This document shows, in pieces, positions 1 to 64,000 of a stretch of DNA of 64,000 nucleotides (the first letter of the stretch is position 1; each line of letters starts with the position of its first letter). Both the position numbers and the translations under genes were made by a program. The stretch comes from an uncultured archaeon (GTDB lineage Archaea; Micrarchaeota; Micrarchaeia; Anstonellales; Bilamarchaeaceae): positions 67,429 through 131,428 of the forward strand of contig CAVTHI010000009.1 of assembly GCA_963734525.1 (NCBI GenBank), given 5' to 3'. Below the pieces are notes generated by a model. The model saw only the letters and a list, made by a program, of their open reading frames with translations, ran no database searches and was not told the origin of the DNA.

Positions 1-118
1 GGTATAGAACGTCTGGATGGGATTCGATGTCGCAAGTTCGGTTTTCGCCTGCTCTTCCGGCCTCCTTAATTGAGAAGATGCCATAGGCTGTATTCGCCAG
101 GATGGGGTTAAAAATCGT

Positions 119-715
119 TCAGCACCGCAGATGTGCGAGCGCAGACTCCAGCTCGGGCTGGGAAAATGACGCGAACCGGGCGGACGGCCTCTGGTTCAGG
201 AAGATGTCGGATGCCGCCCACCCCGTCCTGTTCCGCTCGCGCGCCACGGGTAAGACAGCCTCGCCGCCTATGCGCCAGAGGAACCTCATCGAGCGCGGAC
301 CATAGACCGGAAGGGCGGTCGCCTCGTCCATGCCAAACCAGCCGTTTTCCTTAGGGAAACCAGGCAGGATGATGGGCGGGCGGTTCGGGATGTAAATGCG
401 GTCGTTTCCCTTCCCGAGAAGGTCGTACGTCCCGGATTCCAGCACCAATGCGACGCCCCGCTCGCCACGGAGCCGCCCGGTCTCCAGTATGTAGCGGAGG
501 CGGCGTATCCTGTCGAGGAAGGTTATCGTTTCGCCGAATGGGCAGTCTGGCGCCGGATAGGCTACGACCGTGCCTGTCCAGAACCGCGGCAGCTCGGCCT
601 TTTCTTCGAGTATCACGCGGTCGGCGAGCTTGTTCCGGACCAGCGGGGTGCGCTTCGCGCGGGCTGCGGAAAACGCGTCGTCGAATGAGGCGCCCGGGCT
701 GGTGAGAAACGACAT
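119..715 (-). CDS. hypothetical protein (198 aa)
   Basis: Only long ORF here with balanced amino-acid composition; the overlapping + strand frames are Arg/Pro-rich junk. No motif I can name. Confidence 0.45.
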   Translation of the reverse strand: MSFLTSPGASFDDAFSAARAKRTPLVRNKLADRVILEEKAELPRFWTGTVVAYPAPDCPFGETITFLDRIRRLRYILETGRLRGERGVALVLESGTYDLLGKGNDRIYIPNRPPIILPGFPKENGWFGMDEATALPVYGPRSMRFLWRIGGEAVLPVARERNRTGWAASDIFLNQRPSARFASFSQPELESALAHLRC

Positions 716-760
716 AGTGTTACCTACAGGGTATTACTATGGTTGATGGAATTAAAAAGA

Positions 761-887
761 TGCTCCGTCTGGGATTTGAACCCAGGTCGATGGAGGACTT
801 TAAACTTTTCAGGCAGTTTTTGATGAAACTTTTTCCTAAAAAGTTTCTGAAAGTCCACTATCCTTGACCGGTCTAGACGAACGGAGC
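761..887 (-). tRNA. tRNA-Glu(UUC) with a 52-nt intron after position 37
   Basis: Minus-strand read: acceptor GCTCCGT/ACGGAGC plus discriminator A, D stem GTCT/GGAT, anticodon stem GTGGA/TCCAT, loop CTTTCA (anticodon TTC at 851-849), T arm CTGGG-TTCAAAT-CCCAG. AU-rich insert at 847-796. Exon GGACTTT can pair with the intron end AAAGTCC, a BHB-like context. Confidence 0.8.
801..847 (-). repeat. Copy 1 of a ~47-nt AU-rich element shared by two tRNA introns
   Basis: + strand caggcagtttttgatgaaactttttcctaaaaagtttc is near-identical to 59185-59224. It contains a perfect 9-bp inverted repeat, aaacttttt-cct-aaaaagttt. Confidence 0.7.
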
Positions 888-902
888 GAATATTCGAAAA
901 GG

Positions 903-1469
903 CTACTTGAATAGTTTCATGATGTCCGCGTGCACGGCCTCTATGCCCTTGCCCGCATCGACCTTATGCCAATTCGGTGTTAAAAATCTTTCCTCCTCTA
1001 GGCGCACGAAATTCCCGCGCACTTTGGCCAGGTATTCGCGGTTCTCCTCGTAGCGGTCGAGCTTCTTCTGCTTCGCCTTCCGCTCCTGCGACACCTCCGG
1101 CGGGATGTCGAGGAGTATGACCTTGTCGGGCTTGAGGAAGCCGAGGCCCTCGACGATTTTCTTGGCCTGCGGGAAATGGATGTCCGCAAGCTCGTACGAG
1201 ATGGTCGAGAACACGTAGCGGTCGAGGATGACGGTCTTCCCGGAGTCCATCGCGACGCGGACCAGCTCCTGCTCGTTCGCGATGTCGGAAAGGAACAGGA
1301 GGAAGAGCGACTTCGAGGACAGCTCCAGCTTCTTCTCCAGGTAGTCGTTGAGCATCTGGAAGCTCTTCGTGGGGTACTTGAACACGATTGAATCCGGAAA
1401 TTTCTGCCTTAGCAGCTTTATCTGGGTCTCCTTCCCGCATCCGTCTATGCCTTCGAAAACAACAAGCAT
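903..1469 (-). CDS. tmk: thymidylate (dTMP) kinase
   Basis: P-loop FEGIDGCGKETQ at the N-terminus, ILDRYVFS segment, 188 aa as typical for the family. The overlapping 523-aa ORF 964-2535 is rejected as a non-coding frame. Confidence 0.9.
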   Translation of the reverse strand: MLVVFEGIDGCGKETQIKLLRQKFPDSIVFKYPTKSFQMLNDYLEKKLELSSKSLFLLFLSDIANEQELVRVAMDSGKTVILDRYVFSTISYELADIHFPQAKKIVEGLGFLKPDKVILLDIPPEVSQERKAKQKKLDRYEENREYLAKVRGNFVRLEEERFLTPNWHKVDAGKGIEAVHADIMKLFK

Positions 1470-1560
1470 GGTAATCTCCCTTTCGCCCCTGGCTGGTATG
1501 GAAGATGCACAAAGCAGATTTATACCTTTCCATCTTATTCATGAGCGGGAGGCTTGTTCT

Positions 1561-2451
1561 ATGGACGTAATCTCGATTCGGGATATGGAAAAGAAGGATA
1601 TAGAGGGAATCCTGGATTCGGCTGAGGCCATTCACGCGGGCAAGAAGAAGCCGGGCATTTCCGGGAAAGTGCTCGCGACGCTGTTTTTCGAGGCATCGAC
1701 GCGCACGAAGCTGTCTTTCCAGTCCGCGGCGCTGCGCTCCGGGATGGAATTCATCGACTTCCTGCCCGAAACCAGCTCGCTGAAGAAGGGCGAGAGCTTC
1801 GAGGACACCGTGAAGACTGTCGAGGGCTACGCAGATGCGCTCGTGATACGCCACCCGAAGGAGGGCTCGGCGAGGCTCGCGGCCGACATCCTCAACAAGC
1901 CGGTCATAAACGGCGGGGACGGGGGCAACCAGCATCCGACGCAGACGCTCATCGACCTGTATTCGATAAGGAAGAACAAGGGCCGCATCAAAGGGCTGAA
2001 CGTGACGCTCTTCGGCGACCTCAAGCACGCGCGCACGATGCGCTCGCTCGCGTACGCCCTCGGCATGTTCGAGGCTAAGGTGACGCTCGTATCCCCGCAG
2101 GGGCTCGAGATGGACCAGTCTTACGTGAAGGAGCTCGAGGAGAGGTTCAATCTCCAGGTTTCGGTGAAGACCGAGCCCGAGTTCTCCGAGGCTGACGTGC
2201 TTTACGTGTGCAGGATACAGCAGGAGCGCTTCGCGGACCCCCTTGAAGCCAAGCGCGTCACGGAGAGGTTCATGATAAGGAAGGAGGACCTCAAGGGCGC
2301 GAAGGACGACCTCGTCATCCTCCACCCGCTCCCGAAAATCAACGAAATCGAGAACTCCATCGATTCGATGAAGCAGGCGAAGTATTTCGAGCAGGCGCAC
2401 AACGGGGTGCCGGTGAGGCAGGCGGTACTGGAATACGCTTTGGGCAGGTAG
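1561..2451 (+). CDS. pyrB: aspartate carbamoyltransferase catalytic subunit
   Basis: Motifs STRTKLSFQSA, HPTQTLIDL and LHPLPKINEI. Start moved from 1348 to ATG 1561 (GGGAGG about 10 nt upstream) because the first 71 tracked codons overlap tmk and look non-coding. Confidence 0.92.
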   Translation: MDVISIRDMEKKDIEGILDSAEAIHAGKKKPGISGKVLATLFFEASTRTKLSFQSAALRSGMEFIDFLPETSSLKKGESFEDTVKTVEGYADALVIRHPKEGSARLAADILNKPVINGGDGGNQHPTQTLIDLYSIRKNKGRIKGLNVTLFGDLKHARTMRSLAYALGMFEAKVTLVSPQGLEMDQSYVKELEERFNLQVSVKTEPEFSEADVLYVCRIQQERFADPLEAKRVTERFMIRKEDLKGAKDDLVILHPLPKINEIENSIDSMKQAKYFEQAHNGVPVRQAVLEYALGR

Positions 2452-2464
2452 AGGAGGCGGTGAT

Positions 2465-2893
2465 ATGCAGGTCGACAAGATTGAGATGGGAACGGTCATA
2501 GACCACATCAAGGCGGGGAAGGCGGCGAAGGTCATGAAGCTCCTCGAGATAGGGGAGAACTACCCGCACAGGGTGGCTATCCTGATAAACGTCCCGAGCA
2601 AGATGATGAAGACGAAGGATATAGTGAAAATCGAGGGGAAGGTGGTTTCGGAGGAGGGCGCGAACATCATCGCGCTCGTTTCGCCCGGCGCGTCCATCAA
2701 CATAATCCGGAACAGCAAAATCGAGAAGAAGTTCACGGTAGCGCTTCCGAAGGAAGTGAACGGACTCGGGCGCTGCGCGAACCCCAATTGCATCACCGCG
2801 GAGGGGGCGAAGACGAGGTTCAAGATGGAAGATGACGGAAGGTACCGGTGCCATTTCTGTGAGCGGCGCTCGAACGCCGAGGAGCTCGTATAA
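2465..2893 (+). CDS. pyrI: aspartate carbamoyltransferase regulatory subunit
   Basis: Lies 13 nt after pyrB. N-domain GTVIDHIKAGKA and C-terminal Zn cluster CANPNCIT...YRCHFCE. Confidence 0.9.
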   Translation: MQVDKIEMGTVIDHIKAGKAAKVMKLLEIGENYPHRVAILINVPSKMMKTKDIVKIEGKVVSEEGANIIALVSPGASINIIRNSKIEKKFTVALPKEVNGLGRCANPNCITAEGAKTRFKMEDDGRYRCHFCERRSNAEELV

Positions 2894-2937
2894 AGGGTCG
2901 GACGGGCGGGGAGCCGCCCGCAAAACGGTGACCGCAG

Positions 2938-3357
2938 ATGGAAGTCAGGAAGGCTGGCGGACGGCTCATCATCCGGCTCGACGCCGGGGATGAAATCGTC
3001 GCCTCGTTGAAAAGGGCCTGCCGGGTACTGCCGGCGAATTTCGCGCATTTTTCCGGAATCGGCGCCTGCAGGAGCGCGGAAATCTCCCACTTCGATACAA
3101 AGGAGAAAAAATACAACAGCCGGAAGCTCGCGGGAATGCTTGAGATTGTGTCATTGACCGGCAATATCACCGCCGTCGATAACGAGCCGTTCGTCCACGC
3201 GCACATTGCGCTCGGCCTTCCGGATTTCTCGGTGCTGGGCGGGCACCTAATCAGCGCGGAGATAAGCCCGGCCTGCGAGATAATCCTTGAGCAGCTCCCA
3301 GTGATTGTCGGGCGCAGGCAGGATGCGGAAAGCGGGCTGAAGCTGCTGAAATTATAG
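2938..3357 (+). CDS. PPC (DUF296) domain protein
   Basis: Pattern GRLIIRLDAGDEIVASL...FSGIGA...EIVSLTGNI...HAHIAL...GGHL matches my recollection of the PPC/DUF296 fold. Confidence 0.7.
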   Translation: MEVRKAGGRLIIRLDAGDEIVASLKRACRVLPANFAHFSGIGACRSAEISHFDTKEKKYNSRKLAGMLEIVSLTGNITAVDNEPFVHAHIALGLPDFSVLGGHLISAEISPACEIILEQLPVIVGRRQDAESGLKLLKL

Positions 3358-3397
3358 TTCCCGCGCATGCCCTGCCCGGATTCGCAGTAATTCCGGA

Positions 3398-3758
3398 TTA
3401 TTCGCCAAGCGTTTTCTTTATGGCCGGCAGGAGCTCGGCGTGCAGGGCGGTCTTCGGGACGAATATCAGCCCGGGGAACTCCCGCGCCAGCTCCTCGCCC
3501 ACGGTGGCCGGCAGGCCTATCGCGCTGAGGACGATGATGGGCGTCTTTATGCCGCGCGACTTTCATCTCGCGCAGGACCGCCCGGCCGGAGACCTTCGGC
3601 ATGATCAAATCCAGGAGGAGAAGGTCGAAGTCCTTGAGCCTCTCCAGGCCTTCCATGGGGTCGAGCGTGTATGTCGCCTGGTAGCCGGACTTTTCGAGAT
3701 ACATCTTGATGCTGCGCGCCACGTCGGGCTCGTCCTCGATTATCAGTATCTTCTTCAT
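3398..3758 (-). CDS. CheY-like response regulator receiver; frame interrupted by a 1-nt indel as sequenced
   Basis: MKKILIIEDEPDV...DLLLLDLIMPKVSG is a receiver domain. After ...REMK the tracked 312-aa frame turns into Arg/Pro junk antisense to the PPC gene. An adjacent frame reads SRGIKTPIIVLSAIG...FVPKTALHAELLPAIKKTLGE and stops at 3398-3400. Dropping one A from the AAA run (+ strand ttt 3561-3563) restores a 120-aa protein. Its ATG overlaps the kinase stop (ATGA). Confidence 0.8.
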
Positions 3759-5293
3759 TTTTTCGCCACCTTCGGAATGATTATCCTGAACGTGCTGCCA
3801 TGCCCGCGCATGGATTCGAATTCAATCCTGCCGCCCATCTTATTAATCAGCGTGGAAGATATCGCGAGGCCGATGCCGGAACCAGGCGCGCTGTGGTTCT
3901 CCTTGAAGAACTTGCCGAATACCTTCGGCTTGTTCTCCGGCCTGATTCCGACGCCGGTGTCCGATACGGATATCACGATGTCCAGGCCTTCCTCGGACCA
4001 GACCAAGCGCACGCCGCCCCTGTCGGTGAACTTGAGCGCGTTGCTCACCAGGTTGCTGACAGCCATGGAAAGGATGTGGGGGTCCCCTTCGACCACGATG
4101 TCGTTTCCGCTCAGGTCCAGGGTAAGCCCCTTCGAGCGCGCAAGGGGCATGTAATCCTCCACCACGAGGCGCATTATCTGGTCGAGGCAGAACTTTTCGG
4201 ACCGGATGTCCACGGATTCCAGCTTCGTAAGCTGCATTATCTGCTCGACCGAAATCGAGAGCCGCATCGCGTTGCGCCACATGAGGTCGAATGACTTGGC
4301 GATATCGCCCGCTTCGGTCGCGGGATTCATGTTCCTGGCCATGTCCAGGTTCAGCATGATGACGCTGAGCGGCGTCTTCAATTCATGCGTCATGTCCGCC
4401 ATGAAGCGCTCCCGGAGCATTGACAGCTCCTCGAGCTGGTCCTTCTGGCTCCGGAGCAGCTCCTCGTTGCGCTTCTGCTCGGTGATATCGTCCACCATGG
4501 CGAGGTAGTACAGCACCTCGCCCTTCTGGTCCCGTACGGCCGAAACGTTCACCGCGCCCCAGATCACCTGCCCGTCCTTGCGGATGTAGCGTTTTTCAGT
4601 CTTGTAGTACGGTATCTTGTCCGCTCCGAGGCGCCCCATCTGCTCGATGTCGCGCCCGCGGTGTTCGGGATGCGTTATCTCCTTGAATGTCAGCCTGTTC
4701 AGCTCCGGCTCGGTATAGCCGAATATCCTGCACGCCGCGGGGTTCGCCCTGATGAACCGGTAATCGCGGCCGGACAGGAGGATGCCTATCGAGCCGTGCT
4801 CGAAGACGTTGCGGAAGCGGTTCTCGCTGTCTTGCAGGGAACGCTCGGCGGATTTGCGCTTGATGAACTGGCCTATCTGGTACCCCAGCAGGTTGAGGGA
4901 CTGGATGTGTTCCTTTTCGGGCGGGCGGTCCTTTTCCGAGAAAAAGACCATCACGCCGACGACGTCGTTCCCCATCGCGAGGGGGATGGCGCATGCGGAT
5001 TTGAACCCGACCGCCCTTGCGGCGGCGGTCCTGAGGAAAACGCGCTCTTTCTCGATGTCCCTGACCCATACGGGCTTGCCGCTCGCCCATACGCGCCCGG
5101 GCAGGCCGGATCCGGATTTGAACTGCATTTCGGACGAGACTTTTTCGAACGGAACGTATTTTTTCGAGGGCTCGTGCCATGCGTCTGCAAGGTTAAGCCG
5201 TTTCCCGGCCTTGTCCCCAAGCCAAATCTCGCCCCAGGCCCAGTCCAGGTTGGCGCATATCTTCTCCAGGACGACTGGCCACGTATCGGCCAT
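3755..5293 (-). CDS. sensor histidine kinase (GAF-PAS-HisKA-HATPase)
   Basis: GAF-like N-terminus, PAS unit (NRFRNVFEHGSIGILL...), H-box MADMTHELKTPLSVI, ATPase boxes NLVSNALKFT, DTGVGI and GSGIGLAI. Confidence 0.9.
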   Translation of the reverse strand: MADTWPVVLEKICANLDWAWGEIWLGDKAGKRLNLADAWHEPSKKYVPFEKVSSEMQFKSGSGLPGRVWASGKPVWVRDIEKERVFLRTAAARAVGFKSACAIPLAMGNDVVGVMVFFSEKDRPPEKEHIQSLNLLGYQIGQFIKRKSAERSLQDSENRFRNVFEHGSIGILLSGRDYRFIRANPAACRIFGYTEPELNRLTFKEITHPEHRGRDIEQMGRLGADKIPYYKTEKRYIRKDGQVIWGAVNVSAVRDQKGEVLYYLAMVDDITEQKRNEELLRSQKDQLEELSMLRERFMADMTHELKTPLSVIMLNLDMARNMNPATEAGDIAKSFDLMWRNAMRLSISVEQIMQLTKLESVDIRSEKFCLDQIMRLVVEDYMPLARSKGLTLDLSGNDIVVEGDPHILSMAVSNLVSNALKFTDRGGVRLVWSEEGLDIVISVSDTGVGIRPENKPKVFGKFFKENHSAPGSGIGLAISSTLINKMGGRIEFESMRGHGSTFRIIIPKVAKK

Positions 5294-7316
5294 CGTGCCG
5301 CCTGCCGAGAGGACTGGAAGCCACCTGGTAGCTGGCTAGTAGGCGCTTGTCGGCGGACAGGCGCTTGGTGATGTCGCTGAGCGTGACAACGGCCCCGGTG
5401 ACGACATTCCCTTTCCTCACCGCGGAGCCCCGGACCTCGACAAAAACCTGCCTGCCCGAGGTGGTGCGCGCCTCGACTACGTACGGGTTCACATCGATTC
5501 CGGATACCCGCTTCCTGAAGTTTTGCGCCATCAGGGATATCGAATCCGAAGGGAGCAATTGGGTCAGTTCGTTGAAGTGTTTCCCGATGATATCCGCGGG
5601 GTTGTAGCCCCACATGCGCCGCACAGACGGGTTGATTTTCTGTATCATGCCGGCGCTGTCGAGGAATACGACGATGTCGCTCGCGTTGTTGAAAATCGCG
5701 GCGAATGTCTTTTCGCTCTCGACCAGGGCGGATTTGGCCCGAAGGGCCGAAATGCCATGGGCGATATCCTGGGCCAGCTCGTCAAGGAGGCGGACCTCGT
5801 CGGAATCGAACGCGTCGGGTTTCTCCGAGTAGATGTTCAGCGCCCCGCACCTCTTGCCCTCAAGCTGAATCGGAAGCGCGATGGACGAGGAATAGCCGCG
5901 CGAGAGGGCGTCCTTGCGCCAAGGCGCGAATCTCGGGTCGTTATGGATGTCGCGCGCTATCGAAGGCTTTCCGGTCCGGACGGCAGTCCCGGTCGGCCCG
6001 CGCCCCCGCTCCGAATCGGCCCAGGTGATATTAAGCGTTTTCAGGTACCCCTCATCAAAACCGTAGGATGCCACAGGGGTGACGCACTTGGCCGGGCCCT
6101 CATCCACGCACCCGGCCCAGGCCATCCGGTAACCCCCGGTATTGACAAGCACCCTGCAGATTTCGTTCATCAGCCCGATTTCGTCGCCGCTCCGCACGAT
6201 GGCCTGGTTGCATTCGCTGATTAATGCGAGCATCCGGTTTTTTTCCTGCAGGGCGTCCTCGTTCCGTTTCTGCTCGGTTATATCGCGCACGCTTTCGATG
6301 GCCCCCGCGACTTCCCCTTCGGAGTCGTATAGCGGACGCACCATCACCCACACGTAGCCGGGCTTGCCCCTCATGAGGCGCGGCACCCAGCCCTTGGCGG
6401 TGAGGATATCCCCCTGCCGGTTCAGCGAGCCGTATTTCTTCTCGATATCCTTGTCGGGCCTGAGGAGAAGCTCGGCCCCGACCGGCCGCTCCCAGCCGTA
6501 GAAGTGCCGGCCGACATCGCGGGCGGCTCTCCCGAGCATCTTCTCGGACTTGATTCCGGAGATGGATTCCATCTCCTTGTTCCAGTAGATTACCCTGCCC
6601 TCCAAATCAATCGCGAATGTGGCGTCCGGAAGGGATTCGATGATGTCGGTGAGCTGGTCCTGCGCGGCCTTCCGCTCGGTTATGTCCTGCACGATGCTTG
6701 CGACGAGCCTGAGCCTGCCGTCGATCATTATCGGGGCCCAGGAGTGGGACACCCACCGGATTTTGCCGTCTTTCGTGACGAGGCGGTATTCAAATCCGGC
6801 CCCGCGTTCCCCCCGCAGGGCTTTTGACTGGACAATCCTGACGCGCTCCAGGTCGGCAGGATAGGTTATCGAGGTGCGTTTGCCGACAAAGTGCTCCGGA
6901 CCCCATCCGAGGATGTCCTTGCATGCGGGGCTCATGTAGGCGATTTTGCCGTCGGGAGCGGTGAGCATCACCAGGTCGTTGCTTGTTTCCACGATGCTCC
7001 GGAACCTCGCCTCGCTCTCCTTGAGCTTCATTTCCGCGTTCTTCCGCCCGGTGATGTCCTGCACCACGCTGGCTATCATCTGGAGCCTGCTGCCGAGCAT
7101 AATCGGGGACCATGAATGGGATACCCGACTTGACCTTCCCCTCCGGCGTGATGACGCGGACTGCAGGCCTTCCCCGCCCTTCCCCGCGAGGGCTCCCGCC
7201 AGCGCGGATTCCACCCGGGCCTTATCGTCAGGATGGAATCTTCTGGGGCGCGTGCCCATCAGTTTTTTCGGATTATAGCCCAGTACCTTCCTGCAGGCAG
7301 GGCTCAGGTAGGTCAC
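5193..7316 (-). CDS. multi-PAS/GAF sensor segment, probably part of one long sensor kinase gene
   Basis: Several PAS units separated by DIT(E/G)RK linkers, plus a GAF-like segment (...GYRMAWAGCVDE...LNIYSEKPDAFD). There is no kinase core in this frame. The last ~45 aa look out-of-frame and overlap the kinase ORF by 100 nt. An internal 14-aa stretch (7127-7160) is also out of frame. Confidence 0.8.
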   Translation of the reverse strand: MTYLSPACRKVLGYNPKKLMGTRPRRFHPDDKARVESALAGALAGKGGEGLQSASSRRRGRSSRVSHSWSPIMLGSRLQMIASVVQDITGRKNAEMKLKESEARFRSIVETSNDLVMLTAPDGKIAYMSPACKDILGWGPEHFVGKRTSITYPADLERVRIVQSKALRGERGAGFEYRLVTKDGKIRWVSHSWAPIMIDGRLRLVASIVQDITERKAAQDQLTDIIESLPDATFAIDLEGRVIYWNKEMESISGIKSEKMLGRAARDVGRHFYGWERPVGAELLLRPDKDIEKKYGSLNRQGDILTAKGWVPRLMRGKPGYVWVMVRPLYDSEGEVAGAIESVRDITEQKRNEDALQEKNRMLALISECNQAIVRSGDEIGLMNEICRVLVNTGGYRMAWAGCVDEGPAKCVTPVASYGFDEGYLKTLNITWADSERGRGPTGTAVRTGKPSIARDIHNDPRFAPWRKDALSRGYSSSIALPIQLEGKRCGALNIYSEKPDAFDSDEVRLLDELAQDIAHGISALRAKSALVESEKTFAAIFNNASDIVVFLDSAGMIQKINPSVRRMWGYNPADIIGKHFNELTQLLPSDSISLMAQNFRKRVSGIDVNPYVVEARTTSGRQVFVEVRGSAVRKGNVVTGAVVTLSDITKRLSADKRLLASYQVASSPLGRRHDGRYVASRPGEDMRQPGLGLGRDLAWGQGRETA

Positions 7317-7602
7317 TTTCCCGATCCGAGCCGGTCAGCATGACAAGGTCGTTGCTGCTCTCGACCAGGCGCCTGAACTTCAATTCGCTTTCTTTCAGGG
7401 CCTGCTCGGCCAGTTTCTCCTTCGTCAGGTCGGAATAAATCGCGACGATTTCGCCGGAATCAAGCCTGAGGATGTAGTTTTCCCGCCATCCGGCAATCCT
7501 TTTGTCCTTGTAGACCTTGGCCGGAAAATATTCCGCCTTCCCTGTTCTCCATACCCTCTTGAAAACTTCGAAGATGCCGAACTCCTTGACACCTGGGAAC
7601 AC
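7273..7602 (-). CDS. PAS-domain fragment (frame-shifted piece of the same sensor gene)
   Basis: VFPGVKEFGIFEVFKRVWRTGKAEYF... followed by KFRRLVESSNDLVMLTGSD. The next residues (GKVTYLSPACRKVLGY) continue in the frame of ORF 5193-7316. Confidence 0.65.
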   Translation of the reverse strand: MFPGVKEFGIFEVFKRVWRTGKAEYFPAKVYKDKRIAGWRENYILRLDSGEIVAIYSDLTKEKLAEQALKESELKFRRLVESSNDLVMLTGSDRESDLPEPCLQEGTGL

Positions 7603-7636
7603 CAGGTCACGCGCCTCCCGAGATGGCCTTTTTCCT

Positions 7637-8269
7637 TCACATTCTCGACACGCTCGGCCGCCTGTTGAAATCGACGATTGTGAAGTCCCTGCCGTTGTTT
7701 TCCGCCCGGTAGACGGCGATGCAGTTCATGGAGTTGTTGAAGACGTGCCGGAATACCTTTCCTCGACCAGTTTCAGGCGTCTCCTCCGCGCTCTTCCTGT
7801 CCGTGATGTCGCGGATGTTGCACTGGATTACGTTCGTGTGGTCGACCCGGTATGTGTTGCTGACGAATTCTACGGCCATCGGCTTGCCGCTTTTGGCCTG
7901 GAGCGGGAGGTTCTCATAGCGCACATAACCCTTCTTCTGGAGCTCCAGGAATTTCGCCTTGCTCGCTATGATGTCCTTGAAGGCGCCGACTTCCCAGAGC
8001 TTTTTCCCGAGGAATTCCTTGTGGGAATAGCCGAGCATGGAAATGAGGAACGGGTTGACATCGGTTATCTGGCCGGTGTCCGCGTCGAGAAGAAGGATGC
8101 CGTCCTGAGCGGTCTCGAAAAGGCGCCGGTAGCGAGTCTCCGAGTCCCGGATTGCGACATCGGCCAAGCCCCTTCCGGCCGAGTCGCGGGGGGACGCCTG
8201 GTGATGGCTGCGGATTCCCGAATCGCCCGGTTCAACCGGCGGCCGTTGGGTTTTCCCCCTGCGCACCAC
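7637..8269 (-). CDS. PAS-domain fragment (N-terminal piece of the sensor gene)
   Basis: ETRYRRLFETAQDGILLLDADTGQITDVNPFLISMLGY is a canonical PAS start. A second PAS begins at FRHVFNNSMNCIAVY and is cut by frame changes near 7660 and 7631. Confidence 0.7.
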   Translation of the reverse strand: MVRRGKTQRPPVEPGDSGIRSHHQASPRDSAGRGLADVAIRDSETRYRRLFETAQDGILLLDADTGQITDVNPFLISMLGYSHKEFLGKKLWEVGAFKDIIASKAKFLELQKKGYVRYENLPLQAKSGKPMAVEFVSNTYRVDHTNVIQCNIRDITDRKSAEETPETGRGKVFRHVFNNSMNCIAVYRAENNGRDFTIVDFNRRPSVSRM

Positions 8270-8353
8270 GATTCGGAATCTCGTTAACGGTTTATTATAT
8301 TATCTAATGCGGCCGACGCCCGGCAGGGCGCCGCAGGATGGGGCCGCAAAGGC

Positions 8354-9166
8354 TCAGCCGCGCCTATTGCCGCACCGCAGCTCGCTGACGAACCTGTCCG
8401 CCAGCGCCGCCTTGGAGGATTCCTTCACCCGGAGGCGCCTCATCGCAGCCATCGCGAGCGCACGGACTTCCGGGTCCTGGAGCTCGCGCATCTGGTCCCG
8501 TATCTGCTCGTTGAGCCCGTGCGGGGTGTGCACCACCATCCGCATGTTCGCGCCGTCTAACCACTGCCTCTCGATGCGGAACCGCATGCATGTCTGGAAA
8601 TTCGGGTCTTGCGCATTCTCCGCTGATATGGATTCCGTGGCCTTGAAGGCCGCGTATGTGAGCGTTTCCCCCAGCCCGCCAATGAAGAACGGCAGGCGCT
8701 CGAAAACGCGGCGCTCGGCCTCGATCCTAAGCAGGAGGGACGTCTCGGGTTGCTCCGGGAAAAGGAGGGCGCCGGAGAGGAAGGTGGCGGCGTAGCCAGG
8801 AAGCTCGCCCTGCGAAGCCTCGAACACGTCGAATATGTGAATGTAATCCGGCCTAGACCATGTCGGCGGGAGAGACCTTGAAGGGAATCTCAGGATGTCG
8901 ATATCCTTCGCATGCGCCGTGGCGTTCAGCGCAGCCCCGTAGAATGCGATATCGTGGCGGAGGCGGATCTTCGAAAGCCATGATTTGAGCCCGTCTCCAT
9001 GCCAGTTCTCGGCCCCGGAGAGCGCACTGCATTTGGCAAGCACCGCGGACATCGCCTTCTGCGCGTCCGGAAACGGGGATTCGAACGGCTCCATCGGCGG
9101 ATAAAGGAACGCCTCCTTCGCAAGCGTCCCGAAAATGTCATCAGCCATGCATATCGCCCCCGACAT
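8354..9166 (-). CDS. hypothetical protein (270 aa; alternative start 9148)
   Basis: Balanced composition, whereas the + strand alternatives are Arg-rich. Overlaps the upstream ORF by a few nt, which looks like an operon with flpA. No recognisable motif. Confidence 0.5.
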   Translation of the reverse strand: MSGAICMADDIFGTLAKEAFLYPPMEPFESPFPDAQKAMSAVLAKCSALSGAENWHGDGLKSWLSKIRLRHDIAFYGAALNATAHAKDIDILRFPSRSLPPTWSRPDYIHIFDVFEASQGELPGYAATFLSGALLFPEQPETSLLLRIEAERRVFERLPFFIGGLGETLTYAAFKATESISAENAQDPNFQTCMRFRIERQWLDGANMRMVVHTPHGLNEQIRDQMRELQDPEVRALAMAAMRRLRVKESSKAALADRFVSELRCGNRRG

Positions 9167-10136
9167 GCATCGCCGCAGCGTTCAAAGCCCGGTTCACGAT
9201 GAGCGCGAACGAGGCGGCGTCGGACGAGCCTGCGGCGGCGGCCCCCAGCATCGAGAGGAAGCCGGACTCGCCCCCTATGCGCCCGTATGCCTCGCTGCAT
9301 TCCCATTTCGGAGTCGTCCGAAGCGCATTCCGCGCACTCATCCGCGCTTCGATGAAGAAATCCGAGAATACGAGCTTCACCCGGTCTTCGCGGGAAAGAG
9401 GGGATTGGAAGTCCCGGCTGAGCTTCAGGAGCATCTCCGCCTTGAAATCCAGCGCGGGGAGCTCCCCGGATTCCACGGCGAATCCATTCGATTCGAGCAT
9501 GCCGGTGAGCGCGGCGTGCGCGGTCCCGTAGCGCAGGAGGACGCGCAGCTCGCTTTCCGCCGCAAGCTCCGGGAAAAGAGCCGGCGCTTCGGCGAGCAGC
9601 CTCCCCATCCCTTCGACAACCAGGCCGTTCCGCTCGACGAGAGCCGGACCTGCGAATTCACGCAGCCCGGCTTCCGCGGCAACGAGTGCCCGCTCCACGT
9701 CACCGGTGCGGATGGATTCCGCGACCGATTGCATCGATGACGATGAGCCCCAAAGCATATAGAATAGCGACATCGCGTCCATCGGGACTCCGCTTTCAGC
9801 GAGATAAATGCGTATGGGGCGGAACCGCCCGACTATGCGCATCTCTTCCTCGGCGAATGATTCGAAATCGGACATGACGCATCCGGAACGGGAGTGCGTA
9901 TACAGGAGCTCGAGCCCGCCCTCGGACAGGAGCATGGAGTTCATCTCCGCAATCTCCTTGAGGCGCGCCTGGTCGTCCAGCCCCGCCTTCTCAGGGACGT
10001 AGACGTGCGGCTTGAACGATGAAAAGACGGCGGGCATTCCGCGGACGTCCCCGGCTGAGCCATGCTTCCCGAACTCCAGCCTGATGCGGAGGCGCTCTTT
10101 CGGGATGGGGTGCGTGGAAGCAGCAAGTATTGACAT
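9141..10136 (-). CDS. hypothetical protein (331 aa)
   Basis: Starts 27 nt after the flpA stop on the same strand. Composition looks coding. No Nop5/NOSIC-type motifs seen. Confidence 0.55.
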   Translation of the reverse strand: MSILAASTHPIPKERLRIRLEFGKHGSAGDVRGMPAVFSSFKPHVYVPEKAGLDDQARLKEIAEMNSMLLSEGGLELLYTHSRSGCVMSDFESFAEEEMRIVGRFRPIRIYLAESGVPMDAMSLFYMLWGSSSSMQSVAESIRTGDVERALVAAEAGLREFAGPALVERNGLVVEGMGRLLAEAPALFPELAAESELRVLLRYGTAHAALTGMLESNGFAVESGELPALDFKAEMLLKLSRDFQSPLSREDRVKLVFSDFFIEARMSARNALRTTPKWECSEAYGRIGGESGFLSMLGAAAAGSSDAASFALIVNRALNAAAMHVGGDMHG

Positions 10137-10163
10137 ATAAGTAAATTATATACCACAAGATTA

Positions 10164-10823
10164 TTAATTGCCGCGGAACCTGACCACAACGAAAAGATGG
10201 TCCTTGTCGTAGGGTTCGAGCCTGATTTTCTCGATTACGTCGAACGCCGTCTCGAGCTTCTTCACGACCGCCTCGAACACCGCCTTCGGGTCCTTCGTGA
10301 CGTCGATGCTCTGGCTCTTGATTGCGATCATCGCGATGCCGCCCTTCTTCAGGAACATCCTCGCGTTCTTGATTAGTATGTCGTCCTGGTCGGGCTGCGC
10401 CACGTCCATGTATATCGAGTCGACCTGCCCCGCGTCCTCATATTCCTGCGGCTGGCGCGCGTCCCCGTGGATTGGGATGATGTTCTGCCTGCGCTCGGAC
10501 AATGCAATCAGTGTCTTCATGCACTGGGGGGCGATTTCCACGGCGTATATCTCGCCTTCTTTGCCCATGATGTCTGAAAGGTGCGAAATCGTCGTGCCGG
10601 TCGAAGCGCCAAGGTACAGCAGCTTCGTGCCTGGGGCGAACGGGAATTCCTTCAGCCCCTTCTTCATCGCGCCGCACAGCTTGCTCCGGAACGCGTCCCA
10701 TACGCGGTATTCCCTGCCGCCCTCCTTCACGAGCCTCTCGCCATACACCCTGCGGCCCGCATCCGCGTTCTCTGTCAGGAAGGAGCCATCCTTGCGGAAG
10801 ACCCCGGGGTAAACGTTTTCCAT
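10164..10823 (-). CDS. flpA: fibrillarin-like rRNA/tRNA 2'-O-methyltransferase
   Basis: Fibrillarin-specific pattern: YGERLV...EYRVWDAFRSKL..., SAM motif LYLGASTGTTISHLSDI, DVAQPDQ; 219 aa. Confidence 0.93.
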   Translation of the reverse strand: MENVYPGVFRKDGSFLTENADAGRRVYGERLVKEGGREYRVWDAFRSKLCGAMKKGLKEFPFAPGTKLLYLGASTGTTISHLSDIMGKEGEIYAVEIAPQCMKTLIALSERRQNIIPIHGDARQPQEYEDAGQVDSIYMDVAQPDQDDILIKNARMFLKKGGIAMIAIKSQSIDVTKDPKAVFEAVVKKLETAFDVIEKIRLEPYDKDHLFVVVRFRGN

Positions 10824-10988
10824 AAGGTGGATTTACGCACTTATAACGATTTAATATGGTACGGGCGGGGCAAAGGATAACTTTTAATACCATTATGGAC
10901 ACATTAACCCTGCGAAAAAACATCCAATTTTCCGTCTTAGTAAGGGTTGCAGAAAGGATTTTGGGTTGCACGAAACAGAGGTGCGAAT

Positions 10989-11396
10989 ATGGTCACGGCA
11001 AACGATGTAGAAGCGAACAGGCTCATAGAGAAGGCAGCGCACAAGCTGAAGGACATGAAGATCCACAAGCCGGCATTCGTCGGGCTTGTCAAGACGGGCA
11101 TGCACGCCCAGAGGCCTCCCTCAGACGGGGACTTCTGGTATTTCAGGTGCGCGTCCATCCTCAGGCAGGCGTACGTCAACGGTGAAATCGGCACCAACAG
11201 GCTGAGAAGGCACTACGGCGGGAAGAAGCGCAACGGCGTCAAGCCCGCGCACCACGCCCAGGCAGGAGGCTCCACGATAAGGAAGGCGATGCAGGAACTC
11301 GAGAAAGCGGGCCTGCTCGCGAAGCAGAAAATCGGGAGGACGCTGACCCCCAAGGGGAGGAAGCTCCTCGATGCGGCCGCAAAAGAGTGCGTCTGA
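10989..11396 (+). CDS. rps19e: 30S ribosomal protein eS19
   Basis: FWYFRCASILRQAYVNGEIGTNRLRRHYGGKKRNG...GGSTIRKAMQELEKAGL. Start set at ATG 10989 with GAGGTG 7 nt upstream. Confidence 0.9.
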   Translation: MVTANDVEANRLIEKAAHKLKDMKIHKPAFVGLVKTGMHAQRPPSDGDFWYFRCASILRQAYVNGEIGTNRLRRHYGGKKRNGVKPAHHAQAGGSTIRKAMQELEKAGLLAKQKIGRTLTPKGRKLLDAAAKECV

Positions 11397-11397
11397 C

Positions 11398-11688
11398 ATG
11401 GGCGATGACGAGCAGCTCGAGGAAGCGAGGAGGAAGAAGCTCGACGCGAAAAAGGCGCAGGAGCAGCTGAAATCCACGCTGAGGGTGGCCCTCGACGAGG
11501 CGGCCTACGACCGCCTGATGAACGTCTCGGTGGCCAACAGCGAGACGTACCTTTCCGCGGCCAAGAGCGTGCTTATGTATTACAAGCGCTCGGGGCGCAA
11601 GGTGAACGAGCAGGAGCTGCTTTCGCTGCTGCGCGCGATAAAGGAGCAGAACGAGACGAAAACGACGATAACATTCCATAAAAAGTAA
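11398..11688 (+). CDS. PDCD5/TFAR19-like DNA-binding protein
   Basis: QLEEARRKKL...LRVALDEAAYDRLMNV... pattern and ~96 aa length. The position next to rps19e is common in archaea. Confidence 0.75.
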   Translation: MGDDEQLEEARRKKLDAKKAQEQLKSTLRVALDEAAYDRLMNVSVANSETYLSAAKSVLMYYKRSGRKVNEQELLSLLRAIKEQNETKTTITFHKK

Positions 11689-11751
11689 AAAAAAGGAGGA
11701 TAAAAAGGAACCTTGGTTCCTTTTATTCCATTCCATAAAAAGCAAAAAAAA
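11672..11751 (+). repeat. 23-nt direct repeat flanking a perfect 10-bp palindrome
   Basis: cattccataaaaagtaaaaaaaa (11672-11694, including the stop codon of the upstream gene) and cattccataaaaagcaaaaaaaa (11729-11751) flank aaaaggaacc-tt-ggttcctttt (11703-11724). Confidence 0.8.
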
Positions 11752-11766
11752 CACAGGGTTTTGATT

Positions 11767-11931
11767 ATGGGCGTAAAAGGTCTTGCGAAGAAATTGAAGC
11801 TTGGGAAGGCTGGCAGGAAAATCAAGAGGATACCGGCTTTCGTGATGGTCAGGACGAAGAGGAAGGTCACGTTCAACCGCAGGAAAAGGGACTGGAGGAC
11901 GGACAAGCTCCGCATAGAGGACTCCGATTGA
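11767..11931 (+). CDS. rpl39e: 50S ribosomal protein L39e
   Basis: MGVKGLAKKLKLGKAGRKIKRIPAFVMVRTKRKVTFNRRKRDWRTDKL. Start moved to ATG 11767. Confidence 0.9.
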   Translation: MGVKGLAKKLKLGKAGRKIKRIPAFVMVRTKRKVTFNRRKRDWRTDKLRIEDSD

Positions 11932-11941
11932 ATTGAGGTGA

Positions 11942-12343
11942 ATGCATATGGTCAAACTCGAAAGGATTTACACGGTTCCCCTCGGGGACGCTTATGAGCA
12001 GTCTAGGAGCAAGAGGGTTCCGCGCGCAGTGAAGATACTCCGCACGTTCATCGGCAGGCACATGAAGGCCGAGGACGAGAGGATTCTCATCAGCGAGAGC
12101 CTGAACAAGTTCCTCTGGGTGAGGAGCATCCAGAAGCCGCCCAGGAGGGTGAAGGTGAGGCTCATCAAGGACGAGGGCGTCATCCGCGCATATCTCTCGG
12201 ACGAGAAGGTCGAGGAGCCGAAGAAGAAGGATGCCCCGAAATCCGAGGCCAGGAAAGAGGAGAAGAAGGCCGAGGAGAAGCCCGCGGCCAAGGCCGAGAA
12301 GAAAGAGGAGAAAGCGCCCGCAAAAAACGAAGCGAAGAAATGA
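11942..12343 (+). CDS. rpl31e: 50S ribosomal protein L31e with a Lys/Glu-rich C-terminal tail
   Basis: ERIYTVPL...SKRVPRAVKILRTFIGRHMK...LNKFLWVRSIQKPPRRVKV. ATG 11948 fits the GAGGTG at 11935-11940 better than ATG 11942. Confidence 0.88.
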   Translation: MHMVKLERIYTVPLGDAYEQSRSKRVPRAVKILRTFIGRHMKAEDERILISESLNKFLWVRSIQKPPRRVKVRLIKDEGVIRAYLSDEKVEEPKKKDAPKSEARKEEKKAEEKPAAKAEKKEEKAPAKNEAKK

Positions 12344-12382
12344 GCGCATGATGAAAGCGGGAAATCGGGCTGTGAAAAACAA

Positions 12383-13042
12383 ATGAAGACGTCATACTTC
12401 GGGAACCCCTGGATAGGGATGTTCATCAAAACCAACGACAAGTACACCGTGATGCCAGTCGACACCATGGAGAAGGTGGAGGCGATGGTCCGCGAGCGGC
12501 TCAAGACCGAGGTCGTGAAGATAGGCGTCGCGGACTCGAACCTGCTCGGTGTGTACATCGCCATGAATTCGAACGGCGTGATACTCCCGAACGTCGCCCG
12601 CGAGCCCGAGATTTCGGCATTGAAGAAGCTCGGGCTGAACGTTTACGTCTCGAAGGACAACCACAACGCGAACGGGAACAACATCGCCGCGAACGACAAG
12701 GGCGGCATCATCAACCCGTATGTCGGGCCGGAGGAAATGAGGGCAATCTCGGACGCGCTCGGCGTGGAGCTCGTCCCGATGGGCATCGCAGGATTCACCA
12801 CGGTCGGAAGCGCGTGCATCGCCACGAACACCGGGTTCCTCGCCCACTACAAATGCGGCGAAGATGATTTGCGCATGCTCAAGGACGCCCTCAAGGTGGA
12901 CGGGAGCAAGGGCACCATGAACACGGGCACCGGCTTCGTCGCTTACGGCGCGGTCGTCAACAGGAACGGGTACATCGTCGGCGAGGACACGACGGCGTTC
13001 GAAATCGGGAGGCTTGAAGAGGGCCTCGGACTGATAAGATAG
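12383..13042 (+). CDS. eif6: translation initiation factor 6
   Basis: Five-fold repeat signature: GNPWIGMF, NLLGVYIAMNSNGVILP, NGNNIAANDKGGIINP, VGSACIATNTGFLAH, GFVAYGAVVNRNGYIVG. Confidence 0.92.
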   Translation: MKTSYFGNPWIGMFIKTNDKYTVMPVDTMEKVEAMVRERLKTEVVKIGVADSNLLGVYIAMNSNGVILPNVAREPEISALKKLGLNVYVSKDNHNANGNNIAANDKGGIINPYVGPEEMRAISDALGVELVPMGIAGFTTVGSACIATNTGFLAHYKCGEDDLRMLKDALKVDGSKGTMNTGTGFVAYGAVVNRNGYIVGEDTTAFEIGRLEEGLGLIR

Positions 13043-13064
13043 CATTCATCGAAGGTGAGGACAA

Positions 13065-13244
13065 ATGGTGAAATTCAATGTCAGCGGGAAGATAACGCTC
13101 GGCACGGAAGTGAGGGCGTTTTCCAAGGAAGTCGAGGCCGAGACAGAGAACGCGGCCAAGCACAGGGCGTATGCGCTCTTCGGTTCCGCAAATGGCGTGA
13201 AAAGGAATAAGATTAAAATCGAAAAGGTCGAGAAGGTCTCGTGA
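13065..13244 (+). CDS. rplX: 50S ribosomal protein LX (59 aa; below the ORF-track cutoff)
   Basis: My translation is MVKFNVSGKITLGTEVRAFSKEVEAETENAAKHRAYALFGSANGVKRNKIKIEKVEKVS. AGGTGAGG lies 8 nt upstream. It sits between eif6 and pfdA, as in the conserved archaeal cluster. Confidence 0.78.
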   Translation: MVKFNVSGKITLGTEVRAFSKEVEAETENAAKHRAYALFGSANGVKRNKIKIEKVEKVS

Positions 13245-13248
13245 TATA

Positions 13249-13698
13249 ATGTCTGAAGAAGCAGAGATGGGCCAGGATCAGCTCAATTACGAGCTTGCGG
13301 TCTACCGCGAGCAGATTGCGATGATAAAGAGGGAGACCGAGAGGGTCAGCCTCACCACGATAGACCTCACGAACGCCCTGAAGACGGTCGAGAGCCTCCA
13401 GGGCGGCGAAGCGCTCATACCCATCGGCGGCGGCGCGCTCGCGCGGGGCGCGATATCCAACACGATGGTCCTCGTCCCCATCGGGGCGGAATACCTCCTC
13501 GAGATGGACAAGGACATGGCGGCCGACGAGATGAAGAGGCGCATCGACGCGACGAGGAAGGCCGTCGAGAAGCTCAACGTCGAGTTCAACCGGATTGCCA
13601 GCAAATTGCGCGAGGTCTCGGGCCAGCTCCAGAAAATCGAGGTGCAGGACCAGATCAACCAGCGCGTCGAGGGCAACATCCGCGAGGATTACATTTGA
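13249..13698 (+). CDS. pfdA: prefoldin alpha subunit
   Basis: Coiled coil, two beta hairpins (ALIPIGGGALARGAI, VLVPIGAEYLLEM), then coiled coil; 149 aa. Confidence 0.88.
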   Translation: MSEEAEMGQDQLNYELAVYREQIAMIKRETERVSLTTIDLTNALKTVESLQGGEALIPIGGGALARGAISNTMVLVPIGAEYLLEMDKDMAADEMKRRIDATRKAVEKLNVEFNRIASKLREVSGQLQKIEVQDQINQRVEGNIREDYI

Positions 13699-13746
13699 TT
13701 TTCTAGTTTTTCATTTTTCATCTTCGTTCATTTTCATTCTTTTCAT
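13699..13746 (+). terminator. T-rich terminator region with five TTCAT repeats
   Basis: ttgattttctagtttttcatttttcatcttcgttcattttcattcttttcat directly follows the pfdA stop. Archaeal termination uses oligo-T tracts. Confidence 0.4.
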
Positions 13747-13847
13747 GCCGTTGTTGAACCGGTCTTGCTTCATGAAACGAGTCTGTCGGACGCAGACGGA
13801 TGACGTTTGATGAAACTTTTACCGGTGTGGAGCAGGAGGAAAGTTTC

Positions 13848-15444
13848 ATGTTTGACTTCCTGAAGAAAAAAATCAGCGGCTTCATCGACGGCATCACCAA
13901 GAAGGAGGAGGAGAAGGCCGAGCCCCCGCAGGCGAAGCCTCCGGAGAAAGAGGAGGAGCTGGTTTTGGAGATTCCCGAACCGGAAGCGATTTCCGGGCCT
14001 GAGGAAAAACCTGCAAGAAGAGGAGGCGAAAGCGCCCCCGAAAAAAGAGCGCGGGGAGAAAGAGCCCGCTCCGAAGCAGGAACCGAAGAAAGCCAGGCCG
14101 GAGCAGAAAAGAGAGCCGGCCCTCGAAGCGAAGAAAGAGCCGGAAAGGCCGCCGGAGAAAGCCCCGGAAAAAATCGCAGGGAAACCCATCCCTAAAGCCG
14201 TTCCAATCCCCAAGCCTGAACCGGTAAAGGCACCGGTTCCCGCACAGAAAAAACCCGAACCGGTTGTAGCGCAAAAACCCGCTCCGGAGATTAAGCAAGC
14301 GCCACATGCGCCAATCATCAAGCCGGTGACAAAACCAACCCCGGAACCAAAACCTGCCCCAATCGCCAAACCAAAAATAACACCCGCCCCCGAACCTGAA
14401 CGTGAAATCGAGGAGGTTCCGGGACGGGAGCAGGAAGCCGAACCTGCCCCGGAGATGGTAAAAGAACCTGAACCAAAGCCAGCCCAGGCGCCCGAACCGA
14501 AGATTGCGCCTGCGATAATGAAGGAAGAACCAGCGGAAAAGCCCAAGGAAAGAATCAAGCTCGGCATCATCGGGGCGGTCAAGAGCCTAATCACGCGCGA
14601 GGTCGAAATCAGCGAGAAGGACGTCAAGGAGATGGTCGAATCCCTGGAGCTGGAGCTGCTCGAGGCGGACGTGGACATAGGCGTGGCCGAAAGCATAAAG
14701 GAGGAGCTGATGGGCAAGCTCGTCGGCTCGAAAATCGGCAAGGACAAGCTCCATTCCTTCATCAGCGGCTCGATTAAGGAGACGCTCGTGGACATGCTAA
14801 CGAACGAGAAGGATTTCGACATCGTTTCACGGGTCGATTCGTGCGCCGAGAAGCCAATCAAGATAATGTTCATTGGAATAAACGGGGCGGGCAAGACCAC
14901 GACCATCGCGAAAGTGGCCAAGCTTCTCATGGACGCGAACAAGAAGGTGGTTTTCGCAGCAGCCGACACGTTCCGCGCGGCGGCTATCGAGCAGATGGCG
15001 GTGCATGCAGACCGCCTGAATGTGAAAATGATAGCGCGCGAATATGGCAGCGACCCGACCTCGGTGGCATACGACGCGGTGAACTACGCTAAGGCGCACG
15101 GGGCGGACGCGGTCCTGATAGACACCGCAGGCAGGCAGGACACGAACATCTCCCTCCTGAACGAGATGAAGAAGATGAAGCGCGTGATTTCCCCGGACAT
15201 CACAATCTACATCGGGGAGAGCATAGCCGGGAATGCGATTCTCGAGCAGGTTTCAGCCTTCAACAGGGAGGTCGGCGTGGACGCGGTCATATTGAGCAAG
15301 CTGGACTGCGACCCGAAAGGGGGCACGATGCTCTCAATCAGCAGGGTTACAGGCGTGCCGATTATTTACGTCGGCATAGGGCAGGGATACGACGCGCTCG
15401 AGCGCTTCGACCCGCAGAGGATTGTGAGCCGCATCGTGGATTAG
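13848..15444 (+). CDS. ftsY: signal recognition particle receptor FtsY; frame interrupted once as sequenced
   Basis: AGGAGGA lies 7 nt before ATG 13848. MFDFLKKKISGFIDGI N-terminus, Glu/Lys/Pro-rich A domain, NG domain with GINGAGKTTTIAK, DTAGRQ and LSKLDCDPKGG. The start frame turns to Arg-rich junk after ...PEEK. The NG frame is open back to about 14010 and reads QEEEAKAPPKKE... Changing the A5 run at 14005-14009 to A4 joins them. Confidence 0.88.
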
Positions 15445-15554
15445 CGCTAATTTTCAGAATAGCACGAAAAACCATAAATCCATACTTTTAAAAAGACTAT
15501 TCGCCATATTAATCTACAAAGTATCATAGAAGACATATTGCTTTAGGTGAACAC

Positions 15555-18500
15555 ATGGCGGGACCAATCGTAGGCGGACCAGATCCGACGGGGATGGGAC
15601 AGGCGAGGAATGTCGACGGAGCGGCCAAGAGGGCGGCGGATACTGCCAAAGGCATGGCTGCAGGTTTTTCAGCATGGAGGGAGGAGCGCAAAATCAAGAA
15701 GGATGAAAAGGACCTTTCCCGCAAGCAGGAGGCCCAGCGCAGGCTCGATGCGAAAGCGGAGAAGGCGAAGAAAGCCGAGGATGCCGCCGCGCCCCAAATC
15801 GACGAAAAGGCCATCCAGGGCGCCCACATGACCGAGTTCAACCGCTTCTTCCTCGACGCGGTCCGCAGGGGGCAGAGCAGGACCATCCAGGCCACCAGCG
15901 CCGACTCGATAATCCGGGAGGTCATCTGCCACGACAGCTTCATCAGGGCGATAGCCAACGTCACGGTCAGGACGCCGCTCGAGCAGATGGACACCGAATA
16001 CCAGAAGGAGATGGGCGGAAGGAGGCAGAGGCTCGCCCAGCAGCTCATGAAGGCCAAGGAGCAGAAGGAGTTCATGATCGGCGAGCTCACGGCGCACGAA
16101 CTCGACATCATTTACGCGACGATGCTCGGCACCCCAGAAGACGACGCGATAGCCAAGACGCCGGGCGCGGTGGAGATATGGCAGAACGCGCCGTGGCCGG
16201 AGAGGCTCCCGAAGCCGCCCGAAGCGTTTTTCATGTTCCTCGAAAGCATCGCGATAAGGGAGAGGCCCGAATCGAAAGGCGCGTTCATAGGCAACGTGCT
16301 CAAGAAGCTCTCGGTCGCGAGGACTTTCGTGGACACCGGCGACACGACGCTCCGCACGCTTGTGGACGGGGCGTTCATCAACGATTACCTTTACCGGACA
16401 TCGGCATACCCGATAGACACCGCGGTGGAGAGCTTCCACTCATTGACCGCGACGCTGTTCGCCACACCTACAAGCCAGATTGAGCCGGCCCTCGGCATGC
16501 CCGGCGTAGACTACGAGAAGGGCTACGCGCAGGCGCTTTCAGAGAAGCATGCCTGGGTGGAGCAGGCGAGGCAGGTCGTCGCGCAGAACCAGGTCAGCCT
16601 GGAGCAGGCGGTGGCGGCGCACGGCACCGCGGTCGCGGCGGTCGAAGCCGCGCAGAAGGAGGTCAACCGCTACTCGGACTACAAGAAGAGGACCGACAAG
16701 GGCGAGAAAATCACGCTCCGGGCGGACATCATACTTGCAAAAAACGACCCGAGGATTGCGACCGCGCTCACTGCGGCGAGAGCATTCCTAGAGGCGAAGA
16801 ACACCGAACTCGAGGCCGCGACCAAGTGGCTCGGCGCCGCACAGGCGGCCAAGGCGAAGGTAGACAAGGAGCTCTCGAGGCGCGAAGCCGAATGCGCCAA
16901 GTACCAGGCCGAGGCGAACCCGCAGGCGTTTGCGCGCGAACTGGCGTCGCACTTCAAGTCGCTCCTCGAGGAGAACCGCGACTCTAACGTGGATTTCGGG
17001 CTGGTCGCGGACAGGATTGCGCCGAGGCTCCCGAACCCGGTCATCGATTCTCTCCTTGCGAGGGCGACCGAGCTTGCCCGGGAGAGGGACGAGTTCGCCC
17101 ACGTGTTCGTCGGCAGCCAGATGGCCGATGCCGCGGCCGGCGAAGAGGGCGGAAAAGGCAAGAGCACGACGGACGTCGCGCACAGCATCATAGGCTACAG
17201 GCTCCCGCAGTTCGAGAGTAAGCTCGCTGAATTCGAGCGGGCAATTGAAACTGCCGAACTGCCGGACACCCCGGAGGCATCATCGAAGGAGCCCCTGCGC
17301 GGCATCGTCCGCGGGCTCAAGCACTTCGGCGTGCAGTCGAGCTTCATCGATGAGCAAATCGGCAAGGTGAGGAACGCGCACAGCCAGCCGCTAAGGAGGG
17401 CGGTGCAGATTTCCGTGAAATCGCTCGGCGAAAGGAGCTACAGGAACCTTGCAGGCATCACGGACCAGGAGAAAATCGCCGCGAGGATGGCCTACGAGGC
17501 GCGCACCGGCGACCTGGAAGGCAGGCCGGGCCGGACCGAGGGGAAATGGGCCAGGTTCTGGCAGAATGTCAAATACCACCTCTTCACGACTGAATCATGG
17601 GTCAGCAGGGACAGGCAGAGGCCGGGCAAGCTCGTCAAGCTCTACAGGTGGTCGATTGCCTCGGACATCGAAGGCCTGCACCCGGGCAACTGGCTGACGA
17701 GGAAGCCGGGGAGGAGGCCGGACGGCACGCCGTATAAGAATTGGACGCCGAGGGTCCTCGACAGCATCTGGGGCCTGACATGGAAGGGCTATATCGTCGG
17801 CACGCTGATTGGCGGGGCCGCGATAACGACGCAGGAGTTCCACTGGTACAACCCGCTCACGTGGGTGGGGAGGCCGGCCACTGTAGCCGCCCAGTGGGCG
17901 TTCAACGGGAGCCGCCCGATTTACCTTCCGGAGAGCCAGGACCACTGGTATTTCCCGTGGTCGTTCACCATGCCCAAGGCATCCGAGAGGCAGATGCGCC
18001 GCGTGATTGACGACAACTACGACATACCCGGAAGGCTGAGGGGCCGCGGTGTGGAGTATTACAAGCATGCATACGGCGTCGGGACGCACAGGCTCGCGAC
18101 CGAGCAGGACGATTCCGGCATGGGCCGGAGGTTGGAGTGGCTCCAGAGGCACCAGGACGTGCTGACATTCTTCCAGGAGAGGACGACCCTCAACATGGAG
18201 GTGCAGGCGAGGGTGGTCGGGGACAGGCCGGAGAACTGCTTCACGACGCGCGCGCCGAACCAGCCGAGGGAAACGATGGTGGCGCCGGTTGCGGCGCCGG
18301 CCGGAAGCCAGACGGCAGCGCCCGGAGCTGCGCCGGCTGCGCCCGCGACAGCGACCGCCGCGCCGCCCCCGCAGGCGAACGCGCCGAACAGCTGCAAGAG
18401 CGTCGGCGTCACGACCGCCGAGCTTGCGCGCGACTACCGCCCGGTGACGGACCCGAACGACGGCTACCAGCCGGGCATGAAGGTCTGCTGCACGATACAG

Positions 18501-19766
18501 GTGACAAGCAGGCGCGTGCCAGACGGGCTGAAGCTCAACACGTACATGGCCGACGCATTCGTGGACCTCCTCATGGCGGTCGAAGCCGGAGGGGGCACGG
18601 TGAACTACCCCTACCTCACGAACGCGGGCAACCGCGGCAGGTGGGCCAGGGAATGGTACCTCGTCACGCCTTCGGAAGCCGAGATAATCACCCGCTTCAG
18701 GGTCAACGAGCGCGACAACGTCCGCTTCCTGCTGATGCAGGGAGCCGAGGCGAGCTCATTGCTCCTGCCCCGCTGCTCGAGCGAAGCCGAATCGCCGGAG
18801 TTCCTGCGCGACATCAGGAGGAACGAGTTCTCGGTCCAATGGAGGACGGAGACCGCTGCCCTCATGAGCGCCGCGCAGCCCGCGCCCGTCGAAGGCCAGC
18901 CGGCACCGGGGCCCGCGGACCCGCTCACGCAGGACGCGACGCGCGAGATTCTCGAGCAGGCGTTCAATACGGTCAAGGGACGGCACCCGGACTGGTTCAT
19001 GGACAGGACGCACGCATACGAGCGCAGGCAGGCGGCGATGCAGGTCCAGGAGCTTGCAATCCAGACCGACACGGCGCTCGACGTGCTCGTCGCACAGCCG
19101 GACATACTGGAGCTTGTCCGGCAGTTCGGCTCCCGCTCTTCGTACTCGATAAACGTGGGCCGCTCGGACGAGTTCATCCAGGTGCTCGACCAGCACAAGA
19201 GGATGGGCGGAAGCCTCGACGACTACAACCCGTACTCGACGGTTCCGAATGCGGGCGTGAGGGTGCAGTATGCCATCCAGATGGGATACATCCAGAACAC
19301 CGAAACGTTCGCGGGCGCCGCGGACAGCCAGGCGAGAAGCCCGGCGACGGCAGGCCCGGCGGCTCCAGGCTCGGCAGGCGCGAGGCCCGCTGGGCCGCCG
19401 CCGATAGTCGACCTCTCGCAGAACGGGCAGAGGTTCTACACGAACCCGGCGAACGAGCCCTTCACGGGATTCTTCGAGGGCGTGATGAGGGGCGCATTCA
19501 CGAGCAGGGGCAACGACGGAAGGGTGTTCCAGGGCGTCATGGCGAGCAGGTTCGCCGGCGACCAGGCGAGGATGGAGCGCGCAATCAAGGAGGACATGTT
19601 CATTTTCCTCCAGAGGACGACGCAGGCCGACATCCTGGGAAGGGACGGCATCGACGTCACCGGAACAGGGGCGGCGATGACCGCGACCGCGCGCGACATG
19701 GCGAAGGCCCGCAACAGCATGCTCAACCACATGAGGGGGTTCGTCTCGGCACTCGGCAGGCAGTAA
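15555..19766 (+). CDS. giant protein G1 (1403 aa), unknown function
   Basis: AGGTGA lies 5 nt before the ATG. Uninterrupted 4.2-kb frame with G/C-rich third positions. Starts MAGPIVGGP, has a Lys/Glu-rich coiled segment, one weakly hydrophobic segment (17754-17850) and Pro/Ala linkers (18275-18390, 19320-19405). No domain I recognise. Confidence 0.85.
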   Translation: MAGPIVGGPDPTGMGQARNVDGAAKRAADTAKGMAAGFSAWREERKIKKDEKDLSRKQEAQRRLDAKAEKAKKAEDAAAPQIDEKAIQGAHMTEFNRFFLDAVRRGQSRTIQATSADSIIREVICHDSFIRAIANVTVRTPLEQMDTEYQKEMGGRRQRLAQQLMKAKEQKEFMIGELTAHELDIIYATMLGTPEDDAIAKTPGAVEIWQNAPWPERLPKPPEAFFMFLESIAIRERPESKGAFIGNVLKKLSVARTFVDTGDTTLRTLVDGAFINDYLYRTSAYPIDTAVESFHSLTATLFATPTSQIEPALGMPGVDYEKGYAQALSEKHAWVEQARQVVAQNQVSLEQAVAAHGTAVAAVEAAQKEVNRYSDYKKRTDKGEKITLRADIILAKNDPRIATALTAARAFLEAKNTELEAATKWLGAAQAAKAKVDKELSRREAECAKYQAEANPQAFARELASHFKSLLEENRDSNVDFGLVADRIAPRLPNPVIDSLLARATELARERDEFAHVFVGSQMADAAAGEEGGKGKSTTDVAHSIIGYRLPQFESKLAEFERAIETAELPDTPEASSKEPLRGIVRGLKHFGVQSSFIDEQIGKVRNAHSQPLRRAVQISVKSLGERSYRNLAGITDQEKIAARMAYEARTGDLEGRPGRTEGKWARFWQNVKYHLFTTESWVSRDRQRPGKLVKLYRWSIASDIEGLHPGNWLTRKPGRRPDGTPYKNWTPRVLDSIWGLTWKGYIVGTLIGGAAITTQEFHWYNPLTWVGRPATVAAQWAFNGSRPIYLPESQDHWYFPWSFTMPKASERQMRRVIDDNYDIPGRLRGRGVEYYKHAYGVGTHRLATEQDDSGMGRRLEWLQRHQDVLTFFQERTTLNMEVQARVVGDRPENCFTTRAPNQPRETMVAPVAAPAGSQTAAPGAAPAAPATATAAPPPQANAPNSCKSVGVTTAELARDYRPVTDPNDGYQPGMKVCCTIQVTSRRVPDGLKLNTYMADAFVDLLMAVEAGGGTVNYPYLTNAGNRGRWAREWYLVTPSEAEIITRFRVNERDNVRFLLMQGAEASSLLLPRCSSEAESPEFLRDIRRNEFSVQWRTETAALMSAAQPAPVEGQPAPGPADPLTQDATREILEQAFNTVKGRHPDWFMDRTHAYERRQAAMQVQELAIQTDTALDVLVAQPDILELVRQFGSRSSYSINVGRSDEFIQVLDQHKRMGGSLDDYNPYSTVPNAGVRVQYAIQMGYIQNTETFAGAADSQARSPATAGPAAPGSAGARPAGPPPIVDLSQNGQRFYTNPANEPFTGFFEGVMRGAFTSRGNDGRVFQGVMASRFAGDQARMERAIKEDMFIFLQRTTQADILGRDGIDVTGTGAAMTATARDMAKARNSMLNHMRGFVSALGRQ

Positions 19767-19812
19767 TTTTTTCCCATTTTTTATTCATATAAAATCCAAT
19801 TCTTTTTTTCCA
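19767..19812 (+). terminator. oligo-T terminator after G1
   Basis: The stop codon is followed by T6, T6 and T7 runs (tttttt cccatttttt att...ttcttttttt). Confidence 0.5.
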
Positions 19813-19814
19813 AT

Positions 19815-19889
19815 CCCCCACCGCAGGGAGGACACCGCGCGGACGCCGCCGTTGCGGCGGGCCGAACGAGGGTATTTTCCCTGCGGGGG
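19815..19889 (+). other. GC-rich nested stem-loop element (possible small RNA or regulatory structure)
   Basis: Outer 12-bp stem CCCCC(A)CCGCAGGGA / TCCCTGCGGGGG with one bulge. Inner 6-bp stem CGCCGC-CGTT-GCGGCG (19844-19859). It sits in an otherwise AT-rich spacer between the terminator and the TATA-like box. Confidence 0.35.
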
Positions 19890-19891
19890 CA

Positions 19892-19906
19892 CCTAATATA
19901 TATAAA
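19892..19906 (+). promoter_or_regulatory. TATA-box-like element upstream of the G2 operon
   Basis: ctaatatatataaag lies about 35-45 nt before ATG 19939. AAGGTG SD at 19926-19931. Confidence 0.35.
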
Positions 19907-19938
19907 GGTGCACAGTGGATTCCTATAAGGTGTTCACG

Positions 19939-20325
19939 ATGCCCAAAAAAGCCGCGAAAACGCAGGAGGTTCCGAGGGTGGCGGGAAACGCAAGGGCGAA
20001 TCCCGGAAGCAGCGAACGGAGCGCCGTCCGCAGCCAGGCCAATCCGAAGAACGTTCCGATAAGGACTGATTCTGCCGCCCTGGAAGAGCAGACGATTTCA
20101 CGCGTCGAGCGCACGATAAGGACGCTCGGGGAATTCCTCGCGAGATGGGATTCTTCCGAGAGCAAGCCCGACAGCATGTTCCCAGAGGTAGTGAAAATCA
20201 GGAAGTTCCACGACCTCCTCAGCGAGTGGCAGAAGGATGCAGTCAGCTCGCGGGGGAAGGGCGATGAGAAGTCCAGGGTGAAGAGGCTGAGGGATTTCGT
20301 AGTTCTGTGCAAGATGTATTCATGA
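19939..20325 (+). CDS. small hypothetical protein (128 aa) leading the G2 operon
   Basis: ATG 19939 with AAGGTG 7 nt upstream (the track starts at GTG 19915). Its stop overlaps the SD of G2. Basic N-terminus (MPKKAAKTQ...), no motif recognised. Confidence 0.6.
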   Translation: MPKKAAKTQEVPRVAGNARANPGSSERSAVRSQANPKNVPIRTDSAALEEQTISRVERTIRTLGEFLARWDSSESKPDSMFPEVVKIRKFHDLLSEWQKDAVSSRGKGDEKSRVKRLRDFVVLCKMYS

Positions 20326-20335
20326 GGTGTTGACG

Positions 20336-23300
20336 ATGGGGGGCTCACAGCTTAGGACGCCGGAAGAAAGCCAGGAAACGAGAAGGATAATCATCCCGAG
20401 AAGGGCGGGGGAAGCCGAGACCGAGGAGACGAGGAGGCTTTACGACCAGGCGGTCGCAACGGTCCGCCAGCTTCAGCAGGTGTCGCGAACGATTACCCTG
20501 CCGGCAGACGTGCGGGCGGAAATCGAGAGCAGGCAGAGAATTGTCGAGTCCATGAGGAGGACCGGCGTCCCGTACCTCCAGGACAGGTACAACAACGAGC
20601 TTGACGAAATATTGTCGGTCCTCGCGCTAGCGAAGCGGGCGAGCGACGCCGGGCGAAGCGTCGACGCATTGCCGCTCCTCGAGCGGGGGACGGCCATGAT
20701 GCAGTACCTCGGGAGGCTGTACGCCGGGGAAGTAGGGTTCATGATTAACGGCGTGCCGCCGAACCTTCGGGCCGGCACGCAGACGCACAACGACCTGCTC
20801 GACTCTGTCGAGGTCGTGATTCTCGATGTCGGCACGGCGAATGCCGCGCGCTCCGACAGGGTGCTGAGGGCATTCAACCTTTACGTGCAGAACGAGACCG
20901 CATACAACACCGACGACGTCGCAATCCGCGGGGAGAGGGATGCGCTCGTCGAGTTCATACTCGACAACGGAGTCAGGGCGGGGGCGGACAAGGCTGCGCG
21001 CGAGCGCAATCCTTATACCGCGGAGCAGGCCGCGCGCGACGAGACGAGGCTGCAGAGGTTCGAGGCGAACATCGCCCGCATCAGCGCCATGCTCAGGCAG
21101 GATAACGTGCAGAGGGTCACGGCATGGAAGGATGACATCACCGGGCGCATGACGCAGCTCTCTGCGGAGGACGCGTCGCGGGGCCTGATGGAATCGCTCC
21201 GCCAGGACATGGACGCGCTCCTTGCCAGGCTCGGGAACGAACGGACCGCACGCGAGGTGCGGGACGAGGACATGCTCACGCTCGAGAACAGGTATCTCAT
21301 GCTCACAGGAAGGCCGCCGGTGCCGACGCGCGAGGCCCGCGACGAGCAGCTCCAGCTGAGCGCGGCCGAACTCCGCGGCTCCGGCACGAGGAGCGACCGC
21401 AGCGCGGCGCGCGAAGGGACGCAGGAATGGTTCGGCGCGCAGGCGCTCGCATTGATCACCGGCGGGAACAGGGAAATCGCAGCGCTTGCGGTAGCGATGG
21501 GGTTCCTTGAAAGGACCGCTTCCGGCTCGACCGGGGGGGCGAGGGCCATCCTCGGGGACGATAGGTACAACGCGATTGTGGCGGTGATTTCCCAGCGCGG
21601 GGATTTGAGCCCGGTACGGGCCAGCCAGTTCGCTACCGAAATCGAGGTCGCCACACTCAGCGCTGACGCGGCGAGGCTCGAGAGGGGCTACCGCATACGC
21701 GGGCGCGGGACGGCCAGGGAAAGGCTCACGAGAATCAACGAGGCGGCAAGAGCCGCCAGGGAACGCATCGACGCCGGGGACATAGCCGGGGCGAGGAGGC
21801 TCCTGGACATGACATCCAGGTATGCAATGTACCTTGATGGCGCCCGGGGAAGGGACTGGGCGGCGTCCGGAGAGATGGAATCCGCATTGGACATGGAAAT
21901 CCGCGGCCAGAACGGCCAGCAGGCGTTCGAGGACGCAATCACACGCAACCAGTTCGCGGCGCAGATAACCGACTTCAGGTCCAGCCTCTCGCAATGGGGC
22001 AGGGGCATCGCAGACCAGAAGAGGGTCGTCGACAGCGGGCTCACGCACGTCGAAGAATTGATTGCGCAGGGCAATTTCAGGGAGGCCCAGGGTGCGCTCC
22101 TTCGGCTCATCATGTATGCGGACTCGGTGGACAAGCTGGGCATCCGCAGGGGCGGGAAAATCGAATCCATGAACCCGCGCTTCGACGGCACCGGCATGGA
22201 GAGGGCGCTCGGGGCGTTCGCCCGCGGGCAGACGCAGATTGACGGAAGGGGCGTCGAAACCGTATTCAATGAAAGCTACGTGGCGGCGCAGAGGGCCGCG
22301 GTGGATGCCGAAGCGGCGAGGCTGGGGGATCTGGCCACGCGCAACCGCTGGACAATCGGGCGGGAAACCGTCGACCTCGCATTGCAGGGCGCAAGGGCGA
22401 GGGCGCAGCAGGGGGATTACGAGGGCGCATTCAGGCTGCTAAGATACGTGCAGGAATTCTACGGCGCTCCGACCGCGGCGAGGGCCGCTTCGGGAGGCCT
22501 GCCGGCCCAGGCCGCAAGGTCCGAGGGCTGGAGGTACAGGCTGGCCGCGCGAGATGGCGCGGGATTCGTGGAAGGCCGCAACAGGTTGATTGACGCGATG
22601 CGGATGGAAGCCGAGGCCACGACGCCCGAGAGGCAGCGCGCGGCAGCGCAGCTTTTCCAGCTCGGCACGCAACGCATAGCGGAGTGCGACATGCTCATGG
22701 CGAGCGCAGCGCAGCTGCGCCAGAGATATGACGGCACCATCGCATTCATCGACGGGAATGCGCAGACCGTGGGAAGGGTCGTCATCGGATACGATGCGCA
22801 GAACAACCCGCTTTACCTGGACCTAGCCCGCATCCGGGAATATGAAAGCACGCATTCGCGCGACCCTGCGCTCGGGACGGGCATGGGGCTCACGGCGCTT
22901 TTCAGGCAGCTCCAGACCGCCGCCAACAACGGCGACATAAGCGGATACAACAGGATTGTAGAGGCGATATTCGGAAGGTACGATTCGCGCACGGGCACGA
23001 CGGTCGGCGGAAGGTTCTGGCTGGTCGCCCAGCGCGCCGCGAGGATGCAGGCCATCGACAGCGTCGTCACCCAGCTCGGCGGCCTTTCAGGCTTCACCGG
23101 CAGCCTCCCGCCATACGACGGGAGCGTCGAGCGCAGGAGGACGCTCGAGACCTCGAGGACAGCGTTGATCACGCGCCTCGAGGCCGCAAGATACACTAAC
23201 GAGGACATCACCGCGAGGGTGGGCGAAACTCCGTCCATCATGGACACCTACGCCCAGCTTCTTAGCAACGTGGACCGCGAACGGAGGACCTCGCTCGCGA

Positions 23301-26300
23301 TTTCAGTGATAACGGAGCAGGCTTCGCTCAGCGACCAGTTCAGGGTGGCAGTTGGATATCCGGGCGGGGAAATCACCACAACGACGCGCAGGCAACTGGA
23401 CGAAAGCAGGCGCTGGCTGGCGGAAGCCAAGACGGCGGCATTGGAAGGCAGGTTCGAGGATTCCGCAACGGCATACGACCGGGCCATCGAAGCGAGGATT
23501 GACGCGATGCAGACGTATTGGGCGAGGTCGGTCACGACCTTGACCGACGCGATGTCCGTCCACCGCGCAAGCCACCTGGACAGGCCTGACGAGAGGTTCT
23601 TCCCGGTGCTCCGCATGCAGCATGACGAATTGGAGGTCGCCCCGTACCGCGAAGCGCACCGGACGGTCTACCGCGACCTGCTTTTCGGCAACGTTTCCGG
23701 CGAGACCGCGCGTGCGCACGGCGAGCGCATGCAGAGGAGGATACAGGGCACGGTGATGATTGAATCGTCGGTGTTCGGCATACCCGCCGGTTCCACGGCA
23801 CAGCAGATTCTCAGCGATTTCAAGAGGGACCAGGCCAGCGTGCGCCAGTCGGTCTATGCTGGGTGGAGGGCCGAGGACCAGGCGATGAGGACCGCGGACC
23901 CGGGCGAGCGCCAGTACCAGATGGCCCGCGCCACGCGCGAATATGACGAAGCACGCTCGACCATACAAGCGATGCAGCTCCAGGCCGAGCGCGCGAGGAT
24001 GGTGGCGCAGGTCGCTGTCCTCGGGCTGGCTATCGCAACATTGTTCATCCCGGTCGTGGGCATATACATCTCGGGCGCGATATTCATCGGCTCGCAGGTC
24101 GAAGGGATGGTCACCGAGTACAGGATGAACGGAACGGTATCCACCGAATCGTGGGTCATGTTCGGAGTCACTGTCGCGACGCTCGGCTTCGCGGCGGTAG
24201 GCGGCGTCATCCGTACGGTCGCGATCGGGGCGCGCGTGAGCGCCGAGAGCCTTGCGCTCGCAGGCAACCTGGCCAGGGCCGAGCAGATGATGGCTTCGGC
24301 AAGCAGGTACGCCATGGCGAGCCGCGCATTCACGGGCACGGCCCTCGGCCTCGGCATCGGCATGTCCGGATACATGGAGTTCAGCGCATACCGCATGTAC
24401 CAGGAGTCGCAGAGGACGAACGACCCGGTGAGGAAGGAAGCGCTTTTGCACCAGGCCATGCTCACCGCGGGCATGGGACTGTTCCCGCTGCTCCACATGG
24501 GAGTGGCGTACGGATACAGGGGCATGACCGCCCCGCCCCGCATGAGGGCGGCGGCCGCCCTCGAGGAGATAACTCCTGCAAGGGAGCTCGTACCTGGAGA
24601 GGCCGCAGAGGCGCCCCTTGCGAGCAGGCTCAGGACTGCGGACGGATTATTCGAATTCATGGGAAAGTTGAGAAGCACGGAGGCGAGCGTGCGCGCGGCC
24701 GCAGAGGCCGAGCTGGCGACGATTCCGAATGCCGCGATGAGGACGGGCGTCGCAAGGCTCGCCAGCGATGCGAGAATCGGCAACGCCACATACCTGAACC
24801 TGCTGCGTTCCCTGCAGAGCGGGGAGCTGACGCCGTACGGAAGGGCCGAGCTCGAAGGCGCGCTTGGAAGGCTCACGCCCGAGCTTCCGCCCGAAGGCGG
24901 ACCTGGCGGAGGGCCGCGCGGAGGCGGGCCGAGGACGACGAGACCGGAAGTGGATGCCGCGGGATTGTCGGAGTCGGGGGGGCTTTTCGGATTCCTCCAG
25001 GACCTGCTGGTGCCTAACGGCGCGCCGGCGCCTGCCTTGAATGCGAGGGCCGCCGCGAGGGCGACGCTTGCAAGGCTGAGGCTGGACCCGAGGACGACTC
25101 CGGTAGCGGACGCAATCGACAATATCGTAGGGAACCCTGAGCGCGGGATAGCCGGCAATCCGGCCATCCGCGCAGCAATCGAAGGCGAACGCGCGGCGAA
25201 TCCGTCGGCTCAGCCGCCGGCATTCGCAGACATCGACCCGTTCACATCAAGAGGCTTGAGCAATGCAGCGCGCGGCATCGCACGCAACGTGAGGGAGCCG
25301 GTCCGCGAGGCGGCGGTTCTCGAAGCGACGACCGGCCTGCCGATTGAAGATGCGGTGGGACAGCCCGTGCCGCTGCGCCCAGGCCAGGCCGAAGGCGTCG
25401 GAACCGCAGTTCCGGTCCGCGCCATGGCCGGCGAAGGGCCTACAGGCGGAGGCAGGGGAACCGGAGGCGGGGAGCCCGTCCCGGGAAGAGCCGGGCCTGC
25501 TGAGATAGGCGGACCTGCCAGAGGCGGCAGGGGAACCGGAGGCGGCGCGAGGCCGCCAAGGGGAGCCGCCCCGCGTGGGCCTGCCGAAGGAGAAGCGCCC
25601 GCGCAGGCAGGAGGCCAGCAAATCAACATCACAGTCCAGCCGCCGGCTCCGCAACCAGGCAGGGTTGTCCGGGCAGGCAGGTGGATAGGAGGGCGAGTAG
25701 CAGGCGGATACCGCGCCGCCGGAAGATGGGCCCGCGGGGAAGCTGCGCTCGAGAACGTCCCGGTGCTCGAAGCCGAGACGGACGCGATGATTGCGCAGAG
25801 GATTGACGCGACTGTCGCACAGAGCCCGCAGAACGTCGTCGCCATGATGAGGATGATTTACGACCGCGCTATGAGCCCGCAGACGAGGGTGGCCACGCGC
25901 GCCCAGTGCATGGAGATACTCGAGGGGCTATACCGCCACCCCGAGGTCCAGCGGCTAATCGCTGCCGCGGCAGACTCGAGGCCGGCCACCGCGGCAAATC
26001 CGAGAGCAGTTGCATATGACCCGAAGATTGCCGAGATGCAGGGCAACATAGTGCGCGGCATCGACACGAACGTGCAGGTGCAGGGTGTCACTGGCAGGAC
26101 CCCGGATATTAGAAGGCAGGCATACCTGGATTCGCTTCCCGAACTGACGCAGGTCCAGCGCGGCATCATGGTGGATGCGCTCGAAGCGCAAGGCGCCGCG
26201 CAGGGATTGCCGCCGCTTGCGGCAACGGCCGAGGTGCTCGGCCTCGAGCTCAACGCCGCCCAGAGGGCGAACGCGCTGCTGCGCCTCGTGGAGACCGGCA

Positions 26301-28741
26301 GGATTCCGCAGGGTGCGGTTGTAAACGAGATGGCCCGGGCCAGGGGAGAGGCGATTCAATCGCTTTCAGCGATATCCACCGAAGGGAACGCGGTTTCCGA
26401 CGCCATCAGGACGGGAATCCTAAGGAGGGTGCGCAACAACCAGGTCCCTGGCGGGGACCCGGCGAGAAGTTTCGATGCGACGGTGCTTGACACGCTCAGG
26501 AGCCCGGAGGTCGCTGCTGCAGTGGAACGCGCACATGGAAGGCAGGCGAGGCTCCGCTACGAGGCGGCCGTCCGCGAGGGGACGCTCGCCGAAGTGATGG
26601 ACAGGCTGCCTGCGTCCATGAGAGCGCCGGCGGCCGAAGGCGCATTGGAACTGCCTGCAACCGCAAGGGCCAGGATGGCCCAAGACATGTCGGACGTGAC
26701 AGGATTCGTCTCGAGGCTGAGGGCGACGCCGCAGATTTCAGACGGCCTCACCACGATGGGCACGCTCGGCGAACGCTTCAACACTATAATGGGCGCGACG
26801 AGGGCGCAGGGCGGCGCGAGGGCTGCGGCCGGCAGGCCGCTCGGCGTCGGGCAATGGACGGGAAGGCAGGCGCGCAGGGCAGGACGCGTGCTTTATTATG
26901 CCGAGCCGACCTGGGGCGTCCGCAGCGGAATCGGCGAATTCGCCGCCGAAGCGCGCGCGGGAGGATGGCGCGCGGGACTCCGCAATTCGCTTTTCACGGG
27001 AAGGACGCTGCTCCGCCTCGGCCATGCCGTAGGATGGGGCATCGGCATGTATTATGCGATACCCGCGCTCCGCGACTGGTATACGGGAGCCGGGGACATC
27101 AGGCGCGGCAACCAGATGGCGAACGAGATTTACGGGATGAACGTCAGCGAGGACAACGCGCGCTGGCTGACAGGCACCGCCGGGGAGAGGTTCGGCCGCT
27201 CGCTTGTCGTGGGCGATTCGCGCCTCAAGCCGCAGAACCCTGACGATTTGCGCGGCATACTGTTCAGCGAGCAATTGGGCAACATATGGATAGACCGGAC
27301 GAAGGTGAACGATGCGCTGACCGACGGAAGGACGATGGCCGGCGCATTGTCGGACATCAACGACAGATTGATGACCGCAAGCGGCGCGGCAGGAGAAGGA
27401 AGGACGACGGCCCGGACCGAACTCACAGCGAGGCTGGGGAGGCTAGGGATTACGACCGAAGACGTCCGCTCCGCGCTCATCAGGGAAAAGGAGCGCTCGT
27501 TGAACAGGCAGCTGGATGCGACCGAGAGCGCGCAGGTCCAGGCTATGGAGCCTGCGGATATGATTGCCGAATTCCTGCGCCTGCGCGGGGGTAGGACGCA
27601 GCTCGACATGTCGGACATGACTGCGCTCCGCCTTGGCGACTGGCAGAGGCGCGGCGTCGCAATCGACGCGAGGCGCGCGGTTGTGCAGACATACCTCGAC
27701 GACATGGGCATGACCGGCACGGCATTGAGCGACACCGCCCAATTCTTCTCGAGGAGGGAGAACGCGGATGCGTTCCTCTTCCTGTGGAGCTCGGCGAGGG
27801 CCGGCAGCATACCCGCGACATACCTAGACAACATGATAGCGTACCTGATGGCGAGCGCGACGCCCGGCGGGCCGACGAACCTTGCCGAGATGCAGAGGCA
27901 GAGCGCGAGGACGCCGCAGGCGATGGCGACCGAACTGCGCTCATTCTACGAGAACATGCCGGGCGAATATGTCGCCCGCGTGGACGCCCTCGAACGCACC
28001 GCGACATCGGGCACGCCGGAAGAGCGAGCCCGCGCCACGCGCGAGCTTTCGAGCCTGCACCTCGGCGAGCTGCTGAGGCGGAGGGCGATAGCGCAGGGAT
28101 TCTATCTCGACATCCCGCAGGCGGACGGCACCATGAGGGGAATCCGGCCGAGCAGCTTCCTGCAGGCGCTTGATGAGCGCGCGTGGATTGTCGAGAGCTT
28201 CAGGGCGCCGTTCGAGACGATGCTCGCTGGATTCAGGAGCAACCCGGGCGCGCTCCGCGCATTGAATGCGCTGACGGTCCGGGACAACGAGGACATTTAC
28301 GGCGACCCGGTCGCTCTTGCGACGAGGCTTGCCCTCGTGGGAGGAAGGACGCGCGGCGCGGACAACACCGAGCGGCCTTTCACGGACGAGGTGAACAGGC
28401 TGCTCGTGGATGCGGGAAGCGCGGACGCCGCGGTCAGGCAGAGGGCCGAGGGCCAGCTGTCGACGCTGCTTTCGCAGTGCGGGCTCGCGCTCAGCGCGCG
28501 TCCGCTCCAGGCTTTCGATTGCCGGAAGGCAGCAGGTGACCGTCGAGGACCTCGTGGAGATGATTGGCGACAATGCAAGGGCCGAGGGCGTGATAGGGCC
28601 TTCAATCCTCGTAAGCGCGACCGACCGCTCCATGCTCGGGGCGGCAGACGGCCCGGCGCTTGCCAGGCTGGTCGCAAGATACAGCGACGCCCAGGGCGGG
28701 CTGATGCGCTGGATAACCGAGAACAGGGACAGCATCACTGA
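20336..28741 (+). CDS. giant protein G2, main frame (credible to about 28513; full protein about 3000 aa with the next feature)
   Basis: GAGGTG lies 7 nt before ATG 20336. N-terminal ~1220 aa are Ala/Arg/Glu-rich and helical with a recurring G-[DN]-[FYI]-x-x-A-x-x-L-L signature. Hydrophobic cluster at 23999-24520, Gly/Pro/Arg spacers (24890-24960, 25420-25620), second hydrophobic segment at 26962-27085. The last ~75 codons (RKAAGDRRGPRGDDW...) look out-of-frame. Confidence 0.85.
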   Translation: MGGSQLRTPEESQETRRIIIPRRAGEAETEETRRLYDQAVATVRQLQQVSRTITLPADVRAEIESRQRIVESMRRTGVPYLQDRYNNELDEILSVLALAKRASDAGRSVDALPLLERGTAMMQYLGRLYAGEVGFMINGVPPNLRAGTQTHNDLLDSVEVVILDVGTANAARSDRVLRAFNLYVQNETAYNTDDVAIRGERDALVEFILDNGVRAGADKAARERNPYTAEQAARDETRLQRFEANIARISAMLRQDNVQRVTAWKDDITGRMTQLSAEDASRGLMESLRQDMDALLARLGNERTAREVRDEDMLTLENRYLMLTGRPPVPTREARDEQLQLSAAELRGSGTRSDRSAAREGTQEWFGAQALALITGGNREIAALAVAMGFLERTASGSTGGARAILGDDRYNAIVAVISQRGDLSPVRASQFATEIEVATLSADAARLERGYRIRGRGTARERLTRINEAARAARERIDAGDIAGARRLLDMTSRYAMYLDGARGRDWAASGEMESALDMEIRGQNGQQAFEDAITRNQFAAQITDFRSSLSQWGRGIADQKRVVDSGLTHVEELIAQGNFREAQGALLRLIMYADSVDKLGIRRGGKIESMNPRFDGTGMERALGAFARGQTQIDGRGVETVFNESYVAAQRAAVDAEAARLGDLATRNRWTIGRETVDLALQGARARAQQGDYEGAFRLLRYVQEFYGAPTAARAASGGLPAQAARSEGWRYRLAARDGAGFVEGRNRLIDAMRMEAEATTPERQRAAAQLFQLGTQRIAECDMLMASAAQLRQRYDGTIAFIDGNAQTVGRVVIGYDAQNNPLYLDLARIREYESTHSRDPALGTGMGLTALFRQLQTAANNGDISGYNRIVEAIFGRYDSRTGTTVGGRFWLVAQRAARMQAIDSVVTQLGGLSGFTGSLPPYDGSVERRRTLETSRTALITRLEAARYTNEDITARVGETPSIMDTYAQLLSNVDRERRTSLAISVITEQASLSDQFRVAVGYPGGEITTTTRRQLDESRRWLAEAKTAALEGRFEDSATAYDRAIEARIDAMQTYWARSVTTLTDAMSVHRASHLDRPDERFFPVLRMQHDELEVAPYREAHRTVYRDLLFGNVSGETARAHGERMQRRIQGTVMIESSVFGIPAGSTAQQILSDFKRDQASVRQSVYAGWRAEDQAMRTADPGERQYQMARATREYDEARSTIQAMQLQAERARMVAQVAVLGLAIATLFIPVVGIYISGAIFIGSQVEGMVTEYRMNGTVSTESWVMFGVTVATLGFAAVGGVIRTVAIGARVSAESLALAGNLARAEQMMASASRYAMASRAFTGTALGLGIGMSGYMEFSAYRMYQESQRTNDPVRKEALLHQAMLTAGMGLFPLLHMGVAYGYRGMTAPPRMRAAAALEEITPARELVPGEAAEAPLASRLRTADGLFEFMGKLRSTEASVRAAAEAELATIPNAAMRTGVARLASDARIGNATYLNLLRSLQSGELTPYGRAELEGALGRLTPELPPEGGPGGGPRGGGPRTTRPEVDAAGLSESGGLFGFLQDLLVPNGAPAPALNARAAARATLARLRLDPRTTPVADAIDNIVGNPERGIAGNPAIRAAIEGERAANPSAQPPAFADIDPFTSRGLSNAARGIARNVREPVREAAVLEATTGLPIEDAVGQPVPLRPGQAEGVGTAVPVRAMAGEGPTGGGRGTGGGEPVPGRAGPAEIGGPARGGRGTGGGARPPRGAAPRGPAEGEAPAQAGGQQINITVQPPAPQPGRVVRAGRWIGGRVAGGYRAAGRWARGEAALENVPVLEAETDAMIAQRIDATVAQSPQNVVAMMRMIYDRAMSPQTRVATRAQCMEILEGLYRHPEVQRLIAAAADSRPATAANPRAVAYDPKIAEMQGNIVRGIDTNVQVQGVTGRTPDIRRQAYLDSLPELTQVQRGIMVDALEAQGAAQGLPPLAATAEVLGLELNAAQRANALLRLVETGRIPQGAVVNEMARARGEAIQSLSAISTEGNAVSDAIRTGILRRVRNNQVPGGDPARSFDATVLDTLRSPEVAAAVERAHGRQARLRYEAAVREGTLAEVMDRLPASMRAPAAEGALELPATARARMAQDMSDVTGFVSRLRATPQISDGLTTMGTLGERFNTIMGATRAQGGARAAAGRPLGVGQWTGRQARRAGRVLYYAEPTWGVRSGIGEFAAEARAGGWRAGLRNSLFTGRTLLRLGHAVGWGIGMYYAIPALRDWYTGAGDIRRGNQMANEIYGMNVSEDNARWLTGTAGERFGRSLVVGDSRLKPQNPDDLRGILFSEQLGNIWIDRTKVNDALTDGRTMAGALSDINDRLMTASGAAGEGRTTARTELTARLGRLGITTEDVRSALIREKERSLNRQLDATESAQVQAMEPADMIAEFLRLRGGRTQLDMSDMTALRLGDWQRRGVAIDARRAVVQTYLDDMGMTGTALSDTAQFFSRRENADAFLFLWSSARAGSIPATYLDNMIAYLMASATPGGPTNLAEMQRQSARTPQAMATELRSFYENMPGEYVARVDALERTATSGTPEERARATRELSSLHLGELLRRRAIAQGFYLDIPQADGTMRGIRPSSFLQALDERAWIVESFRAPFETMLAGFRSNPGALRALNALTVRDNEDIYGDPVALATRLALVGGRTRGADNTERPFTDEVNRLLVDAGSADAAVRQRAEGQLSTLLSQCGLALSARPLQAFDCRKAAGDRRGPRGDDWRQCKGRGRDRAFNPRKRDRPLHARGGRRPGACQAGRKIQRRPGRADALDNREQGQHH

Positions 28742-29345
28742 CCTGCATGCGATACTCGCGTACATACAGCAGAACTCCACGGGCGGATTCAGGAACACCC
28801 AGGATGCGGCGTCGTTCGCCGACCGCAACGCCTCCTTGTTCAGAACGAGCGGGTGGTTCAATGCGAGGGCCAGGACACGGGCCGAGCTCGAGGCGGCCGC
28901 AAGAAGGGCGGTGCCGCAGGCTCCGGGCCGCGCCACCGCCGGAGCGCAGACGCCTGCGACGACGAGGGAATTCCCCGGCGTGACCGCGCTGGAGATGGTC
29001 CCCGAGCGCGCGCAGCCGTCACAGCAGGCGCCGGTCACGGTGACGCTCGAGCTGACGGCGCAGCAGCGCCAGCAGGCTGGCGCGTTCTATTCGAGCGAGC
29101 GCGGGCAGGCTCTCGGCACGATGATTGACGGCCTGTTTGGACGGCATGTATTCGCCGGGGAGCTCAGACAGGGCGATTCTCGCCAAGCTTTCGGAGAACC
29201 GGCGACAGTCGATGGGAATGTCACCGCGCCCGAGCGGGCAAGGACTGCTGTTCGCGAGGAGATATTCAGGATCCTCATGAGCACCAAGCGGGCCGATGTC
29301 ACAATGAGGAGCAGGTGGGGTATTACGGTGACGGGCACGGGGTGA
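28410..29345 (+). CDS. G2 C-terminal continuation in a shifted frame (credible from about 28513)
   Basis: From LSIAGRQQVTVEDLVEMIGDNARAEG... onward the composition matches G2. The upstream part of this ORF (MREARTPRSGRGPRAS...) is junk. Changing the T3 run at 28513-28515 to T2 would fuse the frames. Confidence 0.75.
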   Translation: MREARTPRSGRGPRASCRRCFRSAGSRSARVRSRLSIAGRQQVTVEDLVEMIGDNARAEGVIGPSILVSATDRSMLGAADGPALARLVARYSDAQGGLMRWITENRDSITDLHAILAYIQQNSTGGFRNTQDAASFADRNASLFRTSGWFNARARTRAELEAAARRAVPQAPGRATAGAQTPATTREFPGVTALEMVPERAQPSQQAPVTVTLELTAQQRQQAGAFYSSERGQALGTMIDGLFGRHVFAGELRQGDSRQAFGEPATVDGNVTAPERARTAVREEIFRILMSTKRADVTMRSRWGITVTGTG

Positions 29346-29349
29346 CGCG

Positions 29350-29496
29350 ATGCGCGTGACGGTCGATATGGCAAGGGCCCGCGATCCGTGGCGCAACCGC
29401 ATAAGGCAGTTCACGCTGGAAAGGCAGCGCGCCGAGGCGGCGGCAAGGGGCGGAACAGGCCCGGGGGCCCAGGCCCAGCCGCCGAGGCGGCAGTAA
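29350..29496 (+). CDS. possible 48-aa ORF between G2 and G3 (below the track cutoff)
   Basis: My translation is MRVTVDMARARDPWRNRIRQFTLERQRAEAAARGGTGPGAQAQPPRRQ. It starts 5 nt after the G2 stop and ends 15 nt before the G3 ATG. No independent support. Confidence 0.25.
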   Translation: MRVTVDMARARDPWRNRIRQFTLERQRAEAAARGGTGPGAQAQPPRRQ

Positions 29497-29511
29497 GGAG
29501 AAGTGATTTGA

Positions 29512-32016
29512 ATGGCTGAGGTCCAACTTAGCGGAAACAGGTTAGTCGTCGTATGCAGGGGAACGAGTCGCTCGACTGGAGTGACAATCGACCCCAGCCA
29601 GCCCGACCAGATTGAAGCTGCGGTGAGGCGCGCCATCAGCGCCGCCGCGCCGTATTTCTACGGAATCGGGGAGGCGCAGGGGCGCGAGGTCGAGGCAATC
29701 AACGCGTCAACGGCAGCGTCAGCCATAAGGAGGAGCGTGGCCAGGTCCCAGCCGGCAGCACAGCCGACTGCACCTCCGGCTCCGACGCAAACAGCGCCTC
29801 CTGCAAGGACCGCACAGCCAGCGGCTCCGCCTCCGGCGAGGACAATGCAGCAGGCGGCACCCCAGGCGCCCGCACCGCCGAGGACCGAAGGAAGGGCCGA
29901 GGCGCCCGCCGCCCCCGCAAGGGATACTGCGGCAACGCGCGGAAGCGGCTCGGGAAGGAGGGGCAGCAGGACCGCGGAAGCGACGCCGCGCCCGACAATC
30001 ACGCTCGTATGGCTGGACCTGCAGCTGCGCGATTCGCGCCGCGACGACCGGCGCGCGCAGGCCGCGGCCAACCTCCTGCACTCGAACAGCAGGTTCGTGG
30101 AGACGTTCCTCGACCCCGGATTGCAGAGGGGAGTCGAGCGGACGGACGCGCAGAAGAGCGTGACCATCAGCATCTTCAACCAGCTTTACCAGATTCCGAG
30201 CTTCAGGCTATACCTCTCGTCGATGGCCGCCCAGCAGCAGGCGCTTCCCGAGCGCGACCGCGTGTTCTCGGAGTTCGTCACGCTCCAGGCGTTCCTCACC
30301 GAACCCGGACGCGGCGAGCAGCTGAGCGCCCAGGCAGAATCCCGCATCATATCCGCGGCAGATTTGTACATCAGGTATTTCCTGCTCAATTTCGTGGCGG
30401 CGAATTCCGACTATTCGAGATACCGCGAGGAAATCCTCCAGCTCCCGACGACGGCATGGAGGCTCCGGAACGTGGAGGGCGCAAGGACATTCCAGCCCAC
30501 GACCGGGCGCGCGCCGAGCGACCTCGACCGCGCCGCGCTGATGAGGCTGTATATATCAAGCCCGATGGACGCCGACACCGTGACATGCGCCTCGCTTTAC
30601 ATGCGCAGGTGGTTCATGGAACACCCCGAGAGGGGCAACGGGAGGAGCCAGTCGAGGATATCGCAGTGGAGGGCCCCGGAAATCATCCAGCCCGAGCAGA
30701 GGGCGGATGCGACTGCACAGCCGGTCGCCCAGCCTTCCGCGGTGCCGGCGCAGCCGGCGGCGACCACGGTCGTTCCGCGCGTGGGTATCATCGGCGACTC
30801 GATAACGGCGGGCGGAAGATACGGGAGGACGCTCCGGACCACGCTGCGCACGACGTCCCCGGAGGCTGTCGTCGATTCATACGGCGTCCAGAACGAATCC
30901 ATTTCGACAATCCGCGGCAGGTTCAGGCGCGACATCCTGGACCACAGCCCGGCCTACAACACGGTGGTCATACAGGGCGGCATCAACGGCATCGAGGGCC
31001 TCAGCGTGATTGACGCCGAAAGTTCGTTCACGAGGATGATAAGCGATGCGAGGGGGCGCGGCATGAAGGTCGTGCTGCTGACGATAACTCCGTGGGCGGG
31101 CTACAGCGGCTCGACGACGGAAGCCCAGCGCAGGACGGCTGAATTGAACACCTGGCTCCGCTCGCAGGCGCAGGCCGACGGCAGCGTGGTTGTGGTCGAC
31201 ACGTCCGCGCTCGGCGAAGGGAATCCGCCAAGGCTGCGCGCAGCGTACGACAGCGGCGACGGCCTGCACCCCAACGACGCGGGCAGGGATTTGATAGCCC
31301 AGCGGATTGCGCAGGCCGCGTTCGCAAGGGCTCCGACCGCGACCGAAACGAGGACCGCGCTCCAGGATTTCGCAGACAGGAACTGGAGGTCGCTTCCGGC
31401 GGAGATTTACCGCCACGCCCAGGGAGGGAACCCGGCTGGCTTCATAACGCTTACGAGGAACCTTCCGGCGGGCGAGACATCGTTCGAAGGCGCGCTCCGG
31501 ACGCTCAGCCGCGACGACATACCCCGCGCATACGACAGGATTTTCAACGAATACCTGCATACGGACCGCAGTTTCCTGGATTTCTGCAACACCTGGCGCG
31601 AAGGCGAGACGCGCCCGTACGAGGGCGTGGCACTGGCGTCCGTGACGATGAGCGCGAGCAGCTCGCCTACCGACCGCAGGCTGGTGGTGCGCGCAATCCA
31701 GGCATACCTTAATTACACTGCGGGCAGGACGGGCGAGGACTGGTACAGCAGGCTGCGCGACGATTTCCGCATGATGAACCGCGACGTCCTCGGTCTCACG
31801 CGCGACAACCTGGACGTGAACGGGCTCGAGGACGTGCGCACGCTCGCCGCAGTCGCGGTCTACAGCTGGAGGAAGGGACACCGCAGCGAGGCGGTCGGCG
31901 CCTGGGCGACGTCGCTCAACATCACGCCCAGGACAACGCCCCCGGCCCAGCCGGTGCAGCCGGTCGTGCCTCCGGGCCAGGACGGCCAGAGGAGAAGGGT
32001 CATCCACCCCGGCTGA
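29512..32016 (+). CDS. G3: 834-aa protein with an SGNH/GDSL hydrolase domain
   Basis: AAGGAG lies upstream. Pro/Ala-rich linker at 29745-29995. SGNH blocks: VGIIGDSITAGG (I), VVIQGGINGI (III), GDGLHPNDAG (V) at 30775-31330. The flanking regions are unrecognised. Confidence 0.85.
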   Translation: MAEVQLSGNRLVVVCRGTSRSTGVTIDPSQPDQIEAAVRRAISAAAPYFYGIGEAQGREVEAINASTAASAIRRSVARSQPAAQPTAPPAPTQTAPPARTAQPAAPPPARTMQQAAPQAPAPPRTEGRAEAPAAPARDTAATRGSGSGRRGSRTAEATPRPTITLVWLDLQLRDSRRDDRRAQAAANLLHSNSRFVETFLDPGLQRGVERTDAQKSVTISIFNQLYQIPSFRLYLSSMAAQQQALPERDRVFSEFVTLQAFLTEPGRGEQLSAQAESRIISAADLYIRYFLLNFVAANSDYSRYREEILQLPTTAWRLRNVEGARTFQPTTGRAPSDLDRAALMRLYISSPMDADTVTCASLYMRRWFMEHPERGNGRSQSRISQWRAPEIIQPEQRADATAQPVAQPSAVPAQPAATTVVPRVGIIGDSITAGGRYGRTLRTTLRTTSPEAVVDSYGVQNESISTIRGRFRRDILDHSPAYNTVVIQGGINGIEGLSVIDAESSFTRMISDARGRGMKVVLLTITPWAGYSGSTTEAQRRTAELNTWLRSQAQADGSVVVVDTSALGEGNPPRLRAAYDSGDGLHPNDAGRDLIAQRIAQAAFARAPTATETRTALQDFADRNWRSLPAEIYRHAQGGNPAGFITLTRNLPAGETSFEGALRTLSRDDIPRAYDRIFNEYLHTDRSFLDFCNTWREGETRPYEGVALASVTMSASSSPTDRRLVVRAIQAYLNYTAGRTGEDWYSRLRDDFRMMNRDVLGLTRDNLDVNGLEDVRTLAAVAVYSWRKGHRSEAVGAWATSLNITPRTTPPAQPVQPVVPPGQDGQRRRVIHPG

Positions 32017-32040
32017 AGGGGACGGATGCCTTTCTTTGCC

Positions 32041-32092
32041 TGATTTTTTACTTTTAATTTTCCACTTTTCATTTCCTGATTTACGCTATTTT
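32041..32092 (+). terminator. oligo-T terminator after G3
   Basis: tgattttttacttttaattttccacttttcatttcctgattt lies 25 nt after the stop. Confidence 0.45.
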
Positions 32093-32179
32093 CAGCACTA
32101 GGACACCGGTTATTATTCCCTGCGCGCCAAAAGGCGATAGGGAATATACCAGCCCAACGAAGGCGGGGGACGGGCATCC

Positions 32180-35100
32180 ATGTCAGGGCCAAGGTTGAAA
32201 TGGAATACGGAATTGTCCGAGAGGGCGGCCGAGTATGCGAGAAGGCAGGCACAGGCGGCCATGTCGAATATCCCGTTCAAGCTCAAGGCCGCGCTGATTG
32301 GGGGCATGATGAGCATCGGCGAAGCGGCCGGTGCAAGCAATATAAACAGCGGCGGGGGAGATGGTATAATGGCCTTCCAGAAGATGCCCGGGAGGAGCGG
32401 CGGGTTGAAAGAGGCGGGGGAAACGCATGCCGTTGCGCCACATGAGTCCATCCGCATTGCCGTGCAGCAGGCGCAGGTCGCCACGGAGAAGCTGAGGGAG
32501 TTCATGCTCGGCGGGAACCAGGCCCGCGCAGAGGAATTCCTCAGGATTTACGACGACTGGACGCAAAGGGAGGAAAGCGAGTCCGGCGAATTCAACGACG
32601 CGTTCATGGTGGCGCTGCGGGAAAGGGTGATGAACGACCCCGAGCTGGGGCCGATATTCAACGCTTACTGGGGCGCGAGGACGACCGAAGACGGCGGGCT
32701 CGACCTCACGCAGCTTTGTGTCAGCGTGAGCGAGGTCTTCAGGGCGGCCGCATCCGGAAGCGCGGAAGCCATCGAGGAGCTACGCAGGCAATACGGCGAA
32801 TTCGCGGGGGCATTCGTCGACGGCATAGTGGCGGTCTATCAATCATCGCAGGGCGCGGAGGAAGGCATCGCGCAAGCCGTCCCCGTCCCGGTGAGGACCG
32901 AGGACCAGACCGAAACGGACGCGGGCCGCGCAGCAGATTTCATCAGGAATTTCGCGCGCTCTAGCGACGAGGAGGACAGCCGCGGCCACGACCAGGCATA
33001 TTACCTCGGCCAGCTTATGGGGATACTCGCGAGGTACCGCGACGGCGACGGATTCGATTCGTCGTTCCTTGGCGCGCTCCTGCGGAGGCTGGGGGAGCGC
33101 GAGAGGGCCGTGCTCGAAGGGTTCGAGAGAAGGGTGGGAATAGGCGAGGGCGAATCGCTGACATTCTCAAATTTCGAGCGGTTCCTTGAGGATGTGGGGA
33201 TTGTCTCGCGCGAGCTGCGCGCCGGCGAGCAGCAGTCCGTCAACCTTGCCAACCTGCGCACGCGTTACGGGGATGCGTTCGTGACTGCTATGCAGAGGCT
33301 GTTGCCCGCCCAGGAGCCGATGCACCTTGCCACTCTTTCGATATTACGGGAGAAAATAGACGCCATTCGAGCGTTTGCAAGGGAGAGGCATATCGGCCTT
33401 TCGACGATGCAAATCAGCGGCAGGACGCTTGATGAATGGGAGGGGGAGCTCGAGGAACTGGAGGCGCAGGGCGAAGACGCGGACCAGGAAGCGATAAACA
33501 CCATGAACGGCAGCCTGCCCTCCGAGAATGCGCTCTTGCGGGAGGAGCGCGAGGCGCGGAGGATATCCTCCAGGCTCGACATACTCATCAACGGGACGCG
33601 CCCGTTCTACTATAATATAGGGGAAAGCTGGCTTTCGATGGCACGGAGCCTCCTCATGCAGGCCGACAACCGCGGGGCCGGGGCGGCATCCGGCGGATTC
33701 TTCACGATACTGTTCACGCGGGATTTAGGGGAGAGGGACATGCGCCTCGAGGACGTGGTGAGCACGGGCGTGGACGAGGAAAGCGGGGAGGAGACGAGCG
33801 AGGTCAGCACGGGCGTCCGCTCCACCATCGAGAGGATTTCCGACGCGATTCCACTACTGCGGAGCATCAGGCTCATGGTGAACGGCGGCTTCCGCGAATC
33901 CGACATGGACAGCACGCGGAGGATGATAAGCGAATTGCCGGATGATTTGTTCCCGCAGGAAGTGCGTGACGCGATGGAACACGGCTTCGAGCAGACGGCG
34001 CGGTCTGCGGCGGAAACAGGATACGACGAGGGCACGATAAGGAGCGCAATCACGATGGTGAGGCGCGCGTGCAGCGGACTTGGCCCGGAAATCCAGGACA
34101 GGCTCCTCATGGGGACCGTGTCGAGCTGGCATAACGACACGGGAGAGAGCGAGGAGGGCGCATCGAGGCTGCAGGCATTGGACGATGCGTATTCGCATAT
34201 CGCATCCGGCGCGGTGTTCGGCGAGTTCCAGGAATTCACCGGCCTGCTGGAGGAAAGGTTCCGGATGGAGGCCGAGTCAGCGCAGACCGGGCTCCCGGAT
34301 GAAACCGCATTCGACGGCATCCTCATCCGCGACGCGCGGACCAGGCTGACGAACGCCTCCGAGATTTTCCGCAACAGCCCCCTCGAGATGAGGTTCGCCA
34401 TTTTCCAGCTGTTCCAGGGCCAGCGCCCGTCCGGGGAGCTTTCAAGCGAGGACATCGGGCGCATCGCCGCGGTCATAAACGGGCTGGAAGGGATGCCTTC
34501 GGCATATGCCGCGCTGCTCATCCAGCGCGCCGGCCCGACGCTCTTTGCGGACTATGATGCGCAGAGCATAGAGGTCATCCTCACGGCAATCAGCTCATAC
34601 AGCCAGCCGCTCATCAACGCGGGCATGTACCGCGAGCTCGAGGAGTATTACGAAGGCATCGGCGACCGGATAGCGGACCTGTTCGTCGACGTGGTCGCGC
34701 TCAGGAACGTCGCGCGCGAACAGGGCGGCATGCTCCGCGACGTGCGCGTGAGGCTGCCTGGGGACAGGCCGGATTTCGCGGACCTGTACCTGCCTGCGAG
34801 CAGGATTTCTATCAGCCTTCCCAAAAGGATTTACGAGCGCTGGGTGTCGGAGGGCGCGGTCGTCCGCGTCACCCAGTCTCCGGACATCAGGGAGTCGCCC
34901 GCCCCTTCGCCGGGCATGGGCGCAATCGAGCGGGCGTTCTTCGGCCGCGATGCCATCCATATGGAGATGAACGTCCCGATGCCGCTCCTTTCGCTCCCGC
35001 TCGTCATCGAGAACCTCGGCGCCCTGCGCCCGCGCTATGCGATTCCTGTCGAGGAGATGAACGAGCTCTGGGCCGACGCCTCGGGGGCGGTGCATTCCGT

Positions 35101-37096
35101 CACGGGGCCGGACCAGGATGCGATGGACTATTCTTTCGGAGAAGCAGTCGGCCAGCGGGGCGGCGGAAGGGACTGGTCGCAGAGCGTCTACGGCACGGGC
35201 GGCGACGGCCAGCAGCGCATTCTCGGCAACCTCAGCTGGAACAACCAGCCCCTCGGCGGCATGACGCGCGAGGGCGAGCAGAGGAGCACCACCATGACGA
35301 GGGGCAGGTTCGACGTCGACGTCGAGGGCTCCATGCTCGAGCGCATGATGCTTTCCATGGATGCGACCGCGCCTTCGGGCTCGGACACCGCGGTATATTT
35401 CCTGAAGGAAGGCGACACGTACCGCTCATATGTCTTCCAGAGGTTCGGAGGCGGAAGCTTCGGGCTCGTGGATGTCAGGACGTTCACGGAAAACGAGGCG
35501 CGGATGTTCTACGAGCGCACGTTCGAAAGCCAGCCCTGGCGCCTCTACGGCGGCGCGAGAATCAGCGGCGGCGACGCGGGAGGCGCGCGCGAGGACTGGA
35601 TGGCGGCGATGGACGGGGCGGTCCTGTTCTCAGGGCTCCCGAGCGATGAGGAGCAGTTCCAGGGCGCAGGCGCCGCGGTCCAGGTGGGCACCGGCGGCGG
35701 GGCCGCCGATTACGAGCACACGCGCGGACAGCGGAGCGGCCTCATGGGCGCTTACATAAATCCTGAAGAGCGCGAATATTACGTCGGGCGACTCTATCTT
35801 AGCGCGCTCGAGCAAAGCGCGGAGAGGCCGGGCGTCGGCGTGCACGGCGAGTTCCAATATTTCAGGGCGAGGAGAGGGACTATCGACGCGTTCCTCGGAA
35901 GCAGGGAGGTCGGCGAGGAAGGCTCCGCGGCCGAGGACATAGAAGGCGGAATAATCGCGTCGTATCTCGGCGAAGGCTGGTGGGGCGGGGGGCGCGGCGG
36001 ATACATGATGAGCCAGATGATAAGGCCGCAGGCTGAGGGAACCGTGCCCGAGCTTGCGTTGACGCGCCAGCAGGTTGCGGGCGGTTCGGTGTATGGCGGC
36101 ACGGATTTGCGCGTGCTGGCCCTGACCGCGGCCGCATCAGCGGTATGGACGCAGGAGCTTGAGGACATGCCCGCGGACGCGACGGAAGGGGAATGGCAGC
36201 AGCACATGGCCGCGGCGCTCAGCATGTACGTCCCGGCTATCTATAGCAGGCTTATGGGCGGCGGCGTCCACGAGGAGGATTACTGGACCGGCGGCCACGG
36301 AATCGTGTCCGTTCTTTATCCGCTCGAGTGGCTGAGCGAACTGAGCGCGTTCGGAATCTATCTCCAGGGCGAAGGGGAGCATGAAGGCGAAACGCTCCCG
36401 ATTGTCGGCGCGAACGCCGAGGTGGTGCCAGGCCGCGGGACAAGGTTCAGGGTGCAGGCTTTCGGCGTGATAGGCGCCGGGGGCGGCGCTGACTTGCGCG
36501 CGTTCTTCGGGACCGAATCCGGATTCGATTTCTCGGTCAACGGCGTCTATACCGAGGGCATGGACACCGTGGGGCAGGGCATATCCGGCGCGCTGAGGCT
36601 GCGCCTCGGTGAGGACGAGGACGAATACAGGGTCAGGCTCATACTCGCAGGGGGATACTCCGAGCAGGAGGTCGCCGGGGAGACTGTTGTCAGCGGCGAA
36701 GGCGCGGGAATCGTCCGGGTGAATCTCGCGGAACCAGGGACCGAGCCGACCGTGACGGACATCCATGTGGGCGTGAGCGGCATCCACACCGAAGTGACGC
36801 CGGTGAGCCCGGACGAGGAGGCCGTCAGCGCGGACCAGGTCGATGCGCAGGCGGGCGTGACTGTCGGGACCGCGGACTGGAGCCTCGACGCGCACGCGGG
36901 CGTGCAGTACTGGACTGCGGAAGGGGACGAGAGGCTGTATATAACCGTGGGCGGGGAATACCAGCTCTGGAACGGCGAGGGCGACATCCAGGGGCTCAGC
37001 CTCGGGGGGAGTTTCAACGGGCTCGTCTATGAGGAGGGCGAGTCTAGGGCGAGCGATTACAACTTCACGATTAATCTGAGATTGCTGAACATGTGA
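32180..37096 (+). CDS. giant protein G4 (1638 aa), unknown function
   Basis: GGGGGA lies about 9 nt before the ATG. Starts MSGPRLKWN. The N-terminal ~170 aa are homologous to G5. Acidic helical middle. The C-terminal ~220+ aa are Gly/aromatic-rich with alternating hydrophobic residues, ending ...YNFTINLRLLNM. Confidence 0.85.
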   Translation: MSGPRLKWNTELSERAAEYARRQAQAAMSNIPFKLKAALIGGMMSIGEAAGASNINSGGGDGIMAFQKMPGRSGGLKEAGETHAVAPHESIRIAVQQAQVATEKLREFMLGGNQARAEEFLRIYDDWTQREESESGEFNDAFMVALRERVMNDPELGPIFNAYWGARTTEDGGLDLTQLCVSVSEVFRAAASGSAEAIEELRRQYGEFAGAFVDGIVAVYQSSQGAEEGIAQAVPVPVRTEDQTETDAGRAADFIRNFARSSDEEDSRGHDQAYYLGQLMGILARYRDGDGFDSSFLGALLRRLGERERAVLEGFERRVGIGEGESLTFSNFERFLEDVGIVSRELRAGEQQSVNLANLRTRYGDAFVTAMQRLLPAQEPMHLATLSILREKIDAIRAFARERHIGLSTMQISGRTLDEWEGELEELEAQGEDADQEAINTMNGSLPSENALLREEREARRISSRLDILINGTRPFYYNIGESWLSMARSLLMQADNRGAGAASGGFFTILFTRDLGERDMRLEDVVSTGVDEESGEETSEVSTGVRSTIERISDAIPLLRSIRLMVNGGFRESDMDSTRRMISELPDDLFPQEVRDAMEHGFEQTARSAAETGYDEGTIRSAITMVRRACSGLGPEIQDRLLMGTVSSWHNDTGESEEGASRLQALDDAYSHIASGAVFGEFQEFTGLLEERFRMEAESAQTGLPDETAFDGILIRDARTRLTNASEIFRNSPLEMRFAIFQLFQGQRPSGELSSEDIGRIAAVINGLEGMPSAYAALLIQRAGPTLFADYDAQSIEVILTAISSYSQPLINAGMYRELEEYYEGIGDRIADLFVDVVALRNVAREQGGMLRDVRVRLPGDRPDFADLYLPASRISISLPKRIYERWVSEGAVVRVTQSPDIRESPAPSPGMGAIERAFFGRDAIHMEMNVPMPLLSLPLVIENLGALRPRYAIPVEEMNELWADASGAVHSVTGPDQDAMDYSFGEAVGQRGGGRDWSQSVYGTGGDGQQRILGNLSWNNQPLGGMTREGEQRSTTMTRGRFDVDVEGSMLERMMLSMDATAPSGSDTAVYFLKEGDTYRSYVFQRFGGGSFGLVDVRTFTENEARMFYERTFESQPWRLYGGARISGGDAGGAREDWMAAMDGAVLFSGLPSDEEQFQGAGAAVQVGTGGGAADYEHTRGQRSGLMGAYINPEEREYYVGRLYLSALEQSAERPGVGVHGEFQYFRARRGTIDAFLGSREVGEEGSAAEDIEGGIIASYLGEGWWGGGRGGYMMSQMIRPQAEGTVPELALTRQQVAGGSVYGGTDLRVLALTAAASAVWTQELEDMPADATEGEWQQHMAAALSMYVPAIYSRLMGGGVHEEDYWTGGHGIVSVLYPLEWLSELSAFGIYLQGEGEHEGETLPIVGANAEVVPGRGTRFRVQAFGVIGAGGGADLRAFFGTESGFDFSVNGVYTEGMDTVGQGISGALRLRLGEDEDEYRVRLILAGGYSEQEVAGETVVSGEGAGIVRVNLAEPGTEPTVTDIHVGVSGIHTEVTPVSPDEEAVSADQVDAQAGVTVGTADWSLDAHAGVQYWTAEGDERLYITVGGEYQLWNGEGDIQGLSLGGSFNGLVYEEGESRASDYNFTINLRLLNM

Positions 37097-37149
37097 AAAC
37101 GCAGGAGAAGAATGCTGTAGATGCAGAGACGGTATGGGGGAGATTTGAC

Positions 37150-37578
37150 ATGGAATGGACCGGAATACGATTATACAAGGCGGAGGCGGAATGCGTGTCC
37201 GACAGGAAGTTCGAGGGAATCGCGGCATCGCTCGACATCACCGGAATCGGCATGACCGGGGGCGGCGCGCTTAAAATCGATTTCACGCACACGACGAAAT
37301 ACCAGCCCGGAATCGCGATGATACGCTTTTGCGGGTTCGCGCTCGCGAAGGGGAAGAAGGCCGAGCTCGATTCGCTGCTTGCGGGGTGGAAAAAGGACAG
37401 GTTCCTGCCCAAGGACGTGTTCGAGACGCTCGTGAACCTCGCGAAATACTCCGCGGAGACCAACGGGGTGCTCGTGGCCAAGGCATTGAACATCGCACCG
37501 CCGCTGGTCGTCCCGAGGGTCCGCCTGGCAGAGCCGCAGCCCCGGATTCCGGCCCAGAAGGCCGGAAAAAAGAAGTAG
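37150..37578 (+). CDS. small conserved protein, possible SecB-like chaperone fold (paralog of 46865-47311)
   Basis: The track starts at GTG 37093, overlapping the G4 stop. ATG 37150 has GGGGGAG about 9 nt upstream and aligns with the paralog. Shared pattern: ALKIDFTHTTKYQP.IAMIRFCGFA... / GVILEFTYAVDYKP.IGSLRMTGEAF..., then NGVLVAKALNIAPPLVVP / NSIFLLRPFNLLPPFMPP, and a Lys-rich tail. Function is inferred only. Confidence 0.65.
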   Translation: MEWTGIRLYKAEAECVSDRKFEGIAASLDITGIGMTGGGALKIDFTHTTKYQPGIAMIRFCGFALAKGKKAELDSLLAGWKKDRFLPKDVFETLVNLAKYSAETNGVLVAKALNIAPPLVVPRVRLAEPQPRIPAQKAGKKK

Positions 37579-37632
37579 AAGGCAGCGGACCGCCCTTCCC
37601 GCGCAATCCTGAAGCGCAAACAGGATTTCCCG

Positions 37633-37670
37633 GTTTTTCCGGGCTTTTACCCGCTTTTTTCCCTGTTTCC
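37633..37670 (+). terminator. T-rich terminator after the small ORF
   Basis: ggtttttccgggcttttacccgcttttttccctgtttcc contains T5, T4 and T6 runs. Confidence 0.4.
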
Positions 37671-37916
37671 GGTTCCAGCCCCAGCAGTTGGGGGCGGCAT
37701 CGGGAGTTTTCAACAGAATTTCATATACACGAATTTCCTTTTTGAGTGACAACTCTTTATATTCTTTTCTGACCAATATACAACTCGGACAGACACAATA
37801 CTCGGTGGCAGAAGATTCCGGGCCATTGCAGCGCAAGAGCGGCCCGGAACGGAAAGGATTTCATACTAACTCAGAACCCGCCAGCGTGATTCGGGTTCTC
37901 AAGGAAGGATGCTCAT

Positions 37917-40900
37917 ATGGCCGGTCCGAGGTTGAAGCACGGGGAGGAAAAGGAGGTGCCAGAAGGCGCGCCGTCCGAACGCCGCAGCAGGCCGAATTCG
38001 GCAGCCTTTTCACGGCCAGGGTGGCGCGATTGGCCACCGCGACGCTTGCCGGAATTATGACGTTGGAAGGCATAACTAATTTAAATATCCTTAGTCCTAA
38101 TGTTGCCATGGCACAACCGAGGCGGAAGGGGGGCGCGGAACCAGAAGAGATCACAAGGCTCCAGGCACAGGCCGTGGATGCCGCAAATGCTTTTCGGGAT
38201 TATATCGTAGGAGGGGACCCGGCCAGGAGGCAGTTTTTCTGGACCACCTACAACCAGGCGTTCGGCGGTGCCACGCTGCACGACAACTCCACGTTCATGA
38301 CGAAGCTCTTCGAGGAGCTCGACCGCATCGGCAGGGACCCAGGGGTCCAGCCGTTGCTCGCCGCATTCACGGCGGACCGGGGAAGCCTCTTCGGCTTCCT
38401 CTGGAGCAATCCGGTGCATTTCACGGATTTCATCGATACCACTTACAACATCAGGCAGAGGCTCGAAGGGGGCACGGCGAGGCCCGCGGACATAACGAGG
38501 CTCTCCCGGCAGGTCCGCGAATCGCAGGGCAGGCCGGCCAGGGCGGACACCCAGGTCGGGCGCGTCCGCGCGGCGATGGAGGCCAACACGAGCCTCACCG
38601 TAGAAGACGCGGTGAGGGCGGAGCTGGAGAGGCCGAGCCGCGAGGAGGCGACGGCGAGATACGGCGACAACCTGACGCGCGAAGTGATTGCGCGCTCCCC
38701 AGGGCAGTTGGCAATCAGGGCGGCTGTCGCACTGCGCGACTTCATACTCACTGGGGACGAATCCAAGCGCACGCTTTTCCGCAGCATCTGGGACGCGAAC
38801 ACCACCCAGGCGTTCACCGACGCGTTCACAGCGGAATTCACGGCGAGGATTTACCGCGACAGCGGCTCGGGCCTCGCGGCGATTGCGCAGGCTTACAACA
38901 CCAGGCACAGCGGGACCGACCCGATAGCGTTCGCCACAATGATTACGCAGCTCTATGCGGCGGCGGGCTCGCGCACAGACACCACGCGCGAAATAGAGCA
39001 GATGCGCACGGCCGAAGGCACGAACGTCGTGGACCCGCTCCTGGCAATAGTGGCAAGGGGCATGGCGGGCAGGGCGATAACGCTCATGCGCGACGTGCTC
39101 GAGAACGGGACTCCGGCGTCACGGGACCAGTTCGTCGCTATATTGAACGGCAGGCTGGCGGTCATTGCGAACAACGCGGTCCAGATGCCGAACGTCGAGA
39201 ACAACGACGTGTTCTGGAACGAGTTCACGCGGCTTTACACCGCGGAAATCGGGCAGAGCAGCCGCCTTGCGACGCTGGTGCGGAGCTTCCAGAGGAATAT
39301 ACTCCCGATTGCAATCAGGGACATCTACACGGAGCTTGCGAGGGCGAGCCCGGACACTGCGAGGCTGAATGCGGATTACGGGCCTGACCTTGTGGGGCTC
39401 ATCGCGTCCAACACAGGCACGCTTTCGTGGATGGCGCGCCCGGATTCGGACTTGTCCTCGGAAATCACGAGGAGGTCGCGGGCGGAGGACCCGGCCGCGG
39501 TCCGCGTAAGCGGCGTCCGCCTGGCTCAGGGCGTTTCCAGGCCGGCGGCGCTTAGGGAGACTTATATCGCGCTCGTGCAGGAAAGGGCGGTCACGCGCAC
39601 GGTCGAGGCGCCGGACGTGACGGCCATACTCGAGCGGAATTTCGATTCGCTTTCATACCTTGCCGGAACGCCGGCCCAGGTCCAGAGGGAGATTGAGCGG
39701 AGGGCGAGGGCCAGGCCGCCGGATGCGGTTGCACAGCAGCTGCTCGCGCGCTTCCCCACAAACGCCGGAGCATCGCTCTCGGCCGCGTACACCGCGCTCC
39801 GCGACGCGCGGACGCGCAGGGCTGCGCTCGTAACGCAATACGGCCAGGAATTCGTGGACATCGTGGCGGCGAACCTCGACGGACTCCAGTGGGTCATGAG
39901 GCCCGTGGAAGAGATAGACAGCCAGATGCGCTCCAGGCGCGACGACGCGTTCGTCCGCTCGGTCAACACCAGGATAGGATATTCGGTCGGCACGCTCGCG
40001 CATGGCCTCCGCGACATCTATACCGAGTTCGGCCGGCCTACGCCGGACCGCGCAAGGCTGGACCAGACTTACGGCTCTGAACTCGTGACGCTCGTGGCGA
40101 CCAACCGCGCGAGCCTCGGATGGCTCGGAAGCGACCTCGCCACGGTGGAGAGGACGCTCCAGGACCCGAGCACGGACGCAACCACGCGCTCGCTGCAGCT
40201 CAAGCTTTACAGTTATACGCCGGTCCAGCTCGTTTCCGCAATCGCCCGCGCAAGAAGCGCAATCACCAGGCGCGGGCTCGCCCTTGCGGATGCGACAGAC
40301 GCATACGGCACGGTCTTCGTAGGCCCGGTCGTTTCGCGCCAGGCGGTCGTCACCCCGTCAATCTCGCCAGAGGTTGCGCAGCCCCTCCAGCAGGTGCTCG
40401 AATCCCGCGCGCTCGGCATAGTGCGGCAGTTCGAGGAAATCGACAGGCAGCTCCGCTGGCCCATCCTCGAGCCGGCGCGCGTGCTCATCCAGGAGCGCAT
40501 CAGGCTCTGGAGGCAGGAGAACGACGCAATCAGGCTGGAGGCCAGGCAGACGCAGGACCCGACCGCGCTTGCGGCGCTCGAAACACGGCAGGCGACGCTC
40601 ATCAACTCCATGCTCACGCCCGCAGAAATGCGCCGCTCGGTCGAAATGGCGTTCGCCATGGTGCACCTTGCGGAGACAGGCGGCGATATGAGCCGCGCGC
40701 CCAGCCTCAGCGACGTCACGACGACGGACCAGGACATCGGGACATTGAGGAGGCTCTCGGAGTGGTACCGCGGGCTGAGCACGACGGGGAAGCAGCCGGT
40801 GGTGGGCGAGGTCGTCTCGTCCGTGCTTTACCGCGCCGACCCGAACCTGTACCAGTTCATAACCGGGCTGTCCGAACCCGGATTCGTCAGCGCGATCTCG

Positions 40901-42661
40901 CGCGTATATTCGCTCACAAGGAGAATCGGCGGGGACAACAGGCAGACGCTGGTCGCCCTTTACGGCGAGCAGTTCGTGGCGCTCGTGGAATCGCAGGCGC
41001 CGCACCTGCGCATCCTTGAAAGCCCTTCGGTGATGGCGAACCCCGCGGCGACGATGGCAAGCCTCAGGCGTGGCGAGAACGAGCTTTACGCGAGCATAGT
41101 CGTCCGCGTCTACAGGGCCGTGTCGAGCCCGGCCGCAGGCGAGGACAGGGCGAGGATGGAGAGCCTCTTCGGGCCCGAGTTCGTGGCCGCAGTCGTGGCG
41201 AACCAGGCGCAGATGACAGCACTCGGAACGGGCACGGCAGGCCTTCCGGAGGTCCAGGCGCTCCCCGAATCCGTCAGGCGCGCACTCGCGGCCGCGTATC
41301 CGGCGGCTTACCAGAGAAGCATCGGGGCACTTGTCCGCGGATTCCGCAACCAGGAGGACTGGATGTTCAGGAGCATGTCCGCGGTGTACGCGGCCCTGCG
41401 CGAAAGGCCGGCCCGCGGGGCTTCGGCTGATGCGACGCAGGCGTACGCACAGCGCGTCAGGGAGCTGAATGCCGCATACGGCGACAGCTTCGTCGCTACT
41501 ATAAGCGAGAACATGGCGCAGTTCGAGTTCCTCCAGCGCCCGACTTCTTCGCCGAGGGACCTGGCCAACATCCCCCCCGAGCTCCGCGAACGGCTCAACA
41601 CCACTTTCGAAGGCGGGCCTGCGGTGGGCAGGGCGAGCTTCATGACGAACTTCCTGCGCGTATACGAGCAGCTGCCGAGGGTGTACACCCAGCTGCGCGG
41701 GGCGCTCGCGTTCTCGAACCCGACGGACACGCTGCCGACGACGCTCGCGAACGCCATCGCCTATTACCGCCAGCAGTTCGGAAGCAACAACTACCTCTTC
41801 AACCAGTACATCAACCTGGACCTCCTCAGCAGGAACATCCAGCGCATCGCACGCAGGTACAACGTCCAGCTTCCGCCGAACATCGCGGACGGCATCGATT
41901 CGCCGGAGGAGCTCTCGCAGTTCATCAGCACCGAAACCGGGAGGAGCCTGCTTGCGGCGGGAAGGACGTTCTATAACGATACCCTGCTCCCGCTGTACCA
42001 GCAGCAGAAGGTCGGACAACAACTTCCACCCGACGACCGGCGATTACACCGACGCGAACGTGACGAACCTGGTGAACCAGCTTTCCATCCTCGACGCGCT
42101 CTACCTCGGCGTGGCGCTCGAAAGCGTTTCGGGAACCGACAGCGCGTTCCAGCGGTCGGCCGCGACGGCGACCATGAACGCGATTCTCGTCATCTCGAAC
42201 CGCGACCCGTACCTCGTAGGGCCGTTCCTCCTCCAGGTGCTCCCGGCTATCCTGTCATGCTCGCAGGACGAGCGGACCATCGTCGCCGCGATAGAGGCGT
42301 TCAACGGGATATTCACCCAGAGGTACGAGACGGGAACGAGGGAAATCGCATACAGCAACGCCCTCAACCGCAGGTATTTCCTCGAGGTGTTCCAGCGCAT
42401 CGGCGACAGGCTCCCCGAGGTCACGAGCTCCTACGACCACAGCAGGCTCGAGGACGAGCTGCGCCTCACCCCGGAGCCCAGGACCGACGAGGGATACATG
42501 AGCCCGCTGCTCTACCGCTACAGGCCGGGCTTCTGGCAGGGCGACGGCCTCGAGGCGCTTCCGACGATGTACGGCCAGCAGGGCTCGCCGATACGCCTGC
42601 TTCCGAGGCCCACGATGCCGACAAGCCCGTTCCTGCCGGTTCCGGGAGGATTCACGATTGA
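37917..42661 (+). CDS. giant protein G5, N-terminal part (start ATG 37917; frame change near 37960-37980; credible to about 42013)
   Basis: AAGGAAGGA lies 8 nt before ATG 37917, which opens MAGPRLKHGEEKEV..., parallel to G4 MSGPRLKWN. That frame stops at 38058-38060. The tracked 37688 frame then reads RRAVRTPQQAEFGSLFTARVARLATATLAGIMTLEGITN..., homologous to G4. After LYQQQKV (about 42013) the tracked frame becomes Arg/Pro junk. Confidence 0.8.
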
Positions 42662-45600
42662 TTCGGGCGCGAGCGACATATTCAGCAGCATGTACGACCA
42701 GCTTCGGCCGCCGGTGGAAAGGATGTTCCGCCAGCGCGTGCCTGCCAGGTTCAGGATAGGCGCGCTCGGCGCATCGACGATTATACGCAGGATAAACCAG
42801 CTCTTCGGCCCGATGCCGGTCGATTACAACGATTACTGGCTTAGCGCCTTCGGCGAAGCCGGGGCATACTACGCGCACCAGGAGAGGGGGCCGACCTCGA
42901 CGAACAGGGGCGGCCTTGCAGGCGTCGGCGGAGGCCGCACGATCAGCGGCGGCGAAAGGGCGACCGCCAGGTGGACGCGCGACCAGACCGAAACCGCGAT
43001 TCCGGCCGGCGAAGGCCAGGCGCGGAGCGCCACGTCCACGACTTCGGATACCGTGGACATCAACGCATCGGCAGTCAGGCTGCCGCCCCCATTGTCGGGA
43101 CCGGTGCCGCTTCCGCTCCTGGGCGTCGTGCCGTACGACCTGTTCAGGATGGGCGAGGGAACCGGCTCGGCATACGTGGCGAGGCCGCAGTCCGAAGTCC
43201 AATCCGAGCTCGAGCGCAGGCGCGGAACCGGGGACCAGGTCGTCGCGAACATATTCACGCTCAGGCCGAACAACACCGCGGCGGCCCTTCTCGACACGTA
43301 CACCGAACTGCTCAAGACCGCGCCGGACCGCACTAGGCTGGAGCGGGATTACGGAAGGCCGTTCGTCGAGCTCGTCGCTGGCAACAGGCAGTACCTCAAC
43401 TGGGTCCTGTCGCAGTCACCCGAGATGGGCGTCGGAATACACCGCGCGAGGCAGGAATTCCATTACGAGAACTCGAGCACGACGCAGACCACCGCGCCGC
43501 CGGCAGGGCAGGCCGGGGACACTACGGTCACGGACACGCAGACGAGGGGCAGGACGAGGGGGCTCCTCGAGACCTACCAGAGGATTGCGCGCCAGTCCCA
43601 GACGGACATGCTCCTTTTCGTCGCGGGCGAGCACGTGCCCGAGCTTTCGTCGGCAGGCGGTGCAACATCCCAGCGCGGGGAGGACAGGCTCAAGACGAGG
43701 CTGTACTTCGTCACGCGCGAAGGCGACGTCTACCAGCTCGCATACGGCCTCGACACGAGGGCCCAGCTCCTCAACTACCTTTATGCCGGGGCGAACACCC
43801 AGCAGTTCCTCGCATCGGCGAGGGCTGTCGGGCGGCAGATGCTGACGGGCGACTCGGCGGCGGCCGGTTTCGACGGCGCGGCGGTGGGGTTCACCCTTCC
43901 GCGCTCGGGCGGGGATTCGTTCTCGTCCCTTGCGTTCGGCCAGCTTGTGCGCAGCATGAGGTACATGGACCCGGTCCACGCCGAGCAGGCCGCGGGCATG
44001 GCTGTCACCAGCCTCCTTGCGGACCGGAGGCAGAGGGACGTATATGCGGCGTTCTACCGCGGGGCGGAGATGATAACCGTCGACCAGCAGGACCGCCAGC
44101 ACATAACCGACACCAGGTTCGCTGAAGGGACCGGCGAGGTCATGTGGAGGCGCATGCGCATCGACCCCATGGCCTACCAGGCCGAGATAAGGGCGGCCGG
44201 CGGATACCCGGCGACCGTGGCGGCAAGGGGCCGCCTCGAATGGCGCCCCTCAAGATACCAGACCAACGCGCTCGGCGTCACGGCGGCCTACTCTCATATC
44301 GACCTGCTGCGCGAGATGAGGGCCGCGGGCGCGGATGCCAACGAAATTTACGGCGGATTGCAGACCGTCCTTACGAGCCTTTACGGCTGGTCCGAGGACA
44401 CGGCGAGGGACACCGGATGGCTCGCCGCGGGGAGCTACATGTACGCGCGCATGGAGAACTACACGATGCAGAATCCGGACGGCACCTACCGGACGCTGCC
44501 TTCGGGCCCGGAGGGGAACCCGGAGCAGCATTACGCGAGTGCCATGTTCATGTACTGGGCCCAGCGCCACGGCATACTCATGGGCGCGCAGAGGGTGCCG
44601 GGATGGACGAGGATATACGACAGGATAGACCAGGCCATGAGGCAGATACAGCAGAACCCGGCCAACGAGGCGACGATACTCGAAGGGCTTTCGCGCGCGC
44701 TGCGCGATGATTTGCGCAGGGACATCTGGCGCTTCGCCCTCGCATACGGGTATGACGGCGAGCGCGTCAGGATATACACCGTCGGAGGCGGCCAGTACGT
44801 CAACGATGAAACCGCATACGGGAACCTGTACAGCATGTTCATCTTCGGCAGGCCTGCGGCGGGATACGTGGACATCCTCGGCCACGCTTACGGGTATTCG
44901 CCCCTCGTCATCAGCGAGAACCCGGGCACGGCGGGGCAGTTCACCGTGACGCGCGGCAGGCAGACGCCGTTCGTCGACCTGTACACGGGGTTCGGCATCA
45001 TGGACTGGCCGAGCATCAGCCTGCAGAGGTACCAGAGGGAAGTGGCGATAACGAGCGCGCCGAACATCGCAGGGGCGGTGCGCGACGCCTACCGCGAACT
45101 CGGCGGCATGAGGAACAGGACGCGCCTCGTCCGCGACTACGGCGAATCCCTGGTCGCGCTGGTCGAGGAAGGCCGCGAGACGCTCAGCTGGATGATAAGG
45201 CCGGCCGCGCAGGTCCGAACCGAGATGCAGACGCGCCTCGGCCAGGACGACCCGATAGTGCTGTCGTTCCTCAACCTGCGCTCAGGACGGGAGAGCGGGG
45301 CGACGACGGTCAGCGCAGAGGACGCGGCCGCGCTCGTGGACATATTCACCGAGCTCCGGAAGGCCACGCCGAACCGCGAACGGCTCGAAACGAGGTATTC
45401 CCGCGAGCTCGTGGACCTTGTCGAGAGGAACAGCACGGACCTCGACTGGATGCTCCTCCCGGCAGACCGCATGAGAAGCGAATTCACGCGGAGGGCGCAG
45501 GCGAGAGGCTCGGTCGAAGCGAGGATGGCCGAGGTGTCATTGCCGGCCCCGCCCACCCAGGCGTCGCTAACAGGGCCCGAGGTCAAGACGCTCATGGAGC

Positions 45601-46709
45601 AGAACATGCTCGACGTGCTTGTCGGCGCAACAGGCGCGGATTCGCGCGTGGGCCTGAGCCCGGAGCGCTACGACATCCTGCTCGGAAGCCACCTCGGCAG
45701 CCCGGCAGGGAGGAGGGACAGGGCGACGACGTTCTACGTACTGCACACGCCGGTCTCGGAGCGCTCGGAGGCGAGGGGCTCGCTGGTCATCGGCGACCAG
45801 CAGGACCTCGACGAGTGGATGCGCCACGGCCACCAGATAGGGCGCGGCATTTCCCGCCTCGAAGTCGCGAGAACCGGAAGCGATTATACCTTCACGTTCT
45901 CGGGCGACAGGAGGCTTAGGGCGCTTACGGCCGAACGGTTCGTGGGAGGGATTACCGTCCCGCTCCGCGAATCCGAATTCAGGGTCGGAAGCAGCTGGAC
46001 GGTCGGCGGGCTGATGCAGGTCCTCCAGGACCACAGGCTCGACCTCCTCGCAGGCGCCATGTACGGAAGGCGCGAATACGGGAACGAGCGCTGGGACCAG
46101 TGGACCGTCACCGTTTCGGGCAGGCTGCAGGGCACGAACACCGCGACCGTCAGCGAGCAGTGGTACGGATACCTGTTCTTCAACCAGGCCACCAGGCAGG
46201 TGGTCGCCGCGAGCGGGGATGTGTTCAACAACGCCGAGGAGATGAGGCAGGTGTGCCAGACCCTCGGCGGGGCCGGGTGCAACAGCCTCTCGGACCTTTC
46301 GAGGACCACGGGCGGCGTCGGCCTCCAGTGGGCGCGGACGGACGTCGTCACGGGCGACCGGATGAGCTTCCACTTCTTCTTCGAAGGCGGCGTGGAGACC
46401 TACCGGCCGTGGAGCGGCGCGGGCTCAGGCACCGTGGACACGGGCGGGGGCAACACCGCCGCGGTGACAATCAACCCGCGCGACAACGCGTTCGTATTCC
46501 GCACCGGCGTAGGGTTCAACTACACCCAGCAGAGCCCCAACAGCACGATACCGAACATCTACTCGCTCACCTTGGGCGCGCAGAACGGCTCGTGGCCCCT
46601 CATACCCGGGGACGTCACGAGGCCGGAATACCTGCAGTCCTGGGGCACGTCGATGGAAACGGCCATACCGGGCTGGTCGCTCATGCTGCACGGCCGCGTG
46701 CAGTGGTAG
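41952..46709 (+). CDS. giant protein G5, C-terminal part (credible from about 42013; whole G5 about 2930 aa)
   Basis: From DNNFHPTTGDYTDANVTNLVNQLSILDAL... the composition is protein-like. Contains further ~50-aa repeats (43296-, 45087-, 45342-) and a beta-rich Gly/aromatic C-terminus ending ...GWSLMLHGRVQW. Changing GG to G at about 42011-42016 would fuse it to the previous frame. Confidence 0.8.
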   Translation: MRREGRSITIPCSRCTSSRRSDNNFHPTTGDYTDANVTNLVNQLSILDALYLGVALESVSGTDSAFQRSAATATMNAILVISNRDPYLVGPFLLQVLPAILSCSQDERTIVAAIEAFNGIFTQRYETGTREIAYSNALNRRYFLEVFQRIGDRLPEVTSSYDHSRLEDELRLTPEPRTDEGYMSPLLYRYRPGFWQGDGLEALPTMYGQQGSPIRLLPRPTMPTSPFLPVPGGFTIDSGASDIFSSMYDQLRPPVERMFRQRVPARFRIGALGASTIIRRINQLFGPMPVDYNDYWLSAFGEAGAYYAHQERGPTSTNRGGLAGVGGGRTISGGERATARWTRDQTETAIPAGEGQARSATSTTSDTVDINASAVRLPPPLSGPVPLPLLGVVPYDLFRMGEGTGSAYVARPQSEVQSELERRRGTGDQVVANIFTLRPNNTAAALLDTYTELLKTAPDRTRLERDYGRPFVELVAGNRQYLNWVLSQSPEMGVGIHRARQEFHYENSSTTQTTAPPAGQAGDTTVTDTQTRGRTRGLLETYQRIARQSQTDMLLFVAGEHVPELSSAGGATSQRGEDRLKTRLYFVTREGDVYQLAYGLDTRAQLLNYLYAGANTQQFLASARAVGRQMLTGDSAAAGFDGAAVGFTLPRSGGDSFSSLAFGQLVRSMRYMDPVHAEQAAGMAVTSLLADRRQRDVYAAFYRGAEMITVDQQDRQHITDTRFAEGTGEVMWRRMRIDPMAYQAEIRAAGGYPATVAARGRLEWRPSRYQTNALGVTAAYSHIDLLREMRAAGADANEIYGGLQTVLTSLYGWSEDTARDTGWLAAGSYMYARMENYTMQNPDGTYRTLPSGPEGNPEQHYASAMFMYWAQRHGILMGAQRVPGWTRIYDRIDQAMRQIQQNPANEATILEGLSRALRDDLRRDIWRFALAYGYDGERVRIYTVGGGQYVNDETAYGNLYSMFIFGRPAAGYVDILGHAYGYSPLVISENPGTAGQFTVTRGRQTPFVDLYTGFGIMDWPSISLQRYQREVAITSAPNIAGAVRDAYRELGGMRNRTRLVRDYGESLVALVEEGRETLSWMIRPAAQVRTEMQTRLGQDDPIVLSFLNLRSGRESGATTVSAEDAAALVDIFTELRKATPNRERLETRYSRELVDLVERNSTDLDWMLLPADRMRSEFTRRAQARGSVEARMAEVSLPAPPTQASLTGPEVKTLMEQNMLDVLVGATGADSRVGLSPERYDILLGSHLGSPAGRRDRATTFYVLHTPVSERSEARGSLVIGDQQDLDEWMRHGHQIGRGISRLEVARTGSDYTFTFSGDRRLRALTAERFVGGITVPLRESEFRVGSSWTVGGLMQVLQDHRLDLLAGAMYGRREYGNERWDQWTVTVSGRLQGTNTATVSEQWYGYLFFNQATRQVVAASGDVFNNAEEMRQVCQTLGGAGCNSLSDLSRTTGGVGLQWARTDVVTGDRMSFHFFFEGGVETYRPWSGAGSGTVDTGGGNTAAVTINPRDNAFVFRTGVGFNYTQQSPNSTIPNIYSLTLGAQNGSWPLIPGDVTRPEYLQSWGTSMETAIPGWSLMLHGRVQW

Positions 46710-46750
46710 TTTTTTTTTATTTTTATTTTTCCATTTTTCGCCTTTTTCCT
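46710..46750. terminator. bidirectional oligo-T/A region between convergent G5 and 46865-47311
   Basis: tttttttttatttttatttttccatttttcgcctttttcc directly follows the G5 stop. Confidence 0.5.
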
Positions 46751-46864
46751 CTTCCCCCATTAGTTACCAGGATGAGGGGAGCGAAGGGATTTATCGCTGC
46801 GCAGGGGCAAAGCTCGGCGTAGGGGTGGATAAGAAAAACAGGAAGAGCGGCTATTGATAGGAAG

Positions 46865-47311
46865 CTACTTCTTCTTCACGGGCTTCTCCTTGGCAATGAC
46901 CTTGGCCTCGGTTGCAATCAAAGGAGGCATGAAGGGCGGGAGCAGGTTGAAGGGGCGGAGCAGGAATATGCTGTTCATGCCCGCGTTCGCGTTTATCATG
47001 TTGATGGCGGTCGCGCCGAACTCCATCGGGACGATTTTCGCCTTCTTGTATTCGACGAGCATCTTCTTGAGGTTCTCCGGGCTGTCGCGGCAGAACGCCT
47101 CGCCCGTCATCCTCAGCGAGCCGATGTCCGGCTTGTAGTCGACGGCATAGGTGAATTCGAGTATCACGCCGTCCGGCGCCTTCTGGGTGATTTTGTCGAC
47201 ATTGATGTTGATGTCGATGTTCGCAGGAACGCCGTCCTTTGCCTTCTTCACTTCGCCTCCCCGGAAAATAAGACCCATGACTTCAAGCATATTTATCCCG
47301 TCCATAACCAA
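46865..47311 (-). CDS. small conserved protein, possible SecB-like chaperone fold (paralog of 37150-37578)
   Basis: 148 aa, Lys-rich tail KEKPVKKK like its paralog (AQKAGKKK), shared beta-strand-like and LLPPF/IAPPL segments. Convergent with G5. Confidence 0.7.
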   Translation of the reverse strand: MVMDGINMLEVMGLIFRGGEVKKAKDGVPANIDININVDKITQKAPDGVILEFTYAVDYKPDIGSLRMTGEAFCRDSPENLKKMLVEYKKAKIVPMEFGATAINMINANAGMNSIFLLRPFNLLPPFMPPLIATEAKVIAKEKPVKKK

Positions 47312-47382
47312 TCTTGCAGAGAATAAAAAGCTTTCTGTTTAGGCAGGCCGGCGATGAGTCCGGGCGCCTCTTCGGCATCAGG

Positions 47383-47937
47383 CTATTGCCCCTCCTGCTG
47401 GCCCTCGCGCGTCGCCTGGTAGGCCTGGACCATCTCATTGCGCATATTCGTCAGGTAGGCATACATGGAGTTGTTCTCCCTAAGGTTCGAGCGGAACTGC
47501 CCGAGCATTTCCTCCTGCCGGGCGACGGGGAGAGTCTCATACTGGAACCGGTTTAGGCCCCGCTCCCCCAGCCATCCGGGGAATTCCCGGTCCTCGATTT
47601 CCTGCATCTGGTCCTGCGCCTGGGAAGCGTTGTAGGCCGCGTTGTGCATCTCGATGCCGAGGTCGATTTTCTTTGCGAGGGCCGGGTCGTTCCTCCCCTG
47701 GGCGAAACTGAAGATGGTCGGGAGGATTGCCTGCTTCACTGTCCCGGCATCCCCGTTCGCCCGCATCCGCTGCATTTCATTGAGCGTGTTCGCGACAATC
47801 GTCTCCCGCTCCTGCGGCGTGAGGTTCATCTGGTATCTCTGCTCGTACCTTGTAAGTTCCACGGTAACCGCCGCCCGGTCCGCCGCCGTCACCGGCGCAG
47901 GCGCATGATCAGCATTCGTTTGTGCCATCCAAACCAC
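47383..47937 (-). CDS. hypothetical protein (184 aa)
   Basis: Gln/Glu/Asn-rich protein-like composition. Same strand and tightly spaced with aTrm56 and the SecB-like ORF. No motif recognised. Confidence 0.5.
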   Translation of the reverse strand: MVWMAQTNADHAPAPVTAADRAAVTVELTRYEQRYQMNLTPQERETIVANTLNEMQRMRANGDAGTVKQAILPTIFSFAQGRNDPALAKKIDLGIEMHNAAYNASQAQDQMQEIEDREFPGWLGERGLNRFQYETLPVARQEEMLGQFRSNLRENNSMYAYLTNMRNEMVQAYQATREGQQEGQ

Positions 47938-47962
47938 CCCGTTAGTTATCCGCAGGATATAT

Positions 47963-48508
47963 TTAAGGCGTTTTCATCCTCTTCCCGCGCTCGCTCGGGA
48001 TGATGGAGATTTTGCCCTGGAAATCGAAGCCCGCAAGCTCGCGGCCTTCCATCAGCCTGTCGAGGATGATTGCGAGCGCCGCCACCTCGCTGTGCGGCTG
48101 GCTAGTCACGGACACGTTATAATCCGAAAGCGCGTAAATCTCGCCGGGGACCTGCTCGGAGCCGACGATTATGAGGAGCTTATCGCAGGATTTCAATGCC
48201 GGAACGACGTCTTGCACGGGAAGCCCGTACATCGTCAGGTGGACTACCTTGAAGCCGCCTCTTTTCCTCGCCCTGATGAGGGATACCGCGCTCTTCTCGT
48301 ACGAAATCGAGAACGGGTCCGGGCCCGTCGGGGTTTTTCCGCCCCATTGCGAGCATATCCTCGAAACGCTCAACTCGAAACCGGCATCGTGCTGGCCGGT
48401 GTAGGATATCCTGCCCGCGCCGAAAGCCCTGGCGACGAGCGCCACGTGCGTGGAAATGCGCTCGTCCCGCGGAAGGCGGTGGGACAGCCTGAGGACCTCG
48501 ATGAGCAT
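47963..48508 (-). CDS. trm56: tRNA (cytidine56-2'-O)-methyltransferase aTrm56 (SPOUT)
   Basis: LRLSHRLPRDERISTHVALVARAFGA..., VVHLTMYG..., LLIIVGSEQVPGEIY..., SQPHSEVAALAIILDRL match my recollection of the aTrm56/COG1303 family. Confidence 0.82.
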   Translation of the reverse strand: MLIEVLRLSHRLPRDERISTHVALVARAFGAGRISYTGQHDAGFELSVSRICSQWGGKTPTGPDPFSISYEKSAVSLIRARKRGGFKVVHLTMYGLPVQDVVPALKSCDKLLIIVGSEQVPGEIYALSDYNVSVTSQPHSEVAALAIILDRLMEGRELAGFDFQGKISIIPSERGKRMKTP

Positions 48509-48638
48509 GAATGCGATTTGCTCGCATCATGTTTAAAATCCCCAGACTGCCGAAGGCGGGTGAGTTGCCCGGATATGGAAAGCCGGCGCGCGCTTGCCGC
48601 AGGACATGATTAAAAATGCGTAAAGGGAATCGAATACC

Positions 48639-49985
48639 ATGGCACGCTACTTCGGCACGAACGGAGTCCGGGGCACTATTGATGAGCTGACCCCCGAACT
48701 CGCACGCAGGCTCGCGAAGGCGGCAGGAGCCTATTTCAAAGGCGGGAAAATCCTTCTCGCGCGCGACTGCAGGCTGAGCGGGCCAATCCTGCACCCCGCA
48801 GTGGTCTCAGGCCTCGTGTCCGCAGGATGCGACGTGGTCGATATCGGCATCGCCAGCTCCCCGACCGCGGAATTCATGGTGAAGAGGCTCAAGGCGGAGG
48901 GCTGCATCATCATAACCGCATCGCACAATCCCCCGGAATGGAACGGGCTGAAGGCGGTTGACGGCAACGGGATAGCGGTGTCGAAGGAGCGGGGCGGGGA
49001 AATCGAGAAGCTGCTCGACAAGCCCGCGCAGGGGGGCAAGGCCGGCAGGGTGACGATGCATGAGGGCGCCACGGCCGAGCATATCGAGTCCATCATGGGT
49101 TTCGTCGACAGGACAAAAATAAAGAATAAAAAGCCGAAAATCGTGCTTGACTGCGGGAACGGCACGGCCGCCCTCATAGCCCCGAAGCTGATGAAGGCGC
49201 TCGGATGCGTTATCCTGACCCTGAATTCGCACATGGACGGGAGGTTCCCAGGCAGGCCTTCCGAGCCGGCCGAAGCGAACGTCAAGGAACTGATATCGCT
49301 CGTCAAATCCTCCAATTCGGATGCCGGAATCGCATGGGACGGCGACGGAGACCGCGTCATCTTCGTGGACGAGAAGGGCGGCTACGTCATCGGCGACAAG
49401 GTGTATGCCCTTTCGATTCTCTGGAAGGCCGCAAATCTCAAAACCCGGAACTCAACACCCGCCGGCGATGTCGTGACGACCGTTGCCACCAGCAAGGCCG
49501 TGGAGGATGTGGCCGCGAGGTTCGGCCTCAAGACGCACTATACCGCTATCGGGGCGCCATACCTCTCCGAAGAGGCCGCCAAGGGCGGCGTGTTCATGGG
49601 CGGCGAGGAGGTCGGCGGCGTCATATGGCCCGAATCATCGCTTGCCAAGGACGGGTTCCTGACCGCGGCCAAGCTCGCCGAGGCGCTCTGCGGGAAGCCC
49701 CTCTCCGCATGGCTCCGGGAAGTCCCTACATACTATAATGTCAAGACCAAGCTCGATGCGGATGCGAACGCCAAGAAGGAGATAGTCGCCCGCGTCCTCG
49801 CGCATGCGAAAGCCGGCAGGCTCGCTTATATCACCGTCGACGGCGTGCGCGTCAACATGAAGGACGCGTGGGTGATTGTCCGGGCGTCTGGAACAGAGAA
49901 TTATGTCAGGATATTCGCCGAGGCGAAAAGCGGGGCCGAAGCGAAAAAGCTGGCTGCAGAATACGAGCGGATAGCGCGGGGATGA
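48639..49985 (+). CDS. phosphohexomutase (phosphoglucosamine / phosphomannomutase family)
   Basis: FGTNGVRG, active-site TASHNPPEWNGLK, metal loop GIAWDGDGDRVIF, sugar loop GGEEVGG. Confidence 0.9.
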   Translation: MARYFGTNGVRGTIDELTPELARRLAKAAGAYFKGGKILLARDCRLSGPILHPAVVSGLVSAGCDVVDIGIASSPTAEFMVKRLKAEGCIIITASHNPPEWNGLKAVDGNGIAVSKERGGEIEKLLDKPAQGGKAGRVTMHEGATAEHIESIMGFVDRTKIKNKKPKIVLDCGNGTAALIAPKLMKALGCVILTLNSHMDGRFPGRPSEPAEANVKELISLVKSSNSDAGIAWDGDGDRVIFVDEKGGYVIGDKVYALSILWKAANLKTRNSTPAGDVVTTVATSKAVEDVAARFGLKTHYTAIGAPYLSEEAAKGGVFMGGEEVGGVIWPESSLAKDGFLTAAKLAEALCGKPLSAWLREVPTYYNVKTKLDADANAKKEIVARVLAHAKAGRLAYITVDGVRVNMKDAWVIVRASGTENYVRIFAEAKSGAEAKKLAAEYERIARG

Positions 49986-50030
49986 ACAATCGGGTGCGGC
50001 GCTCAGACCGCGGGCCCCATGTATCAGGCA

Positions 50031-50939
50031 TCAGATTGCCGGCTTTTCCGATGGGACCGCCGCAACCCCTGCGGCATCCGCCTTCTGCTCGAAAAGGGAC
50101 TTGAGAAGCGGGTTGATGTCAATTTCCGCGGCGTCGTTCGGAATCGAGTTCGTAGTGAAGACGCCGTCCGAGGCCTTCCTGAGCTTCGCGAGCGAGTCGT
50201 TCAGGAAGAAGCCGTGCGTCGCGGCGCAGAGCACCTTCTTCGCCCCGCCCTTCTTCACGTTTTCCACCGCCTTGAGCATCGTGCCGCCGGTGGATATCAT
50301 GTCGTCGAGTATCAGGATGTTCTTGCCCTCGACCTCGAATTCACGCTCCACCTTCTGCACCGAGCGGTAGGCCTCCGCGGCGTTGCCCGCCTCGTACTGG
50401 CCCCTGACCTTGCTCATGCTCTTCCCCCCGAACTCGGATACGAGGTAGTTCGCTCCCTGGTCCGGGGAGATGACCTCGAGGTGCTCGAGGCCGAGCTTCT
50501 TCCGCGCGTGCTCGACAAGGAGCTTCCCAGCGCTGAGGTTCTGGATTTTGAGGTTCGAATACTCGGACTCGCCCTCTTTTTTCAGGAAATGGCAGTCCAC
50601 GGTGACGAGCTTCACCGTCCCGAAATCCGCAAGCAGCTTGCAGAGCACCTGCGCGGAGAGGGACTCGCCCATCAGGAACGTCTTGTCCTGCCGCGCGTAG
50701 GGCAGGTAGGGGGAAACGAGGGTGACGCGCGCCCCGACGCGCTTAAGCGTGTGGAGCATCTGCGCGGCGTTGAAAATGGCCGAATTCTGCTTCGGGTAGA
50801 GGCGGTGGAAGAGCACCACGTCCTCGCCCTGGCAGGTGGATATGTCGTTTATGCGCGTATAGCTGTCGCCGTCCGGAAAGAGCTTGATTTCGATGTTAGG
50901 CGCGGCCAAATCTGGGAAATTCGGGGAAACGAGGTACAT
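50031..50939 (-). CDS. prs: ribose-phosphate pyrophosphokinase
   Basis: SPYLPYARQDK and PRPP loop ILILDDMISTGGTM. Start moved to ATG 50939 because the first 62 tracked codons overlap the divergent DJ-1 gene. Confidence 0.87.
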   Translation of the reverse strand: MYLVSPNFPDLAAPNIEIKLFPDGDSYTRINDISTCQGEDVVLFHRLYPKQNSAIFNAAQMLHTLKRVGARVTLVSPYLPYARQDKTFLMGESLSAQVLCKLLADFGTVKLVTVDCHFLKKEGESEYSNLKIQNLSAGKLLVEHARKKLGLEHLEVISPDQGANYLVSEFGGKSMSKVRGQYEAGNAAEAYRSVQKVEREFEVEGKNILILDDMISTGGTMLKAVENVKKGGAKKVLCAATHGFFLNDSLAKLRKASDGVFTTNSIPNDAAEIDINPLLKSLFEQKADAAGVAAVPSEKPAI

Positions 50940-51035
50940 GATTACTATTTCTATCGATGGGATTAAAGGCTTTGGCGCGAGCAGGCTCCCGGCCCTCCGA
51001 TAGGTAAAAAAATGTTCGATGCGAATCGCTAAGGC

Positions 51036-51557
51036 ATGGCAAAGGTACTTATGATTGTCGCGCAGAGCGGATTCCGCGACGAAGAGCTGACTATTCCCAG
51101 GGAAGTGCTCGAGCGCAGCGGCCACGATGTGAAGGTCGCAAGCCTGACACGGGCCAAGGCGCAGGGGTCCAAAGGCCTGTCCATCACGCCGGATATGGCG
51201 GTGTATGAGGCCAACCCGGAGTTCTTCGACGCGGTCATAGTCGTGGGGGGCCCGGGCTCGCCCGCCCTTGCCGAGAACGAGGATGTCATCAAGCTCCTCA
51301 TCAGCTCCAACAAGAAGGGAAAGCTCATAGGGGGCATCTGCCTCGGGCCCATGGCGCTGGCGAAGGCCGGCGTGCTGGCTGGCAGGAATGCGACGGTGTT
51401 CCCGGACCGCAAGGCGATAAACCTCCTCCGCGAAACGGCGGCGAACTACAGGAACGAACCGGTCGTCATAGACGGCAATATTGTCACGGCCGACGGACCG
51501 CAGAGCGCGGGGAAGTTCGGGTCAGCCGTCGCCGAGCAGCTGAAAAGGAAGGCATAG
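51036..51557 (+). CDS. DJ-1/PfpI family protein
   Basis: VLMIVAQSGFRDEEL..., nucleophile elbow GGICLGP, VIDGNIVTADGP. Confidence 0.87.
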   Translation: MAKVLMIVAQSGFRDEELTIPREVLERSGHDVKVASLTRAKAQGSKGLSITPDMAVYEANPEFFDAVIVVGGPGSPALAENEDVIKLLISSNKKGKLIGGICLGPMALAKAGVLAGRNATVFPDRKAINLLRETAANYRNEPVVIDGNIVTADGPQSAGKFGSAVAEQLKRKA

Positions 51558-51569
51558 GCGGCGGATACG

Positions 51570-51782
51570 ATGATTACGATAAGGCATGACGGATGCATAT
51601 TCTGTGTGGGCTGCTCATCAGTATGCCCGGCGAACGCGATAGAGGCCGTTGGGACGCGGATGAAGACGTACCCGGAAAAATGCATCGACTGCGGGCTCTG
51701 CGTCAGGGTGTGCCCGGCGAACGTCATCCGCATGTACAAGGGCGTGAAAGACGAGAAGGACCTCCCGGAAGGGGCGGAATGA
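51570..51782 (+). CDS. 2x[4Fe-4S] ferredoxin
   Basis: CIFCVGCSSVCP and CIDCGLCVRVCP motifs in 70 aa. Confidence 0.88.
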   Translation: MITIRHDGCIFCVGCSSVCPANAIEAVGTRMKTYPEKCIDCGLCVRVCPANVIRMYKGVKDEKDLPEGAE

Positions 51783-51793
51783 GGCGAGCGAAG

Positions 51794-53014
51794 ATGGCTT
51801 CCAAATACGACCATGACGTCATAGTTATAGGCGGCGGGCCCTCAGGCTCGTCGTTCGCGAGGGCCGCGGCCGGAAACGGGCTGGACGTGCTCGTAGTCGA
51901 TAAGCGGAAAGAGATAGGCGTGCCGGTCCGTTGCGGCGAGGGGCTCGGGCAGACCGAGATAATCAAACAGGGGCTCGACCTGCCCCGCTCATGCTATTCG
52001 AGCGAGATAGTGGGCGCCAAGGTCATCGCCCCGAACGGGAAGTCCATCATTTGGAAGGACACCGAGGCGAGCGGGTGGGTGCTGGAGCGCAAGGCGTTCG
52101 ACAAGTGGCTTTGCGAGCTTGCAGTGGACAAGGGGGCGAAGGTCAGCACTTATACGAGGGCGGTCGGGCTCGTCAAGGACGCAAAGGGCAGGCCGCAGGG
52201 GGTCAAGGTCTCGCACGGGGGCCGGGAGCCCTATGAAATCAGCGCGCCGCTAATCGTCTCGGCCGAAGGCATGGAATCCCTGATGGCCCGCGAGATGGGC
52301 TTCAAGACCGTCCATTCGCTCTACGACGTGGACACGTGCTACGAATACGAGATGAAGCCCTACGAGCACGAGAACCTCCTCGAGATATATTTCGGAAACT
52401 CGCTCGCCCCGAGGGGCTATGCCTGGATATTCCCCAAGTCCGACAGGAAGGCGAATGTGGGAATCGGAATCGGCGGGCTTGTCGAGAACGGCCCGAAGCT
52501 TGGCGGGGTGAAGGGCGCGGACCCGAAAAGCCTGCTCGACGAATTCGTGAAGGGGAACGGGAAGCTGAAGGAGGCGAGCACGCTGCTGGAATTCGGCGGG
52601 GTGATATCCGTCGGCCTCCCGATAAATGAGTTCGTGAAGGACAACTGCATGGTCATCGGGACTGCGGCGAAGCAGGTCGACCCGATTCACGGCGGGGGCA
52701 TCGGGCTCGCGATGGAAGCCGGCCTCCTTGCCGCAGACACCGCGGTGAAGGCGCACGCGAAGAAGGATTTCTCGAAGCAGGCGCTCTCGGAATATGAAAG
52801 AAGGTGGCGCGCCGAGACCGGGCCCACGATTGAGAACCGGATGAAGCTCCGGAAAATCATCGAGAAGGTGTCGGACGACGACCTCAACCACATATTCAAC
52901 ACGCTGACAGACAAGGATTTGGACCAGATAATGAGGAGCAACTTCGCCCCGTCCGCGCTGAAAGTGGTGGCGAAAAGGCCCCAGCTCCTTGCGGTCCTCC
53001 GCGGCCTGATGTAG
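51794..53014 (+). CDS. geranylgeranyl reductase family flavoprotein
   Basis: DVIVIGGGPSGS FAD fold, RCGEGL, PRGYAWIFPK, GGGIGLAMEAG. Start ATG 51794 (or 51779, overlapping the ferredoxin stop). The upstream part of the tracked ORF is the ferredoxin gene read in another frame. Confidence 0.85.
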   Translation: MASKYDHDVIVIGGGPSGSSFARAAAGNGLDVLVVDKRKEIGVPVRCGEGLGQTEIIKQGLDLPRSCYSSEIVGAKVIAPNGKSIIWKDTEASGWVLERKAFDKWLCELAVDKGAKVSTYTRAVGLVKDAKGRPQGVKVSHGGREPYEISAPLIVSAEGMESLMAREMGFKTVHSLYDVDTCYEYEMKPYEHENLLEIYFGNSLAPRGYAWIFPKSDRKANVGIGIGGLVENGPKLGGVKGADPKSLLDEFVKGNGKLKEASTLLEFGGVISVGLPINEFVKDNCMVIGTAAKQVDPIHGGGIGLAMEAGLLAADTAVKAHAKKDFSKQALSEYERRWRAETGPTIENRMKLRKIIEKVSDDDLNHIFNTLTDKDLDQIMRSNFAPSALKVVAKRPQLLAVLRGLM

Positions 53015-53064
53015 CCTGATGAAAAGGCCCGGCCGGGGGTAACCCCGCATCCGGTTTCCGGCCC

Positions 53065-53718
53065 TCAGCCCTTCTTTTTACCGAAACTATAATCCGTATC
53101 GGGTGCCGGCAGCTTGGTCGTCAGCACCAGCCGCTGGCCGGGCGTATCGTATGCGACGGTCAGCGGGAGCGCGTTCCTGCCGCGGTCGCATTGCGTATGA
53201 AGCTGGCTTGCGAGCTCAGGCACTGCGCCCGGCATGAGGGTGACTATGCTGCTCATGTCCACCGGAGCAGAGCGGTTGCGCGGGTTGCTGAGCTGCGCGA
53301 CGATGTCGATGAACGGCTGCCTGGCGGCGCTGAATGACCTTCGTATGGTGGCCTGGAAAACGGACGGGTTGAACCCTATGCCGCGGTTTCCGGGGAGCAC
53401 CATCCAGTCGCTCGCGCCGTTCGTGGCCTGGTAGTAGCGGGCAAGGACAGAATTCGGGTTCGCCTCCACATAGGCGGAGAGAACGGCGGTGACGTCCGCA
53501 TCCTCGTTCCGGGCCTGGATTGCCTGGACCTCCCGCCTGATGGCGGCGACTTCCGCCGGGGGCGGCACCTGCGAGAACCGCTGGCGGATGACCGTGTTCA
53601 TGGCGGCATCGAAGCCTGCGCCCGCGCGCCTGCGGGTCTCCTCCTCGCTCAGCCTCGGCACGGTAATCTCCGCCGGTCTTCTCTGCTCTTCGGGTTGCCT
53701 TTGCCTTGGACCAGTCAT
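53065..53718 (-). CDS. hypothetical protein (217 aa)
   Basis: ATG 53718 overlaps the upstream stop (ATGA), with AGGTGA 6 nt upstream. No motif recognised. Confidence 0.5.
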   Translation of the reverse strand: MTGPRQRQPEEQRRPAEITVPRLSEEETRRRAGAGFDAAMNTVIRQRFSQVPPPAEVAAIRREVQAIQARNEDADVTAVLSAYVEANPNSVLARYYQATNGASDWMVLPGNRGIGFNPSVFQATIRRSFSAARQPFIDIVAQLSNPRNRSAPVDMSSIVTLMPGAVPELASQLHTQCDRGRNALPLTVAYDTPGQRLVLTTKLPAPDTDYSFGKKKG

Positions 53719-54365
53719 ATAATCACCTGATGGATTACGCCGAAATAACCTAATAAACATTCCAGCCCGCATACGGGTCGGAGAGGTCTATGCTCCAGCG
53801 CCTTCCGGCCACGCTCAGGACGGTGAGGTACTACGCCCGAAAGGCCGGGCGATGAAACGCCGCCGTCCTCCGCGATGACAGGCTTCAGGCTCACCTCGTA
53901 CGAGTTGGCGCTGATGAAGCGCCCGCTTATCAGCCCCAGCATCTCGGTGCCCCCGAGAACCCCGGTCCCCCCTATCGAGATTACCGCGCGGTCGGCGAGC
54001 ATGAGGACCGTGAAGTTTTCAGAGCACAGGACGCTCCGCGCGCCCCGCGAATCCGAATCGACCCGGAGGGACCTGCTCTGCGAATTGATGACGTCCGAGT
54101 ATGTGATGAACCGGCCGTCCTCGAACACGCACTGCCCGCGCTCCCAGGTCGAGGGCAGCGAGCGGCCTTTCGCATCAGGCGGCCCCGCCTCTGCAGCCCC
54201 AACGGGCGCTTCAGGCTGCAAAACCGGATTGGGCATCCGCGGCGACAATTCCGGCCTCATGACGAATGGGGCCGCGCATGAGCAGAGGAAGAAAGCGGAC
54301 AGCGCCGTCGCCGCGGCCCTGGCGGGCTTGCGTGTCGGCGGGGCGTCCATATGGGCGAGCTTCAT
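53715..54365 (-). CDS. hypothetical protein with a lipoprotein-like signal (216 aa)
   Basis: Start set at MKLAHMDAPPTRKPARAAATALSAFFLCSCAAP, i.e. a positive N-region, a hydrophobic core and Cys. AT-rich TATA-like sequence upstream (54385-54410). Confidence 0.5.
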   Translation of the reverse strand: MKLAHMDAPPTRKPARAAATALSAFFLCSCAAPFVMRPELSPRMPNPVLQPEAPVGAAEAGPPDAKGRSLPSTWERGQCVFEDGRFITYSDVINSQSRSLRVDSDSRGARSVLCSENFTVLMLADRAVISIGGTGVLGGTEMLGLISGRFISANSYEVSLKPVIAEDGGVSSPGLSGVVPHRPERGRKALEHRPLRPVCGLECLLGYFGVIHQVII

Positions 54366-54501
54366 AAAACCACTTATTGACCTTAAATAAAACAATTTAT
54401 AAGGGCGGATGGAGGGGACCGGTTCCGCCCGCCCCCGGCATTCAGCCGGCTCGCCCGCCGCATCGCACAGGATAAAAACCCTTATCTGATAGAACCCCCT
54501 C

Positions 54502-56106
54502 ATGGAGACATTCACGGATGAGGAGAGGCGGCTCCTCGAGCCATTCGTCAGCAACATGGATAGACCGGTTTTCGCCCTACGACGCCTGCCGGGAGTGGTT
54601 AAAGGCGCGCTATTCGCACGTTACAGCCGAAGCACGAACAGCCTGAGGCGAACGCTTCTGGACGAGTTCTTAAGGAATAAAGAAATCGGGATCAACGTTC
54701 AAACCGCAGGGCATAACCCATTCGATGACGTCATAAACACAAAAAAGGCGGAGGATTTCTATGACCGGGTGCTCCTTGGCTACGGGGACGATTCCGTGGC
54801 CGAGCTTGCCGGCGCGCACATCGCACTCGAGGACATCTCGATAATCGCGACGAAGATGGTCGAGGACGCGAGAATCGGGCTTTCCCCGCTGGAGAAATCC
54901 ACCAGATACGTTTATTTCGACCAAAAAGACGAGAACGGGAAATGGAGGTACTACGAGGAGCCGGACCTGATGGGTTCGGAATTCGCCCCGCTATACCGTG
55001 AAACGTGCGACTTGCTCTTTTCCACATACGCATCGCTCATCCCGAAAGTCTCGAAATATTTCTCGGAAAAGATGCCGAAGGATGCGAATCTGACACCTCG
55101 CGCGTACGAGGCCACTATCCGCGCTAAAACATGCGACGTGATACGCGGCCTGCTCCCCGCATCGACAAAAACGAATATGGGGTTTTACGGAAACGGGAGG
55201 GCATACGAGTATCTCATCACGAAACTATACGCCGACCCCCTGGCGGAGATGCGAAATCTCGCATCATCGATGCACGCTGAACTGGGTGTCGTGATCCCTT
55301 CCTTCGTGAAAAGGGCCAACACCCAGCATGGCAGGGAGACGCAGGATTATTTCAGGAAGACGCGCCTGGACGGCATGGGGTCGTGCATAGCCCCCGAGAA
55401 GGATGCGGACGAGGTCGTCCTTGTCGATTATGACGGGGATGCCGAGGAGCGCATCATCGCGGCCGCGCTTTACCCGTACTGCGGGGCGTCCATGAAAGCC
55501 CTGCTCGAAAAGGCAAGGGGGATGCCGGACGCCGAGCGCGGGAAGGTGCTTTCCGTGTACGCGGGCGAACGGTCGAACCGCAGGCACAAGCCCGGCCGCG
55601 CCTACGAGATGGCCTCTTACACGTTCGACATCTGCGCGAATTACGGGTGCTACCGCGACATCCACAGGCACCGCGTGCTCACCCAGCAGAGGCAGGCGCT
55701 CGGCTGCATGCACGGGTTCACGCTTCCGAAGGACATCATAGATTCCGGGTTCGAAGGCGAATTCAGGGACGCGATGGACGCGGCGAAAAACGCCTGGGCG
55801 CAAATCTCCAAAAAGCGCCCGCTCCAGGCGCAATACGTCGTGCCGCTCGCTTACCGCATCCGCTGGCAGATGACGATGAACCTGCGCGAGGCGTTCCATT
55901 TCTGCGAACTGCGCTCCCAGATGCAGGGGCATATCGATTACCGGCGCGTCGCGCAGGGGATGTACAGGGAGATATCGCGCGTGCACCCGCGCTTCGGCGC
56001 CCAGATGAAATTCGTCGACATGCAGGATTACCAGTTCGAGAGGCTGGAGGCCGAGAAGAAGCTCGACAAAAAAATCGCGGAGGCCGCAAAAAAGCATGGC
56101 AAGTGA
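54502..56106 (+). CDS. thyX: ThyX-family FAD-dependent thymidylate synthase, double-length form (534 aa)
   Basis: GALFARYSRS near the N-terminus, YRDIHRHRVLTQQRQ (RHR motif) and REAFHFCELRSQMQGHIDYR in the C-terminal half. Confidence 0.72.
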   Translation: METFTDEERRLLEPFVSNMDRPVFALRRLPGVVKGALFARYSRSTNSLRRTLLDEFLRNKEIGINVQTAGHNPFDDVINTKKAEDFYDRVLLGYGDDSVAELAGAHIALEDISIIATKMVEDARIGLSPLEKSTRYVYFDQKDENGKWRYYEEPDLMGSEFAPLYRETCDLLFSTYASLIPKVSKYFSEKMPKDANLTPRAYEATIRAKTCDVIRGLLPASTKTNMGFYGNGRAYEYLITKLYADPLAEMRNLASSMHAELGVVIPSFVKRANTQHGRETQDYFRKTRLDGMGSCIAPEKDADEVVLVDYDGDAEERIIAAALYPYCGASMKALLEKARGMPDAERGKVLSVYAGERSNRRHKPGRAYEMASYTFDICANYGCYRDIHRHRVLTQQRQALGCMHGFTLPKDIIDSGFEGEFRDAMDAAKNAWAQISKKRPLQAQYVVPLAYRIRWQMTMNLREAFHFCELRSQMQGHIDYRRVAQGMYREISRVHPRFGAQMKFVDMQDYQFERLEAEKKLDKKIAEAAKKHGK

Positions 56107-57028
56107 TTCGGCCTCGAAAAAAGGGGGTACGGGAAGCGTATATCTCATCGGCGCGAGTGGCAAGCTCGGGCGGGCCATCCTGGGCAAAATCGACGCGATC
56201 CCGGTTGTGCGCAGGGAGCGGGGGCTGAAGGGAGAAGTCGTAACGGATTATTCCACGGACAGCCTGAAAAAGGCTCTCGCCGGAGCTTCCGTCATCATCA
56301 TCGCGGCCGGCTCGACCGACACCCTCGACAAGAAAAAGATGCGCGAAGCGAACGTGGATTTGACGAAAAAAGTCGTGGATGCCGCCCCGAAAGGGAGCAG
56401 GATTCTCTTCGCGGGCTCGGTGTCGGTTTATGGGAAAACTCCGGAACGTCTGCCGGCGGACGAGCAGACGCCGGCCAGGCTGGACTCTGATTACGCCAAG
56501 ACAAAATACGAGGCCGAACGCATAGTGGCGGGATTCCCGAATCATGTGATTTTCCGCATAGGCACGCTGTACGGCCCGCAGTTCGAGGATTACACCCGCG
56601 TGCTTTCCATGATTGAGCGCGGCAAAATGAGGATTGTCGGGGACGGGAAAAATCGCGTTCCGTTCGTGCATGTGGACGACGTCGCGGACGCGTTCCGCAA
56701 GGCGCTTGGGAAGGGAAGCGGGATTTATGTCCTTGCGGGCGAGCCTTTGACGCAGGCCGAAATCCTTTCCATAGCCTCATCCGAGCTTTCGGTCGAGCCG
56801 CCTAAAAAGAGGGTTCCGAGAATCATTGCCATGTTCGCCGCCGCATTATCCGAAATCGGATACCGGTTCGGCGGAAAAAGGCCGAAGCTGACGCGCGAGC
56901 ACGTGGCCGTCCTGGGATATGACAGGGCGTTCGACTGCGCAAGGGCGAAGGCAGAGCTCGGATTCTCCCCGCGGCCGCTCGAAAACGGCATCCGCGAGAC
57001 CGTGCGGGAATACAAGAAAAGGCGCTGA
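56096..57028 (+). CDS. NAD-dependent epimerase/dehydratase (SDR) family protein
   Basis: Rossmann motif VYLIGASGKLGRAI and catalytic YAKTK (YxxxK). Overlaps the thyX end by 11 nt. Confidence 0.8.
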   Translation: MASDSASKKGGTGSVYLIGASGKLGRAILGKIDAIPVVRRERGLKGEVVTDYSTDSLKKALAGASVIIIAAGSTDTLDKKKMREANVDLTKKVVDAAPKGSRILFAGSVSVYGKTPERLPADEQTPARLDSDYAKTKYEAERIVAGFPNHVIFRIGTLYGPQFEDYTRVLSMIERGKMRIVGDGKNRVPFVHVDDVADAFRKALGKGSGIYVLAGEPLTQAEILSIASSELSVEPPKKRVPRIIAMFAAALSEIGYRFGGKRPKLTREHVAVLGYDRAFDCARAKAELGFSPRPLENGIRETVREYKKRR

Positions 57029-57118
57029 AGCCGGCGTCATCACCCCGCGGGCAGTCACAGCCACTCCCGGCCAGCCTGAACGTGCGGTTTTTATTGTTTG
57101 CACTGCTATCCCTAGCCT

Positions 57119-57847
57119 ATGAGAAGGGAGATTTTCGCGGTTCTGCTTATGTCGTTAGTCGCGAGCGCAGCCATCGACCAGTCCTACATACAGACGGTCT
57201 CTCGGAGCGGCGCTTCCAGCGTGGAGAAGACCATGGAGCTCGCGGTCTTTTCGAACCAGCTCGCAACAGAGGGACTGGCGAAGATGGCCGATTACTGCGA
57301 AAAAAGGTCCGACATCAACTGCAGCGTGGATGTCGAAGCCAAGGAGATCGTAATCACCGAGAATTTCGCCTCGGGGGGGTATTACGTATTCTCCAGCGAG
57401 TACGGAATCCCGTCCATCACCTATACGATGTCGATAAGCAGGGTGCCCACCGACAGGTTCAGCAACTCGCTAGGACGGCTCCTCGTGGCGGCTAATGCGA
57501 CCGATTACGCAGGGTCCGGCGGCTCGTCCAAGTCCATCGACCTCTCGGACAAGGAAGGGAACGCCGAGGCGGCCGCGATTCTGAAAACACTCAAGGCGAA
57601 CATCACATATGTGATTGTCATGCCGACCGGGGTGTCGGAAGCCAGGGCAGGAAGCGTGGAAGGAACGATTTCAGGCAAGACCGCATCATTCGACCTGCTT
57701 GAGGTCATGTCAGAGCAGGGCGGCCCGATTGTCGTGAAAAGCCAGGAGCTGAATTACGGCTACCTGATAGCAATCGCCGGGGTCATCGTCCTCGGGGCGC
57801 TCGCGCTCTCGTTTGCCGGGACCAGGCCCTCAAGAAGGAAGAAATAG
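57119..57847 (+). CDS. secreted protein with a C-terminal membrane anchor, unknown function
   Basis: N-terminal signal MRREIFAVLLMSLVASAA and C-terminal hydrophobic helix YLIAIAGVIVLGALALSFAG followed by RPSRRKK. Confidence 0.65.
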   Translation: MRREIFAVLLMSLVASAAIDQSYIQTVSRSGASSVEKTMELAVFSNQLATEGLAKMADYCEKRSDINCSVDVEAKEIVITENFASGGYYVFSSEYGIPSITYTMSISRVPTDRFSNSLGRLLVAANATDYAGSGGSSKSIDLSDKEGNAEAAAILKTLKANITYVIVMPTGVSEARAGSVEGTISGKTASFDLLEVMSEQGGPIVVKSQELNYGYLIAIAGVIVLGALALSFAGTRPSRRKK

Positions 57848-57904
57848 CAGATTTTTTAAAGCAAAATCGACATACCATTCATCCAGGTCAGAGGCAGGAT
57901 TCTT

Positions 57905-58945
57905 ATGGCAGGTATCATCGGTTATGGCGCTTATGTGCCGGTTTATCGGATAAAGACTTCCGAGATTGCCAGAGTTTGGGGCGAGGAGCCGGACCGCATC
58001 GAGAAGGGCCTTGGCATACTGGAAAAGGCGGTCGGAGGCGTGGACGAGGACACGGCGACGATATCCGTCGAGGCTGCCAGGAACGCCATCCTGAGGGCGG
58101 GAATAGACCCCAAGAAGCTCGGCGCGCTTTATGTTGGGAGCGAATCCCACCCGTACGCGGTCAAGCCCACCGGCACCATGGTGGCAGAAGCCCTCGGGGC
58201 TACTCCGAACCTGACGTGCGCCAACCTCGAATTCGCCTGCAAGGCAGGCACGGCGGGGCTCCAGATAGTGCTTGCGATGGTGGACGCCAAGATGATTGAA
58301 TACGGCATGGCGATAGGGGCCGACACCGCCCAGGGAAGGCCCGGGGACGCGCTCGAATACTCGGCGGCCTCCGGAGGCGCGGCTTATATCGCAGGGCCGG
58401 ACTCCGAATCGCTCGCGACGGTCGAGGGATGGTTCTCGTTCACTACGGACACGCCGGATTTCTGGCGCAGGCAGCATGCCGACTACCCGACGCACGGGGG
58501 GCGGTTCACGGGAAAGCCCGCGTATTTCAAGCACGTCGTCAGCGCGACGCAGGGATTGCTCGCCAAGCTCGGGACGAGGCTCGAGGATTACGATTATGTC
58601 GTGTTCCACCAGCCGAACGGGAAGTTCCCGCTCGAGGCCGCGAAGAAGCTCGGGATTCCCCCGGAAAAGCTCAAGGCGGGCCTGCTCACTCCTATAGTTG
58701 GGAACACATACTCCGGCGCATCACCGCTCGGCCTGAGCGCGGTGCTTGACGAGGCGAAGCCGGGCGCGAGGATTCTCATGACCTCGTTCGGCTCGGGGGC
58801 CGGAAGCGACTCGTTCTCGATTGTCGTGACGGACAGGATTGAGGCGGCGAGGGACAGGGCGCCGAAGACGAAGGACTACATCGCCAAGAAGAAGTACATC
58901 GATTACGCAACCTACATCAAATACAGGAGAAAAATCAAGTTGTAG
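57905..58945 (+). CDS. hydroxymethylglutaryl-CoA synthase (archaeal type)
   Basis: [21 protein letters not shown], catalytic-Cys context [30 protein letters not shown]. Confidence 0.9.
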
Positions 58946-59114
58946 GAACAGCAGGCGGATTCGGATGCGTGCACGGTTCTACTTGGCCAGGGCTATAGCC
59001 GGCAGATGAAAAATAATAATTGGGCTGTCGTGAAGTTCGCTGCGCTCCTTCACTTCTTCCCAATTTTCCATGAGCCGCATTGCTGGGGCGGGCACCGGTT
59101 AAAAGAAAGGAAAA

Positions 59115-59323
59115 TTGGGCCTGCGGAGAGCCGCAGAATCGCAGGTCGAAACCTTCGACTCTTTTGAATTCCAGAAACTTTTTAGCAGGCCAGTTTTTGA
59201 TAAAACTTTTTCCTAAAAAGTTTTCTCCGGACCTACGGCTTTCATAGGCACTCAGTCGTATAGACAACTGTGCTAGAACGTGTCGTATAAGACCGTCGCT
59301 CTAACCGAGCTGAGCTACAGGCC
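59115..59323 (-). tRNA. tRNA gene (Ile-UAU-like) interrupted by several intervening sequences; 3' part non-canonical
   Basis: Minus read: GGGCCTG-TA-GCTC-AGCTCGGTTA-GAGC-G-ACGGT-CTTATA (anticodon TAT if spliced 37/38), 45-nt insert (59284-59240), A-GCCGT-AGGTC-CGGAG, then 96 nt (59223-59128) before CTCCG-CAGGCCC-A. A TTCAAAA heptamer (59167-59161) inside the 96 nt could be the T loop if two introns flank it. The anticodon and the splicing scheme are tentative. Confidence 0.5.
59173..59223 (-). repeat. Copy 2 of the AU-rich tRNA-intron element
   Basis: + strand caggccagtttttgataaaactttttcctaaaaagttttc (59185-59224) matches 810-847, including the 9-bp palindrome. Confidence 0.7.
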
Positions 59324-59348
59324 CAATCAAGGAGACGTTGCCGAATAA

Positions 59349-59359
59349 CTTTTATAAAG
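59349..59359 (-). promoter_or_regulatory. TATA-box-like element for the tRNA at 59323
   Basis: Minus-strand CTTTATAAAAG lies 26-36 nt upstream of the tRNA 5' end. Confidence 0.45.
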
Positions 59360-59362
59360 CAA

Positions 59363-59833
59363 TCAGAAAAAACTCTCCGGTATGACGGCGTGCGCAAAGA
59401 CGGGGTTGAGGTCCGTATGCAGGTCATACCTGAAAACGAATGGGTGCTCGCCGCACTGTAATAGCATCTGGTCCCGCGCTACGACGAGGGGACTGAACCC
59501 GCCCTTCCCGTCCATCAGGAAGAATCCTTCCGGGCATTGCATGTGCACGAGTTCATAGCCCGGGACGAAATGGGCTCCGGCCAGCCACATCCCGCGCAAT
59601 TCGCATTTGACATGCTGGGCAGCGCCCTCGAGCTTGGAAATAAGGCGCTCGGAGTATTCGACGCTCTCTTTCCGGGGTGGGTAAATCCTATCCGCGCCTT
59701 CGGTGTGGAATGAGCGGAACGCCAGTTTCGCCTCGTTCCTCCAGGGGCCGTCCTTCCTTTTGATGAACTCGGATAGGAGGGCCCGCGTCATTTCGCGGGT
59801 CCTGGACTGGGGTGAGTGCAAAACATGTGTCAT
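59363..59833 (-). CDS. hypothetical protein (156 aa)
   Basis: Start moved to ATG 59833 (MTHVLHSPQ...) because the first 127 tracked codons run antisense through folD. The remaining sequence is protein-like, with no motif recognised. Confidence 0.5.
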   Translation of the reverse strand: MTHVLHSPQSRTREMTRALLSEFIKRKDGPWRNEAKLAFRSFHTEGADRIYPPRKESVEYSERLISKLEGAAQHVKCELRGMWLAGAHFVPGYELVHMQCPEGFFLMDGKGGFSPLVVARDQMLLQCGEHPFVFRYDLHTDLNPVFAHAVIPESFF

Positions 59834-59915
59834 ATTCTGGGGTATGGGGGATAACGTAATATAAACCGTCCCCCGGCCATGCCGTTTTAAATTATTAGTC
59901 GGGCAAATCGTCCCC

Positions 59916-60749
59916 ATGTACAAAACCCTCTCAGGCAGGGAACCGGCTTCCGGCATCATCGAGAATGCGAAACATATCGTCAAGACCATGAAGAGGGCCC
60001 CGCACCTGGCAATCGTCCTGATGGGGAACGATTCCGCATCCGAGCTGTACGTCCGCAAGAAAATCCAGAAGGCCGAGTCCATAGGCGTCCTCGCCACGCT
60101 GTACCGGCTTGACTCGAACGCGAGCGAATCCGAACTGCTCGAACTGGTGAAGAGGCTTAACGGCGACGCGTCCATCGACGGCTTCATCGTGCAATCGCCG
60201 CTCCCGAAGCACATAGACTATACGCGCGTGGTCGAGATGATTTCCCCCTCCAAGGACGTGGACGGCTGGACCTCCACCAACATGGGGAGGATGTTCCTCG
60301 GCATATCGGAAACGTTCATGCCGGCGACCCCGATGGGCATCATGAAGATGCTCGACTACTACAAGGTCGATATCGCAGGGAAGGACGTAACGGTCGTCGG
60401 GCGCGGCAACGTCGTCGGAAAGCCGCTCGCGTTCATGCTCCTCGAGCGGAGCGCGACTGTGACCATCTGCCATTCCAAGACGAGGAACCTGGCGGAGCAT
60501 ACGAAAAAAGCCGACATCCTCATTTCTGCGGCCGGAAAGCCCCGCCTGATAAGCGCGGACATGGTCAAGGAAGGCGCTTACGTAATCGACGTCGGCACCG
60601 GAAGCGTGGGCGGCAAGACGGTCGGGGACGTGGATTTCGAGAACGTGATAAATAAGGCCCATTGCAGCCCGGTTCCCGGAGGCGTCGGGCCGATGACGGT
60701 GGCCATGCTGATAAGCAATGTCATCGAGGCCGCTATGAGAAGGCTATGA
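59916..60749 (+). CDS. folD: bifunctional methylenetetrahydrofolate dehydrogenase / cyclohydrolase
   Basis: LAIVLMGNDSASELYVRKK, DGFIVQSPLPKHID, VVGRGNVVGKPLAFML, PVPGGVGPMTVAML. Confidence 0.92.
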   Translation: MYKTLSGREPASGIIENAKHIVKTMKRAPHLAIVLMGNDSASELYVRKKIQKAESIGVLATLYRLDSNASESELLELVKRLNGDASIDGFIVQSPLPKHIDYTRVVEMISPSKDVDGWTSTNMGRMFLGISETFMPATPMGIMKMLDYYKVDIAGKDVTVVGRGNVVGKPLAFMLLERSATVTICHSKTRNLAEHTKKADILISAAGKPRLISADMVKEGAYVIDVGTGSVGGKTVGDVDFENVINKAHCSPVPGGVGPMTVAMLISNVIEAAMRRL

Positions 60750-61511
60750 GCCGGGGTATGCCCGGTTTATCTCATCCACGCGCCGGAAGAGCATCTTGTG
60801 GACGCCGGAGCCGTATTGCATCGCCTTCTTTTTCCTGCCGACGACGATTGCCGGCACGCCGAGCAGCTTCGCGGCTTCGCGGAGGATTCCCTTTTTCAGC
60901 GCCCGGTCATCCATGCGCTCCTCTATCGGGACCGAAAACATCATGTCGGCGAGCTCCTTGTTATAGAACGGGAACCGGGAATCCAGCCCGGAGCAGCGGC
61001 ACACCTTCTTCACGTAGGCCATGTCGCGTTGCGGAAGCGTCCTGAATTCCTCGCGCAGGAGCGCATCGACGTCCTTGCCCTCGTCCCTGCTTATGTAATA
61101 CCGTTCATAGCCCGCAAAAAGCTCCTCGGCGGCAGAGCCGAAAAGCAGGACCTGGTGTTTCTTCGATGCAGCCGCTTCGGCGACGCAATGCACGGGCACG
61201 AGTATCTCGAGCTTGAGGAAATCGAGGGGAAGCAGGGAATGGCATCGGGCGTATGCCGACATGGCTTTTTCCTCGTCTATCTTCACCACCGTGAGGGGCA
61301 GGCCGAGCGCGGTTGCGGCCTTGTCCGCGTATCCGACATCCTCGCTCCCCTCGGCTCCGGCCGTGAAAAGCTCCACGTCCGCGTGCTTGCGCGCTATGGA
61401 GGCGATGACCGTCGAATCCAGGCCGCCGGAGAATGCGATTGCCACCCGGTCCTCAAGGGCCTGCTCGACAGCACGGCTGATGAGCTCGGACAGGGGCAGA
61501 ATCATGGGCAA
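60744..61511 (-). CDS. asparagine synthase-related PP-loop ATPase
   Basis: PP-loop AFSGGLDSTVIA and Asn-synthase C-domain-like FGSAAEELFAGYERY. No glutaminase domain (255 aa). Confidence 0.78.
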   Translation of the reverse strand: MPMILPLSELISRAVEQALEDRVAIAFSGGLDSTVIASIARKHADVELFTAGAEGSEDVGYADKAATALGLPLTVVKIDEEKAMSAYARCHSLLPLDFLKLEILVPVHCVAEAAASKKHQVLLFGSAAEELFAGYERYYISRDEGKDVDALLREEFRTLPQRDMAYVKKVCRCSGLDSRFPFYNKELADMMFSVPIEERMDDRALKKGILREAAKLLGVPAIVVGRKKKAMQYGSGVHKMLFRRVDEINRAYPGS

Positions 61512-61525
61512 AAGATGCTGAAAAC

Positions 61526-61538
61526 GGTTTTTAAAATC
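61526..61538 (+). promoter_or_regulatory. TATA-box-like element for tRNA-Arg
   Basis: ggtttttaaaatc lies about 27-39 nt upstream of the tRNA 5' end. Confidence 0.45.
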
Positions 61539-61564
61539 ATGCGCGCATATCCAAACTCGCTGAT

Positions 61565-61691
61565 GGGCTCGTAGCTCAGCTTGGATAGAGCGACGCTCTC
61601 CTAATTAGTAAAAATAACTGCCCGTTTTTGGGCACCTTTTTACTAAAAAGGCGCAAGGCGAAGGTCGTGAGTTCAAATCTCACCGGGCCCG
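61565..61691 (+). tRNA. tRNA-Arg(CCU) with a 52-nt intron
   Basis: GGGCTCG-TA-GCTC-AGCTTGGATA-GAGC-G-ACGCT-CTCCTAA (anticodon CCT), insert 61605-61656, GGCGA-AGGTC-GTGAG-TTCAAAT-CTCAC-CGGGCCC-G. One A-A mismatch at 27:43. The intron carries a 10-bp stem TTAGTAAAAA/TTTTTACTAA and an inner hairpin TGCCC-GTTTTT-GGGCA. Confidence 0.75.
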
Positions 61692-61865
61692 TGAAGACAT
61701 CGGTAGCATATCAGGGCCTGGTGCACGAGATTTAAAATCTCGAACGCACCGGGCCCGTTTTCGCCCATAAATTTTCCCTTCGGGAAAATGGGCGACGAAT
61801 TCTATTTTCCGGACGTCCAACCCCATTATAAACACTTTTACACACAATAATATACGGGTGGGAGA

Positions 61866-63386
61866 ATGGCTGGTTCGGTTGCCAGGGGGCAGGTGGCAGA
61901 GAAGCTTGTCGAAGGCATGTCCAAAGCCGGGTTTCCCCTGGCAAATCATGCGCCGCTCCATGAAAGGCTCATGGGCAAGGCCCTCTATCACGACGATGAA
62001 CTCATCTTCAACCGCGCCCTCGACGGAAAAAGCTCGGCTTTCTGCGTTCTCGCCACGCGCGAGACCGACGGTTCGGTGGCGGTGCACTGGTACAATCCCG
62101 ACCCGGCAGGGGCGACGCTGAAAAGGGGGGAGTATCTCCGGAAGACGCTGCTCCCACCGGGCGCAAGCGACGCGGCGGTGGCGGCGGTCGTCGGCAAAAT
62201 CTCCGAGGATGCCGCGAAGAAGAAGCCGAATCAGATGTTCCTCGACCCGCACACCCACTTCGGCTCGATGTGCCCGCCCCTCCTTGGGCCAGACGGCAAT
62301 GAAATCAGGTGGGGCAGCGTGAAGTACGACGACGGCGTCTCGTACCTCACGGACAACCTGCGCAAGGCGCTCTTCTATCACATAGACTATTACGCGCTCA
62401 CGACGCACAACAGCTTTTCGAAAAACGCCTTCGACTTCATGTCCTGGGCAGGCCACTTCCTCGGGTTCCTGCCGGTTCCGGCAACAGAGCTGACGGCTCC
62501 GCTCAAGGAGCCCAACGGCCCGCATTTCCTCGTGCTCATGAAGAACGCGAACGTCGCGGACTACCTGACCCGCGGCATCCTCTCCAGGAGGGAGCGCCTG
62601 GACATGCCGTCGTATTTCAGCGGCATGGGCATGAAGGAGATGCTCGACATCCTCTTCGCGCTCCAGAAGAACAACCTCGCGGCGCTCGGGATTGCGCACC
62701 CGGTGAATTTCAATTCGCCGAACCTCCCGATACCGATAGTCGGCTTGTACAGCGCCGTGGATTCGGGCGCCCTCACGCTGGACGAGGCGCACATGATAGC
62801 CCAAAGGTTCGACACAATCGCGATGTGGAACCCGAGCCTGCACTCGAAGACGGACGAGGTCAGTATCGGGGACCCGAAGCTGAAAAGCTTCCTCCGCGAG
62901 GTCAACCGCAAGCATGTGGGGAACCGGAGGCTCTGGGTGAACCAGACGAATTACGCGCTTGCGCAGGAGCTGCACGATAGCTTCGGGATATGCACCCATT
63001 TCGAGACCGACGAGCACAAGACACTGCCGTTCATACGCGATGCGAGCGGGAAAGGCTACGTTCTCGGCGGCGACAGCCTTGCGATGGGCATGACGGTCAT
63101 CGAAGCGCCCGCGGATACGTTCAAGGGCAGGATGAGCGTGCCGGAGCTGATAGACATGATAAGGGCGCGCGCAGTCGAGATGCACGGGAGGGTCTTCGCG
63201 GTCGCGAGGCCGGAGGCCATCACGGTCCATGCGGAAAGGGCGTCGGTGCCCGAGCAGCTGCGCAGGGTGGCAAGAAGGGCCACTCATGCACTGACAAGGA
63301 GATACGCCGGGATGCTGGTGCGCGACTTCTTCGACTTGCTCTTTTCCGGCGATATCGACGACATCGGCCACATGTCCGGTGGATGA
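61866..63386 (+). CDS. PHP-domain metal-dependent phosphoesterase family protein
   Basis: FLDPHTHFGS, YYALTTHNS and GIAHPVN resemble PHP motifs. The overlapping 571-aa minus-strand ORF is Arg/His-rich junk. Confidence 0.7.
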   Translation: MAGSVARGQVAEKLVEGMSKAGFPLANHAPLHERLMGKALYHDDELIFNRALDGKSSAFCVLATRETDGSVAVHWYNPDPAGATLKRGEYLRKTLLPPGASDAAVAAVVGKISEDAAKKKPNQMFLDPHTHFGSMCPPLLGPDGNEIRWGSVKYDDGVSYLTDNLRKALFYHIDYYALTTHNSFSKNAFDFMSWAGHFLGFLPVPATELTAPLKEPNGPHFLVLMKNANVADYLTRGILSRRERLDMPSYFSGMGMKEMLDILFALQKNNLAALGIAHPVNFNSPNLPIPIVGLYSAVDSGALTLDEAHMIAQRFDTIAMWNPSLHSKTDEVSIGDPKLKSFLREVNRKHVGNRRLWVNQTNYALAQELHDSFGICTHFETDEHKTLPFIRDASGKGYVLGGDSLAMGMTVIEAPADTFKGRMSVPELIDMIRARAVEMHGRVFAVARPEAITVHAERASVPEQLRRVARRATHALTRRYAGMLVRDFFDLLFSGDIDDIGHMSGG

Positions 63387-63391
63387 GTCAA

Positions 63392-63988
63392 TCATCCCAT
63401 GATGCTCGATAGTATCCGGTAGGCTCGCTCGGTATCGGCCTGCCGCACGACAAGGAGCGTGTCGGTGTAGCAGGAGATGAACTCGACCACGTTGATGCCC
63501 TCCGACGCGAGCGAGCCGAGGATGTAGGATATCACGCCGGGCACCTCCTCGACGTCCTCGGGGCTCTCGATGATGATGAGGTTCAGGTTCTCCTCCCGCT
63601 TCCAGAGCGCTTTTGGCGGAATCCTTTCGACCTCCCTCTGCTCGACTATGTAGGTGATGTGGCGGCCGGATTTCACGTTCGAGAGCGGGCGGATGCCCTC
63701 CAGCTCCCTCTTGGATATCACGATGGCGACCTTGCTTTTCAGCACCATCGAGCTCCGTTTCAGGACCGAGAGTATCCTCTCCTCAAGGCTGGATTCGACC
63801 TCGTCCATCCTCCCGCCCAGGCGTATCAATGCCATCTTGACCGCGTTCTGCCGGATCTCGCTGCCGAACGCGTCGGCGGATATCCTGCGCGCGAGCGCCG
63901 AGTAGTTCACGACGCCCTGCCTGAGGACCTCCTTCAAAAACGGCCTCTGCTTGACATAGAGCCAGACGAGTTCCGAGGTGCTTTCCAT
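63392..63988 (-). CDS. ACT-domain regulatory protein (N-terminal wHTH-like region)
   Basis: The C-terminal VPGVISYILGSLASEGINVVEFISCYTDTLLVV is ACT-like. The N-terminal ...VVNYSALARRIS... is HTH-like. Confidence 0.55.
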   Translation of the reverse strand: MESTSELVWLYVKQRPFLKEVLRQGVVNYSALARRISADAFGSEIRQNAVKMALIRLGGRMDEVESSLEERILSVLKRSSMVLKSKVAIVISKRELEGIRPLSNVKSGRHITYIVEQREVERIPPKALWKREENLNLIIIESPEDVEEVPGVISYILGSLASEGINVVEFISCYTDTLLVVRQADTERAYRILSSIMG

Positions 63989-64000
63989 AAATATGCCTCC

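Follow-up and report, generated by a model that had tools for sequence, protein, structure and literature searches.

A conserved cluster of giant, lysine-poor genes in Micrarchaeota that may build a cell-envelope or host-contact apparatus

A giant gene cluster is native to Micrarchaeota

The window, a 64,000-nucleotide stretch of an archaeal contig, carries between ftsY and trm56 a real, native and conserved cluster of giant genes, whose copy here is damaged. We lean, with some reserve, towards reading this vertically inherited Micrarchaeota cluster as encoding a very large apparatus of the cell envelope or of host contact: given its conservation at the same site and a predicted outer-membrane-type barrel, it probably builds a cell-surface or host-contact machine that is so far undescribed. 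As originally predicted, long co-directional ORFs fill positions 15555-46709 (+), with Shine-Dalgarno-like motifs, tiny gaps between genes and oligo-T tracts after G1, G3, s3 (the small ORF ending at 37578) and G5. Among the five giant ORFs proposed, G1, G3 and G4 are intact, while G2 and G5 are frame-broken here; in place of three or four small ORFs we found three small genes, s1, s3 and s3'. Sequence searches against Pfam, NCBIfam, PHROGs, PADLOC and PDB recognised only the SGNH hydrolase of G3, which had been named as the sole enzyme signature, and the block encodes neither a secretion ATPase nor a barrel-insertion factor.

The DNA comes from a member of the Micrarchaeota, which are DPANN archaea, and all ftsY relatives are Micrarchaeota MAGs; this DPANN identity had been missed at first. 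In a search for syntenic homologues, 24 of the 29 Micrarchaeota loci had G1-s1-G2 immediately downstream of ftsY. The order ftsY-G1-s1-G2-G3-G4(-G5)-s3'-trm56-PGM-prs recurs in relatives of 31-64% GC, and from G1 to prs it is complete in Ca. Bilamarchaeum dharawalense (40% GC) and three further lineages. Identity between orthologous block proteins goes as low as 25-30%, and there are columns of Cys, Trp and Gly that stay invariant.

We considered whether the block could be a mobile element, provirus or lateral island, for example captured bacterial autotransporter-like genes, and judged this hardly credible. Its GC content exceeds that of the flanks by 4-8 points, the barrel fold described below is otherwise bacterial, and one relative (L033) has toxin-antitoxin insertions among its cluster genes. 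However, the GC excess sits in codon position 2 only and thus reflects amino-acid composition, while codon usage matches that of the flanks (RSCU, r = 0.93; GC3 of 0.79-0.87 in the block versus 0.75-0.87). Moreover, distant Micrarchaeota lineages have the block at this very place between ftsY and trm56, and no integrase, capsid, terminase or defence matches were found in Pfam, PHROGs or PADLOC. Similarity to bacterial families was absent from Pfam scans of 21 G4-family members and from PDB profile searches, and BFVD gave no match to the G4 barrel at E ≤ 0.001. A mobile or lateral origin is thus largely refuted by the native codon usage, the conserved position and the lack of mobile-element matches; that the block is native rather than recently acquired, as proposed, follows from codon usage and, more strongly, from the same order and flanks in distant Micrarchaeota.

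Frame breaks in G2 and G5 most likely reflect assembly or sequencing indels

G2 (20336-29496, +; about 3050 aa as reconstructed, 0.5% lysine) spans three frames in the window (20336-~28498, ~28498-29342 and 29343-29496), with breaks at about 28498 and about 29342. G5 (37917-46709, +; about 2930 aa as reconstructed, 0.3-0.4% lysine) likewise spans three, starting at the ATG at 37917 and shifting near 37986 and again between 41975 and 42035. An intact 3048-aa orthologue of G2 in L032, 65% identical, aligns over all three window frames, and G2 is also unbroken in L035. The G5 frames were checked against unbroken orthologues in L035 and L001, the intact orthologue being at least 2779 aa long. Judging by the L032 and L035 orthologues, the small ORF at 29350-29496 (+), originally listed as a gene, is the C-terminus of G2, comprising its last 48 codons, and not a separate gene.

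The four breaks could be taken as a sign that the giant genes are decaying pseudogenes, or even non-genes whose long frames merely follow from high GC, given that many long shadow ORFs arise in high-GC DNA. That the block is not genes at all is refuted by its conservation, with invariant columns kept at 25-30% identity across genomes of 31-64% GC. As for decay, giant-gene orthologues are intact in six relatives (L032, L035, L001, L036, L037 and L038), and G1, G3 and G4 are unbroken in the window itself. Three of the four breaks, those alignable base by base with the 87%-identical L035, proved to be single-base indels. Moreover, a flanking PAS/GAF histidine-kinase gene (3755-8299, -) carries three similar breaks relative to an intact 1256-aa ORF in L004, and because this neighbour is broken in the same way, the breaks in G2 and G5 are most likely assembly or sequencing indels and not biology. 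We therefore regard the pseudogene or non-gene explanation as very improbable.

G1 and G2 carry hydrophobic segments and G3 carries an SGNH hydrolase domain

G1 (15555-19766, +) is an intact ORF of 1403 aa. Residues 1-740 have a normal lysine content (6.8%) and coiled-coil-like stretches, and are followed by a conserved hydrophobic segment at about aa 745-767 (LTWKGYIVGTLIGGAAIT and neighbouring residues; 17787-17855, +). It is predicted to be a single transmembrane segment from the conservation of the hydrophobic stretch, which occupies the same columns throughout an alignment of 13 orthologues, the window's own segment lying under a strict Kyte-Doolittle threshold of 1.5. Past this segment the lysine content falls to 1.4%, and this C-terminal part holds cysteines that are invariant in the 13-sequence alignment (C895, C947, C978 and C979). 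In three relatives (L011, L012 and L015) the lysine asymmetry between the two parts is reversed. G1 would be a bitopic membrane protein, with its N-terminal half in the cytoplasm and its lysine-poor, cysteine-bearing half facing outward.

G2 contains a mid-protein hydrophobic cluster of two to three helices (aa ~1227-1300; 24014-24236, +), with Kyte-Doolittle peaks of 2.41 and 2.06 and an equal position in L032 and Ca. Bilamarchaeum dharawalense. This protein of about 3050 aa may be held by, or able to insert through, such a central hydrophobic hairpin. Its C-terminal module (...GITVTGTG / MRVTVDMARARD...IRQF; 29040-29496, +) is homologous to the C-terminus of G1, which reads ...GIDVTGTGAAMTATARDMAKAR...MRGF, a pattern visible in the G1 alignment. 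In tblastn, the C-terminal part of G2 matched the C-termini of G1 orthologues in L007, L005 and L014 (E 5e-6 to 1.5e-5). The common module, which had escaped the original prediction, might serve for docking.

G3 (29512-32016, +; 834 aa, intact ORF, 0.4% lysine) starts 15 nt past the G2 stop, and its orthologues also come after G2 in L032, L035, L036 and L037. Its SGNH/GDSL hydrolase domain (aa 425-600; 30784-31311, +) matches PF13472 at E 3.2e-18 and SGNH hydrolases in the PDB at E 9e-11, and the GDS, GGxN and DGLHP motifs read from the translation are all intact. G3 therefore looks like an active SGNH esterase, probably co-translated with G2, and its substrate probably lies in the envelope, for example glycan O-acetyl groups or an ester lipid.

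The whole apparatus could also be intracellular, for example a giant cytoskeletal or membrane-shaping scaffold, tethered to the inner membrane face by its hydrophobic segments. N-terminal signals were not found in G1, G2 or G3, the PDB profile matches of G1 are weak coiled-coil only, the G2 consensus shows repeated helix-hairpin-like motifs, and a G2 hairpin would put both halves on one side of the membrane. We consider such a scaffold improbable, because the N-termini of G4 and G5 are of the export type, a porin-like barrel is predicted, the invariant cysteines cluster past the G1 transmembrane segment, and the contrast between lysine-rich small partners and nearly lysine-free giants suggests different compartments.

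G4 is predicted to end in an outer-membrane-type beta-barrel

G4 (32180-37096, +; 1638 aa, intact, 0.5% lysine, net charge -112) starts with a basic and hydrophobic segment and ends in a predicted beta-barrel, with a long stretch between them in which no domain is recognisable. Close homologues numbered only 3 among 5.8 billion proteins, and its C-terminal 660 aa gave 20 protein matches among 1.84 billion cluster representatives. In most full-length members of the family the basic and hydrophobic segment is followed by an N-I...(A)MAQP motif, at a spacing atypical for a signal-peptidase site.

AlphaFold2 predicted the last 262 aa (36308-37093, +) as 14 consecutive antiparallel strands forming a barrel (pLDDT 91.2, pTM 0.80, 17 sequences); an earlier run on 660 aa with 3 sequences had reached a pLDDT of 30. 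Of the roughly 10,000 residues encoded in the block, only these 262, a single domain, have a confident structure. In Foldseek searches of the PDB, the four matches at E ≤ 0.001 were all PopA of Bdellovibrio bacteriovorus, and 48 of the 50 listed matches were membrane beta-barrels, with moderate TM-scores (TMq 0.43 for PopA and at most 0.54 among the listed matches). The best structural matches in BFVD, all above that E-value, were outer-membrane beta-barrels as well. Moreover, strand dyad amphipathicity was 1.72 compared with 0.94 +/- 0.19 in shuffles, a value reached by 0 of 1000, and the C-terminal residue is F, W or Y in 17 of 21 family members. The C-terminus of G4 is thus confidently predicted to be an outer-membrane-type beta-barrel; neither the barrel nor its aromatic end had been noticed before.

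G5 begins with a MAGPRLK... motif and a hydrophobic segment, and a G4-family profile matched its N-terminal modules in hmmsearch (E 2.5e-45). By regular expression and self-BLAST we identified at least 10 copies of a repeat of roughly 75 aa (39287-45530, +; ..Y.EL....PDR.RL...YG..FV.LV..N...L.WM..P), previously overlooked, which has no Pfam family and was not found in the block's other proteins. The C-terminus is beta-rich and ends in ...LMLHGRVQW, although no alignment to the G4 barrel was obtained. In our proposal, the basic and hydrophobic segment serves to export G4 and G5 or to anchor them by their N-termini, a long passenger region follows, and G4 ends in a porin-like 14-stranded barrel, as G5 probably does. 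Taken together, the G1 transmembrane segment, the G2 hairpin, the N-termini of G4 and G5 and the predicted barrel support the original suggestion of a membrane or envelope assembly.

The cluster resembles known surface systems only in part

Classical (type Va) autotransporters and further type V secretion proteins of diderm bacteria have the same domain order as G4 and probably G5: an N-terminal export segment, a very long passenger, and a C-terminal barrel with alternating hydrophobic positions and an aromatic last residue. The beta-domains of the autotransporters EspP and BrkA are among the listed Foldseek matches. However, neither an outer membrane nor BAM machinery is known from the archaeon that carries G4, the G4 barrel has 14 predicted strands instead of 12, PF03797 or any other Pfam family matched 0 of 21 family members, the passenger lacks a recognised beta-helix family or repeat, and the distance from hydrophobic segment to motif is atypical. 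PopA (PDB 9ga1/9gf0), the best structural match (E 1e-4, probability 1.00), is a porin-like outer-membrane protein that traps lipids and comes from a bacterial predator, and it has been reported to insert into the prey membrane (PMC12228718). Its cell, like that of G4, lives on another cell, but PopA is a stand-alone pentamer of ~330-aa chains from a diderm bacterium, with a sequence identity of 11-12% to the G4 barrel.

Very large proteins are also known from DPANN symbionts with reduced genomes: in Nanohaloarchaeota, giant surface proteins, SPEARE among them, were proposed to act in host attachment or invasion (PMC6642349; PMC10266531). What defines SPEARE proteins is a set of recognisable domains (protease, adhesion and restriction endonuclease), none of which occurs in G1-G5; no sequence relationship was found, and our cluster comprises several genes in syntenic order. 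In Apilactobacillus kunkeei, five consecutive genes for giant extracellular proteins, Giant1-5, take up several percent of a symbiont genome of ~1.5 Mb (PMC12863079), and the likeness to this Gram-positive bacterium lies in genome architecture alone.

Micrarchaeota in culture live as episymbionts, their envelopes in intimate contact with those of their hosts (PMC8975820; bioRxiv 10.1101/2024.05.20.594898). The G4 barrel may insert into a second lipid layer, most plausibly the host cell membrane, and G4 and G5 would then link symbiont and host as tethers or conduits. Counting against a host-contact apparatus, cryo-ET of two cultured Micrarchaeota showed an S-layer rather than a second membrane, and the intercellular nanotubes in the ARM-1 co-culture come from the host (bioRxiv 10.1101/2021.04.28.441871; 10.1101/2024.05.20.594898). 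Alternatively, the proteins may serve the symbiont's own envelope structurally, for example in an outer sheath, in anchoring an S-layer or in a layer resembling an outer membrane, with no direct role in host contact, and the G4 and G5 barrels would sit in its own second lipid layer. This would fit the same membrane and export features, a core structural function would suit conservation beside housekeeping genes across lineages, and two membranes in Micrarchaeota had been hypothesised before, according to one preprint (bioRxiv 10.1101/2021.04.28.441871). However, the outer layer of Ca. Micrarchaeum harzensis and ARM-1 is an S-layer by cryo-ET and biochemistry (bioRxiv 10.1101/2021.04.28.441871; 10.1101/2024.05.20.594898), S-layer domains are absent from G1-G5 in Pfam and NCBIfam profile searches, and the fast divergence and copy-number change of G4 and G5 better fit a changing partner than a static wall, so that we consider a purely own-envelope role possible but rather unlikely.

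The giant proteins are depleted of lysine and accompanied by lysine-rich small proteins

G2-G5 contain 0.3-0.5% lysine, in comparison with 8-11% in neighbouring proteins, which had gone unremarked. G2 orthologues have 0.1-0.3% lysine even where FtsY has 13-16% and ftsY a GC of 0.33-0.46; in some relatives the avoidance is modest (3-7% in G2 of L011, L012, L015, L021, L023, L025 and L006). We propose that this near-total avoidance is a selected trait, and loss of lysine in exported parts would shield exposed, long-lived proteins from tagging or chemistry directed at lysine. The A chains of AB toxins are lysine-poor. Lysine deserts are strongly selected depletions in which arginine is kept, read as avoiding lysine-directed degradation tagging (PMC10665810). 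Unlike these cases, the depletion in G2-G5 spans whole archaeal, apparently exported proteins of 800-3000 residues, and unlike in lysine deserts no tagging system is linked to it.

The small basic, lysine-rich protein s1 (19939-20325, +), always located between G1 and G2, lies 10 nt upstream of G2; its ORF opens at GTG 19915, and the ATG at 19939 agrees with where its orthologues begin. No part of the cluster is better conserved than the C-terminal ~90 aa of s1, with identities of 42-83% across an 18-sequence alignment. For the lysine-rich s3 (37150-37578, +), the ORF opens at GTG 37093 and the ATG at 37150 agrees with the L001 start. Neither s1 nor s3 matched Pfam or PDB, for s3 even at E ≤ 10, and the proposal of SecB-like small proteins found no sequence support in these searches. 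We suggest that s1, s3 and s3' could be cytoplasmic chaperones or adaptors of their giant neighbours. The s3 paralogue s3' (46865-47311, -; 148 aa, lysine-rich) lies between G5 and trm56 on the opposite strand, just outside the block as first delimited, and a small minus-strand gene is present at this site in every relative examined.

Reading frames of the giant-gene block

The plus strand from 15555 to 46709 is occupied by very long reading frames, which had been predicted to represent five giant ORFs (G1 to G5). G1 (15555-19766, 1403 aa), G3 (29512-32016, 834 aa) and G4 (32180-37096, 1638 aa), all on the plus strand, are indeed each one unbroken ORF, whereas G2 and G5 are frame-broken in the window. 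Three frames make up G2, from the ATG at 20336 to about 28498, then to 29342, and finally to the stop at 29496, and a single ORF of 3048 aa aligns over all three of them in L032, a Logan assembly that is the closest relative with the G2 region (G1 73% identical). The G2 region is likewise continuous in L035, a relative whose G3 is 87% identical. Since both orthologues read through without a break, the frame at 29350-29496, previously taken for a separate small ORF, is the final 48 codons of G2. The G5 gene begins with the ATG at 37917 (MAGPRLKH...) and changes frame near 37986 and again between 41975 and 42035, while its orthologues in L035 and in L001, another close relative, are continuous.

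Broken frames were also found outside the block. On the minus strand, the multi-PAS/GAF sensor histidine-kinase gene at 3755-8299 reads in four frames, with three breaks relative to the locus L004. Its pieces lie at 8299-7616, 7602-7243, 7316-5316 and 5314-3755, whereas in L004 and L032 the gene is unbroken, with one ORF of at least 1256 aa and at least 1086 aa, respectively. Seven breaks within 64 kb, hitting unrelated genes, point to assembly indel errors and not to biology, and the split histidine-kinase gene suggests that the entire contig bears such errors. Three of the four breaks in G2 and G5 could be aligned base by base and are single-base indels relative to L035. Programmed frameshifting was rejected because these indels are missing from a relative that is 87% identical, and because the unrelated kinase gene nearby is broken in a similar way.

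The ribosome-binding motifs, the tight spacing and the oligo-T tracts after G1, G3, s3 and G5 that were listed in the original prediction are all present in the window. Judged by these motifs, the tight gaps and the oligo-T positions, the block fits four putative transcription units, namely G1, s1-G2-G3, G4-s3 and G5, in which s1 and s3 are small lysine-rich partner genes. A spacer of about 340 nt before G5 is conserved (window 37579-37916; L001 5585-5990; L035 16573-16921), and its oligo-T tracts together with a TATA-like CTCTTTATAT box about 140 nt upstream of the start codon imply a putative promoter and a long leader belonging to G5 itself.

The block holds a conserved chromosomal position

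We sampled the ftsY loci of 30 FtsY relatives in GTDB species representatives, 29 of which are Micrarchaeota MAGs and one a Woesearchaeota MAG, and these relatives assign the window to a DPANN archaeon. A G1 homologue lies directly after ftsY in 24 of the 29 Micrarchaeota loci, with s1 and G2 usually next, and in three of the five Micrarchaeota contigs without it the contig stops just past ftsY. Distant relatives retain both borders of the whole block. The order in Ca. Bilamarchaeum dharawalense (40% GC) is ftsY, G1, s1, G2 (3189 aa), G3 (717 aa, GDSL), a G4-like gene (1656 aa), a small minus-strand gene, trm56, phosphohexomutase and prs. Two G4/G5-type genes are found in the locus L037, as in the window, the locus L038 and one ENA contig have the same gene order with shorter versions, and, piece by piece, that order is also covered by L032, L035 and L001, all of them close relatives.

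Block GC is 4-8 points higher than that of the flanks. GC3 is equal in block and flanks, and the excess is confined to codon position 2, where it results from the replacement of lysine by arginine and from high alanine and glycine. The original prediction held the block to be native and not recently acquired, and this is borne out by the codon-usage match (relative synonymous codon usage of block versus flanks, r = 0.93, with the same GC3) and by the conserved location; judged from these sequence features, the block is an old and native part of the genome. The native codon usage and a location from ftsY to trm56 that is fixed in distant lineages leave practically no room for a mobile or viral origin, and PHROGs and PADLOC gave no support for an integrase, capsid, terminase or transposase. 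In PHROGs, the G3 hydrolase domain alone matched, to a lipase family and weakly to a tail fibre (21 residues, E 0.0048); all other block proteins were without a match. A haloarchaeal origin, prompted by the acidic and lysine-poor G4, was also rejected, since G2, G3 and G5 are not acidic and the codon usage is native.

Some variation was seen among the relatives. Some lineages have a short gene (319-431 aa) in place of G3, with no GDSL match on record (L038 8965-9924; ENA contig of the homologous protein P0022), and G2 is as short as 1661-1822 aa in the loci L038 and L023, so the cluster can occur without the esterase and without much of G2. In the locus L033, the ftsY/G1 and G1/s1 gaps have taken up toxin-antitoxin-type genes (DUF3368 with RHH, and a HicB-like antitoxin) at 9131-9842 and 14562-14813, and the giant-gene order is undisturbed. 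Several contigs of relatives stop at or just inside the block (L001 at position 1; L002, L010 and L026 at their ends), either right after ftsY or right before G4, and difficulties of assembly or variation within populations may lie behind this.

One enzyme domain among otherwise unmatched families

As predicted, the single enzyme signature in the block is an SGNH/GDSL hydrolase in G3, which was recovered by Pfam, NCBIfam, PHROGs and PADLOC. The Pfam match (PF13472) scored 67.3 bits against a gathering cutoff of 32.9, the GDS motif of the catalytic Ser, the GGIN (GGxN) motif of the Gly/Asn oxyanion residues and the DGLHP (DxxH) block are intact in the translation, and G3 matched solved SGNH hydrolases in the PDB with an E of 9e-11. 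Apart from this domain, nothing was found with NCBIfam, PHROGs or PADLOC, and nothing meaningful appeared in PDB profile searches with the family alignments of G1, s1, the N-terminal 1700 aa of G2, the G4 barrel and s3. None of the 21 members of the G4 family, that is, the homologues of G4, carries a credible Pfam domain. The small proteins had been described as SecB-like, a likeness that sequence searches did not support: five members of the s3 family had no Pfam match at E <= 10 and s3 had no PDB profile match, and no SecB was among the PDB profile matches of s1, the best of which was ribosomal protein bL35m (E 0.052).

These protein families are rare. G4 had no match among the GTDB species representatives. 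A word-indexed search among 5.8 billion proteins returned three close homologues for G4 and eight for G1, and the identical eight proteins were obtained when the G1 search was rerun with a 13-sequence profile. The C-terminal 660 aa of G4, scanned by HMMER against 1.84 billion cluster representatives, matched 20 proteins, 17 of them 1000-2180 aa long; the two with an organism name are both from Micrarchaeota. In the family consensus, the N-terminal half of G2 (20336-25480) carries repeated helix-hairpin-like motifs of the form G-D/N-x-x-x-A-x-x-L-L-x-x-x-x-x-Y (for example GDxAGARRLLDM, QGNxxEAxRVLTLLVMY and GDYxGAxxLLxYV), which matched no repeat family.

Putative membrane segments and a predicted barrel at the G4 C-terminus

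A single conserved hydrophobic segment was found in G1 near aa 745-767, with four invariant cysteines that all lie C-terminal to it, and G2 carries a strongly hydrophobic helix pair at aa 1227-1300, whose position is kept in L032 and Bilamarchaeum. The two proteins have a C-terminal module in common (...G-x-T-V-T-G-x-G...M-x-V...D...A-R...F). G4, G5 and most full-length G4-family members start with a polar stretch, basic residues and a hydrophobic segment of 13-20 residues, a putative signal peptide or signal anchor, and a conserved N-I...(A)MAQP motif follows 12-25 residues after this segment in the G4 family. The N-terminal modules of G5 are paralogous to the G4 family (local hmmsearch, E 2.5e-45), and G5 also has a repeat of its own, with a unit of roughly 75 aa that occurs at least 10 times.

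An M-A/S-G start is common to G1, G4, G5 and several orthologues (MAGPIVGG, MSGPRLKW, MAGPRLKH, MAGSRL, MAGTRI and MAGERV; seen at window 15555, 32180 and 37917, in the homologous proteins P0012 and P0018, and at 11211 of the locus L031). The G4 start, MSGPRLKWN, resembles what we take to be the extended signal peptide region of type V proteins, a likeness treated as coincidence because the motif is not conserved in the family and Pfam is silent.

Modelled by AlphaFold2 with 17 family sequences, the last 262 residues of G4 form 14 consecutive antiparallel strands (mean pLDDT 91.2, pTM 0.80); the C-terminal 660 residues, modelled with 3 sequences, reached a pLDDT of only 30. Membrane beta-barrels account for 48 of the 50 matches listed by Foldseek against the PDB. 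Four of the matches are significant, all to Bdellovibrio PopA (E 1e-4), followed by FecA, CymA, TamA, EspP, OmpG and BrkA, and the TM-scores are moderate (0.43-0.54). The best matches in the viral library were annotated porins or autotransporter beta-domains, none of them significant. The apolar/polar alternation of the strands (dyad amphipathicity) is 1.72 versus 0.94 +/- 0.19 and exceeds all 1000 shuffles. The closure of the barrel and the orientation of its apolar face are putative. A terminal aromatic residue after alternating hydrophobic residues is the C-terminal signature of bacterial outer-membrane proteins, and such a beta-signal, ending in F, W or Y, is present in 17 of the 21 G4-family members (e.g., ...LTLTFNLGGTF and ...VNVNLTAGVQW); the window G4 itself ends ...NLRLLNM. 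G5 ends ...LMLHGRVQW after a beta-rich region, and this region and the terminal W suggest that G5 may carry a barrel as well; hhalign of the G5 C-terminus against the G4 barrel profile found no relation. To our knowledge, porin-like barrels are taken to occur only in diderm bacteria and the organelles descended from them, and a confidently predicted one with a bacterial-type C-terminal signal, here in an archaeon, is of interest beyond the field.

The domain order of G4 and G5 is similar to that of type V autotransporters. The type Va system (T5aSS) has an N-terminal Sec signal peptide, where most G4-family members have a basic and hydrophobic N-terminal segment, and a C-terminal barrel of 12 strands belonging to the Autotransporter family (PF03797), whereas the G4 model has 14 strands and neither PF03797 nor any other Pfam family matched G4, G5 or the 21 G4-family members. 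[quoted passage not shown] PopA is the nearest fold to the G4 barrel; however, it is an unrelated, stand-alone protein. The SPEARE proteins of Nanohaloarchaeota and Giant1-5 of Apilactobacillus kunkeei resemble the block in scale and lifestyle only, and SPEARE proteins are giants that each combine serine protease, adhesion and restriction-endonuclease domains, whereas Pfam and NCBIfam detected none of these domains in the block proteins. [quoted passage not shown] Our literature search found no paper describing the cluster and none mentioning both Micrarchaeota and beta-barrels. The proposed function of the cluster is read from composition, topology and one predicted domain.

Lysine avoidance and possible roles of the cluster

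Lysine makes up 0.3-0.5% of G2, G3, G4 and G5, and arginine 8-12%, compared with a lysine content of 9.4% in FtsY, 9.6% in s1, 11.2% in s3 and 4.3% in G1. GC drift was rejected as the cause of this loss, since the G2 orthologues in the loci L024, L017, L014 and L022 contain only 0.1-0.3% lysine despite a low ftsY GC of 33-46%, with 13-16% lysine in FtsY there. A milder depletion of G2 (3-7% lysine) was seen in other lineages, including Bilamarchaeum. Selection against lysine across thousands of residues is unusual, and its near-absence even in AT-rich genomes makes this an uncommonly clear example of a single amino acid being selected against. The nearest described phenomenon is that of 'lysine deserts', which avoid lysine-directed tagging (PMC10665810).

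A large envelope-associated assembly is consistent with the observations. In it, G1 and G2 would be seated in the symbiont membrane, G3 would be an esterase associated with the assembly, G4 and G5 would be exported or N-terminally anchored with a lipid-inserting barrel at their far ends, and the lysine-rich small proteins s1, s3 and s3' would remain cytoplasmic, likely as chaperones or adaptors. Cultured Micrarchaeota live attached to host archaea (PMC8975820) and have one membrane and an S-layer (bioRxiv 10.1101/2021.04.28.441871; 10.1101/2024.05.20.594898), which would make the host membrane the most attractive target of the barrel.

One joint reading, which we consider rather improbable, is that Micrarchaeota make barrels of the bacterial outer-membrane type that are not sited in their own membrane and are borne at the end of lysine-free proteins of 1600-2900 residues, with the N-terminus of G4 and G5 in the symbiont membrane and the barrel in that of the host archaeon. 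Together with G1, G2 and G3, the barrel proteins would then form the long-sought DPANN-host bridge or pore for lipid and metabolite transfer, and the loss of lysine would shield the host-exposed parts from tagging by the host ubiquitin-like (SAMP/Urm1)-proteasome system. A simple picture of a needle built by the symbiont is made less likely by the ARM-1 system, in which the nanotubes are reported from cryo-ET to originate in the host (bioRxiv 10.1101/2021.04.28.441871; 10.1101/2024.05.20.594898). Alternatively, the barrels or the whole apparatus may belong to the symbiont's own outer layer, or the apparatus may be an intracellular scaffold.

We know of no conserved molecular machinery identified in Micrarchaeota by which these DPANN archaea would attach to their hosts or take up host material. 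The envelope-associated assembly offers a concrete and testable candidate, as the block spans about 31 kb in a genome whose probable size, judged from relatives (PMC8561730), is only ~1.3 Mb, and keeps its chromosomal position across lineages 30 GC points apart.

Lysine is unevenly distributed within G1, with 6.8% N-terminal and 1.4% C-terminal to the predicted transmembrane segment, and this asymmetry is the same in most orthologues and opposite in three.

Follow-up and report, generated by a model that had tools for sequence, protein, structure and literature searches.

Transmembrane β-barrels like those of outer membranes are considered characteristic of bacteria with two membranes and of the organelles descended from them, and their assembly is thought to require the Omp85 machine, that is, the BamA family, which inserts autotransporter-type barrels. 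In such barrels the turns on the side that holds the chain termini are short and conserved, and the loops opposite are long and variable. The SlpA/OmpM tethers bind the cell wall through an N-terminal SLH domain, which is followed by a coiled-coil stalk and then by a barrel of 28-30 strands. In the literature that we searched, no description of an outer-membrane-type β-barrel in archaea was found. Here we describe G4, a gene of a tiny symbiotic archaeon of the Micrarchaeota (32180..37096, + strand; 1638 codons plus stop, from the list of open reading frames and the translation), whose product ends in a large β-rich module that is predicted to resemble these proteins. Positions are those of the window, meaning the whole 64,000-nucleotide stretch of DNA analysed.

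The SlpA/OmpM tethers of Deinococcus radiodurans (7zgx, 8agd and 8ae1) have, as G4 appears to have, a long helical region (inferred in G4) followed by a C-terminal barrel of about 28-30 strands, and SlpA 7zgx gave the best query TM-score for the predicted G4 structure (0.39, which is below 0.5). Unlike these tethers, G4 shows neither an SLH domain nor sequence similarity to them (Pfam, PDB), and its host is an archaeon with no outer membrane on record and no Omp85 match. LptD (5ixm, 5iv8 and 4rhb) gave the lowest E-values in Foldseek (6.6e-4 to 9e-4); it is a large barrel whose strand number (26) is close to that predicted for G4, and it is preceded by a domain that is not a barrel. The two differ in that TM-scores are 0.2-0.3, and in that G4 has no match to the β-jellyroll N-domain, no LptE partner, no Lpt pathway and no sequence similarity to LptD. 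Type Va autotransporters share with G4 an export signal (a candidate one in G4), a very long 'passenger', a C-terminal amphipathic β module and, in most members of the G4 family, an aromatic end. However, they possess 12 strands with a pore helix and mostly β-helix passengers, whereas G4 has about 28-29 predicted strands, no helix in the module and a probably helical body, and it gave no match to the Pfam Autotransporter family.

A sequence-only reading had recognised a Gly/aromatic pattern of alternating hydrophobicity at 36440..37093 and taken it for a β-rich module of ~220 residues built from short strands; a barrel or sandwich anchor of this kind, it noted, would be out of the ordinary in an archaeon unless there were an outer membrane or the module served oligomerisation. 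The pattern is genuine and conserved, yet it takes in no more than the final 12 strands (residues 1421-1638, + strand, from the family alignment and strand table; codon 1421 falls at 36440 exactly) of a larger β-meander module spanning residues 1120-1638 (35537..37093, + strand), as delimited by AlphaFold2 with an alignment, Foldseek, strand faces and loop lengths. The length had been underestimated by more than half, the β region starting around residue 1120, or with good confidence at ~1159 (window positions ~35537 and ~35654), and the strands are predicted to be long (8-17 residues) with no helices between them. In the last ~250 residues the period-2 (β) hydrophobic moment is 0.9-1.25, versus ~0.5-0.9 in most of the rest (60-residue windows), while the period-3.6 (helical) moment is low, Gly makes up 18-23% and F/W/Y up to 13%. 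The proposed contrast with a helical and acidic remainder holds for secondary structure and fails for charge, since both parts are equally acidic (D+E 14.8% in the module, 15.9% elsewhere in G4); lysine is entirely absent from the last 519 residues. The family motif G-x-Q-Y-W-x-x is carried at residues 1574-1580, and the last strand of the module is YNFTINLRLLNM.

AlphaFold2 was run with a shallow alignment of 15 sequences, and its five models ranged in pLDDT from 57 to 72. The predicted structure (mean pLDDT 72, about 80 over residues 1159-1590, pTM 0.52) is an up-and-down meander of 29 antiparallel strands (about 28-29) that runs unbroken from residue ~1120 to the C-terminus, the first two strands (1120-1150) being of low confidence. 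The β region is thus ordered in the model, and the disorder that would have spoken against the earlier anchoring reading is not seen. Across the family, residues on one face of each strand are 70-96% hydrophobic and 0-15% charged, and the other face is polar. A single-sequence AlphaFold2 run on residues 1180-1638 was uninformative (pLDDT 34), and the helices that it placed at 1309-1358 become strands in the alignment-based model. AlphaFold may, moreover, prefer meanders for amphipathic sequence rich in Gly and aromatic residues.

When this model was compared with the PDB by Foldseek, 49 of the 50 best matches were membrane β-barrels of outer-membrane or mitochondrial type, among them LptD, C. 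jejuni MOMP, Deinococcus SlpA, MtrB, FimD/PapC, SprA, VDAC and porins, with probabilities of 0.9-1.0 for most of the 50. The lone non-barrel was ApoB100 (rank 43, probability 0.38); neither Ig or soluble-sandwich structures nor grooves of the TamB, AsmA, VPS13, ATG2 or LptA type occurred among these best 50. Of the two folds suggested by the sequence-only reading, β-barrel or β-sandwich, the first is matched by a barrel-like meander, and the known soluble β-sandwich or Ig-like fold that it had set against an anchoring role is absent from the best 50 matches. Foldseek E-values were marginal (E <= 0.001 in three PDB matches only). Outer-membrane barrels are closed, with an even number of antiparallel amphipathic strands and a hydrophobic belt facing outward; in G4, 29 long amphipathic strands are predicted, while TM-scores against every solved barrel are low (0.16-0.39) with a large rmsd. 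A viral structure library gave weak matches only, a few of them to phage-borne porins. Searches of Pfam, NCBIfam and PDB sequences with G4, using single sequences as well as profiles at permissive thresholds, returned no match, and none of the three collections showed G4 to resemble a known barrel family in sequence.

G4 belongs to a family of ~25 giant orphan proteins, each named record of which is a DPANN/Micrarchaeota MAG. A profile search of 1.84 billion representatives recovered 21 proteins (17 with E <= 1e-10), a protein search with a 19-sequence alignment returned close relatives only, and a metagenome scan added two loci. Members are 1500-2200 residues long and are recognised by the motifs P-x-A-Y-A-A-L-L, D-V-R-V-R, F-Q-G-A-G-A-A and T-R-G-G-R together with the C-terminal β module, a description that fits G4. 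All relatives conserve the module, which is aligned across all 21 profile matches and present in 9 loci, and which carries the common motifs E-A-Y-Y-P-G-x-G-E-L-K-L, Q-x-D-x-Q-x-G and G-x-Q-Y-W-E. About 23 aligned relatives, 20-90% identical, share the Gly/aromatic β pattern, which is therefore not a product of chance. The distribution is patchy, with the family found in 20 of the 401 genomes of the phylum and, within the same genus, in 6 of 28, and an HMM of the module detected no paralogue among all six-frame ORFs of its own genome, the tail of the neighbouring gene G5 included.

The family alignment also reveals two unequal sides. Among 22 relatives and 28 loops, the standard deviation of inter-strand length is 7.5 residues opposite the C-terminus but 2.3 for loops on the side that holds it (Mann-Whitney p = 2e-4), and the large insertions, of up to ~90 residues, all fall on the side opposite the C-terminus. 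This asymmetry matches the layout of outer-membrane barrels. Since strand positions taken from the model predict alternating indels in a separately built alignment, the result would be unexpected if the hairpin assignment were wrong. In addition, 17 of 23 relatives end in F/W/Y, compared with 5.9% of long ORFs in the same genome, and five relatives found later (four loci and P0027) end in Phe. The typical C-terminus of the family is ...L-x-L-x-G-T-F, in which the third residue from the end is Gly/Ala/Thr and not hydrophobic. G4 itself ends ...NLRLLNM, with Met in place of the aromatic end of a β-signal, a motif that also has hydrophobic residues at every other position; given the aromatic ends of its relatives, the feature is present in the family and has been lost in G4.

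Upstream of the module, G4 starts with a basic stretch, a weak hydrophobic segment AALIGGMMSIGEAAG and then N-I-x-N ... I-M-A-F-Q, the counterpart of the family motif N-I-x-N...A-M-A-Q-P. In most complete relatives the basic stretch precedes a 15-residue hydrophobic segment that is signal-peptide-like (Kyte-Doolittle 1.5-2.1); in G4 the segment is weaker (1.19), and no second TM-like segment was seen in the protein. By this family N-terminal comparison, residues ~28-64 (32261..32371, + strand) form a candidate signal peptide or anchor, and proteins of the family are probably exported. The acidic, lysine-poor body that follows (32372..35296, + strand; ~975 residues, K 0.77%, D+E 15.9%) is probably helical, as residues 1-1000 in general appear to be on the basis of composition and helical moment alone. 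Between body and module lies a small conserved pre-barrel region, residues 1040-1119 (35297..35536, + strand), delimited by the family consensus, with the motifs AP-x-G-A-D-T-A-x-Y-F and N-G-S-F-x-L-x-D; AlphaFold2 models it at low confidence (pLDDT 31-60) as three strands and a helix.

The reading that we tentatively favour is that the C-terminal ~480-520 residues of G4 fold as a single uninterrupted up-and-down sheet of ~28 long amphipathic strands, like those of very large outer-membrane barrels, and act as an anchor or a pore in giant, probably exported host-contact proteins that are specific to Micrarchaeota. The analysis shows the strand pattern, its conservation and its two unequal sides, along with a local fold as predicted. 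Closure of the barrel, its export and membrane insertion, and the membrane or layer involved are matters that we infer, and all evidence for a G4 barrel is computational. In such an arrangement the C-terminal module would anchor the protein or form a pore. Where symbiont and host meet, the hydrophobic face of each strand would contact lipid or some other hydrophobic layer, and the polar, charged face would line a lumen. The near side would then hold the tight turns of constant length together with the two ends of the chain, the far side would display the variable loops that bear family-specific insertions, and the acidic body of ~1000 residues could act as a stalk. A two-sided module of ~28 strands would point to an unrecognised envelope layer, a barrel placed unaided in the host membrane, or a large lipid-binding sheet in organisms whose lipids must come from a host, and each of these bears on the means by which DPANN symbionts bind their hosts and draw nutrition from them. 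At ~500 residues the module is also a defined domain open to expression and testing. That the family represents genuine archaeal transmembrane β-barrels without an Omp85 insertase, inserted in an unrecognised outer lipid layer or, more attractively, in the host membrane as a conduit or anchor by which the symbiont would tap its host, is in our estimation improbable. A search for Omp85/BamA (PF01103) gave no match in the genome that carries G4, which is 53% complete by marker genes, whereas control genomes with an outer membrane all matched.

DPANN archaea are generally reliant on host lipids, and the module might instead be a soluble or lipid-carrying β structure (a collapsed barrel or two-layer sandwich, or else an open groove, with the hydrophobic face buried or holding lipid) that would aid lipid uptake from the host, working in the manner of the β-sheets of ApoB/vitellogenin or of lipid-transfer grooves of the AsmA/TamB and VPS13 type. 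The low TM-scores to round barrels would fit such a flattened or open sheet, as would ApoB100 at rank 43; one hydrophobic face per strand suits a lipid-binding sheet equally well, and the genome has no match to a barrel insertase while a cultivated relative has no outer membrane. We nevertheless regard this as somewhat unlikely, because groove structures are missing from the best 50 matches, in which ApoB100 itself reaches a probability of just 0.38, because strands this long and regular are unusual for a soluble sandwich, and because the strict alternation of constrained and variable segments over 28 loops, together with a conserved terminal aromatic, is typical of closed membrane barrels. 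The same alternation speaks to whether the fold prediction itself could mislead, with the matches reflecting generic hairpin geometry and the module forming a fibrous, amyloid-like or other non-barrel β assembly, for instance for oligomerisation or S-layer binding. The shallow alignment, the failed single-sequence run, the pTM, the spread of the five models and the marginal E-values could all be read in this way. This is unlikely, however, given a pLDDT of about 80 over 430 residues, PDB neighbours that are nearly all barrels (49 of 50) and the indels that the modelled strand positions correctly anticipate.

A third explanation would supply these Micrarchaeota with a true second (outer) membrane, G4 being an integral protein of it and a tether like SlpA/OmpM, in which a helical stalk leads to a giant barrel at the C-terminus. 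The predicted layout does agree, the SlpA entries 7zgx, 8agd and 8ae1 rank among the best matches, the family conserves an aromatic residue at its C-terminus, and early cryo-EM of ARMAN cells was interpreted as two membranes, as cited in bioRxiv 10.1101/2021.04.28.441871. We consider it very improbable all the same. In Ca. Micrarchaeum harzensis, freeze-etching and cryo-EM reveal one membrane covered by an S-layer (bioRxiv 10.1101/2021.04.28.441871), and an S-layer is present in tomograms of ARM-1 (bioRxiv 10.1101/2024.05.20.594898). Moreover, Omp85 is unmatched in the G4 genome, no SLH or other tether domain was matched in Pfam, and the patchy distribution is odd for a core component of an envelope. 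The 21-nm 'barrel-shaped structure' of the ARM-1 tomograms (bioRxiv 10.1101/2024.05.20.594898) was considered and set aside, as a single barrel of 28 strands would be only ~5 nm wide, a figure that is our own estimate for ~28 strands from the standard barrel-radius formula.

That the host is an archaeon, as had been presumed from the letters, is borne out by related loci named as Candidatus Micrarchaeota or 'archaeon' MAGs and by archaeal-type neighbours, and on these grounds a bacterial origin of the contig was rejected. These neighbours include FtsY and a geranylgeranyl reductase, and Trm56 lies beside the locus in L001, a relative with 66% identity. Directly downstream of G4 is a small Lys-rich ORF of 142 residues (37150..37578, + strand) without a Pfam match. 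The gene order in L001 is a G4 homologue, a 134-residue gene, a G5 homologue of 2779 residues and a 141-residue gene on the opposite strand, so that the position of the small ORF between G4 and G5 homologues is kept. Residues 96-219 of G4 are weakly similar to residues 340-454 of G5 (BLASTP E 3e-4). A likeness between the two C-termini, which had been put forward for comparison, did not emerge: hhalign of the module against the G5 tail (3 sequences) gave a probability of 0.4%, and the two β-rich tails are accordingly not detectably homologous. As a separate observation, the G5 tail too ends in an aromatic residue, a conserved Trp.

The sequence-only reading had described the end of G4, a 1638-residue ORF at 32180-37096 (+), as a Gly- and aromatic-rich module of alternating hydrophobicity at 36440-37093 (from codon 1421), set apart from an acidic body. 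Our 60-residue windows show that the composition and the alternation are real. Over the last ~250 residues Gly reaches 18-23% and aromatics up to 13%, with a period-2 hydrophobic moment of 0.9-1.25 and a period-3.6 moment of 0.54-0.79, the reverse of the pattern in most of the first 900 residues. The region is indeed beta-rich, but its limits were drawn too narrowly: Gly-richness begins already at residues ~960-1000, and the region covers only the last 12 of 29 modelled strands. The supposed contrast in acidity disappears, D+E being 14.8% in the beta module (residues ~1120-1638; 35537-37093) versus 15.9% in the rest of G4.

A single-sequence AlphaFold2 model of the tail was uninformative (pLDDT 34). 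With a 15-sequence alignment of residues 1040-1638, AlphaFold2 gave a mean pLDDT of 72 and a pTM of 0.52 (blocks of 75-90 over ~1159-1590), and placed 29 consecutive strands of 8-17 residues between residues 1120 and 1637, separated by loops of 2-13 residues that contain no helix of more than three residues. When this model was compared with the PDB using Foldseek, 49 of the best 50 matches were membrane beta-barrels, among them LptD (E 6.6e-4), C. jejuni MOMP, Deinococcus SlpA, MtrB, the FimD and PapC ushers, SprA, VDAC1, OmpG, Occ porins, BtuB, FhaC and maltoporin. The sole non-barrel was ApoB100 (rank 43, probability 0.38), and no Ig-like or soluble sandwich fold occurred among these 50; a viral structure library returned weak matches only. 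Of the proposed likeness to a beta-barrel or beta-sandwich, the barrel half agrees with the structural neighbours and the sandwich half found no match among them. TM-scores span just 0.16-0.39 (top TMq 0.39, Deinococcus SlpA 7zgx), so a closed barrel, its precise number of strands and the way in which its hydrophobic face points are tentative.

Across the family, one face of each modelled strand is 70-96% hydrophobic and 0-15% charged, and the opposite face is polar (rich in Arg, Asp, Glu, Gln, Asn and Ser). Distances between successive strand centres were measured in 22 relatives using a separately built MAFFT alignment, and their length variation alternates from loop to loop through all 28 loops. 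On the side away from the C-terminus the mean SD is 7.5 residues, and all large insertions (up to ~90 residues) fall there; on the C-terminal side it is 2.3 residues (Mann-Whitney p = 2e-4, indicative only since the relatives are not independent). Because this two-sidedness holds in all 28 loops, the hairpin assignment is supported over the whole 500 residues. In outer-membrane barrels the turns next to the chain termini are short and the loops at the opposite end vary, the same asymmetry as in the G4-family module. The C-terminal residue is F, W or Y in 17 of 23 family members, versus 5.9% of the genome's ORFs of at least 250 aa, and five later-found relatives (four loci and the protein P0027) end in Phe; the aromatic is lost in G4 and its nearest relatives (...LLNM), and the 66%-identical relative ends ...ALNY.

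An insertion of ~90 residues occupies the loop at residues 1327-1339 (~36158-36196) in the relatives P0010, P0013, P0014 and P0015. It is probably helical (…FYSQN..L...L.Q..AN.QARQ.LY.LL.S…), and since P0014 holds a second copy further upstream, it looks like a mobile sub-domain in a far-side loop.

Sequence searches of Pfam, NCBIfam and the PDB with G4 gave zero matches. A word-based search found three relatives (90%, 66% and 45% identical), and a full HMMER profile search with residues 960-1638 against 1.84 billion representative proteins matched 21 proteins, 17 of them at E <= 1e-10 and none annotated, mostly 1500-2200 residues long, with four shorter, apparent fragments. Genome and metagenome contig scans added nine loci, plus one protein; related loci carry the record names 'Candidatus Micrarchaeota archaeon', 'MAG: archaeon DeMMO3', 'uncultured archaeon LFW-283_2' and 'Candidatus ainarchaeum sp.'. 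With matches in 20/401 sampled genomes of the phylum, 12/76 of the same family and 6/28 of the same genus, the G4 family is rare, patchy and fast-evolving. The C-terminal module is nonetheless present in all 23 aligned members, and its HMM matches 9/9 loci at E <= 1e-62; a genome-wide search found no paralogue of it elsewhere in G4's own genome. Common motifs are E-A-Y-Y-P-G-x-G-E-L-K-L, Q-x-D-x-Q-x-G and G-x-Q-Y-W-E, the usual terminus being ...L-x-L-x-G-T-F. The most conserved stretch in the family is not this C-terminal end but the first strands of the module (35537-35900, residues ~1140-1240; D-G-A-V-L-F-S-G, F-Q-G-A-G-A-A-x-Q, D-Y-E-x-T-R-G-G-R and Y-x-V-G-R-L-Y), suggesting a functional site in these strands.

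The best-supported interpretation is structural: the G4 tail is a meander of ~28 amphipathic strands, conserved and two-sided, with a predicted local geometry that matches large outer-membrane barrels. Such a module might anchor at, or form a pore in, a hydrophobic layer belonging to the symbiont's envelope or to its host's membrane, and the ~1000-residue acidic body might serve as a stalk. Export of G4-family proteins is likely, judging from most of the complete relatives, where a basic stretch, then a 15-residue hydrophobic segment and then the conserved motif N-I-x-N...A-M-A-Q-P form a signal-peptide-like N-terminus; the hydrophobic segment is weak in G4 itself, and some gene calls begin at the Met of M-A-Q.

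That this lineage has a true outer membrane is unlikely. No Omp85/BamA match was found in G4's genome (marker-gene completeness 53%; controls as expected). Imaging of the cultivated Ca. Micrarchaeum harzensis by freeze-etching and cryo-EM revealed one membrane beneath an S-layer and revised an earlier view of ARMAN cells as two-membraned (bioRxiv 10.1101/2021.04.28.441871); an S-layer is also visible in ARM-1 tomograms (bioRxiv 10.1101/2024.05.20.594898). These observations speak against a classical outer-membrane protein, and the patchy family distribution likewise argues against an outer membrane. Our literature searches turned up no outer-membrane-type barrel described for DPANN or any other archaea. 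One rival is a sheet that is soluble or carries lipid, which would agree with the low TM-scores and with the presumed reliance of these organisms on host lipids. The fold prediction may also mislead, a rival to be set beside the loop alternation seen in the separate alignment. The interest of a barrel-like module is tempered by evidence that is purely computational.

The downstream giant gene G5 (37688-46709) is split over two frames, with a likely start at ATG 37917 in a third. Its homologue is one uninterrupted ORF in two related loci, L001:6092-14431 (2779 called residues) and L009:15572-24547 (a 2992-codon open frame), with tails 97% and 72% identical, so the breaks are assembly errors or recent damage. 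The G5 C-terminus is beta-rich too, with a conserved terminal Trp; the comparison of the two tails proposed earlier gave no profile-profile signal (hhalign probability 0.4%), and the N-terminal regions of the two proteins resemble each other weakly (E 3e-4). Two small Lys-rich proteins of ~142-148 aa, neither with a Pfam match, flank G5 at 37150-37578 (+) and 46865-47311 (-), as 134-aa and 141-aa genes flank its homologue in L001, and might assist the giant proteins as partners or chaperones.

The source MAG comprises 1.15 Mb in 9 contigs. Genes in the neighbourhood are of archaeal type (FtsY, geranylgeranyl reductase, ThyX), and Trm56 lies next to a homologous locus. The other giant genes lie at 15555-19766 (G1), 20327-~29345 (G2), 29512-32016 (G3) and ~37917-46709 (G5). 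G+C is 0.61-0.68 over 16000-46000 versus 0.55-0.63 in the flanks, and AT skew there is strongly positive on the coding strand, which may partly reflect a lysine-poor, Gly/Ala/Arg-rich composition. Lysine makes up 0.25-0.72% of G2-G5 (20327-46709), and the G4 tail lacks it altogether over its final 519 residues. By comparison, it accounts for ~3.5% of the genome's long ORFs, 4.3% of G1 and 11% of the small ORF that follows G4. Among relatives only some share this scarcity of lysine (P0011 0.4%, P0026 0.0%) and others have 4-8%, making lysine avoidance lineage-specific. The only recognisable enzyme domain of the block is the GDSL/SGNH hydrolase of G3 (Pfam Lipase_GDSL_2, E 3e-18, residues 427-592).

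Follow-up and report, generated by a model that had tools for sequence, protein, structure and literature searches.

An N-terminal cassette common to giant proteins of Micrarchaeota and the promoter-like element within its leader

Export signals of more than 50 residues, in which a conserved charged N-terminal extension is joined to a part resembling a signal peptide, are known from the ESPR and other long signal sequences of autotransporters and two-partner-secretion proteins, where only very large surface proteins carry them (Hiss & Schneider 2009, PMC2805444). These systems are bacterial (diderm) and their cargo ends in an outer-membrane barrel. In Gram-positive bacteria, the YSIRK-G/S signal peptides likewise hold, within the signal peptide of large surface proteins, a conserved motif that directs a special route (PMC5962339). 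In Halobacterium salinarum, promoters within coding sequence give rise to intraRNAs, internal mRNAs that are leaderless and encode a shortened isoform in the same frame (Ten-Caten et al. 2018, PMC6161675). The small genome of Apilactobacillus kunkeei has five giant genes in a row, which encode the extracellular proteins Giant1-5 (PMC12863079). Finally, bacterial SecB, whose clients are weakly hydrophobic preproteins exported post-translationally, and SecB-like proteins have a topology of four strands and two helices (E. coli 1QYN, H. influenzae 1FX3/1OZB, M. tuberculosis Rv1957 5MTW; PMC6377645); MJ0357 of M. jannaschii appears as a SecB homologue in a report cited within PMC4361572.

The window analyzed here, a stretch of 64,000 nucleotides from an uncultured archaeon of the Micrarchaeota, also contains five consecutive giant genes (G1 to G5) in a small genome. 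The A. kunkeei proteins, however, come from a bacterium, have a Sec/SPI signal of the classical kind, and share no homology with the giants of this block (PMC12863079). Compared with the ESPR-type signals, the leader found on G4 and G5 has a much weaker core and a long c-region, and it overlaps a promoter-like DNA element, while the YSIRK-G/S signals differ in motif and organism and show no homology to it. The element itself, in contrast to the H. salinarum intraRNAs, was recognized from sequence alone, is present superfamily-wide at saturated synonymous divergence, and lies exactly at the boundary between the signal-like leader and the mature protein. Small neighboring genes are predicted to share the SecB topology, at a Foldseek E of only ~1e-2 and with no sequence similarity to SecB by Pfam or PDB profile.

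The cassette of G4 and G5

The features of the two genes are as follows.

32180-37096, + strand: G4 gene, starting MSGPRLKW
32180..32374, + strand: G4 leader (residues 1-65), with MSGPRLKW, a charged stretch, the weak hydrophobic AALIGGMMSIG, then SNINSGGGDGIMA
32375..33379, + strand: all-helical modules of G4, two copies, with profile domains at G4 residues 1-265 and 231-400
37917..37991, + strand: G5 start, first 25 codons; the ATG at 37917 encodes MAGPRLKHGEEKEV, with the stretch MAGPRLKHGEEKEVPEGAPSERRSR, in a frame other than that of the gene body
37989..37992, no strand: G5 frameshift 1, a G run one G short relative to relatives
37991..38113, + strand: remainder of the G5 leader, in the body frame, AEFGSLFTARVARLATATLAGIMTLEGITNLNILSPNVAMA
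38114..39407, + strand: all-helical modules of G5, three copies, with profile domains at iE 2.6e-54, 3.1e-22, and 2.6e-5
42008..42017, no strand: G5 frameshift 2, a short G run that is one G too long, returning to the frame of the first ATG

The N-terminal cassette common to G4 and G5 is real and specific to a lineage of Micrarchaeota. G4 and G5 match each other by BLASTP (E=3e-4 and 6e-5), and Smith-Waterman comparison with 2000 shuffles placed the alignment of residues 1-270 at z=14.8. Restricted to the leader, the comparison gave z=6.6, and beyond the leader z=8.1, the observed score being reached by 0 of 2000 shuffles. A profile of G5-family N-termini from which both test proteins were left out matched G4 at E=3.8e-12, and the 58-member cassette profile matched it at E=7.4e-34 with an alignment beginning at Met1. 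The proposal in the preliminary description that the two giants share an N-terminal module is thus borne out against shuffled controls and by an independent profile. The two genes are homologous at their 5' ends only, and no match to the cassette profile beyond G4 and G5 was detected among 12,058 six-frame ORFs of the genome.

The same description had set G1 beside these two for its opening residues, a grouping that did not hold. G1 gave z ~0 against both G4 and G5 in Smith-Waterman shuffles and was matched by none of the cassette profiles; its homologues retain 'MAG', while the P, the RLK, and the hydrophobic segment are not retained, and ~2% of the genome's crudely called genes start with M-[AS]-G. 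With only 'MAG' in common, G1 was rejected as a cassette member. Some likeness to the opening part of the leader can be seen by eye in G2 (MGGSQLR...) and in a contig C7 giant (MGGPKRLQ...RRLTFF...hydrophobic...A-x-A); neither was matched by any of the cassette or leader profiles. No Pfam match was found for G1, G4, G5, the isolated leaders, or the modules.

The leader spans ~65 residues. It opens with M-[AGS]-G-x-[RK]-[LI], continues through a charged stretch and a basic cluster into a short helix of weak hydrophobicity, and closes with the motif [ST]-N-[IL]-N-N-[LF]-G-G-N-x-A-M-A. A leader-only profile recovered the G4 leader at E=3.9e-15 over model positions 1-66. The second part of the cassette comprises two or three copies of an all-helical module of ~130 residues, and G4 matches the second module of G5-family proteins by BLASTP down to E=1.8e-15. 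An AlphaFold2 model of L002, the orthologue of G5, predicts residues 1-70 to be disordered except for one helix at the hydrophobic segment, and residues 71-330 to be all helical (pLDDT about 90). A Foldseek search of this N-terminal model against the PDB yielded no match (best E=0.46, TM about 0.15), and the modules have no Pfam or PDB match.

A search of 1.84 billion representative proteins, as the preliminary description had proposed for archaeal proteomes, placed the leader on ~48 giant-protein clusters, at the N-terminus in all of them. The clusters fall into two size classes, corresponding to two otherwise unlike families of ~1,600-1,900 and ~2,500-3,100 residues in one Micrarchaeota family. 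G4 resembles the short class over its full length (P0037, 44% identity) and the long class within residues 1-220 only. The leader was detected in 35 of 40 genomes of the genus. Across 251 sampled genomes of the phylum, 13 of 46 from one family carried the cassette, as did 0 of 205 from elsewhere. Strong leader matches were all in frame with open frames of ~1,600-3,100 residues, and a few matches lay in shorter or broken frames.

In the assembly, the leader and body of G5 occupy different frames, as a programmed ribosomal frameshift would require. However, every relative examined is in frame at this position: L002 reads MAGSRLRHEDGQGEPERAPSERRRRAVF, its DNA alignment with G5 has a single 1-nt gap in the leader, at frameshift 1, and the leaders of G023 and G062 are in frame with open frames of 2,904 and 2,933 residues. 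The site is a plain GG/GGG run without a slippery heptamer, and an opposite single-G indel follows 4 kb downstream (frameshift 2, identified from the overlapping ORFs 37688-42661 and 41952-46709 and from the L002 alignment). Programmed frameshifting was therefore rejected as extremely improbable, given the in-frame relatives and the plain G run. Relatives do not share the two single-G frameshifts, which reflect either errors of assembly or decay of recent date. The start assigned to G5 in the preliminary description, ATG 37917, stands; the 1-nt deletion lies near 37990, farther 3' than had been assumed, and the 'RRAVRTPQQ' read there is out-of-frame text because the frame junction is ...APSERRSR/AEFGSLF....

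A TATA-box-like element and an invariant internal ATG

Within the leader of both genes, and 5' of G5, the following DNA features were located.

32339..32347, + strand: G4 TATA-box-like AATATAAAC, at -30..-22 from the internal ATG, in the same columns in 30/30 loci
32369..32371, + strand: G4 invariant internal ATG (Met64), candidate start of a leaderless transcript and short isoform
38078..38086, + strand: G5 TATA-box-like AATTTAAAT, at -30..-22 from the internal ATG
38108..38110, + strand: G5 invariant internal ATG, in frame with the long ORF, predicted short form MAQPRRKGG
37706..37783, + strand: conserved non-coding block 5' of G5, with TATA-like TTTATAT at 37756-37762, ~160 nt before the first ATG

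The preliminary description had missed the conservation at the DNA level, in which a TATA-box-like element precedes an invariant ATG by the spacing expected of a promoter. The internal Met is invariant in leader alignments, and the most conserved stretch of the leader, just 5' of it, appears to be a promoter buried in coding sequence. AAT-WTA-AAY (xAT-WTA-AAx) occupies -30..-22 of the invariant ATG in 30/30 loci, with ATWTAAA at -29..-23 in each, across ORFs whose GC3 ranges from 0.19 to 0.91. At the loci with GC3 >=0.7 (n=20), the first codon is NAT in 20/20, against a background in which AAT represents ~20% of Asn codons, and the Leu codon is TTA in 9/9, against ~1% of Leu codons; TTA, the Leu codon of the G5 element, is absent or near-absent in the remainder of that ORF. 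Judged by this codon usage, the N-[IL]-N codons are constrained as DNA beyond what the protein requires. A naive joint codon probability of 1e-35 overstates the case, as loci within the genus are phylogenetically related.

In archaeal promoters of leaderless mRNAs, the TATA box is centred ~26 nt upstream of the transcription start, which in this case coincides with the start codon. The starts of this genome's own genes, which are mostly leaderless, show a sharp peak of TATA-like hexamers beginning at -31..-27 (217 hits among 981 crude genes, versus ~5 per position elsewhere). With a promoter matrix trained on genes picked for a TATA hexamer, which makes the comparison with own promoters partly circular, the internal site of G5 scored 13.7, similar to a median genuine promoter (quantile 0.39 among the genome's own) and within the highest 0.45% of all ATG triplets; the G4 site was weak, scoring 2.4, in the top 2% of all ATGs. 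Because the element is fixed at the DNA level and sits at the position of the genome's own TATA boxes, an internal promoter giving a leaderless mRNA, and with it long and short isoforms, is likely. The first ATG has a TATA at matching distance in only 1 of 24 loci, its nearest TATA-like elements lying at -50 to -170. The non-coding block upstream of G5 is near-identical in L002, where TATA-like hexamers begin at -160/-159, while the proteins are only 71% identical; this block is a candidate upstream promoter of the long form.

Two other accounts of this conservation were weighed. An internal Shine-Dalgarno site formed by the Gly-Gly codons would agree with the purine run seen in 15 of 24 loci and with GGR as the first Gly codon of the motif in almost every locus possessing that codon; such a site is absent in G5, L002, and others, and this explanation was ranked below the TATA element. 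Alternatively, the internal ATG may be the sole real start, the upstream 'leader' being rarely or never translated and its conservation reflecting promoter-upstream DNA and drift. By the genome's own rule of a TATA at about -29, the internal ATG resembles a canonical gene start and the first ATG does not, and public gene callers chose the internal Met in at least 10 homologues, the leaders of which are intact upstream. The leader also evolves fast, with selection on its protein sequence only modestly visible. Against this stand a stretch of ~55 codons that is uninterrupted and keeps its frame at more than 24 loci, where indel lengths are multiples of three, the conservation of M-[AGSV]-G-x-[RK]-[LI] exactly at an ATG, a Shine-Dalgarno-like purine run at about half of the first ATGs, and a leader-only profile that reaches E=1.7e-27. 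A sole internal start is accordingly judged quite unlikely, and use of both starts remains the preferred reading.

The leader as a putative export signal and its neighbors of predicted SecB fold

A targeting or processing role, as suggested in the preliminary description, is still the most plausible protein-level function of a leader that is conserved and always N-terminal. Our best guess is that the leader of the long form would act as a weak, extended Sec-type signal. The preliminary description had doubted a Sec signal, and in part with good reason: the hydrophobic segment reaches only about half the hydrophobicity of the classical signal peptides of the same genome (11-residue Kyte-Doolittle average 1.5-1.8, and 1.5-2.3 for the segment of 11-15 residues, versus 3.0-3.4 in six of these) and begins late, at residue 34-40 versus 4-7. 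The homologues, however, reveal an n/h/c anatomy and an A-x-A site. The 12 residues before the hydrophobic core contain 2 K/R and 0-1 D/E, a basic cluster (RRR or RKR) precedes the segment in most members, and small residues occupy the putative cleavage site in nearly all members (A/V/I/S/T at -3, A/G/S/T at -1), with basic residues after it. The A-x-A site lies ~15 residues past the h-region, which is long for a c-region (usual 3-7). SecY is encoded in the genome (E=6e-64), as is a candidate archaeal-type signal peptidase I with the boxes SCSMLP, VHR, and GDNN, for which TIGR02228 served as the search model since PF00717 misses archaeal controls.

A basic cluster placed N-terminal to the hydrophobic segment and the long distance to A-x-A would also suit an uncleaved N-terminal signal-anchor, with the long form tethered to the cytoplasmic membrane, N-in, and the giant body outside; the conserved polar stretch would then be a juxtamembrane element and not a cleavage region. 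The same question, signal peptide versus transmembrane helix, arises for a Micrarchaeota S-layer protein (bioRxiv 10.1101/2021.04.28.441871). The stretch is, however, short and weak, with a 19-residue Kyte-Doolittle value of 0.7-1.4 that falls under usual transmembrane values, and the small -3/-1 residues are conserved, so that an anchor appears rather unlikely. A twin-arginine signal would account for the long n-region, an RR-x-hydrophobic-hydrophobic motif (RRRSVF, RRRAVF, or RKRSIF lies just before the weak h-region in many members), the weak h-region itself, and A-x-A. Against this, no match to TatC was detected in this genome, and TatC was present in 3 of 40 genomes of the genus and in 0 of 16 high-quality ones, versus the leader in 35 of 40; moreover, RR is not invariant, being absent from G4, P0038, P0055, and others, and the cargo would measure 1,600-3,000 residues. 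The Tat route has next to no probability and was rejected on gene content, in agreement with the preliminary description. A class III (type IV pilin-like) signal was rejected by eye, since the conserved motif and the putative site come after, not before, the hydrophobic stretch. A double-glycine leader and a lipobox were likewise rejected by eye, GG not being universal and no Cys being conserved, and three leaders searched for ESPR (PF13018) gave no match to that Pfam model at E up to 10.

Two small genes adjoin G4 and G5.

37093..37578, + strand: small gene of predicted SecB fold directly 3' of G4, paralogue of 46865-47311 (E=2e-14)
46865..47311, - strand: small gene of predicted SecB fold (AlphaFold2 pLDDT 84), in convergent orientation to G5 at its 3' end

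The modeled product of the second gene has strands at 8-21, 29-43, 46-58, and 62-73 and helices at 76-89 and 94-119. Its top 11 Foldseek matches in the PDB are all SecB or SecB-like Rv1957, at E=6e-3 to 2e-2, none <=0.001, and with TM of 0.3-0.57 (best 0.54/0.57). Searches of the small neighbor proteins against Pfam and PDB profiles detected no sequence match to SecB. Of 35 leader-bearing giants, 29 have a gene of this predicted fold no more than 1.5 kb away, at the 3' end in 27, and its product may be a dedicated chaperone of the giants.

A cassette with two proposed starts

The explanation that best fits these sequence patterns, to which we assign a probability of roughly 55%, is a cassette with an internal promoter, two starts, a Sec-type leader, and a SecB-fold partner. 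An upstream promoter and 5'UTR would give rise to the long form with its leader, which would most likely direct export or membrane targeting as a Sec-type signal of unusual length and weak hydrophobicity. The internal promoter would produce a leaderless mRNA beginning at the invariant ATG and, from it, a short form (MAQP...) lacking the leader. As the A-x-A site is one residue past the internal Met, both forms would have a near-identical mature N-terminus. The neighboring SecB-fold protein would possibly act as a dedicated chaperone. To our knowledge, archaea lack SecA. A bolder version, which we hold only tentatively, extends the leader-embedded promoter to the whole superfamily, with an exported or membrane form alongside a leaderless cytoplasmic form, and has the SecB-fold chaperone handle the long form post-translationally without SecA.

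Micrarchaeota are tiny, host-dependent archaea. The giants of this block represent ~2.7% of the genome, none with an assigned domain, and Micrarchaeota giants are prime candidates for host contact. The analysis supplies a defined N-terminal cassette for two giant families, together with a conserved partner gene of chaperone fold. Since public gene calls start many of these giants at the internal Met, surveys of 'secreted' giant proteins in these archaea would miss the leader. Furthermore, the cassette leads to a testable prediction, that one gene with two promoters would yield leader-bearing and leaderless products.

The N-terminal cassette of G4 and G5

The genome (1.15 Mb in nine contigs, GC about 60%) carries the window on contig 9, where five giant open frames, G1 to G5, are arranged head to tail. 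Archaeal markers in the window were a geranylgeranyl reductase domain and an intron-containing tRNA, the latter not found by ARAGORN in bacterial mode, and homologues of the giant proteins bear the source labels Candidatus Micrarchaeota, Micrarchaeia or Bilamarchaeum. Among the five, only G3 has a Pfam domain; the cassette of G4 and G5, i.e. a leader of about 65 residues followed by all-helical modules, had no Pfam match. No description of these giant proteins was found in the literature searched.

Features of the window
15555-19766, G1, giant open frame
20327-28741, G2, giant open frame
29512-32016, G3, giant open frame with a GDSL lipase domain (Pfam)
32180-37096, G4, giant open frame, start MSGPRLKW
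37093-37578, forward strand, small ORF, paralogue of 46865-47311 (E=2e-14)
37706-37783, non-coding block of ~78 nt upstream of G5, near-identical to L002, the locus of a relative (proteins 71% identical)
37917-46709, G5, giant open frame, frameshifted in this assembly
46865-47311, reverse strand, small ORF, paralogue of 37093-37578 (E=2e-14)
61565-61691, tRNA gene with intron (Rfam, 46 bits)

BLASTP comparison of G4 with G5 gave E=3e-4 and 6e-5. In a shuffle test residues 1-270 reached z=14.8, against 6.6 when the comparison was restricted to the leader and 8.1 when it was restricted to the sequence behind it, and none of 2000 composition-preserving shuffles equalled the observed score. A G5-family N-terminal profile built without G4 and G5 matched G4 at E=3.8e-12 among 12,058 six-frame ORFs of the genome; a 58-member profile matched it at E=7.4e-34, with the alignment beginning at Met1, and found no match in the genome beyond G4 and G5. 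The similarity is statistically strong and, at the sequence level, confirmed as more than chance, so the shared N-terminal module proposed in the preliminary description stands for this pair and is significant against shuffled controls. Its extension to G1 was rejected, with z about 0 and no match by any profile. Of 36 genomes of the genus, 25 have G1 homologues; most of these retain the initial MAG, with no conserved P, RLK or hydrophobic stretch, and M-[AS]-G opens about 2% of the genes in the genome by crude gene calls.

The ATG of G5 at 37917 encodes MAGPRLKHGEEKEV... and stays open for only 47 codons, while the G5 body is a 1,657-codon frame at -1 relative to it. In L002 (71% identical) the entire leader lies in a single frame, MAGSRLRHEDGQGEPERAPSERRRRAVFGNRFIARWATAALAGAMTLGGVSNLNNLGPNAAMAQPQ..., and DNA alignment with G5 revealed one 1-nt gap in the window, within a G run at about 37990. 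The corrected G5 leader reads MAGPRLKHGEEKEVPEGAPSERRSR/AEFGSLFTARVARLATATLAGIMTLEGITNLNILSPNVAMAQP; the junction had previously been placed too early, and the 'RRAVRTPQQ' read there is out-of-frame text. A second single-G indel of opposite sense, at about 42008-42017, restores the first frame. Because 34 other genomes of the genus have leader and giant body in one frame, a programmed frameshift was rejected, and these comparisons indicate that the shifts are assembly errors or recent decay. A second giant gene of this genome (G000:C8:239343-256349, forward strand) lies in three overlapping frames, implying two frameshifts; many other ORFs of at least 1,000 aa are intact, and frameshifts seem concentrated in a few giant genes.

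Elements of the leader, from the N-terminus
Element 1, extreme N-terminus: M-[AGSTV]-G-x-[RK]-[LI]
Element 2: about 20 charged residues, G-Q-S-L-S often among them
Element 3: basic cluster, often RRR-x-x-F
Element 4: 11-15-residue segment rich in A, G, T and L
Element 5: [STM]-N-[IL]-[NK]-N-[LF]-G-G-N-x-A-M-A, then Q-[PT]

The Met of element 5 is invariant in alignments (internal ATG at 32369 in G4 and 38108 in G5), and the all-helical module follows the leader in two copies in G4 and three in G5. For the L002 orthologue, AlphaFold2 gave pLDDT below 50 over residues 1-70, except for a helix at 31-45, and an all-helical residues 71-330 at pLDDT about 90 (pTM 0.67); this N-terminal model had no structural match in the PDB. 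Elsewhere in the genome, a 1,391-aa protein (G000:C7:36631-40803, reverse strand) starting MGGPKRLQDNTEF...GGRRLTFFGRFLLSTAMVGASMTGGAMRQASA/ETT has a leader-like architecture by eye and was unmatched by leader and cassette profiles; the representative proteins P0051 and P0061 look similar to it. G2 opens (20336-20400) with MGGSQLRTPEESQETRR...AETEETRRLYDQAV, resembling element 1 of the leader and the beginning of the helical module; its N-terminus lacks the hydrophobic segment, and no profile supported kinship with the cassette.

Distribution of the cassette and its predicted SecB-fold neighbour

In a collection of 5.8 billion proteins G4 has a single close homologue and G5 has 15, and a profile of the first 330 residues matched 48 clusters among 1.84 billion representative proteins, invariably at the N-terminus. 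Cassette proteins are either about 1,580-1,930 aa or about 2,500-3,060 aa long and so form a short and a long class. G4 is of the short class (44% full-length identity to the representative P0037, 25-33% to several others), and its likeness to the long class, the G5 family, is confined to residues 1-220, so that two distinct families of giants begin with one and the same cassette. Of 40 genomes of the genus, 35 carry the leader, at 1-3 copies per genome. Among 251 genomes sampled from the phylum, one family had the cassette in 13 of its 46 genomes, and the 205 genomes from 27 other families had none. G4 and G5 are adjacent in G023, another genome of the genus. In L002, from genome G062, the order is G2-G3-G5 (L002:2949-6001), with G5 directly after G3 and neither G4 nor its small SecB-fold neighbour; given the absence of the pair there, G4 and its neighbour represent an insertion/deletion polymorphism within the genus.

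The small-ORF family is present in all 40 genomes of the genus. A copy lies within 1.5 kb of 29 of the 35 leader-bearing giant genes, in 27 cases at the 3' end of the giant and usually less than 200 nt away, and NCBI locus tags confirmed the adjacency in three records. AlphaFold2, using a 41-sequence alignment, predicted four strands then two helices (pLDDT 84). The best 11 PDB matches were all SecB (E. coli, H. influenzae) or the SecB-like chaperone Rv1957, with E of 6e-3 to 2e-2 and a best TM-score of 0.54/0.57; at the sequence level there was no match by Pfam or PDB profile. A third, more distant SecB-fold copy (25% identity; G000:C4:1132-1476, forward strand) is not near any giant gene, and most genomes of the genus likewise have such a copy apart from the giants, which may be a general-purpose paralogue.

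A promoter-like element within the leader

When 30 loci were aligned on the invariant internal ATG, bases -30 to -22 read AAT-ATA-AAY or AAT-TTA-AAY in every one, in ORFs whose GC3 ranges from 0.19 to 0.91. At loci with GC3 of at least 0.7, the first codon is NAT in 20/20, in ORFs where AAT is used for about 20% of Asn residues, and a middle-position Leu is TTA in 9/9, with TTA accounting for about 1% of Leu codons. Judged by codon usage, this pattern cannot be reached by protein-level selection alone, and the nine-base stretch is conserved as DNA.

Archaeal TATA-box sequences include ATATAAA and TTTAAA. Before the start codons of this genome, TATA-like hexamers form one sharp peak at -31 to -27 (217 hits among 981 crudely called genes, compared with about five per position elsewhere), indicating that leaderless transcription starting at the ATG is the apparent rule for most genes of this organism. 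With a promoter weight matrix the internal site of G5 scored 13.7 (quantile 0.39 of genuine promoters, top 0.45% of all 38,270 ATG triplets) and that of G4 scored 2.4 (top 2%), a partly circular comparison as the matrix was trained on genes picked for a TATA hexamer. The first ATG has a TATA at promoter distance in just 1 of 24 loci, the nearest TATA-like elements lying 50-170 nt upstream; the block at 37706-37783 carries TTTATAT some 160 nt ahead of the first ATG of G5 and is probably an upstream promoter and regulatory site. Furthermore, at least 10 homologues start at 'MAQP...' in public gene calls despite intact leaders upstream, a choice attributable to the promoter-like element at the internal ATG.

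We infer that an internal promoter drives a leaderless mRNA starting at the invariant ATG, such that each gene would yield a long, leader-bearing form and a short form that lacks the leader. Shorter isoforms from internal transcription starts are documented in Halobacterium (PMC6161675); the likeness lies in an internal start giving a shorter isoform, proposed here from sequence alone. Where the L-G-G-N motif is present (38090-38107 and homologous loci), its first Gly is almost always encoded by GGA or GGG, and the resulting GGAGG or GGGGG sits 10-15 nt 5' of the internal ATG in 15 of 24 loci, a possible internal ribosome-binding site adding to or replacing the leaderless start.

Some room is left for the alternative that the leader is seldom translated, as it diverges rapidly, third-position changes being only modestly in excess, although such evolution is usual for signal-like regions. 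Against this alternative, more than 24 loci keep the upstream part of the leader free of stops and in frame for about 55 codons; indel lengths there are divisible by three, and a conserved hexapeptide opens the leader exactly at an ATG. A purine-rich run at Shine-Dalgarno distance precedes about half of the first ATGs. In the sole close G4 orthologue (L001:1031-1033, also G017:C110) the Met1 codon is ATA, not ATG, and the gene is called from Met27; the purine run is kept, and the next 26 codons carry protein-like substitutions, including two-base synonymous Leu changes.

Candidate roles of the leader

The preliminary description saw no Sec, Tat or class III signal in the leader. A Tat signal is excluded by the missing TatC of this genome (TatC occurs in 3 of 40 genomes of the genus and in none of 16 high-quality ones), and class III signals, lipoboxes and double-glycine leaders are not compatible with the leader alignment. 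The verdict on Sec holds only in part, since a Sec-type signal on the long form would fit in several respects and poorly in others. The hydrophobic segment is preceded by basic residues, nearly all members have small residues at -3 and -1 of A-M-A/Q, and the genome encodes SecY and a signal peptidase I of archaeal type whose catalytic boxes are recognisable. However, leader core hydrophobicity is 1.5-1.8 versus 3.0-3.4 in six classical signal peptides of the genome, the core begins at residue 34-40, and the putative cleavage site lies about 15 residues beyond it. The embedded promoter would account for this long polar 'c-region', since the BRE-like GCGGAA, TATA box, 21-nt spacer and ATG take about 13 codons. 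Giant bacterial surface proteins are known to carry long signal sequences whose N-terminal extension is charged and conserved (ESPR; PMC2805444); these are analogues of the leader, not homologues.

A SecB-fold chaperone beside weakly hydrophobic leaders would fit post-translational handling; by analogy with chaperone-addicted antitoxins (PMC6377645), it may equally act at the C-terminus of the giant. By sequence comparison, the finding is a lineage-specific N-terminal cassette of giant Micrarchaeota proteins. These giants are adjoined by a conserved partner gene with a predicted SecB fold, and two isoforms are predicted from the promoter-like element that the leader contains.
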